64,000 nucleotides of DNA from Phallusia mammillata (GCA_965637545.1 OZ281498.1:4092001-4156000); one strand, 5' to 3'. Shown: positions 1-64,000, counted from the stretch's first letter. The notes: generated from the letters alone by a model not told the origin. A program made the numbers and translations.

Positions 1-330
1 TTACTATAGTTCAAACGGCAAACAGTGATCGTCAGTTTCAGCCATCCTGTTGATGGTTTTGATCTATTACTAAAGTTGTTATTTGAAAACTTACTTGTTT
101 CTCGGACAATATATGTTTTTGCAGGGCTCGAGGTTGGGATGCACTGCTTTGAGCAAAGGCTATATTAGTATTTCTATGGCAATCTAATAAAGGTTCGATA
201 AAAAACATCACGCTTTGATTGGGCTTATGTTACATGGTTTTATTAAAAACTATTTTAATTTCCTTTGCAGGCTGGATGAACCAATGATCAGTAATATATT
301 TGTTAATAACTTTAAGTGTTTCGAAGACTT

Positions 331-1105
331 TGTAGCGGTTGTTATGCGAAAGCATTAGATTTAAAATCATAAACTTCTAAAATTACCCAAGTCATTTAAA
401 CGTATAAGCGTATTTTTATGTGTCCTAAATTTCGTGCTTGTGCGTTGGGGATTAGGCCGTCACAATTTCCCTTTGTTACGGAGTCAGGAAGCCTGAGTTT
501 CCAGCCGTGCGCATGCAAAAGTGATTTCGGGTTCCCTGCTAAATTTTGTACCATGTGTTTTGTGCTATATAAGGTTTTGCGTTTCGTTTAATAAAACACT
601 CTAGACACTTTTCGTTCTGAAGTCACGACTCTTCTGTGCACTCTCTGCACACTCTACGCTCTGCAGTCAGAACTGCGGGGAACACACTGGCCTTCAGTCT
701 ACAGTCGCGACGGGCCACACCATGAGCAACTAACTAACAACCAACCGAGATGACATTAGAAACAATGAACAACTGACTAAGAATTCGCCTGCAACAACAT
801 TATAGAAAGAAACCAATCAAGAAAGGAAACGATGCAAGATATGGAAACAAACAATGCGCGGAGATGTCGACAAGAAAACATTTTTTCGTTGGTGTGAGCC
901 TATTTGTAGCGGTTGTAATGCGAAAGCATTAGATTTAAAATCATAAACTTCTAAAACTACCCAAGTCATTTAGTCAGGAAGTCAGGAAGCTTGTGTTTCC
1001 AGCCGTGCGCATGCAAAAGTGATTTAGTGTTCCCTGCTAAATTTTGTACCACGTGTTTTGTGCTATATAAGGTTTTGCGTTTCGTTTAATAAAACACTCT
1101 AGACC
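331..1105. repeat. Local direct duplication (331-398 ~ 905-971; 482-605 ~ 981-1105)
   Basis: Near-identical blocks tgtagcggttgt..cccaagtcattta and agtcaggaagc..aaaacactctagac each occur twice; the second copy lacks the ~85 bp between them. Confidence 0.85.
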
Positions 1106-1320
1106 AGGGCGGGCAACTTCTCCAGTCGGCGGGCCTGATATGGGAAAATGAAGTACTTGGCGGGCCGGATTCCTGAATCTATACATTAATCGCGTATTTA
1201 TCCAGTGATTTAAAACGGATTTTTGACCACCTAAACCAGGGGTGGGGAACCTTTTTGTTTATAAAGGCTACCAAACGATTTATCGACACTCGTGTAGGCC
1301 GCATAGACTATTTCCCAGGC
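1105..1320. mobile_element. Fragments of non-autonomous hAT (Charlie-like) elements
   Basis: Left ends CAGGGCGGGCAAC and CAGGGGTGGGGAACC followed by ggcgggcc-type subterminal motifs; no right ends found. Confidence 0.5.
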
Positions 1321-1330
1321 CAAGGGCAGT

Positions 1331-1440
1331 GATGTTCAACTATTTCCTCGTAGTTTGTAGGACTTACGGTCCCAGGTAAATTAAAGATGTTCAACTATTT
1401 CCTCGTAGTTTGTAGGACTTACGGTCCCAGGTAATTAAAA
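1331..1440. repeat. 55-bp tandem duplication (2 units)
   Basis: gatgttcaactatttcctcgtagtttgtaggacttacggtcccaggta(a)attaaa x2. Confidence 0.9.
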
Positions 1441-2150
1441 TTCCTCTCTACATTTTCATCTTCACTACAACATTCAGGATTTATTTAACCTAGAAATTGC
1501 TGAACCTGGAGTTTTTTGTAGTCCTAACTATGGAAATCGCTTTATGTACCACTATGGGACCACATGGGTCTTGTTTGAAAACCGCTGCCCTGGAACTAAT
1601 CAAAAAATAATCTGCAATAAAGTCAAAAATACGTTTCTGTCTATTTTTTTCAGCACCTGGTGCAGTCGGTATATCAACATCTTGCAAGGAAAAAGCAAGG
1701 AAAAAAGGTTAAGAACCACTGCACTAAACATTGAAGTGACTGCTTCAGTCTCGAGTAGATAAGAGAAAAAGGCAAAACCTCTCAAACGTGACTATTACAG
1801 TCAAGCACTTTGCTGAGTCAAAGGTTTGAGGTGACAGCTCTGGCAGTCGTGATTAAACCGGACGTTTTCATGTTATCGCTCGTAATCACATTGTAAGCAG
1901 TTTTGATTGATATTAATACGGTTATAGTTTTGTGGACCTTTGAAAGCGATGGCGGTTGGGGTGAGGCTATGTAATTGAAATGACACTACAAGATGCTATC
2001 GTTCACTCTTAATGGGGCTAACTCCTAATTAATAATGAATGCAAGTCAGATTATACAGTTTCAAGCAATTATATTTTTGATTAAGAGGACAGCGAATTTG
2101 TTACAAAGGTGTACAACGAAAATAAGACAGATTTTTTTAATCAGTTTACA

Positions 2151-4199
2151 ATGGCCATTGATGTGCCGTTTGTACTTTTTCTTTCGGGAGTTTTACTATG
2201 CGGATGCTCGACAATGGCTGTATACTGTTTAGTGTCAAGCCTTAACGTCGATGAAGGACTGGGTATATGTTGCATGTAACCTTATGAATTACTTGTCATT
2301 TACTGTTTTTACTATTTGAGCAGGAACCTGGTCACTTGCGCTTGGTTACGTATCGTCACTTTTTGTTGCAAATTTGACACCTGTGATTGGATGCTATTTC
2401 GGGTGCAAGAAGTTGCTGCTCATTAGCGAGATTTGCTGGCTTCTGTTTGTACTGGGAAACATGTACACGTGTACGTATCAAGTTTTAACGGTAACAAAAA
2501 AATTGCCTTCTGCAATTTTTCTCCATCTGTTTATGGCCGTTTATTTTTGAGTTAAATGTTTCCAAACAAATTGTGTTTGCATTTAGCGTATTACACGGTG
2601 CTACCGGCCGGCTTTTTCCTCGGCTGCGGTGAAGCTTTTGGTTGGACAGCATTTCCCATCATCACCACCCACTTCGGAAAACAACGGGCGAAAAATAACC
2701 CGGCGATCACCCAAAAACATGTTCGATATTATACTGGATATTATTATGGAGTTATCCAGGGCAGCATAGTAAGAAATAATGAGACAAGTTGTGTCAGGAT
2801 AAAATTTGTGGAATCGCAAGCTTATTTTTTCGTGTTGTAGGTCGTAGGAAATGCTATTAATTTTGCGGTCCTGCATATCGATAGATCGTTAGCCGATGCA
2901 CATTTAACATATAATACCACAGAAAGAAACATTGACTACAGCGTTTGCGGTGCCAACGACTGTCAAATTGGAAACATAACGGGAGCAAACATGCAGCAAT
3001 ATTCTCCAGCGTTTCCTGCAACGAGATACGTCCTGATTATAATCTGTGCTTTATTAACTATCTGCTGTATTTTGTTGCACGGTTTATTTTTGCCCAATGA
3101 CATACACTGGAACCTAACCCAACCGAAATCAAATCCTAATGTAGAAAATAGCGATGGGAAGGAAATGGAATTGTCCAAAGAAAACCAAGCTGAAACGAAC
3201 AATCCATCGACTGAGGAAGAAACGGGTATGATCACAGAGTCAACCGCAAAAGAAAACGCACAACAGGAAACGGTACCAATCCTAAACATTTTTTATTTCG
3301 TTGTAAAAGCTGGACTTTCAATTGCAGGTTTCACTTAAAACCGTATTCATAACTACACTTAAAGCCACATTAAAAATTGCATTCAATCCAAAGCATTTGC
3401 TAGTGGTTTGGCTTGCAATATACAACGGAATGACAATGGGTTACGTCTTTGCGGAACTTACGAGAGCTTACACGTCATGCATTTTGGGTGTTGGCAAAGT
3501 AAGACATTGTTTTAAGATCACAAAACAAACTATTTTAACGCGTTGGTCATTCTTGAACAGGTGGGAGTTTGCATCATGCTGTTTTCAACTGCTGACTGCA
3601 CTTTCTCGCTAATTGCTGGGAAAATGGCCGGAAAATTTGGAAGGAACTTGCCATATTTTATTGCTTTCGTTATTGATATCGGTTTGTATGTGTTTAGCAT
3701 ACATTGGGAGTTTAACGCGGGGAACGAATGGCTTGTTTACATCATTTTTTTGATGTTCGGTTGCTCGGATGGAATATGGCAAACCCTTGTCACAGGTGAA
3801 CATGCAACCATTTTTATTTTACTCTTGAATTGCAGAAGATGTTAGCATGTGTTAACATTGTGCATTAAGATTGACTTTTTATTTTCAGCCATGTACGGGG
3901 AATATTTCATCGAGGAACAGCAATCGGCGTTCAACCTGTGGAATGTGATAGTAAACGTTGGCTTCCTAATACAATACGCAATGAGCACAGCTTTTTGCGT
4001 TTACACAAAATTATACATTCAGATTACTGTTTTGTGTGTGGCGATTAGCACTTACGGTAAGTTAAAATTTTAGGTGTTTGTTTGAAGCTTATTGACAAAT
4101 GTGCTTTTTCCAGCTATTTCGCAGTTCATATACTATCCTCAGGAAATTTGTGGAGGCAACGGAGAAAAGACCGACAATCACAAAATTCAAAAGCTATAA
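2151..4199 (+). CDS. UNC93A: UNC93-like MFS protein G1 (~510 aa, 8 exons)
   Basis: Exons 2151-2262, 2324-2470, 2587-2768, 2841-3272, 3328-3498, 3561-3795, 3889-4056, 4114-4199; all GT-AG and phase-consistent. Family motifs GCKKLL, CGANDCQ, AELTRAYTSCILG, YGEYF, STAFCVYTKLYI match UNC93A (GCK, CGASDC, EYTRSYVTCTLG, STFLCVHVKLYI). The exon-4 donor is the least certain boundary. Confidence 0.88.
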
Positions 4200-4543
4200 G
4201 CTGTGGGTTTTTGTTACAGGGATCATCACGTATACACGCGACTAGCATGAAAAAGAATATGCATGTCCGCAATAAAAGTTCAAAGGTAAACTTAATAAAT
4301 TTTACCATGCAAAGAAAGGTGTTACTTTGTAAAGCAATACAGTGTAAGCAACAGTGTATTTTTACGCTCCGTTAGCTGGCGGTATATTTGCCAATCATGT
4401 ATTTGTACATTAAATACTGCGTCAGGTTACTGTGTTTGCCATGGAGTTGTAATGAAAAACTAAAATTGAAGCCTGAACCCAAATCGTTTTTGATAAGCCC
4501 GTTTAGGTTCGAAAATACCCAAGACCAAACAAACACAATAGAC

Positions 4544-4835
4544 CAGTGGTTCTCAACCTTTGGTGGACCGTGGCCATCTGAAAGAAAGTTTTGGACCCCG
4601 TGGCCCCCTTCAAGTAACCCTGTAGGACCTGTGGCCCCCTTAAAAATGTAAATCGCAATCTCATGTTGGATTTCGGTGCTAATTTCGACTTTAAACAGGT
4701 CGAATAGAATAAACAAGAATCCATAATCGTAAAAACCTTAATACAGACAAATAGTATGTGAAATAGTCGATTAAATTTGGGAATAAAGTTAAAAAGGAAA
4801 TGGATTTTAGTGGGTGTTTCTCGTGGCCCCCCGGA
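4544..4835. mobile_element. hAT MITE, probably truncated
   Basis: Left TIR CAGTGGTTCTCAACC with gtggcccc subterminal repeats; a possible right end (ggttggaaaccactg) at 5291-5305 has no matching TSD. Confidence 0.5.
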
Positions 4836-4894
4836 ACACAGCTCATGCAAAGAAATCATGCAAAGAAATGCAGGCGGATAACTAGCAAATAAAC

Positions 4895-5195
4895 CAAAAA
4901 CACGTGAGGAAATGAAATAGGAAAACAGATGAACAGATGAGGAAAAAAACGGCGAAAAAAAATCCTAACTGTAACTTCAATTGACCGACTGAAAAACAAC
5001 ATTGCAGTAGCGAACTGAAAAAGCGGGAGGATAAATAGTAAACAAACCGAAAACACATGAGGAAATGAAACAGGAAAACGATGACGAGAGAACAGATGAA
5101 AAGAACAAATTAATAAATGATACAATACTAACCGTAACTTAAAAAGACGGACTGACAAAAAAAGCATTGCAGCAGCGAAACTGAAATAAGCAAAA
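4895..5195. repeat. ~150-bp degenerate tandem repeat (2 units)
   Basis: aaacac(g/a)tgaggaaatgaaa..taac(t/c)gtaactt..cattgcag(t/c)agcga..ctgaaa occurs twice. Confidence 0.7.
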
Positions 5196-8100
5196 TGTAA
5201 ACAAAAATATAGACAATGTTCGCAACAGGATTCTTCTGCCGCATTTTAACACAACAACATTAGCTCGGACAAGGGCGTATTTGTCAACAAGGTTGGAAAC
5301 CACTGCTTTAAGCAATGGCTAAATTAGTGGTTCTCAACTAGTGGTCCATGATGACACAGGACGTCAATTATATTTTGTGTTAAATTGAAAATAGGCTAGT
5401 TGCCAAGAATTTGTTGAATATTCAGTACAAAAAAGATTATCCAAGTTATCGGCCATTTGTTGTTATCGGCTATCTCATCGGTTAAAAAAAACAGTTCAAG
5501 TAGAACTGACCACATCTGAATGGGCCAGACAGTTTAAACGAGAGCAGTGAAACAGCAGATCAATGAAACAGCAGAAACACTTTTCTGCATTAGCAGCTCT
5601 CACACAGATTTGCTTGGTGTCCTATTCATGCAGAAATGAAACAAAATAGTGAGTTTGATTAGCCTATACCACCACTGAAATAAACGCAACTAGCAGGGTC
5701 AGTTGACACGCACATATAAATTCTACAAACATGAAGTAGTACACGGTGATTCATGGTGGTCATACCTTTTTGATACTGCTTGTTACGAATAAAACTTATA
5801 CAGCACTATTAAACTTTTAATGCACTGCAAAACTGACAAAAACGGCTTGCACGCAATAACTGTATAGGCTGTCTCGTTTAAAACATGTGCGAAACGACAT
5901 AGCCCCAACTAATAGAAATCGATATTAACACGCTTTACTGAATCTTGACCACAACACATGTATAAATAAGATAAATTAAATGAAAGAAACCTACCAGGGT
6001 CGCAAGGTTTTGCTTTTCGGAATATAAATAAGTTTTGACAGGACACACTGTGCATTAGAACGCTGATTATTTCTTGAAATACATGGAATGACGAAATCAT
6101 GTCCAGTCTTGTATTTTTGCCTGACGGAAGGGAAAACAAACCTCCACAACATAAACCTTTAAGTGAATACCATATACATACCTACCAACGCTCTTTTTTA
6201 AAGATAACTTTAAAAGTTCAATGTAGCTTGGCACACAATTGCTGAATAAGTTCTAAGGATGAAATTAAAGTTGATTGAAGTAGTTATCAATTATTTGAAA
6301 GTATAAAAAGTAAACTAAAAAGGGGGTGATAAAAGATCGTTGCTCCTCCAGCAGCAGCGATTTGTAGGGTAGCTTACGGTTGGTCGTGTTCGCATAATTT
6401 CTATAATCTTGTTTTTTGTGCACTGTGAGATGCTGTTTTATTCCATTAGGTAAATACAAAATCTAACCTAAGCTGTTTTGTTAAATAAAAACATTTATGA
6501 TAAAAGGGCGTTAATTACAACATTAACGAATGGTGAAAACTTTGCTCAAAACGTTTGCTTACTATGAAACCACGATAAAAAGAGTAACTAGGAGCGCTGG
6601 AATATATGGTTCCATTTTTTGACTGAGAGTGTTTAAAAATTTGACAGTCAATTTTTCTCTGTGGCATTATAGGTTAGGCACGCCTCGACAGGAAACTAAC
6701 CGACAAGCAGTGCGAAAAAATTATAGCTCTGTCTGGAACACAAACCAAGAACTTTTCTGCTTCACGATTTGCAACTAGTTCCTGTCAAGACTAAATCGAA
6801 TGGCTGTTATAGCTAAGGGAACAGGCTTATCCAGTGCATGTATAGCACCCTACCGTTAGATTTTGAGATAAGTTAGTTTTTCAAGGTTTTGATATTTATC
6901 CGATGGTCGTTGTTTGCTGCTTTAGTTAGTTTTAAATGGTTATACAGATTTAAAGAAGTGGCATACTGAAATGAGGTTGAATAAAGACGATCTATTTAGA
7001 CAGCAAATATATGTTGTATGTTATATTAAGCAAAATGCAAAAAGAAAAAGGTTTACAAAATCCGGTCCTGGTGATAGAGTATTGTTAGCATAGTCTTCAA
7101 TTCATGCTAACTAGTCTTCAATTCATGCTGATAAGTTGTTTCGCAAGAATGTAGGTATAACATCGTGCATCAAAACCCGCACAGACAACAGCTAAAACGA
7201 AAACCTTTAAGTAACCCGGAGAAACAGATTTTACCCCAAAGTGGCGGACATAACCGGGAAATTTCGTATTACCGCTTACCCTATGTTAGTATATCAGGCA
7301 AAAATGTCTGCTGATTTGTACAACTACAGTACTAATAAAATTGCATTATGTTAACGCCGGGAAAGCTTTAGCCGTTTGTTTGTCATTTTGTTGCTGATGA
7401 GATGGAACATCATGCAAGGTGGTTTTGACCACACGGAATTCTATGTTGCGAAAACTATTGTATGTCTATGCTAATTGGCATGTCAGTTCGCGTCACACGG
7501 TGAGTTGCCGGGTATTGGAAAACCTTAAGCAGGAAAAACAGTTGTGCAAGCCGAGCGTGGTTATGTAATCACATGACATGTAGTATACATTTTTGAAACG
7601 ATGCTCAATATCTTGTGAGGTGCTTCGGTAACATGAAGAGGGACATATTCGATGTAGAATATAGATTATTTGGTATAGTTGCTGCTAGTCTTGGGTAAAG
7701 AATAGAAAACTAATCAAGGGTTCGAATTTCGCAGCATAAGTTGCAGATCCTTGTATTACGATCAGTCGAAACGTCTGTCGCTTTTGAACCAACAGTTCCG
7801 GAAAGCAATTGTTGTTACAGCAGTAATCCTGACAGCAACAGCTTATCTGTCAAAGTAGGATACAGTTCAATCTGTGAATGATTATAAACTTCGTTTTGCA
7901 GCAGCACGATCATGTTAGTCTGATTTTCTTTTGTTGCCCAACAAACTTGGTGGCAAGGATTGCAACTGAAAACAGTTTTGTCAGCACACATGGCATAAAA
8001 CTATTGACTGAAATCACAACTCAACGCAAAGGCCGGTTTCAGCGAAAAATAATTGTTTCAACGTTTCAATGGAAAACAAAGATGATATTGATAATCTTCA

Positions 8101-8377
8101 AAACATACGTCGAACCTGTCAGTCAATGCTTCGATATGCATATGTTTTGATGCAACAATTTTACGGCGATATATACGCTATACGCGAGTTATCAACAAAA
8201 GCACGGTGTTGTTATAAGCAATTACAAAGACCATTTCATACATCTTTGGGGATGCTCAAATATTTATTACCTATTTGTAAGACTAGCTAAACTGTAATGG
8301 CATTCCTATCAAATTTATCTCTTGGAACGCAATTATCCGTTATCCAAAATGACAGAAGATGTTATTGCAGCACAACC

Positions 8378-8750
8378 TGGTTGGACTGTCTATAGCAGTG
8401 GTTCTCAAACTTTTTCATATTTTTTTCAAAACGGTCCCTTTGCCATTATTTCGAGGACTCGCGGTCCTTTAGCTGGAATGTGTATTTTAGAAAAACGAAA
8501 GTTTATTGTATGATTTTAGCTGCTTGTTTAGCAATGGAGACAGTCGATTCTCAATTCCAATGTGAATTAAACTTATTCAGTGGCATAAACTAACGCTAAA
8601 TAAGATTATAGAATTACTTCAACCGCTTCGCGGTCCTCCCAAAATTGCCTCACGGACCCCTAAAGGACCGCGGACCCCAGTTTGAGAACCGCTTCATGGT
8701 GTATAGCATTTTTTATAGCGGCCATTGATAAGTGGTAAAACATGCAGCAG
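8378..8750 (+). pseudogene. Relic of a G2-type exon 7, split by a MITE
   Basis: gttggactgt (VGLC) start and gcggccattgataagtg|gtaaaa end (cf. tggcagccactgatcattg|gtaa); mirror of the 20040-20130 relic. Confidence 0.5.
8396..8693. mobile_element. hAT MITE
   Basis: TIRs CAGTGGTTCTCAAACT / AGTTTGAGAACCGCT, ggtcc/ggacc subterminal repeats. Confidence 0.75.
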
Positions 8751-8801
8751 ACCCGATGCATGTTTTCATTGTGAGATAACAGATTCCTGATGGGTCTTTA
8801 C

Positions 8802-8950
8802 TAGTGATGTACCGAATCGGCTAAATTTCGATTCGGCCGAAACCGAATATTCGGCGGTTTTGCCGAATAAATTCGGCCGAATCAACCGAATCATTTATGA
8901 CGTCACGCGAAGAAATAAATTCAGCAAACCGAATATTCGGTACATCTCTA
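8802..8950. mobile_element. 149-bp hAT MITE (TAG-type TIR) rich in CCGAAT repeats
   Basis: TIR TAG(T/A)GATGTACCGAAT; exact 8-bp TSD GTCTTTAC at 8794-8801 and 8951-8958. Confidence 0.85.
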
Positions 8951-8959
8951 GTCTTTACC

Positions 8960-10320
8960 AGGTTGGACTGTGTATACTATATAGCAATCTGTCAAGCTTT
9001 GCTCATTCATTACAAAATTAGCTACTTGAAAGATCATTACGAAGCTAAACACAAAAACGTTCCCATCAATTACGCATCTAAGTCGGAGTTACGTAGGAAT
9101 AAGCTTAATCAGTTAAAATCTTCCCTAAATGGCCAGCAGAAAGTATTGACAACTTTCTGCAAGGAAACTGACACAATTACTGAAGCCAGTTTAATTGTAT
9201 CATAGAATAAAATACAATTAAACTGACTTCAGTAATTGTGCCAGTTTCCTTGCAGAATATTGCCTCTCCAAACATCCATATTCAGATGGTGAATTCGTTA
9301 AGAAGAATATATCTGAGGGGATTGCAGTGTAAGATCCTAAAAACACAAAACTTCACCGGCTAATATCGCCTCCAGTTTCAAGACACACAGTTATAAGACG
9401 AGTATTTGATGTCAAAGACCAATTGCAAAATGATATAAAAAATTGCACTGCATTCAGTTTAGCTTTAGACGAGTCAACAGTTGTGCAAGACAACCCGCAA
9501 TTGGCTGTATTTGTTCATTAGTTTTCTAAAAGCGTTGCTGTAAAAGAAGATGTGTTGAACCTAATCACATTAAAAGAAACAACTCACGCTGTAGATATTA
9601 AAAATGACTCCATCTTAATAAGTTCTGAAGTTCCGCTGAATAGACTTGTCAGTGTTGCAACAGACGGAGCACCTGTAATGGTCAGAAGAAATGTAGGTTT
9701 AATTGGACTGTTGAAGGATGATAACTTTCCTGTTTTTCTTCCTGTTCACTGTAGAATTCAACGTATTTTAACTATGACGTTATGACAACTGTTCTTAAAA
9801 TTGCAATTTGCGTACGCAAAAATGCCGAGATTCGCCGACAATTCAGAAACTTCATTGAAGATTTGAATCTTGAAGATAAACCTGTCTCATTTTACTGCAA
9901 TGTAAGGTGGTTGTTCACGAGCAACGGTTTGATTTGTCGGAGTCAATTAGTATTTTACTTAACCTAAGAAACAAACCTCATCTTCAGCTGGAAGATAGTA
10001 AGTGGTTACAAGACCTTATGTTTCTTACTGACGTAATGTACCATTTGCAAAGTTTAATCTTGGCACTCCAAGGGAAAGATCAGCTTGTTTCAGGCCTTTC
10101 TTAAAAAAAATTGGTTTTCAAAATCAACTCTTTTTACAAAGGGATTTTATTTGCAAAACATTGATCACTTCCCAGGGCAAGTTTCAAATAAGCCTTTTCT
10201 ACGATGCTGTAGGAGGCAGTGTATAGTAGATAAAAGTATTGATTTCACGTTATTTGCAGCTAATAGTCACAGGACATTAAACGCACTACGATGCCAAATT
10301 TGAGCTATTTAATTGACTTA
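8960..10320 (+). mobile_element. Degenerate hAT (Charlie/SPIN/GTF2IRD2-like) transposase
   Basis: Frame-broken motifs LKDHYEAKH (BED-finger like), KHPYSDGEFVK, FSLALDES, SVATDGAPVM..HC, YCNVRW, WLQDLMFLTDV..LQGK; many stops and frameshifts. Confidence 0.85.
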
Positions 10321-10379
10321 TCTTACATCCGCAGGGAGTCTTGTTAATTCATGCAAAGATTTTGCTAATTGAAGATAAA

Positions 10380-13300
10380 ATGTTGGATAATAAGCAGAAA
10401 GTTTTGAAAAAACTTGCTTTTTGTTCCCTTGGATACTTTCTCACATATGGATCCTACTACGCTATACTTTTTCTACAGTCGAGTATTAACATCGAAAAAG
10501 GACTAGGTGAATGGCAAATATTTTTACCTTCCGAAATGTTTTATTATCCATGTTTGGAAACTCTAGAGCGCATTATCCGTTTCAAGACCAACTATTTATG
10601 TTTTTGTCTTGAACGATATCACAGCATTTGAAGTATGAGGCGTGTTGTTAAAAAATACATATATTTTGTTGTATGATGGTGAGAACTTCAATTTTACACT
10701 TAGTCAAACTCTTTTCTTGTATTTTAATCAGGTGCTACATCAGCCACAGTTACATACTGTTGTTCAGTGGGTTTTGGTCTTCTACTGACACCGGCCATCA
10801 TCAGGATGTTCGGTGCAAAGTACGCCGCCATCATTTGCCAGGCGATGTACATCACCTACGTGTTGGCCAACTACTATCCGAGTATGTGCATTAACTGGAT
10901 TTTTGCTTTAGTGTATTAAGCATCGAATACCGTGAAAATAATAGTAGTATAGCCTACATACGTTGCACAGACCCCAAAAATATGATCTCTTAATTATTAT
11001 TGAACTATTTCTGAGCCCGTATTATTTAGTCGTTCCAGTTCTTGTTCCTGCTTCGGTCTTGGTTGGAATTGGAGAGGCGACAATGTGGCCAACCATGATT
11101 TTATTCAGTGTCCACTACGCACGATGTTACGCAAAACACGTCGGGAAAGCAAAGTCAACATACGAAACCGAGTTTGTGGGATATTTCTTTTTCGGATTTC
11201 AGCTTAGCCAGGTTAGGTTTGAAATAATGTTCTTCATTAAACGATTTGTTGCCCTCTGAAATATTGACTTTACGAATAAGACACGGTGCTTGTTGATTAG
11301 ACTTTTCAAGCAAATAATTTTGAGTCTTAACTGTTTTTTGTTTTTTTGCGGCAAGACTCTATCCGATTTGCGGCGAGGTTGTGTCTGGTATATCGGGGAA
11401 AGTTTCAAAGAACATGTCTAAAAACTTTAATTGTGTCCATAACGTTGTGATTCTAAGAAGGAGTGACTTAATTTGCATTATTATTGCTGATCCTTTTTTC
11501 CACTTTGCAAAACTTAACAGATATAGCTATTTTATCCAAGACTGGATGCAGCATTAAAGGGTTAAGTTAATGATTTAGCTGCAGGTACCAACCGCAAAAC
11601 TTTTTTTAAACAGAGACCCCAGGGTTAGGTAATAAGTCCTTTTAGTCGAGTCTCAAGTCATGTCAAATCAGTAAGGGTTCGTGTCCCAAGTCAAGTCAAG
11701 TCAAATGAGGTTCGAGTCTCAAGTCGAGTCAAGTCATTAGCGGTTTGAGTGAAGAAAGTCCCAAAAAGTTTTGCAACCAAAGTAAAAGGTTTGGATCAGT
11801 AGTTCTCAACGGGGGCGTTTGCTTTCACTAAGGGGGCGCTGGAAAATAATTGGGCGATTGGGGGGCACTGGGAAAAGATAGAGCACGTAAAACGAAACAA
11901 AACGTCAAAGTCATTTTTGTCATATCTCTTCCATCAGCGACCAGTAAAAGTAGATGATATTCACTGTATTGTGTACTTTGTTTGCTGCGGGGTTTTAAAG
12001 GTGATGTCACAATGCATTTTACACAAACCACCGAGCGTTAACGTGACGTCAGATGCTTGATGCTCGACCAAACAAAATGATTGCAGTTTTGGCCCATCAC
12101 GTGAACCAAGCTAAAAGCGATGAACACTGTTTGCATCATGTTGAGTTAACCATTTGAAACTTTATGATTAAGTTCTAAAACATAGCTTGTTAAACATTCG
12201 GCTCTTAATTATCGCACTGATACTGTTTGTGAAAAAAAATCGATTTGATTTTGTCAGTTTTGAAGGGGGCGTTTATAAATTACGAACACGTCAAAGGCCA
12301 AAAAAAGGTGAGAAACACTGGTTTAGATTTAGATAATTAATCTATTTAACTAGACTTTCTTATCTTAAAATGGACACCGCTTCATTACAGTGAACAGATC
12401 CCAACAACGTCCTTTTCTTAGAGTAGGTTCAACTTTAATGAAACACGTTAATTGACACTCCATAAACAGCGTGAAAAAAACGTCAATCTGTTCAAAGGAG
12501 TTTTTGGAAACCTAAAATTCATATTTTACTGCATGAACTACAGCGTTTGTTAAGTAATATTAGCGCTTAAAAGCGAATACTTGGTCTTGCTATGTACTGC
12601 ATACGATTGCATTAAACCAAGCAATAAGTACAACCCTTAATGCCAGTGTAAGAAAGTTTGTGCATGTAGCAGCGACTTCGTTACGTTAAAATTAAGCAAA
12701 ATGAACTTCCCATCGTGCACTAAATTGTTGCTGTTGTTTGGTTGAAGCCAACTGAACAGGTTATCCATTATAAGAAATTTCCGTTTTGTTGGTGAAATAA
12801 CGAGTCCGAGTCAAGTCTCTACTAAAACAAGTCCAAAGCAAATCGAGTCCTTTCACAACTGAGACTCGAGTCAAGTCAAGTCTTTTAAAAAGGCGACTCG
12901 AGTCGGACTCGAGTCGAATCACTGACTCGAGTCTCCTTATCGCTGAGAGATCCAAATGCTAAAAGCGGAAGTCAATTAAGTTAATTAAACTGTTAACAGA
13001 TATTTGCCAACCTGCTGAGCTACGCTATTCTCTACGGTGGAAAATCAAAACAAAATTCGACATTGGCAAGAAAACAGACCGAGGCAGATTTTTCATCTTG
13101 TGGCATCCACGATTGTCAAAATCCCAATGTTACTCACCAAAACATTGGCATGTACATTCCAACTTCAAAACTCACTCTCAATCTTGTGATCGGAGTGATG
13201 GCAGGAATGATCTTTGTCGCTGCCATTATATATTTTGCTCTAGTGAATGATATCAATCCTGCTCTTGAACAAAATGACAATATCGGACTTAATGAAACAG

Positions 13301-14525
13301 GTAAAGGTTAAGAGTTTATTTATACTGGCAATACATTACGAAAATTTAGCTTAACGTATAGGTCAATGCAAACTCTCTGGCGTTTTAAAATGATTTTGAG
13401 ACACGCGCTTTTTGAGCACAACAACTTGAAACAATTTATAACTTTTTTATTTTGATTGCAGAGCCTTTTGATGGAGATATAGGAAATGAAAACGAAGATG
13501 TAAACACTCTAAAGGTTGGATTGTGCAAGGTTTGAAAAGTTAACTAAAGAACTGAACAAGAACATTTCAATACATGTTATAGACCAAATTTGTCTTGATT
13601 TACAACACATGGAAGGCAACTTTTCGTCAAGTTCTCCGCCCAAAACAATTCCTTCTTGCCCCCTTCGCTTTTTATAGCGGTATGATAATGACGTTCGGTT
13701 ATTCAGAACTAACCAGAGCTTTTGCATCATGCCTACTTGGCGTCGATCAGGTAGTTGCACAAAAACCCAATAAATGTTTTAATCATAAAAAAACAGATTC
13801 CCGATTTGGTGTTTTTTTAGGTTGGGCTGTGTATGGCAATTTTTGCTGTATCTGGCGGATTTTCATCTGTTCTTATTTCTAAACTGCACAATCGGCTAGG
13901 TAGGAATATTCCCGTTGCAATTGGAGTTTGCATCGACGTTTCAAGCTACATGTTTCTTCTCTTGTGGAAACCTTCCAGAGAAAATCTTGGTGTTGTTTAT
14001 GTAACTTTCATCATCGTGGGAGTCGTGACTGGAATATGGCAGCCACTGATCATTGGTAAAGCCATTTTTTTAATAGCAGCAGAATATGGTTTGAGAATAT
14101 TCTTATGCTAGTACACATTCTTAGAAATTATGGGAGAGATTTTTCCACACAACCAAGAGGTTGTCTTTTCAGTTTGGAACATGTGGGTTCTCGCCGGATA
14201 TGCGGTTCAATTCGGTTGGAGTACAAGCCTGTGTGTCAATGTAAAGATTTATGCACAGCTGGGGATTTTATTGTTTTCAGTTTTGGCTTACGGTAAGGTT
14301 CTAATTTAGGCTACTGCCATGTGTCATTAAAGGTCCCATCATCTTGAAACATGCGTTTTGGTAGATTCAAAACAAAACAAATCAAATTTTAACTCCGCTT
14401 GATGTGAATTTTTCTTTACAGTTATCGCAAATCGTCTTCAAAATCGAGATGAAGAAATTTCAACCCCATTATTAAACGAGTCTGATGACGCAACAGTTAT
14501 ATCATACGGCACTGAAGGTCCTTGA
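10380..14525 (+). CDS. UNC93A: UNC93-like MFS protein G2 (~495 aa, 9 exons)
   Basis: Exons 10380-10506, 10732-10881, 11030-11211, 13000-13300, 13462-13514, 13583-13750, 13821-14055, 14125-14292, 14422-14525; GT-AG, phases consistent. Motifs LQSSINIEKGLG, CGIHDCQ, SELTRAFASCLLG, WSTSLCVNVKIY. Confidence 0.88.
11620..12945. mobile_element. GAGTC/CAAGTC-repeat-rich non-autonomous element in G2 intron 3, interrupted by a MITE
   Basis: Arrays of cgagtc/caagtc at 11644-11760 and 12800-12935; absent from the G3 intron. Confidence 0.5.
11797..12320. mobile_element. hAT MITE nested in G2 intron 3
   Basis: TIRs CAGTAGTTCTCAAC / GGTGAGAAACACTG; TSD GTTTGGAT/GTTTAGAT (7/8). Confidence 0.8.
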
Positions 14526-15377
14526 GCAGTCCAGTGTCATGCCAAAGTGCGCTAAAAACGTGTTGCCGGAAAGCGACAGATACGATGGTCACACTCACAT
14601 GGGTCCCAAAGTTCACATAAATTTTTGCGGTGCTACTCGGTCCGATCGTTTTGTTCCATGTTGCTCACTCTGAAAATGTTTGCATTTTGTGAAAATGTTT
14701 GTGTTGTGGCAGGTGCGACATCGGCCTCAGTGACTTATGTCTCTTCAATTGTTTTCCACATATTGCTAGCACCCGTCCTTATCGGGGAATGGATCATTTG
14801 AGTTCAGAAACAAACATCATATGCTTTCAACATTCGCCGACAAAAATCAAACACACAAAATTAATCTAAAGCAAACAGGATCAGGTTGCTGCAATTGTTA
14901 TCCGCGCATCTGTTTTCTTACACAAACAGAAGCTGTCTTTCTGGTTGCGTTTTGTTAGAACGCACAAATACTTGCGCCAAAAGCGTTCCCGCGGTCATTG
15001 CAAAGGTCACTGGAAAATAGTTACCTGGTTCGTGGTTGTAGATTGTAGACAAACAAATTATTACAAGAATGTTGCGAAATGTAGTAATTTCGATTATTAG
15101 CATGGAGTAAATTACCAAAGATGTTCTTCCAAAAAAAGCAATGCAGCATGGCTTTTACAAACTTCGTGTCAAACATCGCCGAATAGGCTTGACATGTTAA
15201 TTCGGAGAAAAAAATATTGTGAACTGTGCTTCCTTGGATGTTTCATACTGCTTCCATCCCGTTTACATCAAATTTTATTAACTGAATAATAATTTTCACA
15301 AAAAATATATACACAGACTATACAAGAGTTTGGGTAGACCTTTCAATCGTACAACAAGACAGCTGAAATATGATGAT

Positions 15378-18300
15378 CTAGTGATTTTGGTGTTGTAATT
15401 TTTTTGTTTTTGTCTGGAGCCGGTTTGCGGCACCTGCAATCGAACAATATCAAACTATATACTTAAGGAAGATACAAAACTGATTAGGAAATCTCACCGT
15501 AAGCCAATACCGAAAAGAATAAAATTCCCAGTTGTGTGTAAATCTTGACATTGACACATAGACTTGTACTCCAACCATATTGCACCGCGAAACCGGCAAG
15601 AACCCACATATTCCAAACTGGAAAAGCCACTTCGTGGTTGTGGGGAAAAAACTCTCCGTGAATTTCTAAAAAAGTGACCAAAAACAAGTTTCAACCAACA
15701 GCTGCTTATAACAAAGAAATATTTTACCACTGATCAATGGCTGCCATATCCCATTAACTATTCCCACTGTGATGAAAGTTACATAAACAACCCCCATATT
15801 TTCGCTCGTAGGTTTCCACAAGAGAAGAAACATGTAGCTTGACACGTCAATGCTAACTCCTATTATCAACGGAATGTTTCTTCCAACGCGACTATATAGC
15901 TTGGAGATAAGTACAGATGAAACTCCACCAGTCGATGCAAAAATTGCCATACAAAGTCCAACCTAAGTGAAAACGCAATAGAATGTTATTGTTTAATATT
16001 TGAAGTGTTTGTGTTTAGTTGCGTTGCAATTACCTGGTCAACTCCAAGTATACATGATGTAAAGGCTCTGGTTAGTTCTGAATACCCGAATGACATCAGT
16101 ACACCACTGTACAGAGCGAAAGGGGCAAGAAGGATTTGTTTAGGGCAGAAGACATGGCGAAAAGTAGCTTTCCATGTGGAGTAAATCATTGAACACTTCG
16201 ACTGCAACAACAAAATTACCACTTTGCAACCGCTAGATGATTACCCCAACTGTCCTTAGCTTAATTGTGGTTTCTGGTCGCGATCTCGACCACTGTTGTT
16301 TTCGCACAATCAACCGGAACTGCTGAAAAGGAACCTTATTGCCCAAATATTGCCACAAAATTATCTCATTAAAATTATCCAATAAACAAAGAAAAATACC
16401 AGACGGTAAAATGATGGACGCTTGCGAGTGCATTTAACTGTTGAGTAGCAAATCGTGTTCAACCATAAACAAACAATACTGGAGTTTACAAAAAAAGTAT
16501 TCAAACCTGTGGGGTGTTCACTTCCAAAGTCTCGCAGTAATCCTCAAGGTTTTTGTCATTCGGGCCTGTAAATATTTATGAAACAGAACCGTTTGTTCAG
16601 ACAAGGCTTCCAAAAATTTACATAAGCGCCAACTTTTAGAATCTAGGTGATATCGTCAGTAATACGATATTAGTCAATTATTACATACGATTACATTTGT
16701 GAAAGGAAATTTGTTTTCTTTTTAATAAACTTTGAGGGCATTGGACGAAATGGTTGAATATCTAGAGATCAATAACCCCCAAAAAAGCCGAAAATAAAGC
16801 AGTGTGCAAACCTGGCTAATCGCAAGCCTGTATATAGTTTATACTAAACAGTAATTATTGTTGCTTTTTACCCTTTCTTGCAGTCTTCAAGAGAGCTCTT
16901 CTATTAATTGCACGATCATGCGAAGTTGTTTCATTTTGTTCAAGAGCAGGATTAATATCATTCACAAGAGTCAAATAAATGATGGCGGCGACAAAGATCA
17001 TTCCTGCCATCACTCCGATCACAAGATTGAGAGTAAGTTGTGAAGTCGGAATGTACATGTCAATGTTTTGTTGAGTAACATTGGGATTTTGACAATCGTG
17101 GATGCCACAAGATGAAAAATCTGACTTTGTCTGATTTCTTGCAAAAGTCAAATTTTGTTTTGATTTTCCACCGTAGAGAATAGCGTAGCTCAGCAGGTTG
17201 GAAAATATCTGTTAACAGTTTAATTTGCTTAATTGACTACCCTTTAACTTGCGGGGCCTGTTTTAAAAATTTGATATTTTTTGTAGCTCACTTATATCTA
17301 AATAACGTTATCAATACAGTTAATGCTGAATTCAGTCTTGGATGAAATAGCAAACTATAGTTGTTCAATTTTGCAAAATTAGAATAAAAGATCAGCAATG
17401 ATAAGGTGAATTGGGCCACTCCTACAGAGTACGCCAGGCCCATTGAAGGCGCCCTACCGAATCAGCAGGTCACCAAGCATTCATCAACATATGGCAAGGG
17501 GTGGGCTAGAAAAATCTAGCCTGCGGTGGGATTCGAACCACGACAGGAGTCTTTCCGGGAACCGCGCTCACCAAATGAGCTACACAGGCTTAGTGGAAAA
17601 TCCACGAAAGTTGAATCACAAGCACCGTTGCCTGTCTCGTATGCTGCTCTAGTCAGCTTCGTAGTAGAGTATCGGCTGATTGACTATTACCAGTTAAGAT
17701 GAACACAAATTCATAACTGGGATCAGTGATTCAACTTCTGATTCAACTTTCGGCGGATTCTCCACTGAGCCTGCGTAGATCAATAGGGTAGAGCTCAAGT
17801 CCCGGAAAGAATCCTGTCGTGGGTTCGAATCCCACCGCAGGCTAGCTTTTTTTCTAGTCTACGCCTTGCCATATGGTGGTGAATGCGCTTGGTGACCGGC
17901 TCATTCAGTATGGCGTCATTTAATGAGCCTGGCGTATCGTGCGTTACATGTGAGTTTGCCCGTGATCGCTGGTTGGCACAGACGCTTCGGGGCTGATGCC
18001 AGTTATGAATTTATGCTCGTCTTGAGTCACTCTCATTTAGTACCACAACATTATTTGCAGAATTAGAGTATTCGGAACAATTATTTTGAACTTTTCGCGA
18101 ACTATTTCAGAAGGCAAACAAATAGTTTTATGAACGACAATATTTCGTGAGAAAAAATGTAAAACATGACCTGGCTGAGCTGAAATCCGAAGAAGAAATA
18201 TCCCACAAACTCGGTTTCGTATGTTGAATTAGGTTTACCAACTTGTTTTGCGTAACATCGCGCGTAGTGGACACTGAATAAAATCATGGTTGGCCACATC

Positions 18301-19006
18301 GTCGCCTCTCCAACTCCAACCAGGACCGAAGCAGGAACAAGAGCTGGAACGACTAAACCGACAATACGGGCTCAGGAAAATATCGTTTAATACAAATATG
18401 GAGTTAATATTTTCTCGGGGTGTGTGCAATGTACTTACACTACTCTAATTTTTTAGGGCATTCGATGCTTAATGCACAAAAGTAAAACTCTAGTTAATGT
18501 ACATACTCGGATAGTAGTTGGCCAACACGTAGAAGATGTACATCGCTTGGCAAATGATGGCGGCGTACTTTGCACCGACGATCCTGATGATGGCCGGTGT
18601 CAGTAGAAGACCAAAACCCACTGAACAACAATATGTAACTGCGGCTGATGTAGCACCTGATTAAAATGAGAGAAAAAAGTTGTACTTCATTTAAAAAAAA
18701 TTATTACAACCAATCAACAAAATATATGTAAGTTATACTTACACAACATGCCTGATACTACGTATGCAAAAATATCATTTAACACAAATAAAACATAAAG
18801 TTGGTCTTATAACGGAATATGCGCTCTTAAGGTTTCAAGCATAAACATTGCGAAAAGTAAAAAAATATTTGCAATTCACCTAGTCCTTCTTCGATGTTAA
18901 TACTCGACTGTAGAAAAAGTATAGCGTAGTAGGATCCATATGTGAGAAAGTATCCAAGGGAATAAAAAGCAAGTTTTTTCAAAACTTTCTGCTTATTATC
19001 CAACAT
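15378..19006 (-). CDS. UNC93A: UNC93-like MFS protein G3 (~493 aa, 9 exons), inverted duplicate of G2
   Basis: Exons 19006-18880, 18656-18507, 18352-18171, 17208-16872, 16565-16507, 16201-16034, 15962-15728, 15665-15498, 15433-15378; lengths of exons 1-3 and 6-8 identical to G2. Exon 5 was inferred from phase only. Confidence 0.85.
17518..17589 (-). tRNA. tRNA-like gene or pseudogene, copy A
   Basis: GCCTGTG/CGCAGGC acceptor stem, D arm GCTC..GAGC, TTCGAAT T loop, T5 run just downstream; anticodon stem mismatched. Confidence 0.5.
17769..17843 (+). tRNA. tRNA-like gene or pseudogene, copy B
   Basis: Perfect acceptor stem GCCTGCG/CGCAGGC, perfect T arm GTGGG-TTCGAAT-CCCAC, T7 run at 17847-17853; D and anticodon stems degenerate. 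Confidence 0.5.
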
Positions 19007-19799
19007 TTTATCTTCAATTAGCAAAAACTTTGCACAAATTAACCAGATTCCTGCTCACAAATATTACATGCTGCAAAACAAGAAAATTTGCACTCTTTAT
19101 AGGTTTTTAGTTTAAACAATTCATGCTTTCGAAAGTTGCGTGACGCGGTGGTGATGATGGATCCGCGTAATTATATATTGCCTCATAGCAAACATAACAG
19201 ATTAAAACTACTTTTTTCGTATTGAAACTGGCTTTGCGCTTAACTATCTGTTTTCTGATAGCCGTTGGTTTTATAGGAATCCTTGTAGCCAGAAACTGGT
19301 TAATATATGTAGTGCTGCAAATAAAATTGCAGTCAGATATCAGATATAGAAACCAGCATTCAAATCAAAGTAATTCCAAAACGTTCTGCTGCTGAAGGCT
19401 GTTTTATGTGAGCTGTTTTCTTTCTTAAACTTGACTCAACCATTGCTAGAAATTTGTCGAAGTTTAGTCGAAGGCATTCCAAAAAATTCTAAAATTATTT
19501 TGCTCTTCGATCTCTTTCCTCTTGTACTAGTGTATGTAATTTTCTTTAAATGTGATAAGGTATGAAAGTTTACAATCACACATAACACCCAAACCTAATC
19601 TGTCGGCACTTGAGCGACAAGTTGCAACAACTTAAGACCCCATTACCAATTTGTGACAAAGGTACCAGCTATTGTTGTAAAGTACTAGCGCATTACTTTT
19701 CCAGAAACACAGCAAAGATAAATCAATCACGCTGCTATTGTGCAAACGCCTGTGAAATTGATTTTAACACTGCATCAAACGTATGTTGCAATTACATAT

Positions 19800-20135
19800 G
19801 CTGAGCGGGCAACTTCAGTTGAACGACCATGCTTTTTCGGAAATTTGTTACCATCATCTTGCAACATAGAACACCATGTATGGAATGTTTTTACTTTATG
19901 ACAAAGTAAAGTATACATGCGACATAGCCGACAACATGCGTTCGCATATAATAGCACCGCCAAACTTCCGCGAAAACTGTTGTGAATTTTGGCATTCCCA
20001 TGTCACCAACGCACCTATTCAAACCAACAGCTGCCTACAATAAAAACATGTTTTATCACTTATCAATGGCTGCCATATTTGCCAGACGCGGCAAAAATTG
20101 CTTAATTAAGTGTTAACACAGTCCAACCTGGTTGA
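19800..20135 (-). pseudogene. Relic of G2/G3-type exons 7-8
   Basis: cag|gttggactgtgt..gcaatttttgccgcgtctggc (VGLC..AIFAASG) fused by deletion to aatatggcagccattgataag (IWQPLI); degenerate TLLCHKVK ~ TSLCVNVK downstream. Confidence 0.6.
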
Positions 20136-20554
20136 GCAGGTTGCTCTGCAATAAGATCTTCCGTCATTTAGTTAACAGGTAATTGCTTTCCAAAAGATAA
20201 AATTAGATAGGAATGCTATTAAACACTCGATAAGCTTACAAATAGGTAATAAATATTTGAGCATAGGTGGGAGTTGAAAATATTCCATAAATGAACAAGC
20301 GTTTTGCACCGCACTTTGTTTATTGCCTTATTCAATCAGCATGCTTATTAAAATAGAACATTTAGGAAACAAAACATGTCTTTGGAAATTGATATCCTTT
20401 ACTTGTATTTAACTTATACATTCTACTGGCAAACAAGCGCATAACTATAAAGTAAGCAATAAGGCGTTAACATTGTTTGGGCTAAACCGGTTGTGAGAAA
20501 TTATGTATAAGTTTAGTCCTATCAGCAAAGCGCTTTATAAATTCTGAATAAGTG

Positions 20555-20935
20555 GTATTATACTGCACACCTGTGCTCTTGCGATTGGCTCTTGCACAAA
20601 TTCTATCATAGACGACATCCGATCACGGCACAGCACAAAGCACAAAGCACAAGGTTAAATCAAGTGAACACCAGATCACAGAGTCGCATATTCATACTAA
20701 TTAACCGCGACAGGAAATATTTTAAAGTTCAAACATGATTTGTCAATCCCGTTGAATAAAAGCGTTGGACCATTTAGCTTTATGCTAGCAAGTTAAAACG
20801 AGCTTTTTTCTGAAGCAACAATTGCAAAACTTGCACAAACTGGTATAGCAACCGCTATACCGGAGTAATAGTTGGCCCAGGCGCAAAGAAAACCGGGAAA
20901 ATGATAACGGCGTATTTTGCACTGAACGCTCGTAG
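20555..20935 (-). pseudogene. Relic block: G2-type exon-2 remnant followed by CCAAT-containing module (copy 1)
   Basis: gtgcaaaatacgccgttatcattt ~ G2 gtgcaaagtacgccgccatcattt; ggccaactattactccg|gt ~ ggccaactactatccga|gt; block homologous to 43900-44310 and 50850-51290. Confidence 0.55.
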
Positions 20936-21725
20936 GTTAACAACTTTTTTGAATATTTTTCTTAACTATTTTGCATTCGCTCATTTTAACCTTTTGCGTG
21001 CGGCGCGCTTGGTTCCAGAAATGAATAACAAGGCCCTGGACTGACTATTGGTTTGGAAATGTTCTCCTGCGTCAGCTGAGCTTCTTCTATATTATTTTTT
21101 ACTAGGAAGCTTCTTCTGCTTCTAGTGGTTCGCATCGGTCGTCTGCGTCATTATTACGATTCTTAACGCTTGCTGCATAGAGCCGACATGATCCACAAAA
21201 AATCAATTTAGTTCTTGTCTTTTATTCTGGTTACGCAACACACATCAAGTCTCATTTATCTCAAGGAACGGAAACGATGGAAAAAAAGGAAAAAACTCGT
21301 TTTTCTTGCGATCATTGCCAAAAATACCTTTTTCTACTCACATCAGTTATTAGTTTGTTTCAAGTAAAAAGCTTGCAAACAAATGCTGCACTGCAATTGA
21401 TTGTACAAGTGTTTCGAAATACCCGGTTTACGCAACAGCCCATCTTATGGTCAAGCTGTTTAAACATAACAGGAAAGCAAGAACATGATGTGTGGAAACA
21501 TTGACACTCAATACGGACTTCCAATAGTTACTGAATCATGAGAACACATGGAACAGTAAAGTTACACCGCTCCATGCCATATGTCACAAACAACACATAA
21601 TTTCCATGGGAACGAAAAGTCATGCTTGCAAAGATAAAGATTTCCATTACTTAATGCTTAGCTAAACCAAAGTGCGAAAATAATGGTTTAAAAGCACGTA
21701 ACCACTAAAAAGCACGAGTATTTAC

Positions 21726-22394
21726 TAGGGCTGTTATCAAACAAACGTTTCGAATTTTTCAAATAATCAAATATTTTTTTTCCTTTCAAATCAAATAATC
21801 AAATAATTCAAATAATTTTAAAATCCAACGATGTAAGGCCCAGAACCATTAAAGGATAAGGATATTTCAAACTTATCAAATAAAAATGGCAATGTGGTTG
21901 TGCCCCTTGTCATTAAATTTATGCTAAACCTTTTTTATTAAAAAAATGGTACAGACATGCTTCAGTTATTCTCCGTAATTTGGCAGAGCCATGTATTCTC
22001 CACAGGGTTTTTTTCTCATCATTTTACCAGGTTTCTCGTGGACACTTAGTTAATTAAACTTTGGTCTTTAACATTTCGATCACTTGCTTGAATAACCTTA
22101 AATGTTACTAGGTGTAATTAATACCAAAATATAAGCTCAAATATAAATTCCAAAATATATTGGGAAAAGGGTTATATAAGGCTGGAAACACATGTTGCAG
22201 TGCTTTTGTTTACTCTCTATTTCACAAAATTGTCACCAATCTGTTCAAATCAATTGATTTTGCACCTAAATTGAGGTTTACTGAACAGGAAAAATTTATT
22301 TGATTATTTGAAATTGAGTAAAAATTATTTGATAAATTTTCAAATAAATAAAAAATTCAAATAATCAAATAATTATTTGTTTGATAACAGCCCT
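21726..22394. mobile_element. 669-bp hAT MITE (TAGGG TIR)
   Basis: TIR TAGGGCTGTTATCAAACAAA at both ends; exact TSD GTATTTAC; subterminal tcaaata repeats. Confidence 0.9.
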
Positions 22395-22926
22395 AGTATT
22401 TACCAGTGACATCATAAAGTACTCTTTATTGGTTGCGCATAAACTCATTAAAAAAAAATAAGATCATTGTTGTATTAAAAACTCGCAGTGCTCAGAAGTA
22501 TTTACTGACAGGCTCGACGTATGTTTGAAAAATTATTTTCCGTTGAAACCAGCCCTTGCGTTGGGTTTTGATTTCAGTATATGTTGTCATGGGAATTATG
22601 CTGACCAAACTGTTTTCAGCTGCAATCCTTGCCACCAAGTTTGTCAGGCAACAAAAGAAAAACTGACTAACATGATCGTGCTGCTGCAAAACGAAGTTTA
22701 TAATCATTCACACACTGAGCTACATCCTATTGTGACAGATAAGCTATTGCTGCCAGGCTTACTGCAGTAACAACAATTGCTTTCCGGAAGTGTTGGTTCG
22801 AAAGCTACAGACGTTTAGACGTATCACAAGACAAGGATTTGCAATTTATATTGCGACATTCAAACCATTGATAAGTTTTTTATTCTTCAACAAATATTAA
22901 CAATAACTTTACCAAAGGTCTACATC

Positions 22927-23104
22927 CAGTGGTATTGAAAATTTCTGTCAGCCGGTTCTATCACAAAAGTAATATTTTTCAGCCGGTTCTGTTACAAAAA
23001 AGTCTATTGCCAGTAACCAGAAATGCTAACCGGTTCGTTGATCTCATAAAATTTCGTGAGACAGTTCTACCAAACCACTGCGAACCGGCTGTATCCCACC
23101 AATA
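22927..23104. mobile_element. hAT MITE with AACCGG repeats
   Basis: Exact TSD TCTACATC (22919-22926, 23105-23112); second family copy at 30798-30950. Confidence 0.75.
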
Positions 23105-25539
23105 TCTACATCAAAATGCCTCTCTTATAGAGTTACCGGAGCACACTACTCACAAGACATGAGCATTGTAACGTCTACTTCAGTGCTCCTGATAGGCACA
23201 GACGTCCACTCTGGTGCTTTAAATTAGGTTTAAAAACGCGCCCGTCAGGTCCCAACTACAGGCTTCTTCCTACTAACACTCCGCACAAGGTCCTAACAGT
23301 TTGTTGTTTTTTTGTAAAAAAAAAGCCTTTGCTGGCTTCAATTAGTAGGATGTAGTTACTTCAACGGAATAAAGATGGCTAAACTGGCGGAAGGTTATGA
23401 TGGCATAAACACAATATGATGGCATAAACACAATAGAAAATTGCCGAGCTAAACAATATAACACTCTTACCGAAACGTTTGGACCAGGACTTTAAAACAG
23501 TTATTTGTTGACGAGCAATCAAGTCAAACTGCAAATAACAAAGTACACTTTACACCAGACATATTGTCTCAGCAAAAGATTTAACAATACAAGATAATGG
23601 TTATTGGCTTAATGTTGACAAAGATACACAAGCAAACAAAACAACACTTACCAAAACAACTTGGTCACAAATTGATGGCAGACTTTATGTGCACAGCAAT
23701 AAGAAACAGGTAACATATGATTAAAAAGCAGTTGATTTAATTTTCCTGAAAAACAAACGACAGTAGTTACCTAGACACACGAAACGAACTACCGACATTT
23801 TCAGTAAACATGTGTCGAGCACAAGGCGCGAAATTGTCCACAAGAGAGCGCTATTCATACTGAAATTTACATTATGGGGAGACGGTAAACAACACAGTAA
23901 TTTGCGGTGTAACAAGCATCGTTTCAAAAATGCACACTAGATGTTACGTGAATACATTACAACGCTCCACATACAGAACTTTTTTCCCTGTTTGAGGTTT
24001 TCCAAAACCCCAAATGGCATGGACACATAATAATTTTCGCGACATGTTCCGTGTGGTCAAAACCGCGCTGGATGATGTTCCATCTCATCAGCAACAAAAC
24101 GACAAACAAAAGGCTATAACTATTCCGGTGTTACAATAATGCAATTCGTTATTATAGTACTGTAGTTGTACAAATCAACATACATTTTTGCCGGATATAC
24201 TAACATAGTGTCCAGTATTTGCCGGTCATGTCCGCAATTTAGGGTGAAATCTGTGTCCGAAAATAAATTTTAAAAACTTTTATAACGTCCGGAATTTTAG
24301 CGCCCGGTAGCTTAACCTACAATAGTTCTCATAAGTTTTTTTTTTGGGGGGGGGGGGGGGGGAGGTTACTTAAAGGTTTACGTTTCAACTGTTGTCTGTG
24401 CGGCTTTTGATGTACGATATTACCTACATTCTTCCGAAACAATTTATCGGCATGCATTAAAGCCTAGTTGATTAAACAAAACAAAACTTCGCGTTTTATC
24501 TTTGATAGTAATGAGTGACTATTTTACCAAAAGTAGTAGCCTACTGTTTAGGTTGTTAGCATGTAGGAACATGTTTCATGTCGCCAAAGATAGGAGTAAA
24601 AGGTTGCAATTTACTTACGCAAATGTGGTAACCCTGTGCTCACATGCCTTTTGCTTAATACACAACACGTGCACATACTTGCTGTCAGGACAGATCGGTC
24701 CTTTATGTAACCGCATTTAGTAATAGCCTAAACAGCATGCCACTTATTTAAATCTGTATTAAATCAGAGTTATTAAACCTTGAAAAACTAACTTACTCAA
24801 AAGTTTAACGGTAAACTCCGGTACGATATGCTATCTGGATAGACCTATTGCTTTAGCTATAAAAGCTGTTGGATTTAGTCTTGACAGGAAGTGTTTGCAA
24901 AACGTGTAGCAGAAAAGTTCCTTGTTTGTCCAGAAAGTGCTATAATTTTGTCCGCCCTGCATGCCGGTTAGTTCCTTGTCAATGCGAGCCTGACGTATAA
25001 TGCCACAGAAAGAAAAATCGACTGTCAGCTCAGTGTCACAACACTCCCCGTGAGAATATGGAACTACACATTCCAGTTCTTCTAGTTACGCTTTTCATAA
25101 TAGTTTTATAGCAAGCAAACGTGCGATGTTGAGCAAATTGCACAAATCTATGATTTTTTGTGATATTTTGTCAGCGCCGGATATGGTCAATTAAATATAT
25201 GTCATATAAATTTGTTCGCAGCTCGCTCTAATGCTGCAACTTTGACTTCAAACGTAGTCATTGGTCGGATGTCAGATCCACTGATCAGTACAAACATGAA
25301 GCATATGTGTGACGCATCTTGTTTTTTTCTACCTTAAACGCCTTTCGCCACACCTCGTACCATTAACGCCCTTTAGCCTACAATCCTACATCATAAATGT
25401 TTTTATTTAACAAAACGGCTTATAAGCCGTTTGTTAAATAGGTTAGAAAGTGTTTTTAAAAATTATTTCGGGACACATGTTTTATGCCCCAAATCGGTAC
25501 ATGTCCGGGAAATTTTGTTCGGTAATCCACGGCTAGACC

Positions 25540-25900
25540 ATAGAAAAAGTAAAAACCGTCAATACCAAGCAAAAAGGTAAACTCCTTGAACGATGGTTGC
25601 GGCCAATTATGGAACAATGGTTATGGTAGCCAGCACCGGCGTCCACAGAAAGCGAGAAAGAAAAATGTGCCTTAATGGAAATGTGTGTAGGGCAGGAACT
25701 TGGCCGAATAGTCCGGCGCGCCTGACCCATATACAGACATAAAAAAGCTGATCGGGATTCGTCCCCGGGAGGTTCCTGGGTTCGCACCCCGTCAAAAAAA
25801 AGGAAATGTGTACCTGCAGAAAGTGTAAAACGAAGGGGGAAAACAAGTGGTTATTCTATGACAATAGATCACACAAGCTTTCTTCATGCATTGAAGCAAT
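25540..25900 (-). pseudogene. Relic of diverged UNC93-like exons 1-2, hit by a SINE
   Basis: ASMHEESL|gt ~ SSINIEEGLG|gt; ctgcag|gt acceptor; LWTPVL..AATIVQGVY ~ LLTPAI..AAIICQAMY; stops and deletion present. Confidence 0.4.
25690..25801 (+). mobile_element. Short tRNA-derived SINE, copy 1
   Basis: A box TGGCCGAA, B box GGTTCGCACC, A tail, flanking direct repeat ggaaatgtgt. Confidence 0.8.
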
Positions 25901-25926
25901 TTACATAGAAGCTGCGTTCTTTAAAT

Positions 25927-26124
25927 CAGTAGTTCTCAAACTGTGCGTCGTTTCAATTTTCCAAGGGCGTCGTAGAATATTTCCGTTTCGTGGCTTTTTG
26001 TTGTTTTATCAATAAATACAACTTTAATCATAAGTTTCCTTATTAACTTTTATTTGCTAGTGCGTCGCAAGTCCAGAAAACTTTTCCAGAGGCGTCGCAA
26101 CAAAAAAAAGTTTGAGAACCACTG
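25927..26124. mobile_element. hAT MITE
   Basis: TIRs CAGTAGTTCTCAAAC / GTTTGAGAACCACTG; TSD CTTTAAAT/TTTTAAAT. Confidence 0.85.
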
Positions 26125-26339
26125 TTTTAAATGGTACTTTTTACGTTTTTTTTTTACTAAGGTAACGGTTTTATGCAGGCGAATTCAATGCGACACACAT
26201 ACAATCATAAAATCGTCATTTTGAGGCAGGATATGGTATTGGTGACTTGAACTTGTTAATTGGGCAACAAAAGCCAATATATCGACGAGAAAATAAACGA
26301 AACTTGACACCAGCACCCAGCAAAACTGCTCTTCTTCTG

Positions 26340-28710
26340 TCATTAGCAGAACTTACGAGAGCTTACAGACACTGTTTGGACACAAACCACATTTTATCGT
26401 GTTTGTGAATTTTAAACAGGTGGAGATTTGCATTGAGTTGAGTTTAGTTTATTTCGCTTGGTGAAAGAAAACATGGCGACACAATAGCACTAATACAATC
26501 ACCAAGCCGGAGATAGCTGCCCAGTCGGAAATTTTTGTGCGGGCCTTAGTCGAAATATCTTCGAGTTTAGTATGGCCCATAACTTGCTGATCGGAGATAC
26601 CCCATAGATTTATCACTGGCGGGAGACAGGAAAGGTAACATCGGGCCCATGTTAGATTATCGCTGATTTCCCTTGGTAGGACCTTATGTATGGGCCTAAC
26701 GTGGAAGTAGCCTGGCCAAACGTATCCCTGCTTTACACCAAATGCAAAATACCCGCTACAATTATTTATTGTCATTGTACTTACGCGCACACGGATATAA
26801 TAAACAAACGAACAGTTTAAACGGCAGGTTGGGGCAAAAGTCGTTTAGGCAGTATTTTGCCATTTTGCCAGATGCAACTTTTGCTCCAAACCTGGATTTC
26901 ATTCCATGTCATCGCAGTCTTCACATGGTATGGTGTCCGTACTGGTGTTGCTGTCACTCTCATTTGTTAAATTTTCTATTTTTTTTTCTTCTCTCCTCGC
27001 GCCTCCCATTCCAATCCCCAGCACCAGCCAGAGAAACGGTAACTTCATTTTCGATTTAGTCAATTGTTGCATCCTTGTAAGATGTGAATTGCAATACTCC
27101 TAAGAAAAAAATTATGGTTGGATGAATAAACCCAACTACACGTACAGTACAAATATTACAAAGCGAAATGACATTTTAAGTCATTGCAGTTAAGTTCGCA
27201 TTTATTGTAGTAATTCACGTTTTGGAGTCATTAAACACATATATATACAAAGTGACTCACCAATAATCGTCAACACGACAATAAACGGCTTTTCTAATAA
27301 AACCGACGCAGCACCATGCTCCACGGAAGTCAGCAGCGAAAAGGACTAAATCACGCTGCGTTATCACACAAAACTGGTAGTCGATTATTACGTCACACAA
27401 CGCAATAGATTACAACACAAGTTGTACTGAGGAAATGCGGGAATCAAAAGAAATCGGCAATTACTGGAAAATAAGATTTAACATATACAGAGTAAGTTGG
27501 AAAAATGTAAACATAGTGTTGCTAGCAGTTAACGTGGCCTACATCTAGAAGACTTTTACAGATGTCATTATACATTCCACAAACCTGCTGCCTTATGGCT
27601 TGTTTCATGAAGCAATGTATTCCACAAACTTTAATTAATACCTAGAGTCTAAACAAATACACTAAGTATTTTATGCACTAACGGACTTCAAACAACTTAA
27701 ATCCACCTAAACACGCGCCACCCGCCAAAACCTAAAACGTTGTAGCGAAATCAAGTCTGGTCCCTTGCCAAACTCTTTCAAAAAGATAAAACGCGGGAAT
27801 AACTGGACTCACAGTGACGAAACCAGCCAATAATTTTAAAATATTTCGCATAGTTTGTGCATTGTATGTTTCAACAACGAAAAGAATGTGTACAGCGAGT
27901 GTAAAAAAAGCTCTATTGATAATTTATATGCCCACGCGTTTTATGTAGGCCTACAGGGTATTAGTTGTGTAGGCTAGATACAAATTTAAACTTATTTAAA
28001 CAGTAAATTTGATGTAAAGTCATTGATTTGGCAATAACACAAGATTCCGAAAATACCATCGGTACTTCCACGATTTACCCATGGGTTATCGCAGATAATC
28101 ATAGAAACAGTTTTCCACAAGATTAACATAGTTTGCAATAACATGAATTAAAATATTGTTTACTTGTTAAAACATCGTCTCCACAACCTCAAATAAGAAA
28201 AATGTGTAAGAACACTTATCTGAGTTAATCTAAGATAAACCACTGCTAATTCGAACAAAGACCCAAATCCCTAGTTTGGCCCGGGGATAACTCCGAGATA
28301 TTTTCTGACTGGGGCGCAACGTTAAAACGTTATTAAGCGCAAAACATTGAGTTGTATGCTTTGGCTAATTATATATTTTCGCTTATTACCGAGAAAGGGC
28401 AGGAAAGTTAGGAAGGAGCTTGCCATATTGTATTGCATTCGTTATTGATATCGGTTTGTATGTATTTAGCCTTAATTAGGACTTCAACGCAGGGAACGAG
28501 TCGCTTGTTTATTTAATTTTTTGATGTTTGGTTGCTCGGATGGGACATGGCAAACCCTTATTACAGGTGCAGTGTTTGCAAAACATGAAATCGCTTTTGT
28601 TTATCAAAATGTAAGAAAGTATGATTTATTTGTGCGTAAATATGTGTAAACATTAAGAGTCGTTGAATTGTAATTGCAGCAATGTACGGAGAACATATCA
28701 AAGTTTCCGT
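26340..28710 (+). pseudogene. G1-like pseudogene (exon-5 end, exon 6, exon-7 start) split by a 1.9-kb insertion
   Basis: gcagaacttacgagagcttacag (AELTRAY); removing 26441-28344 plus one TSD copy restores VEICIELYALANYIFSLIT..GRSLPYCIAFVIDIGLYVF, colinear with G1 exon 6; in-frame TAG and frameshifts. Confidence 0.8.
26441..28344 (-). mobile_element. 1.9-kb insertion with 10-bp TSD, no TIRs; unclassified, possibly retrotransposed
   Basis: Direct repeat CATTGAGTTG at 26431-26440 and 28345-28354; minus-strand 3' end AAATAAACTAAACT; fragmentary ORFs inside. Confidence 0.65.
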
Positions 28711-29049
28711 CTAGGACAGCAAGCAAGGGATGCTCGTACTTTTCTTACATTTTGATAAACAAAAGCAAATTTCATGTTTTGCAATAATAAACAAAAGAGA
28801 TAAAGTAGCACATTTCAAAAGTTTCCGTTAAAAAAAGGCTTCTCAATTAAACTGGGTCTTTCAGCGTGGTATACCACCTATACATAGGTTGATTATAATT
28901 AACAGAGCCATTGTTTACTAATGAAGTCCTGAAACTTGATGGAAAATTTATAAAACGATTTGTGCAATGCTGCGTCAGGAGGCGGTTTTTGCCAATGTCG
29001 TTTGGTACGTTCTTCACAAGCGACACTCTGCAGTAATTAATTGTTAACA

Positions 29050-29282
29050 CAGGGGTCGGCAACCTTTTTTGCACTGAGGACCGTTTTTGAAACTAAAATT
29101 TTATCGTAGACCGGCTTTTTAAAAATTACAAATATTTATCAATAAAAACGCCCAATTAGTTTATCAACCCCGGGATACATGGGCAAATGTTTTATAGCAT
29201 TTAACCTGAAAAATTATACAGCCTGGTAACGAACTTCTCGCGGACCGGTCACGGGCCGCGGACCGGCGGTTGCCGACCACTG
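29050..29282. mobile_element. hAT MITE (family shared with 47713-47948)
   Basis: TIRs CAGGGGTCGGCAACC / GGTTGCCGACCACTG; internal sequence near-identical to the G5 intron-3 copy. Confidence 0.8.
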
Positions 29283-29446
29283 TGTCGTGTTGAAAGTAGC
29301 ACTTTATGCAAGTATTTCAATTGTAGTTTAATGCAAACAATGCAGACAATAAAAATAATTCAAACAACATTTAAGTTATTTGCCCGATCTAATATTTTAT
29401 ATTTCGACATGACTGTAGTTTGGATGGAAAACTCTGACCGCTTAAT

Positions 29447-29622
29447 ACTTCCGTAAGATTCACTGCAAGCCCTCGCTTATATTAGGCTACCTTGATGTGG
29501 CCTGTACGTAAACCCAATGATTACCATAAGCTGCACTTGATTGTAAGCCGCCCCAGATTATCAGCCGCACAAACAGCAGGCAAAAAAATAATATAAGCCG
29601 CGGCTTACAATCGAGTAAGCGG
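29447..29622. mobile_element. Possible pogo/Tc-mariner-type MITE
   Basis: Repeated TAAGCCGC and palindromic ATAAGCCGCGGCTTAC motifs, degenerate CCGT ends. Confidence 0.4.
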
Positions 29623-30319
29623 CATTCAATTTGTCGTAAGTATACGTTTATATAAGTTATGTATAATGCTTTCTGATGATGTCAAGCTATGTATATCTGT
29701 GGTACCCTGGTCCAAAACCCTGATAAGCTTCGGCCGGCATACAATTAACTTTTGTTTCCCATTTTTTGAGTGTATGTTTTCTTCAAAGAAAACCGTGTTG
29801 ACGTGAGCCACATGAGTGACGTAGGCTAATTGCAACTAGGCTATAGCCTACTCTACTGCGTATGCTCAAATAAAATTTAGCCGTTTCCGTCTCGCAACAA
29901 CCTTTGTATAATAACTGATTACCTACCACGTATGGCCTCTGTAAGACAAAAAAGCACACTAGGCCTACACCAGTTTATTGTAGTCAAATGCTTTTTCACC
30001 AATAATGTTTTGAAATAAACCAATTACACCGCAATGAACTAACAGTGACAAAAGTACGTAGATAGTTTATTAAGTTTTTTAAGTTATCAGGGATTTCAGT
30101 TGATCTACTGGGTTACAACATTTATTTTAAAGCCTACGCTACGCCACACGTAAATACAAAAAATCTGCAGACTGCATTTCATTTTTTCCATCAAAAGTTA
30201 TGTCGCAAAGTCAATGGGCGCAGTCAAGCGAGACGCGGTGTGCCAGTTCCAGTTGTCTCTGAGCAAACCACGCTATGTGGGACTTTCCCTCACACAAGCA
30301 CGTGTAAAGTATTTCCCGC

Positions 30320-30450
30320 AGGCAGATTAGTATAGTTGCTGCTTCTTGCAACTGTAGCTATGGAAACTGACGCATTTTGATTGATACAGCGACCGAGAGT
30401 TAGTGTTGCCTATATGTGGCACCATATAAGATAATGTTGATTAAAATCAT
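30320..30450 (+). pseudogene. Relic of G4-type exon 6
   Basis: LLLATVAMETDAF ~ FLLATAVEVTIYVF after a cag acceptor. Confidence 0.35.
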
Positions 30451-30797
30451 GTGGTTTGAAACAGGAAATTAATCCTCACAGTATTGACAAAAAGCATTCA
30501 AGTGTATGGTAATAATTAATTGTTGCTCCTATGCTTGCATAAAATATTATTTGTTTAGATTAGAAAATTTTTTACAAAATAATAAAGTTTTATCACAATC
30601 AGTAAGGCCACAAAATTACCACATGTCTTTACTTGACATTATAGCACACAACTTTTAAAAGTACAGGGTTTAATATTGTTAGAAAAATAATGGATCCTGT
30701 TTTATGCTAATTGTAAATATTGTAGGAGTGCTTTTTAGGGATGCTTAATGATTCGTTAGGATTTTCTTGCCTGGTAGATATATATATATATACATAT

Positions 30798-30950
30798 GGA
30801 ATTCAATTTTTTGTCAGCCGGTTCTATAACAAATGTCATATTTGTTAGCCAGTTCTGTTGCAAAAAGTCCATTGACAGTAACCAGTAATGCTAACCAGTT
30901 CGCTGAACTCATAAAATTTTGTGAGGCTGTTCTGTAGAACCGGCTGAATA
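30798..30950. mobile_element. Truncated copy of the AACCGG MITE between TA microsatellites
   Basis: gtcagccggttcta..gaaccggctg matches 22947-23090. Confidence 0.7.
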
Positions 30951-31709
30951 TATATTTATATGTATATATATATGTGTGTATATATGTGTTTATGACTACC
31001 ATGGTGGGTTATAAGATACATTATTAAAAAGTTGATTTGAATATTTTGCAAAGGCATGGCCTTCATAACAATAATTTTTTTCTCCAATGCTGTGGCCTGA
31101 TCAAACATATATGTACCATTCAAGTAATTGAGAATAAAACATAGGGTCAAATCTGGCAAAATAGCTATAGATTGGATGTGGGATTGTTATTGATTGGTAC
31201 ATCCTAAATTGAGTTCTGTAGCATAATACTAATCCAGCAGTATATATTTTTTTTCCCCTAAAAGATCCAGACCTGTGACTTAAATGTACAAATATGAATG
31301 CTATGTGAAAGAAAAACACATATCCTTTGCAAAGTTGCCTACAGTGCATGTGAAATGATAACATGGTGAAAGCCACATGACACTCTTTTCTTTACATTTC
31401 TTACCAAAACTTGAATAAAAAGTAGGCTGCACATGGACAAGAAGTTGTCACAAAATGGCTCGATTGCTTTTTACACCCGATACGCACGAGTACACATTCG
31501 TGCCCGCGCGCACAAGTGGTTTATGTTGCGGATTTGTTGGGCAATCATTTTTGCGCGCAAACATTCACCCACCACGCAAAAACGCATTGTTCCCTGTTGA
31601 TCAGCCAATTACACATATGCCAGCATGGTCAAACAAAAACGTGGGATTAAATAAGTAAAAATTACGTATACGTAGACGGGGACAGATCAGTTGTAAAGAT
31701 TTTTTACCA

Positions 31710-31860
31710 GATGTATCAGGGGCTTCCACATTACTGATCAGCAAAGCGCGAAGCAACCGCAAAGTAGTAGGCGTCGCAATGATATTGCCAGTGGTGTGAC
31801 TATGTACGCGGTTATCACGAACCAGCTGTCTACAACGGAAGGACAACATTGCAATTCCTG
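31710..31860 (+). pseudogene. Relic of G2-type exon 7
   Basis: VSGASTLLISK..VVGVAMI ~ VSGGFSSVLISK..VAIGVCI. Confidence 0.4.
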
Positions 31861-32177
31861 TCAACGTGGCAAAGGCAACGACACAAAACAGCGTCGTTGA
31901 GCCTTAGTGAAAACTAAGCATGTTCAAAGCTTTGATGAGAACCAAATATTCAATTTAGTTTAATATTTACGGGCAGCGTGAATTGGTATACGATATCAGT
32001 AATCGCGATAAAATGCTGACTTGAACCAACATAGGATTTAATTCGGCTGTATTACTATGTGTGCTTAGCAAACGCCTATTGGATTGTTTCGTAAGCAAAA
32101 CCTTCGAGCTGTCCACTAGCGACCGATGGTAGAGCCTATATTGTTTAATTTTGTTTTTTGTTTGTTATAAAGTTCAG

Positions 32178-35100
32178 ATGTCTAGTAGGAAATACTTTGT
32201 TGTGTTTTTGCTGGGCGTATTCTTTTGCTTTACGGCCGACACTTCAATCGTCGATTTATCATCAAGTTTCAACATTGACGATGGTGTTGGTAAGTGCTAA
32301 TCCAAACTGCCCTACAAAAGTTTGATCGTAAATGGAAAGTCCTAGGTAATAGTTACCACTCGAAACTTCTGTGGTGGAATTGTTATCCTAGGGAGTTAAT
32401 GTGACAACTGACAATACAGTGTAAACTTGATCATTGCGATTGTAGCCTATATTAATTAGTTTTGCTAAAGAAGGCCAGAAATCACCACAGTAGCCTTAAA
32501 AAATGTGTCAATGGTGTTGGTCAGTGAAAGTATGATTTTACCGCGAAAGTTGTCCGGGTAATTTTGCATCGTTTACTGCAAATAGGATAAAAATGTTTCG
32601 AAAGTGGAATGCTTCACCCTAAAAAGCTAACCACATCAATGCTGATTTCGTTATGTTGCGCAATACCAATTAGGAATGGCTAACTTTTTGCGGCATGCAG
32701 GCTCGTGTTGTAATATCCTTTGCAGCGTAAACAAAAAATGTTTCATTAAAGGAACAACATCGCTTGCTATATGCCATGCCGTGTCTATCGTGGTCGCCGT
32801 GCTTACACCAGTTATTGGACACAAAGTTGGCTGCAAACGCCTTCTCATGATTGGCGTAGTTGGCTATTTAGCGTACATCCTCGGTAACCTATACTCAGGT
32901 AATTCACATGTTTAGATTGTTTTTCAACCATTTCATCAGTTTGTTTGCAGGGTTTATAACTCTTGTTCCTGCCGGATTTTTCATGGGCCTTGGTGAAGCG
33001 TGGGTGTGGACTGCCTTGCCTATTATAATATCCTACTTTGCAAAAGAGCAACGAAATGAAAAAGAGAGTTTCGGTTGTCAACTGCGACGGTATACCGGAT
33101 ATTACGTGGCAGTCATTGAACTGAGCACGGTAAAACTCATTTTATAGTTTGTTTTGCCGAATAGTATAAACCAGTGGTTCTCAAACTTTTTTGACCGCGA
33201 CCCAAATCTGAGTTTTATGAACATCTCACGACCCAAGCCTTAAACATCAAAAAATGTATTTTTTTCTGATATGCATGAAATAGAAAAAGACACAAACAAC
33301 CAGGTACACAGTACCATGAAACAATGATTGATTTATTTAATGTGATTGATGACACTGTTTTTTTCCTTCATAATACCTTCAATGCACGGCTCTATTTTTC
33401 ATTCGGGAGACCACTTGATATTTATATTCAGTGAAAGGTCTGTGATTCGACTTTTAACTGTGCTGTTCGATAACGAGACGGACCGCCATTTCGAGGCCGC
33501 GTCGTCGCTACGTAGGAGTCTGGCCATGTAAAAATGACTGCAGGCTGAACGAGGTCGATTCGTTCGACAACGCTGCATAACACAGCACACATTGCGGCTT
33601 TGCAGCACCATGATCATTGATAGAAGTGTATCCAAGATTTTAAAATTTTTCCTTGTAAGAATACTTACTCATCCTTAAACGCTAACTGTTACATCTGCAC
33701 GTTCAGTTTCACATGATTAACTTGTCCTATTATTTCCCGTGCTATGTCGTCACAATCGCCATGTGCGTAACAGTAAAGTTGGATGGTTTTGTCTGTATGT
33801 AGTAATGATTGGTTTATTTTAGTGTACAACGAGGTCGAGTGAGGTGACTTTACTACTCTGCATTAGGAAAATTCGTTTGGGCAGAATTGAATCACGTAAC
33901 GCGACCCATTTTTCGACCCTACGCGACCCATGTTTGGGTCGCGACCCATACTTTGAGAACCACTGGTATAAACAAATGATTAAGTACGAACAATATTTAT
34001 ACCTTCTAGTTTGCTGGAAGCGCCCTTAGTTTCGCTGTGCTACACATTGACCGATCGCTCTCAAGCCAGCACACTTCAAACATCACTTCAAAACCTCGCG
34101 ACCTAACGGTTTGCGGGGCCAACGACTGCCAAATACCCAACATTACAAAGGCAAACGAGGACCAATATCATCCGGTGTACCCAATAACAAAATATCTGTT
34201 TATCGCAATAATTGCTACCATTAGCATTGTGGCAATCCTGATCTTCTACTTTTACATTCCCGACGATGTTGCTTGGGATTTGGCGGAGGGTGTAGAAAAA
34301 GATGAGACTAAAGCACAGTTAACTTCCACGGAGTCAAATCAACCGAGCTCGAATGAACTTACAAAACAAGATCGAGAAGACAAATGTGATGTCAAGACTA
34401 CTGACAGTCAAGTAAGTTACCTTAATGTATTTTGTTTAATGTGACAAGTCTCCGAACTTGCGTGTTTAGGAAAATTCTTTTGGTGGTAGTTCGCATATTC
34501 TCGTATTAGTCATCATTTTGGGCTACATAATTCGTTCAACCTTCACTCTGTACTGCAGACTTCCATTTGCGCATTGATTATGCAGTCTGTTAAAGACTCG
34601 TATAGACTAGCTGTGAGCGGAAAACATCTCCTGATTGTTTTGCTGCCTATTTACAACGGAACATCGAACGGACTTCTTTTCGGTGAACTCACGCGAGCAT
34701 TTGCATCCTGCATTCTAGGTGTCGATCATGTGAGTACGAAAACTACAAAAAAAAAAAAACAGTGGGAAGGAACTTATAGCACAAAGCCAAGTGTTTAGTG
34801 TTAACGTACACACGGATTTGTACGTTTACACTGTAACCCTCATAGTTACTTTGCCAGATTAATAAAAGTATTAATTGTTTTCCAAATCGCATCACTTTCA
34901 TCAAATGCAAAACGCTTAGCAGTACCTCCTTCGATTGCTGCGTTTGACTCGTCGGCACCAATCTCCGCCGGTTCAGCAGCAACGCGTATAGAAAGTTAAA
35001 AAGTAAACAGTTCTGGAACGCTTGCATTTTTGCCTGCAAAATTAATAAAAAAGTATGAACTTAGGTTGAATGTAAAGTAGGAAACCAATGGAAATGAATG

Positions 35101-35947
35101 CAATGAATACATACTAGTTGTAAATGGTGAAAACCAGTGTTCTATTTAAGTTATTTTTGTAGGTTGGAGTTTGTATGATGGTTTACGCTGTGACTACATG
35201 CATTTCTTGCATGGCGTGTGGCAAGTTTTCCGCCAGATACGGAAGAAATATTCCTTTTCTGCTTGCCACTGCAGTGGAAGTCACTATCTACGTATTCTGC
35301 CTAAACTGGAACATTACTACAGACAACACCTGGCTTGTCTACGCACTTTTCGCTGCGTTCGGCGTTTCGCTAGCCGTATGGAACACACTTATAATTGGTT
35401 AGTGTTTATATATTGTGCCTATGAGCAGTTGTATGCTATATCTTCCAAAAAGTTTGTTTGGTCTCGTTAATGCCGGGGTAATTATTCTGTGGCATATCTT
35501 TCAGTTTACATTTGACGAGGTCAACGAAAACCGAATGTTTGACCTATGCTTGAAAGCTATTTATTAACACATGCGCTAATGCGCTAATGTTCCTCAGCTA
35601 TGTATGGGGAATACTTCGAAAACGAAGAAAAGTTGGCCTACAACTTGTGGAACATTGTATGCAGCATAGGTCTTATGTGGCAGTTCGCTGTTAGCACCTT
35701 CTTCTGTGTGTACGTAAAAATCTACATCCAACTTGGATTGCTGGGTGCTGCAGTTATAACTTATTGTAAGTATTATGTTAACATCTAAATCTCAACCACA
35801 TGTTTGTGCATTATTTTGTATTTTTCAGTGATTTCTCTAGTGATTTATTATCCCGAGCAATGTCGATTGATTCAAAATAAGAAAAACATCATAACTGTGA
35901 CTCAAACCGTCGGAGAAAAACTTACTTCGAGAGAATCGGTCATCTGA
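32178..35947 (+). CDS. UNC93A: UNC93-like MFS protein G4 (~510 aa, 8 exons)
   Basis: Exons 32178-32289, 32752-32898, 32951-33129, 34010-34411, 34559-34729, 35163-35397, 35598-35765, 35829-35947; GT-AG, phases consistent; GHKVGCKRLL, CGANDCQ, GELTRAFASCILG, STFFCVYVKIYI. Confidence 0.9.
33172..33965. mobile_element. 794-bp hAT MITE in G4 intron 3
   Basis: TIRs CAGTGGTTCTCAAA / TTTGAGAACCACTG; exact TSD GTATAAAC; cgacccca-type subterminal repeats. Confidence 0.9.
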
Positions 35948-36272
35948 TGATCGATGCAGCACGCTTCAAACATTTTACCATTATCACTAGGCGAAATTTC
36001 ATTACAAGAACTTAGTTTTTTTCGTACAACAGCATCCATTCTATTCATATTAAAACATGAAATGTGTCGATATTTAACGTACAAGTCAAAGGTGATCAAA
36101 TTACATTAGTGAGTACACGCAACAGTGCTACCTTTTTTACCCTACGACACTGTTATATATTTCTAATATGCAAAATTTAATGTTATTTAACAGAGCATCA
36201 AAATGTGTACTTTACATCATTGCTGTAAGCGGGCCCGAACTTGGCTGAATTTCGAAAGTACAATACTGGGCC

Positions 36273-36548
36273 GGTAGAGCTACTAACACCATAACGAGAA
36301 TCCGAACTTCGCTTTCACAAGGGGGCGTAAAGAGCTGAATTTTTATTTAGCGGCTATAAATGGGTTGGGTTGGGAAATAATTACATAAAATTTTTGCATT
36401 AGTAACTAATTTTTTGGGTTAGTTTTATTGAATTTTAAGTGCTAATACCTTACCCCAACCCTAATAGCCCTAACCGTGAGCATTTTTGGAGATATAACCA
36501 ATCGACTTTTGGGTGTGTGATTCTCGTTATGGTGTTAGTAGCTCTACC
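36273..36548. mobile_element. 276-bp MITE with 30-bp TIRs and 9-bp TSD (Mutator-like)
   Basis: TIR GGTAGAGCTACTAACACCATAACGAGAATC; exact TSD TACTGGGCC; internal aaccctaa-like motifs. Confidence 0.85.
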
Positions 36549-36596
36549 TACTGGGCCGACCCGAAATAGAAATTATAAAAATAAATCTCCTATATG

Positions 36597-36921
36597 CAGG
36601 GTTGCCATACCGTCCTTATTTCTAAGATTTTTCCTTATTTTGAAATGCTATGTCTGAGAAACGTTCATTATCCTTATTTCTAAGAAATGTCCTTATTTTT
36701 GATTTGAGTCATTCTTTTGTCTTATTTTCAACAATTGCGAGTCAAATCCTTGCTACAAGTAAAAGTATACCTAGATGCACGAAGTATTTTTTATAAACAA
36801 GGAGTTGCTGCGTAACAGTTTTTTTCTGGCCAAAATATTACATATGATGTGTCATGGCGCTTTTTTTTAATTTAATTTTTCGGTTGTCCTCATTTTTGGT
36901 TTCGAGTCGATGGCAACCCTG
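36597..36921. mobile_element. hAT MITE (CAGGGTTGCCA TIR)
   Basis: TIRs CAGGGTTGCCA / TGGCAACCCTG; TSD CCTATATG/CCTATAGG; ccttattt repeats. Confidence 0.85.
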
Positions 36922-38539
36922 CCTATAGGGCACATAGACGTATTCAACCTGAACCCCGAACTCAGTGCGACTTACAAACCTGGTTTCAAGAAATCGTTTC
37001 AAATTAAAATGGATCGATGATGTTTCCAGCACTGAATTTCAATCCCATAATTCTTTGTCATGAGTGTATATTGTGTCTTACGACCCATACAGTTAGGTAC
37101 ATAAGTTATAAGTAGTTTGACAAGACTTCATCAACGGAATTGTAATCAATATTTGTAATCTTCTCATGATCGGTCCCTCTATGGATCTTGGCAAAACGAC
37201 AATTTAAAGACTAAAAGACACGGATGACTAATGTGAAATAAGGTGATAGTGTAACGACGTAAAAAATTATGGGGACACTACAATGTCGTCATTAAAACAG
37301 GCGCAGAAAACGCTTGATTAGATCAAGTTTTTATACATGTGATTTGAATTTTGAGGACCTTCGTCGAACTATTGATACGGCCTTGTCGAACACAAAGGGT
37401 AGGCTACGATCAAACCCAGGTTAGAACTGACATAACCTAACTAAGTTCAATGAAGTTTTGGAGACAATTATCTTTAATCTCTTCAATTCAGAAGCACTCA
37501 AAAACGATGTTTACAAGACCAACTGCAGTGTTTTAGCGAACTAAAAGGCTACAAAAGTTTAGCCTTTTTATTAGGGTTCTGTGTTTTTTTAAACGCCATT
37601 CTATAATGGTTTGCTGTTGTTGTTTGTTTTTTCTATGCACATGAAAGTAATTAGGTTATACCTGCCACTAGTTTTGATTTTAGGTTAGGTCAATTTTATT
37701 TCTATGAAAACGCGACATTTTAGGCAGCATCATACAACTCATGGAAAATAATTTTTTTGGCACTCGCAGTTTTTCAGGCTCTGCTGTATTGGTGCGACGC
37801 TGGAATACCGTTTCAATGCATAACCAAAATTTCGGTTGCTTAACCCAAAACTGTTTTGCATGTGCACTATTTTAATAATGATGACAATGGTTGTTGTCTA
37901 AAAGTCTGCGTAATAAAATTTCTACGTTTTATTTTACATCACTGGCATTTCGGTTTATAGTGAATCTACTCATCTTCTATGCCTTGGGTACCTCGTACCT
38001 AAAACTGTTTTTAGTAGTTGGGTGGTGTAAAAACGAATTAAGTAGTTGGGTGGTGTTAACAGGTCAAAGATTGTATGCTTTGTGTGTTGGATCATTACGG
38101 TTGGTATTTGATTAGTCGAGAAATATAACATCTTTAAAAGTTTGTTTCTATGTGTCTCTTTATATCCTTAACGTTTTCTGGATCAAATTGGGTTAAAATT
38201 TCAACAACTTTAGAATTCAAGTGGATTAGGATATTTTGTACCTTATACCACATGATTATTTAAGCGGAATATCGATCGCGGTATTTAACGTGACGATGGT
38301 AATCTTTTTTATTCTTTTTTACGTTTCATTCTATTTTATTCTTCAATGTACAACTTTTTGTTTCGCAAACTGACAACAAGCTATAACACATTACCACAAA
38401 ACTGCGTGAAATATAAGAAAAACGCGATATGGCACATAAAGAAAACAGATAATCAACATGTGTGCAATACAATTGTAAGAAACCAAAAATGTGATGCAAT
38501 AAAAGGAAATGTGGGCTTCATGCAAACGCTAGTAACCGC

Positions 38540-39000
38540 CGACTGAGCCAGTATCCAGTTTCTTCTTCCCTATTAGCCGCAATACACAATTTGCAATAAA
38601 TCCACCCCATTTTTTCCCCATGATCCGTAACAATGTAAACCAGATTGTGCAACAACTTGTGTTTTCTATGGTTTTTAAGTGAACCCCAGTAAAGGTAACA
38701 TGACCCCTTCCATATTTTTATGAACTGCGTTGGCATTCTAACAAAGATTTCTACTTTATTTCAGCTTAGTATGCATCTAACGGTGCAAAGGTGTGACAAC
38801 AAAATTAACTAGCTTAACAAATTACTACAATGTAATATATAGCAATGTACGCAACAGCCGAGACTATACACCAAATCAAAACAGATAGTGAACATTTGTA
38901 CAACCCAACTGTGATGAAACAAAAGGTTTTTTGCAACACAAAAGAGATGCGGGATGATTTATCACAAAAATCATGATTCCCTATATCACATGACTGCACA
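38540..39000 (-). pseudogene. Inverted relic of UNC93-like exons 6-7
   Basis: KLLHNLVYIVTDHG ~ KLAYNLWNIVCSIG; TVGLYKCSL ~ DIGLYVFSI. Confidence 0.45.
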
Positions 39001-39108
39001 AACCTTCTTGGTTTGGATAATCAAATTTAAAGACGAATTTGGGCTGACATATAATGTCTTGCAGTATATTTACTTTTATTATTCCTTTTCATACAGTCAC
39101 TCGAAATT

Positions 39109-40038
39109 TCACTCTTTGCGAAGACCAGCAGTTGTTGGTGTGGTGTTCTCTTCCACTTTGGTGTCTACCTTGTTCCTTCCACGTAAGGGATTTAAACGCA
39201 AACGAAAGTCACGAAAAGTCAAAGTTAAGCACAACACGTGAAAAATCACAACACATTGATAAGTGAGAAGCACAAATACAGTGGAAGCCCACTGGCGAAG
39301 TGGTTTTGAAAAAATATACGCAGAAATAAGGAACATAAAGTCGGAAAGGAAAACGGTAGTTGTGCTCACACTGCTTCGGACTATAGTTTTACGTACTTGT
39401 TCATCACTGATTCGCAACGTCAAGGGAGCAATGGAAAGTCCAAGGACGCTAACTTGACTCAGTGTGAAGATAAACATGGAAATGCTCGCGGGAACCAACC
39501 TCGATTGGCCAGTGAATTCGCATCCCCGGATGGTCACAGCTGTTCCTCTAACCGTTGTTACAACGAGGAAAGCCACTTGGCTGACTAGCACTGCAGTCAA
39601 AGTTACATATCTGATTGCAGCGATGGTACGTTTAACAAAGTTGCTGTTGTAATTGATGGATTTGTTCAGGGTTCCTTGCCGAAGCCAAAGCACTGTAAAC
39701 ACTGTTATTTTAACAGCCGCAAGAAGCATACTTCGCAAGATGATGGATGCCACACACCAATACCAATTAACCTGAAAAGATAAACTGTCCATTGCCAAGA
39801 CAAAGGTGGCACAGAGAGACAAACAGGCTGCCGTTGATACAAGACGGTTGGTTAGTTTCAGAACATCCGTCCTTTCATTACCTCGTTGTTGATAAATCAA
39901 AGAACATGAACAAAGATATAGAGATGCGAGTAGCAGAGGTGAAATCATGATTCTCTCATAAAGACGAGAGCCAAACTCATCAGAAGTGGTGTTAACGTCT
40001 TGTGTGGTGAGGACATGTGTAGTAAAGGTGTCCTCCAT
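39109..40038 (-). CDS. Intronless orphan 7-TM (class A GPCR-like) receptor, 309 aa
   Basis: Seven hydrophobic segments; N-terminal NTT sequon; Cys at top of TM3 (WYWC) and in ECL2 (RGCEF); LWLRQ at the DRY-equivalent position; FRDFRLRLNP after TM7; a decayed paralog 2 kb away. Confidence 0.8.
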   Translation of the reverse strand: MEDTFTTHVLTTQDVNTTSDEFGSRLYERIMISPLLLASLYLCSCSLIYQQRGNERTDVLKLTNRLVSTAACLSLCATFVLAMDSLSFQVNWYWCVASIILRSMLLAAVKITVFTVLWLRQGTLNKSINYNSNFVKRTIAAIRYVTLTAVLVSQVAFLVVTTVRGTAVTIRGCEFTGQSRLVPASISMFIFTLSQVSVLGLSIAPLTLRISDEQVRKTIVRSSVSTTTVFLSDFMFLISAYIFSKPLRQWASTVFVLLTYQCVVIFHVLCLTLTFRDFRLRLNPLRGRNKVDTKVEENTTPTTAGLRKE

Positions 40039-41129
40039 TGTAAGACCGCTTTGAGCGTTTTAAAAGCAATAGCTGTTTTAATAGGCGATTATCTGCAATA
40101 AATAAACCGAGTTGATATGGTTAATGCTCAACTCATAATAACTTATATTCTGGCAACAAATTAGAACTTTTCTCGACAAGATAGTAAATTGGCCAGGGCA
40201 GACTTGTACAAACTTTCATAACCAGAAAAAGCCATTCAACGAAAACATCGTTATCTATGCACTAATGCGAATTCTGCGGTGTAATTATTTAATTCATCAT
40301 GATTACTATAACTAGTCCTTTTGAAACAATGGGTCACTAACGTTTTCCTATACTTTAGCTGGTCGTCAAATCACAAAATATATCAGCGCGTTTGGGTCAA
40401 ACATAGCTACTGCTCTCATAACGAAAACACCCTTTTTAGCATTCAAAATGATGAAATTCAAGTTGTGTCGCTAATGGTCGAATATGTTGTATATTGCATG
40501 ACCATATCGCGTTTCGTTTTCACATCTGTTTAGCCTTTTAACAATCAATGGTTGACACTGAATCACAATCTTACATTCATTTTCAAATTTATAGTTTTTG
40601 ATGTTTGTCAAAACATGACATCACACTTTTTATGAGGATTTCACTAAACTTAAAAAAACTACTCTTAACTTAAAATATCAATGTGTTACATTAGTACGTG
40701 TGTGAAGTATAATGAGTCTACACCATTGTTGACAATTCATTATCTTTTTCGACAATAGCATGGTGTATTTTTCAAGTTATATTGTCTAAAAATGTCATTA
40801 TAGTAACAAAAGTCGCAATTAATGCAAAGGGTGTGTGGCTAATACGTCTTATAATTTACATCTCAGTCAAACATTAACAATAATTTATACATTTTACAAG
40901 TATCCTGAGTATCTTTTGTATTACGATACGTGTACATACGAATACGACGAAAAAAATGATGCAAAACAACAATGCGCAAATAACAATTGTGAAATAGTAA
41001 AGTGACAATAAAAAAGAATTTCGGCTTGTTTTTTACATTGAAAATTTAGCTGTTGTCCGAAAGTTTAATTGATACGGGTCAGGGCATTCTTACTCGTCAA
41101 AGCACTTTCTGACAAGCAATCTCCATGTA

Positions 41130-42230
41130 TTTCTTTTACTGTAAACTGTACTGTAAATAGTACAGAATCATCATCGTTTTTTATGTTTTAGCTTTTTACA
41201 GTCTGAAACATCTTTCAGTGTGTGATTGTGAAACGCACAAATAATGTAAATCAGTGGTTCCCAACCTTTTTTGTTACATTCCTCCCTTTGCCCATTTTCG
41301 AACTATTAATTCCTCCCCATAAGATGAAAAACAAATATAACATACAAAATTATAGCAATTTGAAATATCAATTTATTTCACATTACTACTCAATGCGAAA
41401 TTTGCTCTCGTTTGCGCTCTGAAAGTAGTTGTATACGCGGCGCAGTTCGTTTTTATTACTCGTGTCTCTTAAATACTGCTAGTTGACTAAAACTTAGGCT
41501 ACAGCTAAAATCTACACAAGACAATGATATGCAACTAAGAATCTAGTTTCATTACACATACTGTTTACTAACCGTTAACTGTTCAGTTGTTAAGCTACTA
41601 AGCAACAGCCAGATTGTCAAAAACAAAAATGTTAAAACAATGGACCTCGTTACGACAATAATCGATTAATTGGCACCTGAAACGTAGCATGCGGCCGTAT
41701 ATACAAGTATACCTAAAATTAGGGATGTCCATTTCAGAATCCTTTACAAACAACCGGTTTCAAATGTGAACTGGATCCAAATTATAATGGATTTCCCTAA
41801 TGTATATGCAAAAATATTCTGTAACATTTCCAATGTATTTTCCTCCCTAGGGAGGAATTCCTCCCCGGTTGGGAACCACTGATGTAAATAATGTCGGCAA
41901 CAAAAACAGCTGCTGTGCTCACACTGATTCGTACAATTGTTTTGCGTACATGTTGAACATTGATTTTCAATGTCAAGGGGGCCAAATGTTACCCACCAAC
42001 ACCAATATCAATTAACCTGAAAAGGGAAAGTGCCCAAAGCAAGGACAATGTAGCCTGAGAGAGAGAACATAGATCCCGTTGATACAAGACGGTTGGTTAG
42101 TTTCAAAACATCCGTATTTTCATTACCACATTGTTGATGGACCAAAGAACATGAGGTAGAACAACAACAACAACAACAAGGCCCATTAGGTAAAATAAAT
42201 ACCATAAGCCCATGACATACTTAGTTTCAA
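41130..42230 (-). pseudogene. Decayed paralog of the 7-TM gene
   Basis: QQCGNENTDVLKLTNRLVST and APLTLKINVQHVRKTIVRISVSTAAVFVADIIYII match the intact gene; stop in QVN*YWC, TM3-TM5 deleted, MITE in TM6; upstream 42370-42450 matches 40490-40560. Confidence 0.85.
41252..41881. mobile_element. 630-bp hAT MITE inside the 7-TM pseudogene
   Basis: TIR CAGTGGTTCCCAACC at both ends; exact TSD ATGTAAAT. Confidence 0.9.
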
Positions 42231-43899
42231 AATGTATAAGCGCAGTGCGGACATACATAACAAATTCTATCATGACGCACACATTATCGCTTATGTTTGA
42301 AACAATGTTCGTGCAAACTCATTTACACCTTTCTATGGTGAATTTCGTGCTGTTCCTCTAATGATGAAATCTGTTGTATGTTGCATAACCATATCACGTT
42401 TCGTTTTCCCATCTGTTTCACTACGTTTTAATCGTTGGCTAACACAAAGCCTGGAACGATTTTTCTCCTTGATCTTTTTATATATTTTCGACATGACCGG
42501 ATGAGTTTTACACAGGTCGGTTTTCAGTCTTAACTCGCTTGACCTTATTCGAATAACCAGACAGATTGAAAGCCTCTCATGACAATTGTGATATACAGCC
42601 CATTTAATACCACTTTCGACAGACAGGTTCATTTGAGTCCACAAACAACGGTATTATGTATACTTTTGCTGCTTTTGAACTGGATTAAAAACAAGAGTCC
42701 CTTAAAGTTTACATAGTAACACACTGTGTACAGCAAGAACATACATTTTCGGCATGATTCTTTCACAACTCCTTAAGGACCGCTTCATTTTTTAAGTATT
42801 GTCGAGATAACTAATTGGGTTCGCCAACCATTACGATTCAACAACAAGACCTCATGTATCACAAAACTATTGAAATACATAGGTCAGTGGGAACAAGGTT
42901 TGTAGGTTCGCATTGGAATGTTTCGAAGGCAATTTATTAAATGACGACGAAAAAATATTAATATTATTGTGGGCGAAAAATTTGCTTTTTTTTGTTTGTT
43001 TTTTAAATTGTAGGTTGTGATGGAACAAAGCATTGCCCAGTAGAAGCTATTTTATATATTTTACATAAATTTACACGTGTACCATCTGACATCAAGTACG
43101 ATTATATATGGAACGCAAGCTCTTGTTGGCGGCCTCATCGAAATCGCTTCATGGACGCTAAACATATTGGTTAGGTTAGTTAGGCGTTAACGTATGAAGG
43201 TAGACGGCCTATAGGCCATAGCTATGAGCACCATTTCTTATCCGCAAGGTGCACAAATTGACACAATAGTGTCCCTTCTGTATTTTTGTTTTGTTTTGTG
43301 TTTTTTTTTGGAAGCGGTTTCAACAATACTATAAACTGCGGCGAAACACTTCATGAGTTTTTTAGATAGTCTTTTTATCCGCACACATGACAATTTTAGG
43401 AAACTAACCGCATGGTGAAGTACAGGTTAGAAAATATTTGTTAATTAGAGCTTACAGTGCTTGTCATTAATAGGTAAAATTATTTTAAGGCTTGTGTGCC
43501 GCATCAATTTTTTTAGATTTGTATCAAACGCCCTTGCAGAATAAATTTTCATTAGGGGCGATTCCTGTATTTTGAAAAGTATGAATAAGTCAACGTCTTT
43601 GAAAGCTTGTTCTTTTCATCTTGCCCCCGGATTCGCAATAAAGTGTAGTTATCGATTTTTATGTTAATGTTGGCTGATGAGTCTCAAAGTTACAACCGCG
43701 TCACTGCAAATTAAAAAGGGATACCACCGTCCCAAGCTCCTGAGCTTGTCAGGACAGAGTCCTGGAAACTCCACACAGGTGTCTTGCACTTCGGTTCGTT
43801 TGTTTATTACTTCTTGACAAAAGGAAACCGACACGCTGATATAAGCGAGCAGAGTCAAACAGAACGACCAGTAAGAAGAGAGAGAAGAGATTGAAATGA

Positions 43900-44310
43900 A
43901 CCAGTGCAGTTTTATATATACCCCGGATAAAGGCGTTAAATCATGCACATGTGCTCTTGCGATTGGCTCTTGCACAATTCCCACACAAAACAGCGTCCAA
44001 TCACAGCACGAGACAAAACATACGGCAAAAGCTCGCAAACACCAGATCACCAAGTCAAATCTGCATCCTAATTAACTGCCACAGGAAATATTACAAAGTC
44101 CGAACATGATCTGTCAATACAGTTGGATTTGGTACTACACGTTATAACTTCCTTGCAAGCTTTGAGCTAGCGAGTCAAATTTTGGTAAACAATTATTGCA
44201 AAGTTTGCACAAATTATGTCGCAATCGCTACAAAAGTAAAATCGTTTGCAGACAATATTTGCAGTGGATCACGAATTAAAATGCAATAGTTTTGCGCTAT
44301 GAGCCTCACT
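43900..44310 (-). pseudogene. Relic block: exon-2-like remnant plus CCAAT module (copy 2)
   Basis: LLVRLIAQNYCILI ~ AIIRMFGAKYAAII; colinear nucleotide similarity with 20555-20935. Confidence 0.5.
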
Positions 44311-45329
44311 AAGAGACTCTCCATAAACTGTGAATTCCGCTCGAGTGCGAAATTGCCGCAGCCAGATGCAGCCCACGGTATTGGAATGGATGCTAGGTTG
44401 TCAGAGAAGCGGGTCATTTCTTCTCTCGGCAATATTGTGCTGGTAAAGTTTGCATCGATCGTGGCGTTGTAGTAAATAAAATCCGAAAAAGATTGACGTC
44501 GACGTTGACGCAGGTTTGCCTGTGTAATAGAGTGTAATAAATATTGTGTCGTTGTGGTAAGTGATCCCCGGGCGGCACCGCACTTGCGTGTGGGGGCGAA
44601 GCGTTACGAAATCGCGATTCAACATGGGATGAGAACCGTCAAAACCACAGATTGTGCCCTTTCGATGGATAGCAATGGCCGTGCTATTTTGTTTTAGTCG
44701 TACCAGGCTCCATTGCTTGTTGACATTCGCAGGAAACAAAATCGTGTGAAAACATGAGATTGGAACACAAAGTTGTCGGGTGGCAATCAGCCACTGTACA
44801 GTAGTGTCACATGTTGTGACAAAATAGGAATTTAGCAAATATCTGGTAGAAGACTGTCCGCAGTAATTTTTAATGGGTAATTCAGTACTTGTTTAAAGCA
44901 GACAATGGTCAGCCACACAGAAAAAAAAAATCAGTATATAATAAGTTGTTTTATTTTTTTTTGGCCTTGTGATCGCGATGATTAGCTCGCGTACCATGGC
45001 TATCAGTTCATCTAATTTGTCATCAGTTTTATTGGTAGGTTGTGGTTTAACAGAGTAAGGGCGGTGAAATCTGTCTGCAAATGCTTCTAGGTCGACACCT
45101 TGCTTGTAGGATAGGGCTTGGTAGCGAGCGGTCAAGGGCGTAATGATTGGTCAGGATGAACTTGGCGCATATTGGGCGGGAGGGGTGTATATTCTAAGGC
45201 GTACGGGAAGCTAGTTATTTAGCCTTCTGTACGCGGGTGTGGTTTCTTTGTGGAAAAGGCTATACAACATGGCGGTATTGGCATGTTGTCGCTACAGAAT
45301 CAAGGACTGTTGTATCGTGTTGATGTTTC

Positions 45330-45470
45330 TGTTAAGACATGTCGTTATTTTTTACATACTTTCACGACTCATACTGTTTTGTTTTGAGCGGAAAACCTCT
45401 GCTCATTGTTCTGCTATCTTTGTACAATGGAACGTCATACGCATTTCTTTTTGGTGGACTGTTTTGTATT
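45330..45470 (+). pseudogene. Orphan G4/G5-type exon-5 relic
   Basis: DSYCFVLSGKPLLIVLLSLYNGTSYAFLFGGL ~ DSYRLAVSGKHLLIVLLPIYNGTSNGLLFGEL. Confidence 0.75.
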
Positions 45471-46174
45471 TTCAAGCGTCTTTGTTCCTATCCTGGTAAA
45501 CGAGGATGGACAATCCAACGACCCGCGAGCAATTTTTTAGCTTCCCGAATGCAATTAATGCGTCCAATCCCATTTACGTACCAATGGATTTTCAAAATAA
45601 ACATGGTGCATGGCGCCGCCACCTTGGGTTTCTAAAGCACGGTGGCGACCACCGTGGATATTTCGGTTTGTTTGTAGCGGTATCGTACGAAACTTCGTAA
45701 AATCTATACAACGTGGTGACATGGGGAACAGGGAGGAGCAAATAAACGGTTCCTTTTTTATGATCCAATATTGTGCTTTCTGGACGTTTCAAAATGAAAA
45801 TCCTTTGTTTTAGATATATTCAAACTATCTTTGATGTTTTGTTCTAACCCCCTTTGTTGTTTTGTTCTATTGTGTCTTATTTTTTGCATTGTTTCTTCGT
45901 TCGCTGTGGTCGGTAAGGTTGTTTTATCACTGCAGGAAATAGTCACGAAGAGTTTACGTCGTGGTACCTAGTCATTTTTACGCAAGCTTTAAAACTACAG
46001 CAATATCTCTTTAACAAGTCTTAATAGGACCTCGTGCTGGTAAAAAGGACGCGGTTGGTTGCGTTAAGCATGTGATTGTAGAGCGTGCTTCGTCGGAATA
46101 TGGTATAGTCGCATTTTGTTATAGTTGTTATGGTATAGCATGGCTTGCTTAGTAAGTCAGTAAATAACCCCCTA

Positions 46175-46342
46175 TTTTTTTTTCAATCTTTTTACAAAGG
46201 ATTAAATAAAAGTATTTGTTTTTTTAAATCCCTAAACAAAAGATTAAATAAAAGTATTTTTTTTTCAATCTCTTTACAAAAGATTAAATAAAAGTATTAT
46301 TTTTTTTCAATCTCTTTACAAAAGATTAAATAAAAGTATTTA
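46175..46342. repeat. ~41-bp minisatellite (4 units)
   Basis: (t)n caatctctttacaaaagattaaataaaagtatt repeated. Confidence 0.85.
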
Positions 46343-46425
46343 ACGGAGCGACCGCCAGTCACACTTTTTAGCTTACCAGGGAACAGAAAAGGACGTGTCA
46401 CCTGTTTTATCCGTTTGTCGTTCAA

Positions 46426-49400
46426 ATGCCCGGTGGAAAATACTTCGTACTGTTTTTGTTAGGCGTCTTCTTTTGCTTTGCTGCAGACACTGCAATCACT
46501 GATGTATCGTCAAGTTTCAATATTGATGAAGGTGTCGGTAAGTGAAAAATATTGTGATTTTTGTACATTTTTATCTTCAATTTACCTTTGTTACTCATTT
46601 ACTTTGGCTAGAAACTTGTTTGAAATAAGTTTTGAGAAATCGCAAATTTTGAGGACAGGTTGCAATTTTCCTTGTAAAAATATCAAACCAGGAATTTTTT
46701 GGAGATTATATTTACATATATACAAGTAATGTAAAATAGGCTACCATGAAAAATAGCGGAACGTTACAACACAATCAGCTTTCCAATATACCTAGCTAAG
46801 TTTTTGTGAATTTTGGCTTAACAAAATCTTTATTTATATTTTAAATTAAATTGTGAAAATTTTAGGACATGAGGGCGAGGTAGAAAAAATGCATTTGACG
46901 TTGTTGGCTCTGAGACAAAGCAAGGTTGTGCAAAAAAGGGAAAAACAGGATTTTAACCATGCATGTAGAAAGCTGTAAAGCTTTGTTTTATTTTGCAACA
47001 TTGATCAACATGTTATGAGACATTTATAACCTGTTTGGTAATATCATCTAGCAACAACGACTTTGACAGTGTATTGTATATTGCCCCACCTTGTAATAAC
47101 CTTGCCGCAATCCCATATATAAGCAAATAAGCAACATTTAATGCCATTTGATGTGTCGCGTGTCTGCGGGGCTTGTTGTGTCGCTTTTTTGCAAAACATG
47201 CTTTTCCAAATCCAATGGTTTGTTTCGCTTACAAGGTACGACATCGCTTGCAGTATGTTATGGGATGGCTGTCGTAGTTTCTCTGGTTACTCCAATTCTT
47301 GGAAACCAAGTAGGCTGCAAACGACTTCTCATGATTGGTGCCTTTGGATTTTTAATATACATTCTCGCTAACTTGTACTCACGTAAGTGAATTGTGCATA
47401 ACGTTTAAATACGTTTGTTTATTGCAGAAATTTGTTTGCAGGATTTGCAACTCTTGTTCCGGCTGGGCTTTTCTTGGGCCTTGGCGAAGCGTGGGTGTGG
47501 ACAGCCCTGCCTATTGTCACAGCGTACTTCGCCAAGCAGCAGCAGAACCAAAAAGAGAGTTTTGATTTTCATCTGCGAAGATTCACCGCCTTCTACCTAA
47601 CCGCCATTGAAATCAGCACGGTAAATATGAACATTTTATTATTTAGCAAACTTAAAAATATACAGGAAGAAAATGACTGAAATGTGTGTAAGTGTATCCG
47701 TACACTGTCCAACAGGGGTCGGCAACCTTTTTTGCACTGCGGACCGTTTTTGAAACTAAAATTTGATAACGGACCGGTCTTCAAAAAACTACAAATATTT
47801 AGCAATAAAAAACGCAAAAATTAGTTTATCATCCCCGGGATACATAAGCAAAGTGTTTTGTAGCATTTTACCTGAAAAATTATACAGCCCGGTAACAAAC
47901 TCCACGCGGACCGGTACAGGGCCGCGGACAGGCGGTTGCCGATCACTGCTGTACAGCATCTTGATGTACAAGTCATACTAGTGCTCCCGAGTCTAGTTTC
48001 TTATTTGACTTGTCCAACTAATACACCATGCCTTATATTTACACCTGCTTATCTAGTTTGCAGGAAGCGCCTTGAGTTTTGCTGTGCTGCACATTGACCG
48101 ATCGCTCTCAAACCAATCTTCATCAAACAATGCATCGGAATCTCGCGACCTAACGGTTTGCGGGGCTAACGACTGTCAATTAGCCAACATTACGAGGGCA
48201 AACAATCAGCGATACCACCCAGTGCACCCACTAGCGAAGCATATTTTTGTCGCAATAGTTGCTGGAATGAACGTTATCGCTTTATTTATTTTCTACTTTT
48301 ATGTTCCGGATGATATTGACTGGGATTTGGAGGAAAACGAAGAAAATTATAACAATACAACACAGGTTTCTTCGGCGGAGACAAAACAATCTAGTTCGGA
48401 TATTCCCGCAAAATCGCTTGTAAACAGCAAAGCGGTAGCAGAAAGACAAGAAAGAGAATGTGGCAATAACCAAGTTAGTTTCTTTTACATAGACCAACAC
48501 ACTTCGCTTTATAAACACATTTTATACCCAGTACTGACACCATTGGCTACTCATGGAAAGAAACTGCAGAATTGCAGCAACCTTGATTTTTAATTTAGAT
48601 GACCGAATTATTTGCAATTGTAAAGTGTACGATTTATATTTTAAGTCAGTCCAATCACTAATTACAGGGCATCTGCATGCGATTTCGACCGTGCCGAAAG
48701 ATGTAGCACCATCGCTTCAAAAGTATTAAAAAAGGGATCATTGTCCTTCCGAAAAAAAAACGAAAAGAAAAAATCATATTGTTTTAGGAATGTACTGAGT
48801 TTGTAAATAAACTATCGTCTGTCTCAACATACTTTTTTTATTTGCATAATATCAAAACCAACATAAAAAGGCCTTCAAGGCTTTTATTTTCTTAGGTCAA
48901 GGGCGCTTAGTTTTCTTCACTTTTTATCACTGAAATACCTTTACAGACTTCCATATGTTCATTGTTGGTACAATCCGTTGTGGATTCGTTTAAACTTGCT
49001 GTGAGTGGAAAACATCTCCTCGTTGTTCTGCTACCCTTGTACAATGGAACATCAAACGGATTTCTTTTTGGTGAACTCACGCGCGCTTTTGCGTCCTGCA
49101 TTCTAGGTGTTGATTATGTGAGTACAAAAAAACGAGAGACCAAAAATGTTTTAAAAAAACTATGCAAAGTGAATATTTTTTAACAATCTGATCTTTCCAA
49201 GGGCTTGTGGTTTGCGTGTAAAAGTTTGAATTAATTGAAAAACAACTTTCCTAAAGAATTATTAATAGGTAATGATCGTTTTTTCACCAAGTCACAATAA
49301 CTTATATTGTATATTTATCCCGATGTGCAAGACTTAAATATCCTTAAAAATGGTAAAAGCACAAAATTCCGTGGTGAATGCTTTCATGTTTTGTCTCTGT

Positions 49401-50419
49401 TCAGGTTGGCTTATGCATGATGATTTACGCTGTGACTGCTGGCGTTGCTTGTGTGTTGTGCGGCAAATTTGCAGCCAGATACGGAAGAAACTTACCATTT
49501 TTACTCGCTACTGCTATAGAAGCCGTTACCTACGTGTTTTGCCTTAACTGGGACATCACCACAGACAATGTTTGGCTTGTATACATAGTTTTTGCTACTT
49601 TTGGCGTTGCATTTGCCGTTTGGAACACGCTTATTGTTGGTTAGTATGTTAGTATGATACTTTGTGTATACATTAGCAAGCCGAGGATAACGACGGGGTT
49701 GATCCCTGCAACAGGGTCGTTCGATACCCGTTTCGCAACCCGATACTTTTTGCACAAAAATATTGCGATATAATTCAATACGCCATTTTTTATTGCTACT
49801 TTTGACAAAAATACATTTGAAAATTTTCTGTAGTACCAGATTCCATTTATACTTAGTTACGTTGTGATCGTAAAAAAATGTTCCTGATAGTCCGCATGTG
49901 TGGCCTGCTGAAGTATAACGAATTATTTGTACGAGATGCTCACAAGCATTGCACTCACTCCAATATCTATCCCAAGTAACTGAAAAACTAAAGGTGTACG
50001 GAGCATGTTTAACCGACGGCAAAATTGTTGTATTGTATTATCACGATTACATTTTGCAGCACTGTATGGGGAATACTTTGAAGACGAAGATAAGCTAGCC
50101 TACAATTTGTGGAATGTCTTAACTAGTATCGGTCTTATGTGGCAGTTCGCTGTTAGCACCTTCTTCTGTGTGTACGTTAAAATCTACATCCAACTCGGAT
50201 TGCTGGGTGCTGCGATGATAACTTACTGTAGGTATTCATTTGGTTAAGATGCACATTTCAAAACGCATTTTTATGCCCTATTTTATATTTGCAGTAATTT
50301 CTCTAGTGATTTTTTATCCTGAACAATGTCGGTTGATTCAAACCGAGAAGAAAAAGAATAAATGTGGCGAATTCTCGGAGAAAAACATGCTCCTGGCGAA
50401 TAGGTCATCTGGCGAATGA
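46426..50419 (+). CDS. UNC93A: UNC93-like MFS protein G5 (~517 aa, 8 exons)
   Basis: Exons 46426-46537, 47236-47382, 47442-47620, 48057-48473, 48947-49117, 49405-49639, 50060-50227, 50295-50419; GT-AG, phases consistent. Confidence 0.9.
47713..47948. mobile_element. hAT MITE in G5 intron 3
   Basis: TIRs CAGGGGTCGGCAACC / GGTTGCCGATCACTG; partial TSD ctgtccaa/ctgtacag; sister copy at 29050. Confidence 0.8.
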
Positions 50420-50849
50420 TGCATCATATCTTTCATGTTACACTTACCATCATCGCTATTTTCTATATCTGCGTTCATTTTATTATGATTCATGACCGTT
50501 GTTTATAACCACCTCCGAATTTGAACCTATGTTAAAACCCATTTTCAGTTTTATAACAAAAACTTGACAATCGGTATCACAGGATATCTTTATGTTTGAA
50601 CGTTAGAAACCAATTTAATTTTTGTTTATCATTTTATCAGTACATTAGGTTGATGAATAAGGTTGCTGTTCATTTATTGCTGTTATAAAGGCCATGTCAA
50701 TACAAACAGTTTTTTTGTGAAAGCATGGCAGCTTTTTGCAAATAGGATTTGAGGATTCTTTTTTGGAAAGCGATTTGTAACTCATGTTGAAGACTTAATA
50801 ACTTATTTTATATCCGTGGTGCCACTGCACTAACTCGAAGGGGACTCTT

Positions 50850-51290
50850 TTGTATGACTTGGCGCAAAATTACGCTTTAGTTTGATTTGTACTTTTTCAG
50901 TTCGTTTCACTTGTTTTAATGTCGGACTATCTCCTTTCTGTGTATTAAAGAAAGTTTTTCGTAAAATATCTGGAAAGCAGCTTGGGCAAAATAAAACCAA
51001 CCAGACTTTTGTAGGTTCGTCTGTGCTGCTGCATACTGTGCCACGATTCAAAGTCCGTTCCTGCTTGTTTTGGTTCGCAATGAACTGCAGTATTTAACAT
51101 TTAATCAAAATCTACAGAGAGCTAATGAAAAACCATGGGTGTATTTTAGTAACTATTTCCTAAATTCATTTTTTGCCAATTTAATTGACTATCATGCATG
51201 CTTTGTGTGGGAATTGTGCAAGAGCCAATCGCAGGAGCACATGTTTACGATTTAACGCCTTTATCCGGGGTATATACTGTACTGGTTCAG
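50850..51290 (+). promoter_or_regulatory. Relic block copy 3 with CCAAT / E-box / TATA-like arrangement
   Basis: gtgggaattgtgcaagagccaatcgcaggagcacatg..cctttatccggggtatata, nearly identical to the reverse complement of 43915-43985; LAQNYAL remnant upstream. Promoter role is inference. Confidence 0.4.
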
Positions 51291-51946
51291 TTTAGTCTTG
51301 TTGAATGTGAGTTACTTTGTCGTGACTAACTAACATTTTGCTTGCTGTCCAAAACGGAAAGTAAAAATGTTAGATACTAATGAATCACGTCTATTTTGTA
51401 CTGAGTGCAACATCACAACTTTCATTCAAACATACAAATTTATTTTAGCTTCAACACAATGTGGTTTTAACGCCAATACAAAATAACATTAAATTTGCGT
51501 TAACGAAATTTCGTGCCTACCACAGTAAGTTTTAGTGCAGGGTCACCAAACTCTTTTTCACGGCGGGCCAGATAAGTTAAACCACGACGCGTAGTTTGCA
51601 TGCCCCTATAACGCTTTTGATGACCCTAGATCTCGTCGGTCAAATCTTAAATTTGTCTCTATTTGCCTTTTCCTCGCTACCTTCACACATTTTTTTGGGG
51701 TAGCATAAAAACCGTGGTATTCCTGAAAAATACACGTTGCTTACTCAGATAAATCTGACCTATTGCTTTCCTTTTCTTTACGACAACATGCATTGTAAAA
51801 AAGCCACACAACAAAACCACGCAGACACGGGACACTTCGAAAGCTAGATGAGGCTTAACACATGTATATTTGGGATTGCGACAAGATCGTCACAAGGTGG
51901 GGCAAAATATTTAACACATTAAAAAATAATGCATTACATTGTCGAA

Positions 51947-52055
51947 GGGCAGGAACTTGGCCGAAAGGCCTGGCGCGCCTGACCCAAATACAGACATAAA
52001 AAAACCTGATCGGGATTCGTCCCGGGAGGTTCCTGGGTTCAAACCCCGTAAAAAA
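51947..52055 (+). mobile_element. Short tRNA-derived SINE, copy 2
   Basis: A box TGGCCGAA, B box GGTTCAAACC, A tail; exact 14-bp TSD ATTACATTGTCGAA (51933-51946, 52056-52069). Confidence 0.9.
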
Positions 52056-52615
52056 ATTACATTGTCGAAAAGCGGTTAAGAACTTTATGGAGAATATTCA
52101 GGATTTGATCAATACTAAAAATAAAAACCCGTTAATCTTTATTCCTTAAGGTTCATTGTTCGACTGTTCACTTGTGTTTTTGTAGCTTGTTTTGTTATTT
52201 TTCTGTCAGAATAAACCGCATTTTTTACTACGTAGCGCATATTATTACCTTATGTGTGAATTTAAATGTACATATGCCTCGTGTGATTGAACTCCCAATT
52301 ACAGTTGATACCACCAGTAAACTTATACTGTACAAGTGGTTCGTAACTTACCGGTCGCTCTGTGTTTTGCTCTCCCCCTTTTTCTCATTGGGTTTTGCGT
52401 GACGGGCGAATATCATCATGTATTAGATAAGGTTCAGGATTGATTAAAAACAGGCTAGATTTGGTCGCGACTCCAAACTAGGCAGCATATCTGCCAAAGT
52501 TTCACCAATTTTCGGGCTTAGTTTTAAAAAAATATTCTGGACGGGTTTTGGGCTCGTACATTTGGGTTTGAGTCGGTATGGGCTGCATTTTCAGGTCATT
52601 AACGTGATTCTTTTT

Positions 52616-52830
52616 ATGCGTGACCTTGGTGTTTTTAGGCGTATTTCTATTCGTGTGTAATAGTTGTAACGTTCTGTGTTTTTATAGATTAGATCGCAAT
52701 GGTTGGATTTGCAAAACCGACCGAACCGAATATGTCAAGTTTAAATCAAAATATCTTCATGCTTCCTCGTTCAGATCAGCCAAAGTTGGCAATGTTCTTG
52801 CTGTAGTCCGTTTGTGTTTAACAGACCGAC
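52616..52830 (+). pseudogene. Possible exon 1/2 relic
   Basis: LVFLGVFLF ~ VVFLIGVFF; AKVG ~ HKVG. Confidence 0.3.
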
Positions 52831-53069
52831 CCGTTTGCTATTGTGAAACCACCATTCCCCACTTTGTCTTTTCTGCGTTAAACCGAAGTCCTCAAAACGA
52901 TTAAGCTGCCACTTGTAAGTCTCACAATTTTATGAACTGGTATTTGCACATATTGCCTACAGTCATTATTGTATCCACACAAACAAAACATTTAATTAAG
53001 AGCAAGAAGGATACGTCGAGTGCATAGCACGTTTATTTGGGGTTTAGGGCGTTTAATCCGATAATATTT

Positions 53070-56000
53070 TTTTTGTTTTAGGGGTGACATGTCAAAAGGT
53101 TAAATTGTACTGCCAACAAACCCGCGGTTCATCGAAGCTCAAATTGGAACTTCCACACACCTTTTGTGGTTTGAGATGTCTGGTGAACCGGTAAGATGCT
53201 TATTCGAGTTCATGTTCGTCAAGGTTGAAAGCATTGCAGCCACGCCGTCTTTACGCGGCCTAGTGACATGCGCTCAGTTGGGCATTTCAGGTAACAATGC
53301 CTAAAAATTGGAGATCAGGACACAGTATGGATTTGAATTGATGGTTTTGACGAAAGGATATTTAAATGAATTATTGTACCTATAAGCTGTGACAATCAGG
53401 AATTCGCAAAGGGGTTTGAATAGTGGTCAAGTACGGTATGTAATCATTTGATTTACAAAAGATATATGTTTTCATAAGTTATAACTTTATAACAGCGCCT
53501 ATATTGAGAACAGATACGAAAAGTATGCTCTCCACATAGGCTTATATATGTTGCACCATGCTGTGTAGTGTATAAGTAAAAATTTTATTCTAAACGGTCA
53601 TTTAACAACACCGACATTGCGTTTGCAGCTGTCTATTTTAATAAACTGTATGTTATTAACCTTATTACTTTTTTGTTTACATAGAAGTGAAGATGTCAAG
53701 TAAAAAATACTTTGTGGTGTTTTTGATTGGCGTTTTCTTTTGCTTTGCGGCCAACTATACAATGGTAGATTTGTCATCAAGTTTCAATGTCAAAAATGGT
53801 CTGGGTAAGTGTTTTTATACGCAAAAATATTTATACTGTCATTTTTTGTATACATGTCAAAAACGTAAGCTCACAGGTTACTGTTTGCATGTTTCTCCGC
53901 GCTATTTATACGTCAAGTGATACCGTCTTCGCTAGCAGAAACCACTGCATGTATTTCTCAGGAACCACATCGCTTGCCATATGCTATGCGGTGTCCATCG
54001 TTGCTGCTTTGCCAACCCCAGCTTTTGGACACAAAGTTGGCTGCAAACGCCTTCTAATAGTTGGCGAAGTGGGATATTTAATCTACATCCTTGCAAACCT
54101 ATATTCAGGTAACATATATGGAACCTTTTTACAAGTTACGTGTTTTGTCCATTCTTTTTTATCAGTTTGTGATTAACTTTGTCTGTAGGATACATAACTC
54201 TTGTTCCGGCTGGTTTCTTTTTTGGCATTGGCGAAGCTTGGGTTTGGACAGCCTTGCCTATTGTCGTCGCATACTTTGCAGAACAGCAACAAGACAAAAA
54301 CGAAAGTTCTGGAAGTCAACTGCGAAGATTGACAGGCTATTACCATGCGGTCATCGAACTAAGCACGGTTAAAAATATTTTCAAACATATTGTTATGCCT
54401 TTAAGCCAATTTTTACAAAAGGTTTTAAGAGTGCAATATATTTTGCACCTTTCAGAGAAATTTTGGTATATGTCCTTATGGCGAACCTTCAGTAGTTTGA
54501 AAATTTATGGGTGCTTATAAATTTTTTTGACATAACTTACTTATTTTTTGTAGTTTTGCTTTAATTTTAGTAGTTTTAAAGTTACCTTTGTAGTTAACAG
54601 GAAGCGCCATCAGTTTCGTGCTGCTGTACATTGACCGATCGCTTTCGAATCAATCTATTTCAAACTTTACCCCAGTAGCTCTCAACCTGGCGGTTTGCGG
54701 GGCCAACGACTGTCAAATACCCAACGTCACGAAAGCAAATGAGCAGCAATATCAACCGACATACCCGATAACAAAATATCTGTTGATTGCCATAATTGCT
54801 GGAATGAGCATTATCGCAATACTACTCTTCTACTTTTACATTCCCGATGAAGTTGCATGGGATTTAGAGAATAACATCGTTGAAGATACCACTAAAGTAA
54901 ATGTATATTCAATTGGGTTAAAAAAATCGTGGAAACCTGCAAAATCTGATCGACAATCACTAATAATAACCAACGGAAACTTATCAGCGGTAAAACAAGA
55001 AGTCGAATATGATGGCTGCAAGGTTAGTTGACTTATTTACATGCACTTTAAACTTCTGCATTGCCAGGATTAATCAATTTGTCTTGTACTATTTATTGAG
55101 TTTGGGCAAATATACGTCACTATTTTCATTCAAAGATTTCTACATATTCATTGATGGTACAATCAGTAAAGGACATGTTTAAACTTTCTATAAGCGGAAA
55201 ACACCTTCTCATTGTTCTGCTGGCTATTTACAGTGGGACATTGAACGGTTTTCATTCCGGTGAACTGACTCGAGCATTTGTTTCCTGCATTCTTGGTGTT
55301 GATCACGTGAGTACTACAACAAATAAAGGGAATTTAGTGACGAAATCTAACTGTTTTGGGCTTCAAAATTTTAATATGCTTAGCGTTAGAACAGAAGTGA
55401 ACATTCTGCGGCCACAGATACAGATTTATACTGCTGTGGACATGTGTATTAAAACATCTGTTTTTAAAAAATAAAAAGTATCCTAAATACTTTTTTATTA
55501 GATAATTTGCTTATAAAACTAGGCTACTATATCAACTGAATAATCCATCAAATTTAGTTTGCGTTTTAATGAAATATTTTACGGCAGCTATATTTATGCG
55601 TTCAGTATGAGTTTGTAAAGAGTGCACATATTTTTCTTTTGTTTCTGCTTGTATTATAGTTTGTTTTAAAATTTGGATTGTGACGTTTCGAGCTGGCCTA
55701 CAATTTGTGGAATGTCGTCGTCAGTATGGGTTATACATGGCAGTTCGCTGTTAGCACCTTCTTTTGCGTGTACGTTAAAATCTACATCCAACTCGGATTG
55801 CTGGGTGCTGCAATGATTACTTACTGTGGGTATTTGTGATGTAGAATAAGGTTTCCGTTTTCCCCAAAATTTCATTTTTGTGCAATAATATGAATTTTTT
55901 AGTCATTTCCCAAGTGATCTACTATCCCGAACAAGGCTGGTTGATTCAAAGCAACAAGAAAAAAAATAATTGTCATAAATTATTAACGTCGGATGAACAA

Positions 56001-56560
56001 TTACTCTTGGATGATCTGACCTTTAATTAATTTCAACACACTTTTCTTGTTACCCTTACCATCATTACCATTTGCAATTCGAACGTCTTCCACTCCTCAA
56101 CTTAATTTAAATGCAATGTATCAACCTAAAGAACGGCCTGTTTTTTGTTTTTGCAAAAGCAACCTAACATATAAGTTATTTTATTTATGTGAAATGAAAT
56201 AAATCACCTCGTTTCTACATTTTTATAATAAAGTCTAATCAATTTGTTGTACAAATAGTCCACATTATTGTCATGATACAAACTGTCTTGTTGCATTCGA
56301 TTTAGAACAAAACGTTATTTTGGGTTTAAGTCGTTTAAATATGTAAAAAACTTGATGACTAGCAAGAAGATTAAATTGTGCTACCAACAAACCCAAGGAA
56401 TGTCCTTCGCAGTTTTACCCCCAAACTTGAAGTTTCAAACACCTTTGTTCGTGGTTTGGATGTCTGGTGATCGTCAAGGTTGAAAGCGTCGCAGCCACGT
56501 CGTATTTACAAAGCGTTGTGTGACATGCGCTCATAAAAAGCTCAATTCAGCAGTTCAGGC
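53070..56560. repeat. Upstream block duplicated with G6/G7 (53070-53300 ~ 56370-56560)
   Basis: ccaacaaaccc..gatgtctggtga..tcgtcaaggttgaaagc..gcagccacg..gtgacatgcgctca shared. Confidence 0.7.
53693..56030 (+). pseudogene. UNC93-like G6: recent duplicate of G7 lacking exon 6 and 35 nt of exon 7 (possibly still in frame, ~432 aa)
   Basis: Intact exons 53693-53804, 53962-54108, 54189-54367, 54594-55022, 55136-55306, then 55693-55825 (after a cryptic gag| acceptor) and 55903-56030; no exon-6 sequence between 55307 and 55692. Confidence 0.8.
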
Positions 56561-57285
56561 AACAAATGCCTTACTGGTAGATAAGGTTAACATAAAAAGT
56601 TGTTGATGTGCGCAGGTAAGTTCACTAAACGAAACAAATAAGAAGATTAATGCAAGGTACCAATTTGAATCGATATAGACTTGAAAACCTCAGATTAGTT
56701 GAATACAAGTTCATGGAATGTTATTGTGATCACGCTGTGACAATCAGGCATTTGCAGATGGGATTTTGACATTAGGTACCATTCTAACCGTTGGTGGTTT
56801 TAAGCATTTTGATTACATCTATAACCTCCTCGATTTTTTAAACATTGCAGTGGCGAAAAGAAATCACTGTTATTGGGTCCTTATTATTCGCTGTTTTGGT
56901 TAGTTGGCTGTAAAGTCTAAAGAAATTGCCCTTCAGACTGGGGATTCTTTGCATATGTCTAAAATTTACGCCGACTTCACATATGGCACTTGATGTTGGA
57001 CATTACAACCACGTACTGTTCAGTCAAGCAGTCCCTAAAATAGGACTTTTCCAAATTAGGATGGTAATCCATACCAACCAATAGATTTGAAACAAAAGCC
57101 GAAAAGTTCAGTGACATCCTTTTCATTTTGGGGTGCATAGTTTGCTTCATCTGATTCAGATTTAAGGTATATGAATATTTTATTTTGAAAGAACGTGCAA
57201 TTTATTATGATTTTAGTTTATGATAGCGCCCATAAAAACAACTACTCAGATAAAGTTATAGCCTACGGAGCAAATAGGCTTACAG

Positions 57286-57974
57286 CAGGGGTGCACAACC
57301 TGCGGCCGTGAACATATTTATTAAAACATATGTACTGCCAGCCGTGACGTAAATAAAACTCTTTTGCTAAATATTTGATTTTTATTCTGTTCTAAACAGA
57401 TTTTGTGGTACTGAAAAGAGTATTATCAGCCGTATAGGCGTTAGATTTTTTGTGCGCCCATTGTGTGCAAACAATGCGGAAAAACAGGTGCCACAAGCGT
57501 CACAACATAAATTAGACCAGGGGTGGGCAAACTTTTCAGTGCAAGGGCCGCATTCAAATGTTCATAATCTTATGGGGCCGCATAGTATTTCACCAACGGC
57601 CCCCAATTACTTACTGGTGTAAAAAATTAGATTTATATCATATATATATATACCATTTAAAGCCGCCTAAAAAAAAGGTGTATAAGTTTAACTGAATGGA
57701 GATAACTGTTTATGACGTCATAATCTATATTGTGACGATTACGGTACCTGTTCTTTTCGCATTGTTTGCTCACAATAAGCGGATAAAAAGCCTTGCGCAT
57801 ATGGCCAGTCTCACGAAATCTCGTTTTAGCAGTTTGAAAATCGAAATATTTGGCAAAATACTTTTAGTCACGTCACGGCAGCCAGTATATATATTTTAAC
57901 ATACAAGGTCACGGCCGCACAAACTCGTCTCCGCGGCCGCATATGGTCGTACGACCGGAGGTTGTGCACCCCTG
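57286..57974. mobile_element. hAT MITE ends CAGGGGTGCACAACC / GGTTGTGCACCCCTG
   Basis: Perfect 15-bp TIR pair, no matching TSD; overlaps the next element. Confidence 0.6.
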
Positions 57975-58592
57975 ATTTAGCCCAAAATATTAACATAGTA
58001 TATTTTCAGATATGTGCAAATACGTTTGTTATCACTTTGTTTGAAGAAACATTGGTTGAAACGCTACAATTAGGCTTTTCTTGCAACATAGGCTACACCA
58101 CGTTTTTTTGTGAATAAATTCCTTGCGCCAACATTAAACAAAGCGAGCGGGTCTGTGTTAACGATTCTAAAGCCGTGTTTAATGTCCGTTTGCAATGTAC
58201 TCCTAAACTTGATCCAAAGTGACCAAAGTTTTGGCGTCAACAGTGCAAAGTGGGCTGTAATTGAAAACGTGAATAGCTTTTACTTTTATCGAACGAAGAA
58301 ATTGTGTCAAGTGACGATTTGTATAATAACGTGGCAGAAACAACAGGCTAAAACATATAAAACGTATCTGTGTTTATAGTTCCAAAGTATGGTACTGGTA
58401 CAGATTCTGCATATGGTATAGGTATCGGCAAGTCGCACCTTCGGTATTTTTTAAAACTCTACGCCTGTGCTTATAATACTATTCAGCGTTGCTCAGCAAC
58501 TTTCTTTTTAAAATTTGCTAACATTTGGCGGGCCGCATAAACTCCTTTGCCGGGCCGCATGCGGCCCGCGGGCCGTAGTTTGCCCACCCCTG
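57518..58592. mobile_element. 1075-bp hAT MITE (MER5/Charlie-like ends)
   Basis: TIRs CAGGGGTGGGCAAACT / AGTTTGCCCACCCCTG; TSD AATTAGAC/GATTAGAC; gcgggccgc subterminal repeats. Confidence 0.85.
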
Positions 58593-58954
58593 GATTAGAC
58601 TAATCGCCAGACTGTGCAGCTAAATCTGTGCAGCAAGTTAGAAATTGATCTGGGCTTTTAAGGCGTCATTAGAAGTTATGTAGCCTATATAAGATAAACC
58701 TATTTCGTTACATCAGGAATTTAATAATTTTGAAACAAAAACGAACACTTGACGGCCGTTGTTGAAAAGGATCTGCGATGCGGCCCTCATAACAAAAAGT
58801 TTGTGCACCCATGGCTTATAGGATTAATCCATCTGTGTTATGTATTAAGACCACATTCCACAAAACCAACATATAGTATAGACAAGCTGTATGTTTTTGC
58901 ATGTGGAGAGACGTGTATTAACCTCCGTTCTTTTTTGTTTATATAGAAGTGAAG

Positions 58955-61835
58955 ATGTCAAGTAAAAAATACTTTGTGCTGTTTTTAATCGGGGTCTTCT
59001 TTTGCTTTGCCGCCAACTACACAATGGTAGACTTGTCATCAAGTTTCAATATCAAAAATGGTGTGGGTAAGTGTCTTTATACACAACAGAAAGATTTATT
59101 TTACAATTGTTTACATGCACGTTTTACATTTGCTCTAAACTTGTCTGCAAAACCATCAAAGCAAAGCGCACAAAATATGTACAGCTTGTTGTTTCCATGT
59201 GAAGATGTAGTTCACCACACTTTGAAGACGTTATTTATACGTCAAGTGATACCGTCTTCGCTAGCAGAAACCACTGCATGTGTTACACAGGAACTACATC
59301 GCTTGCCATATGCTATGCAGTGTCCATCGTTGCTGCTTTGCCTACCCCAGCTTTTGGACACAAAGTTGGCTGCAAAAGCCTTTTAATGATTGGCGAAGTG
59401 GGATATTTAATCTACATTCTTGCCAACCTATATTCAGGTAACCTTTTCACAAGTTACGTGTTTTGTCAATTGTTTTTGTCAGTTTGTTGTTGACATTGTC
59501 TGTAGGATACATAACTCTTGTTCCGGCTGGTTTCTTTGTGGGCATTGGCGAAGCTTGGGTTTGGACAGCCTTGCCTATTGTCGTCGCATACTTTGCAAAA
59601 CAGCAACATAATGAAAACGAAAGTTTTGGAAGTCAACTGCGAAGATTGACAGGCTATTACCATGCCGTAATCGAACTAAGCACGGTAAAAATAGGAAAAC
59701 AAGAGTATTAAACTGAATTTCAAAAAAGGTTTATTAAAGTAAAACAGTTTAATTTTGCACCTTTTGTAAAGACAAATGTAATTTTGCTATTATTCCTTAT
59801 AGCAAAAGTGATTTACTGTTTTTAACCTCCCTATTATTTTTTATAGTTTGATTTACTTTTAATAGTTTATTAAATATGTTTGTAGTTAACAGGAAGCGCC
59901 ATCAGTTTCGTTGTGTTGCACATTGACCGTTCGCATCCAAATGAATCCACATCAAACATTACTTCGGAACCTCGCGACTTAACTGTTTGCGGGGCCAACG
60001 ACTGTCAAATACCCAACATTACGAAAGCAAATGCGCAGCAATATCATCCGACATACCCGATAACAAAATACCTGTTTATTGCCATAATTGCTGGCATGAG
60101 CATTGTCGCAATACTACTTTTCTACTTTTACATTCCCGACGAAGTTGCTTGGGATTTAGAGAATTATAACATCGTTGAAGATACGACTAAAATAAGTATA
60201 TATTCAATTGGGTTGAAAAAATCGCGGAAACCTGCAAAACCTGATCAAAAATCACTTATAATAACCAACGGAAACTTATCAGCGGTAAAACATGAAGGCG
60301 AATGTGATGTAAAAAATACTGACTGCAAGGTTAGTTGACCTCACTTACATGCTTTTCTTCTTGTTTCTTATATTTTTTAAGTTCAGCCAAATATACGACA
60401 TTTATTTTATTGAAATGCTTTTAACTTTTTTACAGAGTTCTACATATTCATTTTTGGTACAATCAATGACGGACACGTTTAAACTTGCTATAAGCGGAAA
60501 ACACCTTCTTATTGTTCTGCTGGCAGTTTATAATGGAGCATTGAGTGGTCTTCGTTCCGGTGAACTCACTAGAGCATTTGCCTCCTGTATTCTCGGTGTT
60601 GATCACGTGAGTTTCCAGAAGCATGTTTTTACTTTCTGTTTAGACTTGTATTGTGGTCACAGTTTTTAAAATTGCGGTCAACTTGCAATCAACTTCCGCA
60701 AAATCTATACCTTTCGGATTCTGTAAAAATATAAAGGTTGTAGATCATTGCCGTAAGCGGGCCGTTCGAGTTCCATTGGATTTATGAGATGGTTATTGAT
60801 ACAAAATAGTTAACATACTATAAAGACAATCGTTACGTTCATTAACTCTGGTCTTTACTTTATATTTGAGACGACGTAGAGCAGGGGTCGGTAACTCCCA
60901 CCACGTCTGCCACAGGGGGGAACTCGAGATCTATTCAGGACAATCCCTACAAGAATAAAGTAACACATTACTTTGCTTTAAAATATACTGCGCATTGATA
61001 AGCTTGTTTGCAAGTTCCCACCAGCTAATTTGCTAGACTATGAAAGGGGAACAAAATTTCGACGTTATTTTAGATGGATCACAGTACCTTGAAAAAAATC
61101 TTTTAGTTTAAATTTCTTTATTTTTAGGTTGGAATCTGTATGATGGTTTTCTCTGCAACTACCTGCATTGCTTGTGTTGCATGCGGCAAGTTTTCCGCCA
61201 AATACGGAAGAAATATACCGTTTTTACTTGCTTCTGTGGTAGATGTCGCCACCTATATATTTTGTCTTAACTGGAACATCACCGCAGCCAATACTTGGCT
61301 TGTATACATACTTTTTGCTATGTTTGGAATTTCTCTTGCCGTTTGGAACACACTCGTAATTGGTAAGTTTATTAATGTGTGTAATGACATCCAGTTATGC
61401 AAAATGTCTTCGCACAGCATACATAGGCTTGTAACAACAGTTTCAGGAAAAAGATCGATTACCACAATTGCCTTTCTTAGCGCTCTATGGGGAATACTTT
61501 GAAGACGAAGACAAGCTGGCCTATAATTTGTGGAATGTCGTCGTCAGTGTCGGTCTTATGTGGCAGTTCGCTGTTAGCACCTTCTTTTGTGTGTACGTTA
61601 AAATCTACATCCAGCTCGGATTGCTTGCTGCTGCAATGATAACCTACTGTAAGTAGTTGTTTGGGTTTAGAACCACATTGAAGTACAGGTTTCTCTGTAT
61701 TTTATAGTCATTTCCCAAGTGATCTACTATCCAGAGCAATGTCCGTTGATTCAAAGCGACAAGAAAAATAATAGTCGTTATAGATTATTGACGTCGGATG
61801 AACAATTGCTCTTGGATGATCTGACGTTTGATTAA
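58955..61835 (+). CDS. UNC93A: UNC93-like MFS protein G7 (~527 aa, 8 exons)
   Basis: Exons 58955-59066, 59291-59437, 59506-59684, 59886-60329, 60436-60606, 61128-61362, 61481-61648, 61708-61835; GT-AG, phases consistent. Confidence 0.9.
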
Positions 61836-62209
61836 TTCATCACCCTTCTCTTGTTACCCTTACCATTATTATCATTTGCAGCATCAGTTTTGATACGATT
61901 ACTTGCATTTGCTGCCAAACGAGTTGATGTTTTCGGTTTCGTGCACCAAACATTTCAAAATTATTTTTTTTTGTATTTTAACCAGCAAACGTTTTTACCG
62001 TGCAAGTTAATAGGGTGGTAAAACAATATTCGTCGACATGCTGCATGGAAAGGCTCACAAACTTGCAAATTGCATTGAATTTCTGTCCATTGTGATTATT
62101 AGATAATGTGAAAGTGAAATTTATTAATATACTTACACCAGGGCGCAAGAGCAGTTCTTATTTTGGTAACGGTTTTGGAGCAATTAATAACAATAAAATT
62201 CTAGGCGAA

Positions 62210-64000
62210 TCATGAGAGGTTTGCTGTATTATTGCGTGCTGGACTTGGAAATGCAGCAATGTTACCTATTATCGCATTTAATTCAGGCCTTGATTTTAAA
62301 ATTAATGGTTTTTACGCAACCAAAGCAGCCAATGGTGTTGGTAAATGAATTAGTTAAGCTATAGCTGCCGCAACTCTTAAAATATTAGTGCGGACCTCAT
62401 TTAAAATTTCTCCATGTCGCTAGTTCACGCAGGAAAGTTTTTAAAATCGGGTGCTACATATAGCTATATGGTTGCTAAAGCAAAATACATCAATCGTAAA
62501 CTTGATGTTTTTTCCACGCGTAAAATTTTCCTATTTGTAGATTCTGGTTCCGTGCAGCATGCACCTAAACTCAGTAATAACGTTCTTGACAGCCTCAAAT
62601 TTAGTATCATTACTTAAGAAACAACATCGCTTACTATATGTTAATGCCGTACGCCTAAATCAATCAAGAACAATGAACCAATAATAAACTATTCATGCCA
62701 GAGGAAACCTCACTCGTAAATAGGTTAAAAACACTGCAACTTTTTAAATTCCACAACTGTTCGTCTGACATGGGGATTTGAACGTTTATTTAATCTTGTA
62801 ACAGGACGTAAACGGGGCGAACCCGCGAACCGAAAAAAAAAACATTCGACTACATCTTTTCACCAACAAAACACCAGGAAATGTCCTAAAAGAAGGAATG
62901 GTCGTCATGGTAATGTCTCTACACTGCACAAATTTCACATGCTAACATCTATGGTGATTTGGGTAATATAAGGATGTCTTAATATCAGCTTATCAACTAT
63001 TTGTTTAGATGTGATGCTACTTTTTATGCATGTCAAATAGTAATGGGTTGTGAGTCGAATTTTAATCATTCCTTTAACGATTTATTTATTATGCTTTCGA
63101 ATACTTTTTTTTCCTTCACGCACTTATATTACCTATTCGTTTACATTATACTTGACCACACAGTATTCACTTATTCGTTGTGCATAATTATTTATGCTTT
63201 TCCTGTGTTTCTACGTTCGCATCTAATGTATGATTTGTGGGTTCACGGTTATTGCTTCTGTCGATACACGGATGTGCCTCTTGTGGTCACATGATTTGTT
63301 AATGATCGGTTAACTTTCTATTCCACGTGCTGTGTCTGTCAATTAGTAGTCTATCATGTTTTACTAGCATAAAGATATTATGTTGTATTTAAGGGACAAC
63401 ATATGCTATATGCTATGCTATGCTATGCTATGCGTATCCATCGTGGCAGCTTTGTCGATACTAGTTCTTGGACACAAAGTTGGCTGCAAACGCGTTCTTA
63501 TCATTGGTGTAGTTGGTTTTTTAATGTACATTCTCAGTAACATATACTCAGATAATTCACACGTTTAATTGGTTGGGACATTTGGAGAAGTTTGTTGAAA
63601 AAAATGTTTTCAAGGGTTCTTAACTCTTGTCCCTGCCTGCTTCTTCATAGGTCTCGGCGAAGCGTTGGTGTGGACGTCTCTGGCTATCATTACCACATAC
63701 TTTGCAAATGACTCAATATTAAGCTTTTGGGGGACAACTATAGTTAGGTTCACAGGCTACTATCATGCCGTCATCGAACTCAGATATGTGCAAGGAAATT
63801 TCCCTAATACTTAATATTTCCAAGAACCTATAGCAATATTTTCTACCTTATAGTTCACAAGAAGCGCCTTTAACTTTAACGTTTTACTGTGAATGAGGAC
63901 CAATATCATCCGATGCACCCGTCAACAAAGCATCCGTTTATCGGTATAATTGCTGGCTTAACGGTTGTGGCAATACTAATTTTCTACATTTGCATTCCTG
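62210..64000 (+). pseudogene. UNC93-like G8 pseudogene (cut off by the window end)
   Basis: Degenerate exon 1 ending NGVG|gt (~62340); exon 2 (63394-63551) with (TGCTA)n expansion and GT>AT donor loss; exon 3 at 63615-63787; exon 4 from 63854 with TGA at 63890 and the CGANDCQ loop deleted. Confidence 0.85.

Follow-up and report, generated by a model that had tools for sequence, protein, structure and literature searches.

The 64,000-nucleotide stretch of Phallusia mammillata DNA analysed here, henceforth the window, covers the middle of a gene cluster of 168 kb, which lies on contig C5 of the genome, runs from window position -97753 to +70742 and comprises 21 loci, 17 of them intact-looking. 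Eight exon families, recognized by all-against-all BLAST of stop-to-stop open reading frames, recur with unchanged order at eight loci in the window, which holds eight copies of an eight-exon gene, six intact (G2 and G3 conditionally) and two broken. From exon 1 to exon 8 the lengths are 112/127, 147/150, 179/182, a variable 243-444, 171/168, 235, 168 and a variable last exon; the shared lengths of exons 2, 3, 5, 6 and 7, which a sequence-only reading of this DNA had pointed out, are the same in the spliced models, whose introns are all of the GT..AG type. Uninterrupted frames of 442-527 amino acids (aa) are present in G1, G2, G3, G4, G5 and G7, those of G2 and G3 being donor-dependent. The earlier count of six intact and two broken copies stands for G1, G4, G5 and G7 as intact and for G6 and G8 as broken, and it extends to G2 and G3 on condition that a GTGAAT splice donor is used.

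The four copies whose intactness carries no such condition lie on the + strand and have eight exons each. G1 (2151..4199; exons 2151-2262, 2324-2470, 2587-2768, 2841-3272, 3328-3498, 3561-3795, 3889-4056 and 4114-4199) encodes 510 aa and typifies the G1-like genes. The G4-like genes are G4 (32178..35947; exons 32178-32289, 32752-32898, 32951-33129, 34010-34411, 34559-34729, 35163-35397, 35598-35765 and 35829-35947; 510 aa), G5 (46426..50419; exons 46426-46537, 47236-47382, 47442-47620, 48057-48473, 48947-49117, 49405-49639, 50060-50227 and 50295-50419; 517 aa) and G7 (58955..61835; exons 58955-59066, 59291-59437, 59506-59684, 59886-60329, 60436-60606, 61128-61362, 61481-61648 and 61708-61835; 527 aa). 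The division into three subfamilies proposed earlier is borne out by amino acid identities, which amount to 64-72% within the G4 group, 40-44% between G1 and that group, 84% between G2 and G3, and about 29-40% between G2/G3 and the rest, the upper values in this last range coming from local alignments of the C-terminal half only. The closest pairs in the window at the DNA level are G6/G7 (78% identical) and G2/G3 (77-92%).

G2 (+ strand, 10380..14525; exons 10380-10506, 10732-10881, 11030-11211, 13000-13242, 13583-13750, 13821-14055, 14125-14292 and 14422-14525; 458 aa; G2-like) and its inverted, convergent paralogue G3 (- strand, 15378..19006; exons 19006-18880, 18656-18507, 18352-18171, 17208-16966, 16201-16034, 15962-15728, 15665-15498 and 15433-15378; 442 aa) share an uncertain exon 4 donor. 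Both are intact only if that donor is GTGAAT, at 13243 in G2 and 16965 in G3; the GTTAAT donor of their closest relatives (U5, U7 and U8) is mutated in each, and any other donor leaves both frameshifted. The two genes occupy the arms of a palindrome at 6551..25122, centred near 14900, whose arms are 74-92% identical (self-blastn pairs 6551-6889/25122-24775 through 13596-14305/16188-15483) and which is an old inverted duplication. Most other gene pairs diverge evenly along their length, whereas dS between G2 and G3 is 0.09 in the N-terminal half and 0.80 in the C-terminal half, a disparity that suggests gene conversion or a mosaic origin within the palindrome.

The broken copies differ in their state of decay. 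In G6 (+, 53693..56030), exons 1-5 (53693-55306) have kept open frames, after which 378 nt of unrelated DNA (55313-55690) take the place of exon 6 and of the initial 10-11 codons of exon 7; what is left of exon 7 (55693-55825) remains open, as does exon 8 (55903-56030), and splicing them to exon 5 would preserve the frame. G8 (+, 63368..64000 in the window, running past its end to 64451) is a decayed pseudogene: exons 2 and 3 survive in altered form, exon 4 has kept its 3' but not its 5' part, exon 5 is degenerate, and exons 1, 6, 7 and 8 are missing. The sequence-only reading had additionally placed about a dozen relic exons between the genes on both strands; a six-frame search of the intergenic DNA by tblastn with 17 gene models and by per-exon profile HMMs recovered three solid and two marginal ones, all five on the + strand. 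The solid relics are an exon 2-like piece lying in the G2-G3 spacer, flanked by the 3' ends of both genes (14715..14783; tblastn E 4e-4, exon HMM E 1.8e-5), an exon 6-like fragment with a stop and a frame change (28399..28565; 84% DNA identity to exon 6 of G1) and a solitary exon 5-like piece that is of G4 type and precedes G5 by about 1 kb (45342..45461; tblastn E 2e-6, exon HMM E 2.6e-7). The marginal ones are exon 4-like, with a stop (24936..25022; E 0.026), and exon 5-like (26340..26378; E 0.057). With exon 4-, 5- and 6-like remnants in gene order, the + strand interval 24936..28565 is probably a decayed pseudogene of G1 type.

Beyond the window, an exon 6 profile finds 39 matches in the whole genome, about 21 of them within C5:4000217-4162126. 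One neighbouring copy, U15 (window -3788..-1718, 1.7 kb upstream of the window), yields a translation 100% identical over 511 aa to CAB3267516.1 (P0001), which is deposited for P. mammillata under the name "unc-93 homolog A-like"; this identity validates our gene-modelling method, and U15 is the only array copy with a deposited-protein match. G1 is 78% identical to the same protein. Among the upstream loci, U4, U6 and U11 are partial exon clusters, U1 and U14, with their odd exon lengths, may be mis-modelled, and U3 has no complete model. A second UNC93 cluster lies in the same genome at C6:8914289-8983467, with at least eight tandem or inverted copies that match Pfam UNC-93 and carry a CG(K)NDCQ loop. 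These copies keep the canonical AAPLWSAKCTY motif, unlike the C5 array, and are not matched by the exon 6 profile of that array at E<=0.001; by these two sequence differences they are a separate, more conventional UNC93A-like group.

The assignment of the array to UNC93-type genes of the major facilitator superfamily (MFS) holds, and can be narrowed to UNC93A-like. UNC93A, represented by human UNC93A and Drosophila CG4928, is a putative atypical solute carrier of the MFS. In an hhalign comparison, a tunicate profile (P0001 plus Clavelina, Ciona and assembly-derived proteins of the two clades, A and B, described below) aligned with a non-tunicate profile (UNC93A-named proteins of Hydra and frog, plus relatives without that name from sturgeon, leech and two metagenome records) over 434 columns at a probability of 100% and E 5.3e-64, and this profile match makes homology to UNC93A firm. 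The AlphaFold2 model of P0001 (pLDDT 86, pTM 0.85) predicts an MFS fold with 12 transmembrane helices and short loop helices, with six helices in each half and a cytosolic connecting loop that is disordered at residues 241-289 (pLDDT below 50). In agreement with this prediction, 378 MFS structures in the PDB match the model at E<=0.001, and Pfam MFS_1 scores 37.8 bits (cut-off 33.4). Array proteins and UNC93A share whole-length homology, the 12-helix fold, a Cys pair in the TM5-6 loop (CG...C), [ED]-x-T-R after TM7 and a G-R TM8-TM9 loop, and the tunicate relatives bear the NCBI name "unc-93 homolog A-like".

The array is nonetheless a divergent branch. The TM4 signature of UNC93A, AAPLWSAKCTYLT (G-L-S/G-A-A-P-L-W-S-A-K-C-T-Y-L-T), is absent from all 17 array models, every one of which has instead G-x-G-E-A-x-x-W with a membrane-embedded Glu. 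Unlike UNC93A, the G1-like and G4-like copies have a longer, disordered central loop rich in acidic residues, Ser and Thr, copy number is in the tens rather than one or two, and Pfam UNC-93 (PF05978) scores lie around or under the gathering threshold of 22.9 bits: full-length P0001 reaches 20.7 bits (E 2.6e-4, profile positions 5-373), exon 2 alone exceeds the threshold in G7 (25.5) and G6 (23.5) and falls just below it in G5 (22.4) and G4 (21.1), and no G1 or G2 exon matched when the window exons were scanned singly rather than joined. Across 32 homologues, conservation extends to R377 of the motif-A-like G-R-N in the TM8-9 loop (30/32), K468 (30/32), R338 (26/32) and E335 (22/32, or 31/32 including Asp). 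The Cys-Gly-x-x-Asp-Cys core of the TM5-6 loop and its N-x-T site are nearly invariant across tunicates.

Membership in the UNC93B1 chaperone type was considered and rejected, given that the first helix of the 511-residue protein already begins at residue 5 and that in the tree the genes cluster with proteins named UNC93A. UNC93B1 is the top structural match of P0001 (Foldseek, 7c76_B and 7c77_B, E 5e-10 (4.7e-10), TM 0.64/0.68, an E-value about 400 times better than that of the next MFS) and its top PDB sequence match (E 0.014), with residues 124-180 of UNC93B1 aligned to residues 54-110 of P0001. However, identity is only 11-13%, UNC93B1 has a long cytosolic N-terminal extension that the array proteins lack, and the array genes fall in the UNC93A radiation rather than on the UNC93B1 branch. 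A carrier-type function would be the most likely one for the copies, judged from the transporter-like TM4 Glu, the motif-A-like loop and the conserved E335, R338 and K468; "carrier" is here an inferred label, because to our knowledge no UNC93 protein has a demonstrated substrate.

In a tree of proteins drawn from one profile search, the G2-like genes form clade A (98/98), and the G1-like and G4-like genes together form clade B (100/99). An AU test rejects a topology in which the array copies are all monophyletic (p 1.8e-16). Within clade B the G1-like and G4-like copies make up a Phallusia-only clade (99/97) whose sister group consists of Clavelina genes. Clade A contains nine modelled Phallusia copies and two Ciona genes, in a branching order that the tree does not fix, and both Ciona orthologues are dispersed singletons amid unrelated genes. 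The proposed lineage-specific expansion agrees with this pattern. The premise that UNC93 is usually a low-copy family does not apply to tunicates: among the matches there are at least 10 distinct loci in Styela clava, at least six in Clavelina and at least four in Ciona, with tandem runs of three in Styela and in Clavelina. Clusters of the same family in Clavelina lepadiformis (CAUIVY010000067.1:3.70 Mb) and Styela clava (OZ123526.1:11.63 Mb) likewise consist of head-to-tail tandem genes of about 500 aa, at three genes per 25-kb stretch examined compared with 21 loci in 168 kb in Phallusia. Pairwise dS in the array ranges from 0.12 to saturated (0.12-0.38 for nearest pairs), and this spread, together with the broken copies, the relics, the lineage-specific clades and the old inverted duplication, fits evolution by birth-and-death, as the sequence-only reading had suggested.

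Selection appears to have acted unevenly along the proteins. Pairwise dN/dS is 0.17-0.38 over whole genes and 0.11-0.25 in the membrane halves; for the exposed TM5-6 loop, pairwise rather than site-level ratios are 0.09-0.36 in 10 of the 11 computable within-subfamily pairs and 0.51 in G2/G3. Relaxation is confined to two parts, the C-terminal tail (0.33-1.43) and the cytosolic central loop, for which most pairs give 0.6-0.9. By these ratios the array copies are under ordinary purifying selection.

Where the proteins evolve fastest bears on whether they are carriers at all. UNC93B1 guides Toll-like receptors on their way to endolysosomes, UNC-93 of C. elegans acts as a regulator of the two-pore K+ channel SUP-9, and we know of no UNC93 relatives with well-established roles other than as such accessory subunits or chaperones. 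It is possible, though doubtful, that the array encodes accessory or trafficking subunits, that is, many adaptors with different cytosolic sorting tails. UNC93B1 is the nearest relative by solved structure and by PDB sequence, divergence is concentrated in the loop and tail where sorting signals would sit, motifs of the acidic dileucine type occur in some tails (such as DEQLLL in G7 and EKNMLL in G5), and a study of fly UNC93A (PMC7591606) discusses effects on membrane potential along with a connection to TASK channels. Opposing this are the missing N-terminal extension, the tree position in the UNC93A radiation, and the retention of carrier-type features (the TM4 Glu, motif-A-like loops and strong constraint in all membrane helices), and the array contains no client receptor or channel gene.

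The selection estimates also have to be read against the prospect that most copies are silent or recently dead, that one or a few (U15, for example) are functional, and that the open frames reflect the youth of the duplicates. The single deposited-protein match and the doubtful exon 4-5 junction of G2 and G3 would fit this, and G6, although damaged, still has a dN/dS of 0.32 against G7 (dS 0.23), so a low pairwise ratio is no proof of current function. We consider such widespread silence unlikely, since many pairs, although old (dS 0.5 to >1), keep complete frames and canonical splice sites for each of their seven introns, with membrane-domain dN/dS of 0.1-0.25, and the truly dead copies (G8 and the 24.9-28.6 kb relic) are visibly decayed.

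An immune- or detoxification-type repertoire, with diversifying selection on exposed luminal or extracellular surfaces, might be expected from the high copy number, the pseudogenes, the lineage-specific clades and the subfamily differences in length of the TM5-6 segment ahead of the CGANDCQ motif. This likeness, drawn in the sequence-only reading, is not upheld by the low ratios in the membrane halves and in most TM5-6 loops or by the near-invariant Cys core and N-x-T site of that loop; the fast parts are the disordered central loop (residues 241-289) and the tail, a distribution without the look of immune-type diversification, and such a repertoire is quite unlikely. The receptor-trafficking or vacuolar-transport roles offered in the same reading are speculation. 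Tandem placement of haplotypes or collapsed repeats by the assembly, conceivable in the highly heterozygous genomes of ascidians and with a 200-N gap in the array at window -82893, is effectively refuted, given that the window contains no N, that its closest copies are only 77-92% identical in DNA with differing intron lengths and flanks, that the three subfamilies share 29-44% protein identity, and that even nearest pairs have dS of 0.12-0.38.

We therefore regard it as probable that the 21-locus cluster is a divergent, tunicate-specific branch of UNC93A that was expanded in Phallusia by birth-and-death and held under purifying selection, with carriers as the likely products. Two anciently separated tunicate lineages, clades A and B, adjoin in one cluster. 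Within the Phallusia lineage each has grown through successive tandem duplications and one or more inverted duplications, with later loss of some copies (G6, G8 and the relic exons). Purifying selection keeps the membrane domains and the TM5-6 loop, which is predicted to be extracellular, glycosylated and of disulphide type, and leaves the cytosolic central loop and C-terminal tail to drift almost freely. The copies would most likely be secondary solute or ion carriers, or carrier-like modulators of membrane potential as proposed for fly UNC93A, that vary from one another chiefly in their cytosolic sequences for regulation or sorting.

Overall, the array is a real, lineage-specific tandem expansion of an ordinary kind, in a family that is known but poorly understood. 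It is a long shot that the roughly 20 clustered copies (about 40 genome-wide by exon 6 matches) are adaptive vacuolar or endolysosomal carriers, with a newly acquired TM4 Glu and copy-specific cytosolic sorting tails serving phlebobranch physiology such as the extreme loading of blood-cell vacuoles with acid, sulphate or metal. If that were true, the cluster would be the first natural system for giving a UNC93A-type protein a substrate.

The window has a G+C content of 36-42%, contains no N, and carries only short ORFs, as expected of intron-rich eukaryotic DNA. An all-against-all BLAST of stop-to-stop ORFs grouped the repeated coding pieces into eight exon families that recur in identical order at eight places, the UNC93A-like copies G1 through G8, and alignments of these families with their flanking sequence revealed AG and GT sites conserved at fixed offsets. 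Joined models of G4 (510 aa), G5 (517 aa) and G7 (527 aa) gave complete frames, with GT..AG boundaries at 7 of 7 introns; an automatic modeller, which combines a frame-aware choice of donors and acceptors with a bonus for canonical exon lengths, returned these three models exactly and yielded complete frames for G1, G2 and G3 as well. In order from exon 1 to exon 8, the lengths are 112/127, 147/150, 179/182, variable (243-444), 171/168, 235, 168 and, for the last, again variable, and the spliced models thereby bear out the exon lengths proposed in the sequence-only reading. The exon model was checked independently with U15, an array locus upstream of the window (-3788 to -1718, negative values counting from the window start), whose modelled product is 100% identical over all 511 residues to the deposited P. 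mammillata protein CAB3267516.1 (P0001), which we take to be derived from a cDNA. Being identical to U15, P0001 served as the full-length proxy for database searches and folding; the joined models of the window were analysed in scripts.

When an exon-6 profile was searched against 1.8 billion proteins, its top match was P0001 (511 aa, named "unc-93 homolog A-like"), and 26 of 30 name-checked proteins, among them the next full-length matches, came from the tunicates Clavelina, Ciona and Styela and bore the same name. In Pfam, UNC-93 scores were only borderline and the MFS_1 match of P0001 was significant. The decisive test was a comparison of profile against profile, in which tunicate proteins of clade A (the G2-like genes and their relatives) and clade B (the G1-like and G4-like genes and theirs), P0001 included, were aligned to a UNC93A profile composed of UNC93A-named Hydra and frog proteins plus unnamed relatives from sturgeon, leech and two metagenome records; the match (probability 100%, E 5.3e-64, 434 columns) shows that the array encodes a divergent UNC93A-like MFS family. 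An AlphaFold2 model of P0001 built with 32 homologues (pLDDT 86, pTM 0.85) has a helix pattern that fits a 12-helix MFS protein, with the central loop (241-289) and the tail disordered. UNC93B1 was the first hit of Foldseek against the PDB (E 4.7e-10), with an E value some 400-fold lower than those of SV2A, MFSD2A, VMAT2 and other MFS carriers, and was also first, weakly, when PDB sequences were searched with phmmer. In TM4 the array carries the motif G-x-G-E-A-x-x-W, whereas canonical UNC93A has AAPLWSAKCTYLT. Common to the tunicate radiation are a Cys-Gly-x-x-Asp-Cys-Gln core and an N-x-T sequon in the TM5-6 loop, an E-x-T-R motif, a G-R-N loop between helices 8 and 9, and the Lys of C-V-x-x-K-I-Y.

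The array proved to be real and larger than the sequence-only reading had reported. In the 240-Mb assembly, where the window occupies C5:4092001-4156000, an exon-6 profile built from six copies found 39 matches, about 21 of them within C5:4000217-4162126, and a tblastn exon catalogue of 214 kb placed 21 loci between window positions -97753 and +70742, in addition to the partial clusters U4, U6 and U11. Complete frames were obtained from 17 of the 21 loci, although unusual exon lengths suggest that a few upstream models, U1 and U14, may be imperfect; U3 lacks a complete model, and U2 has no detectable exon 1, its 5' end adjoining a 200-N assembly gap at window -82893 (C5, about 4009107). The subfamilies lie mostly in blocks, with G2-like copies upstream followed by four G1-like copies (U13, U14, U15, G1), the pair G2/G3 and six G4-like copies (G4-G8 and the downstream locus D1); a single G1-like copy, U3, lies far upstream. 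By self-blastn, the nearest copies are 78% identical in DNA for G6/G7 (1.7 kb including introns) and 77-92% for G2/G3, with other copies at 68-83%, and this divergence rules out an assembly artefact. By eye, exons with SH3 and tyrosine-kinase motifs flank the array upstream, and an ankyrin-repeat exon and transposon-like ORFs flank it downstream.

Counted by exon 6, the family comprises about 40 loci genome-wide. The 18 further exon-6-like matches outside the C5 array, several of them in small clusters, fall on C1 (24.08-24.11 and 30.09 Mb), C2 (5.90, 8.25 and 20.07-20.20 Mb), C4 (9.37, 10.18 and 15.31 Mb), C6 (10.32 Mb), C7 (24.11 Mb) and C8 (2.34-2.35 Mb). A second UNC93-type cluster at C6:8914289-8983467, with at least eight genes on both strands, retains the canonical UNC93A motif AAPLWSAKCTY and the CGKNDCQ loop; its genes were missed by the exon-6 profile in the genome-wide search. 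One multi-exon gene at C2:16551856-16567823 has the strongest Pfam UNC-93 exon matches of the genome (up to 60.6 bits). Because no array protein matches it at E 1e-3, it probably belongs to the wider UNC93/MFSD11 family as a conserved single-copy gene.

Within the window, G2 and G3 form the inner parts, tail to tail, of an old inverted duplication (6551-25122) whose arms are 74-92% identical. Their dS is 0.09 in the 5' (N-terminal) half and 0.80 in the 3' (C-terminal) half, a contrast that suggests gene conversion within the palindrome or a mosaic origin. Both genes have a single usable exon 5 acceptor, in phase 0; where the exon 4 ORF ends, the donors that look good are in phase 1, and the GTTAAT donor of their closest relatives, U5, U7 and U8, is mutated in both. 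A phase 0 GTGAAT donor, at 13243 in G2 and 16965 in G3, keeps the frame and leaves a very short central loop; all other exon 4 donors are phase-incompatible with the only usable acceptor, and the one alternative exon 5 acceptor, in G3, is poor. The predicted intact status of both genes is provisional.

Two copies, G6 and G8, are broken. Exons 1-5 of G6 are open, but its homology to G7 ends at 55312 and restarts at 55691 within exon 7; 378 nt of unrelated sequence stand in place of exon 6 and the opening 10-11 codons of exon 7. An AG immediately precedes the exon 7 remnant, and exon 5, this remnant and exon 8, if joined, would be in frame and would encode a protein lacking roughly helices 8-10. 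With a dS of 0.23 and a dN/dS of 0.32 between them, G6 is a young copy of G7. In G8, exon 2 is altered, exon 3 has suffered deletions, exon 4 is reduced to its 3' third, and exon 5, which reaches 64451, is degenerate; exons 1, 6, 7 and 8 are absent. Outside the eight loci, tblastn with 17 models and per-exon profile HMMs run over all six frames agreed on three solid relics (14715-14783, 28399-28565 and 45342-45461) and two marginal ones (24936-25022 and 26340-26378). The + strand carries all five, and the earlier figure of about a dozen relics on both strands was therefore an overcount. Those at 24.9, 26.3 and 28.4 kb follow gene order and share the G1 type; they are therefore probably the remains of one decayed gene.

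A maximum-likelihood tree, rooted on non-tunicate UNC93A and comprising 25 database proteins besides 17 array models, divides the array between two clades. Clade A (98/98) unites the nine modelled G2-like Phallusia copies with two Ciona genes and two unnamed short-contig proteins; in clade B (100/99), the G1-like and G4-like copies form a group that is found in Phallusia only (99/97), alongside three Clavelina genes, one Ciona gene and three unnamed short-contig proteins. A single origin of the whole array was rejected, forced monophyly costing 215 log-likelihood units (AU p 1.8e-16). Together, the clades and the AU test indicate that the cluster combines two anciently separated genes, each multiplied in the Phallusia lineage. 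Tree, broken copies and relics thus uphold the proposed lineage-specific birth-and-death expansion.

Animals in which UNC93A has been studied carry it in one or two copies, and the sequence-only reading had regarded UNC93 as usually low-copy. The two clade-A Ciona genes are singletons with unrelated neighbours, and Clavelina and Styela each have three tandem genes in the 25 kb examined per species, which indicates that tunicates as a group are multi-copy, their UNC93A-like genes generally numbering from several to a dozen. Among the tunicate genomes examined here, Phallusia has the largest cluster; the others were sampled by one profile search and name look-ups, and their per-species counts are lower bounds. 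The three-gene Clavelina lepadiformis run (CAUIVY010000067.1:3700406-3725842) lies directly downstream of an OATP (SLCO) gene; no such gene was seen next to the Phallusia array. In the literature searched, an expansion of UNC93A in tunicates is not described.

Pairwise Nei-Gojobori estimates on codon alignments gave whole-gene dN/dS values of 0.17-0.38, at dS from 0.12 (U5/U8) to saturated, and indicate that the array is under ordinary purifying selection. By region, dN/dS is 0.11-0.25 in the membrane halves for most pairs, 0.09-0.36 in the extracellular TM5-6 loop for 10 of 11 computable pairs (0.51 for G2/G3), 0.6-0.9 in the central cytosolic loop for most pairs, and 0.33-1.43 in the C-tail. 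Diversity is therefore concentrated in the disordered cytosolic parts, not on exposed surfaces. This pattern, a constrained TM5-6 loop and a relaxed cytosolic loop and C-tail, speaks against the suggested diversification of an immune or detoxification type.

Several other features lie between the genes. On the opposite strand inside the array, a single-exon ORF of 309 aa (39109-40038, -) shows, on inspection by eye, seven hydrophobic segments; fragments related to it lie at 41800-42220 (-). The ORF has neither a Pfam match nor a sequence homologue. In language-model features it is similar (score 0.95) to chordate clusters that carry the automatic names "Serpentine receptor class gamma" or hypothetical protein, and it may represent an orphan gene for a 7TM receptor, accompanied at a distance of 2 kb by a decayed duplicate. 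Ten intergenic ORFs scanned with Pfam gave zero matches. A tandem repeat at 46173-46341 (four units of 42 nt or two of 82 nt, with 87-90% matches) lies about 85 nt 5' of where G5 translation would start. Between the genes there are also short dispersed repeats with identities of 74-87%, at 20541-20757, 43900-44128 and 51184-51291 and as the pairs 29049-29282/47712-47948 and 22939-23068/30805-30933; they have zero Pfam matches and are probably transposon debris.

To our knowledge, no substrate has been assigned to UNC93A, a carrier-like orphan protein. The conserved Glu in the membrane, the loops that resemble motif A and a constraint that is uniform over all helices would be in keeping with an MFS carrier that is active or with a carrier-like protein that modulates ion balance; a fly study proposes a role of this kind for UNC93A, in renal function, potassium balance and membrane potential (PMC7591606). 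A role as an accessory protein or chaperone, as in UNC93B1 or worm UNC-93, is less likely, although dileucine-type motifs in some tails would suit endolysosomal sorting and point faintly in that direction. Otherwise the array is an ordinary tandem expansion: by itself it overturns nothing that is established and bears on no open question of long standing. Its interest is moderate and lies in its use as a resource, not in being a new kind of system. It shows a multi-copy UNC93A radiation in tunicates as a group, and its dozens of constrained paralogues, which differ mainly in their cytosolic loops and tails, offer a natural series for structure-function and localisation work in an animal whose embryos are transparent and easily electroporated.
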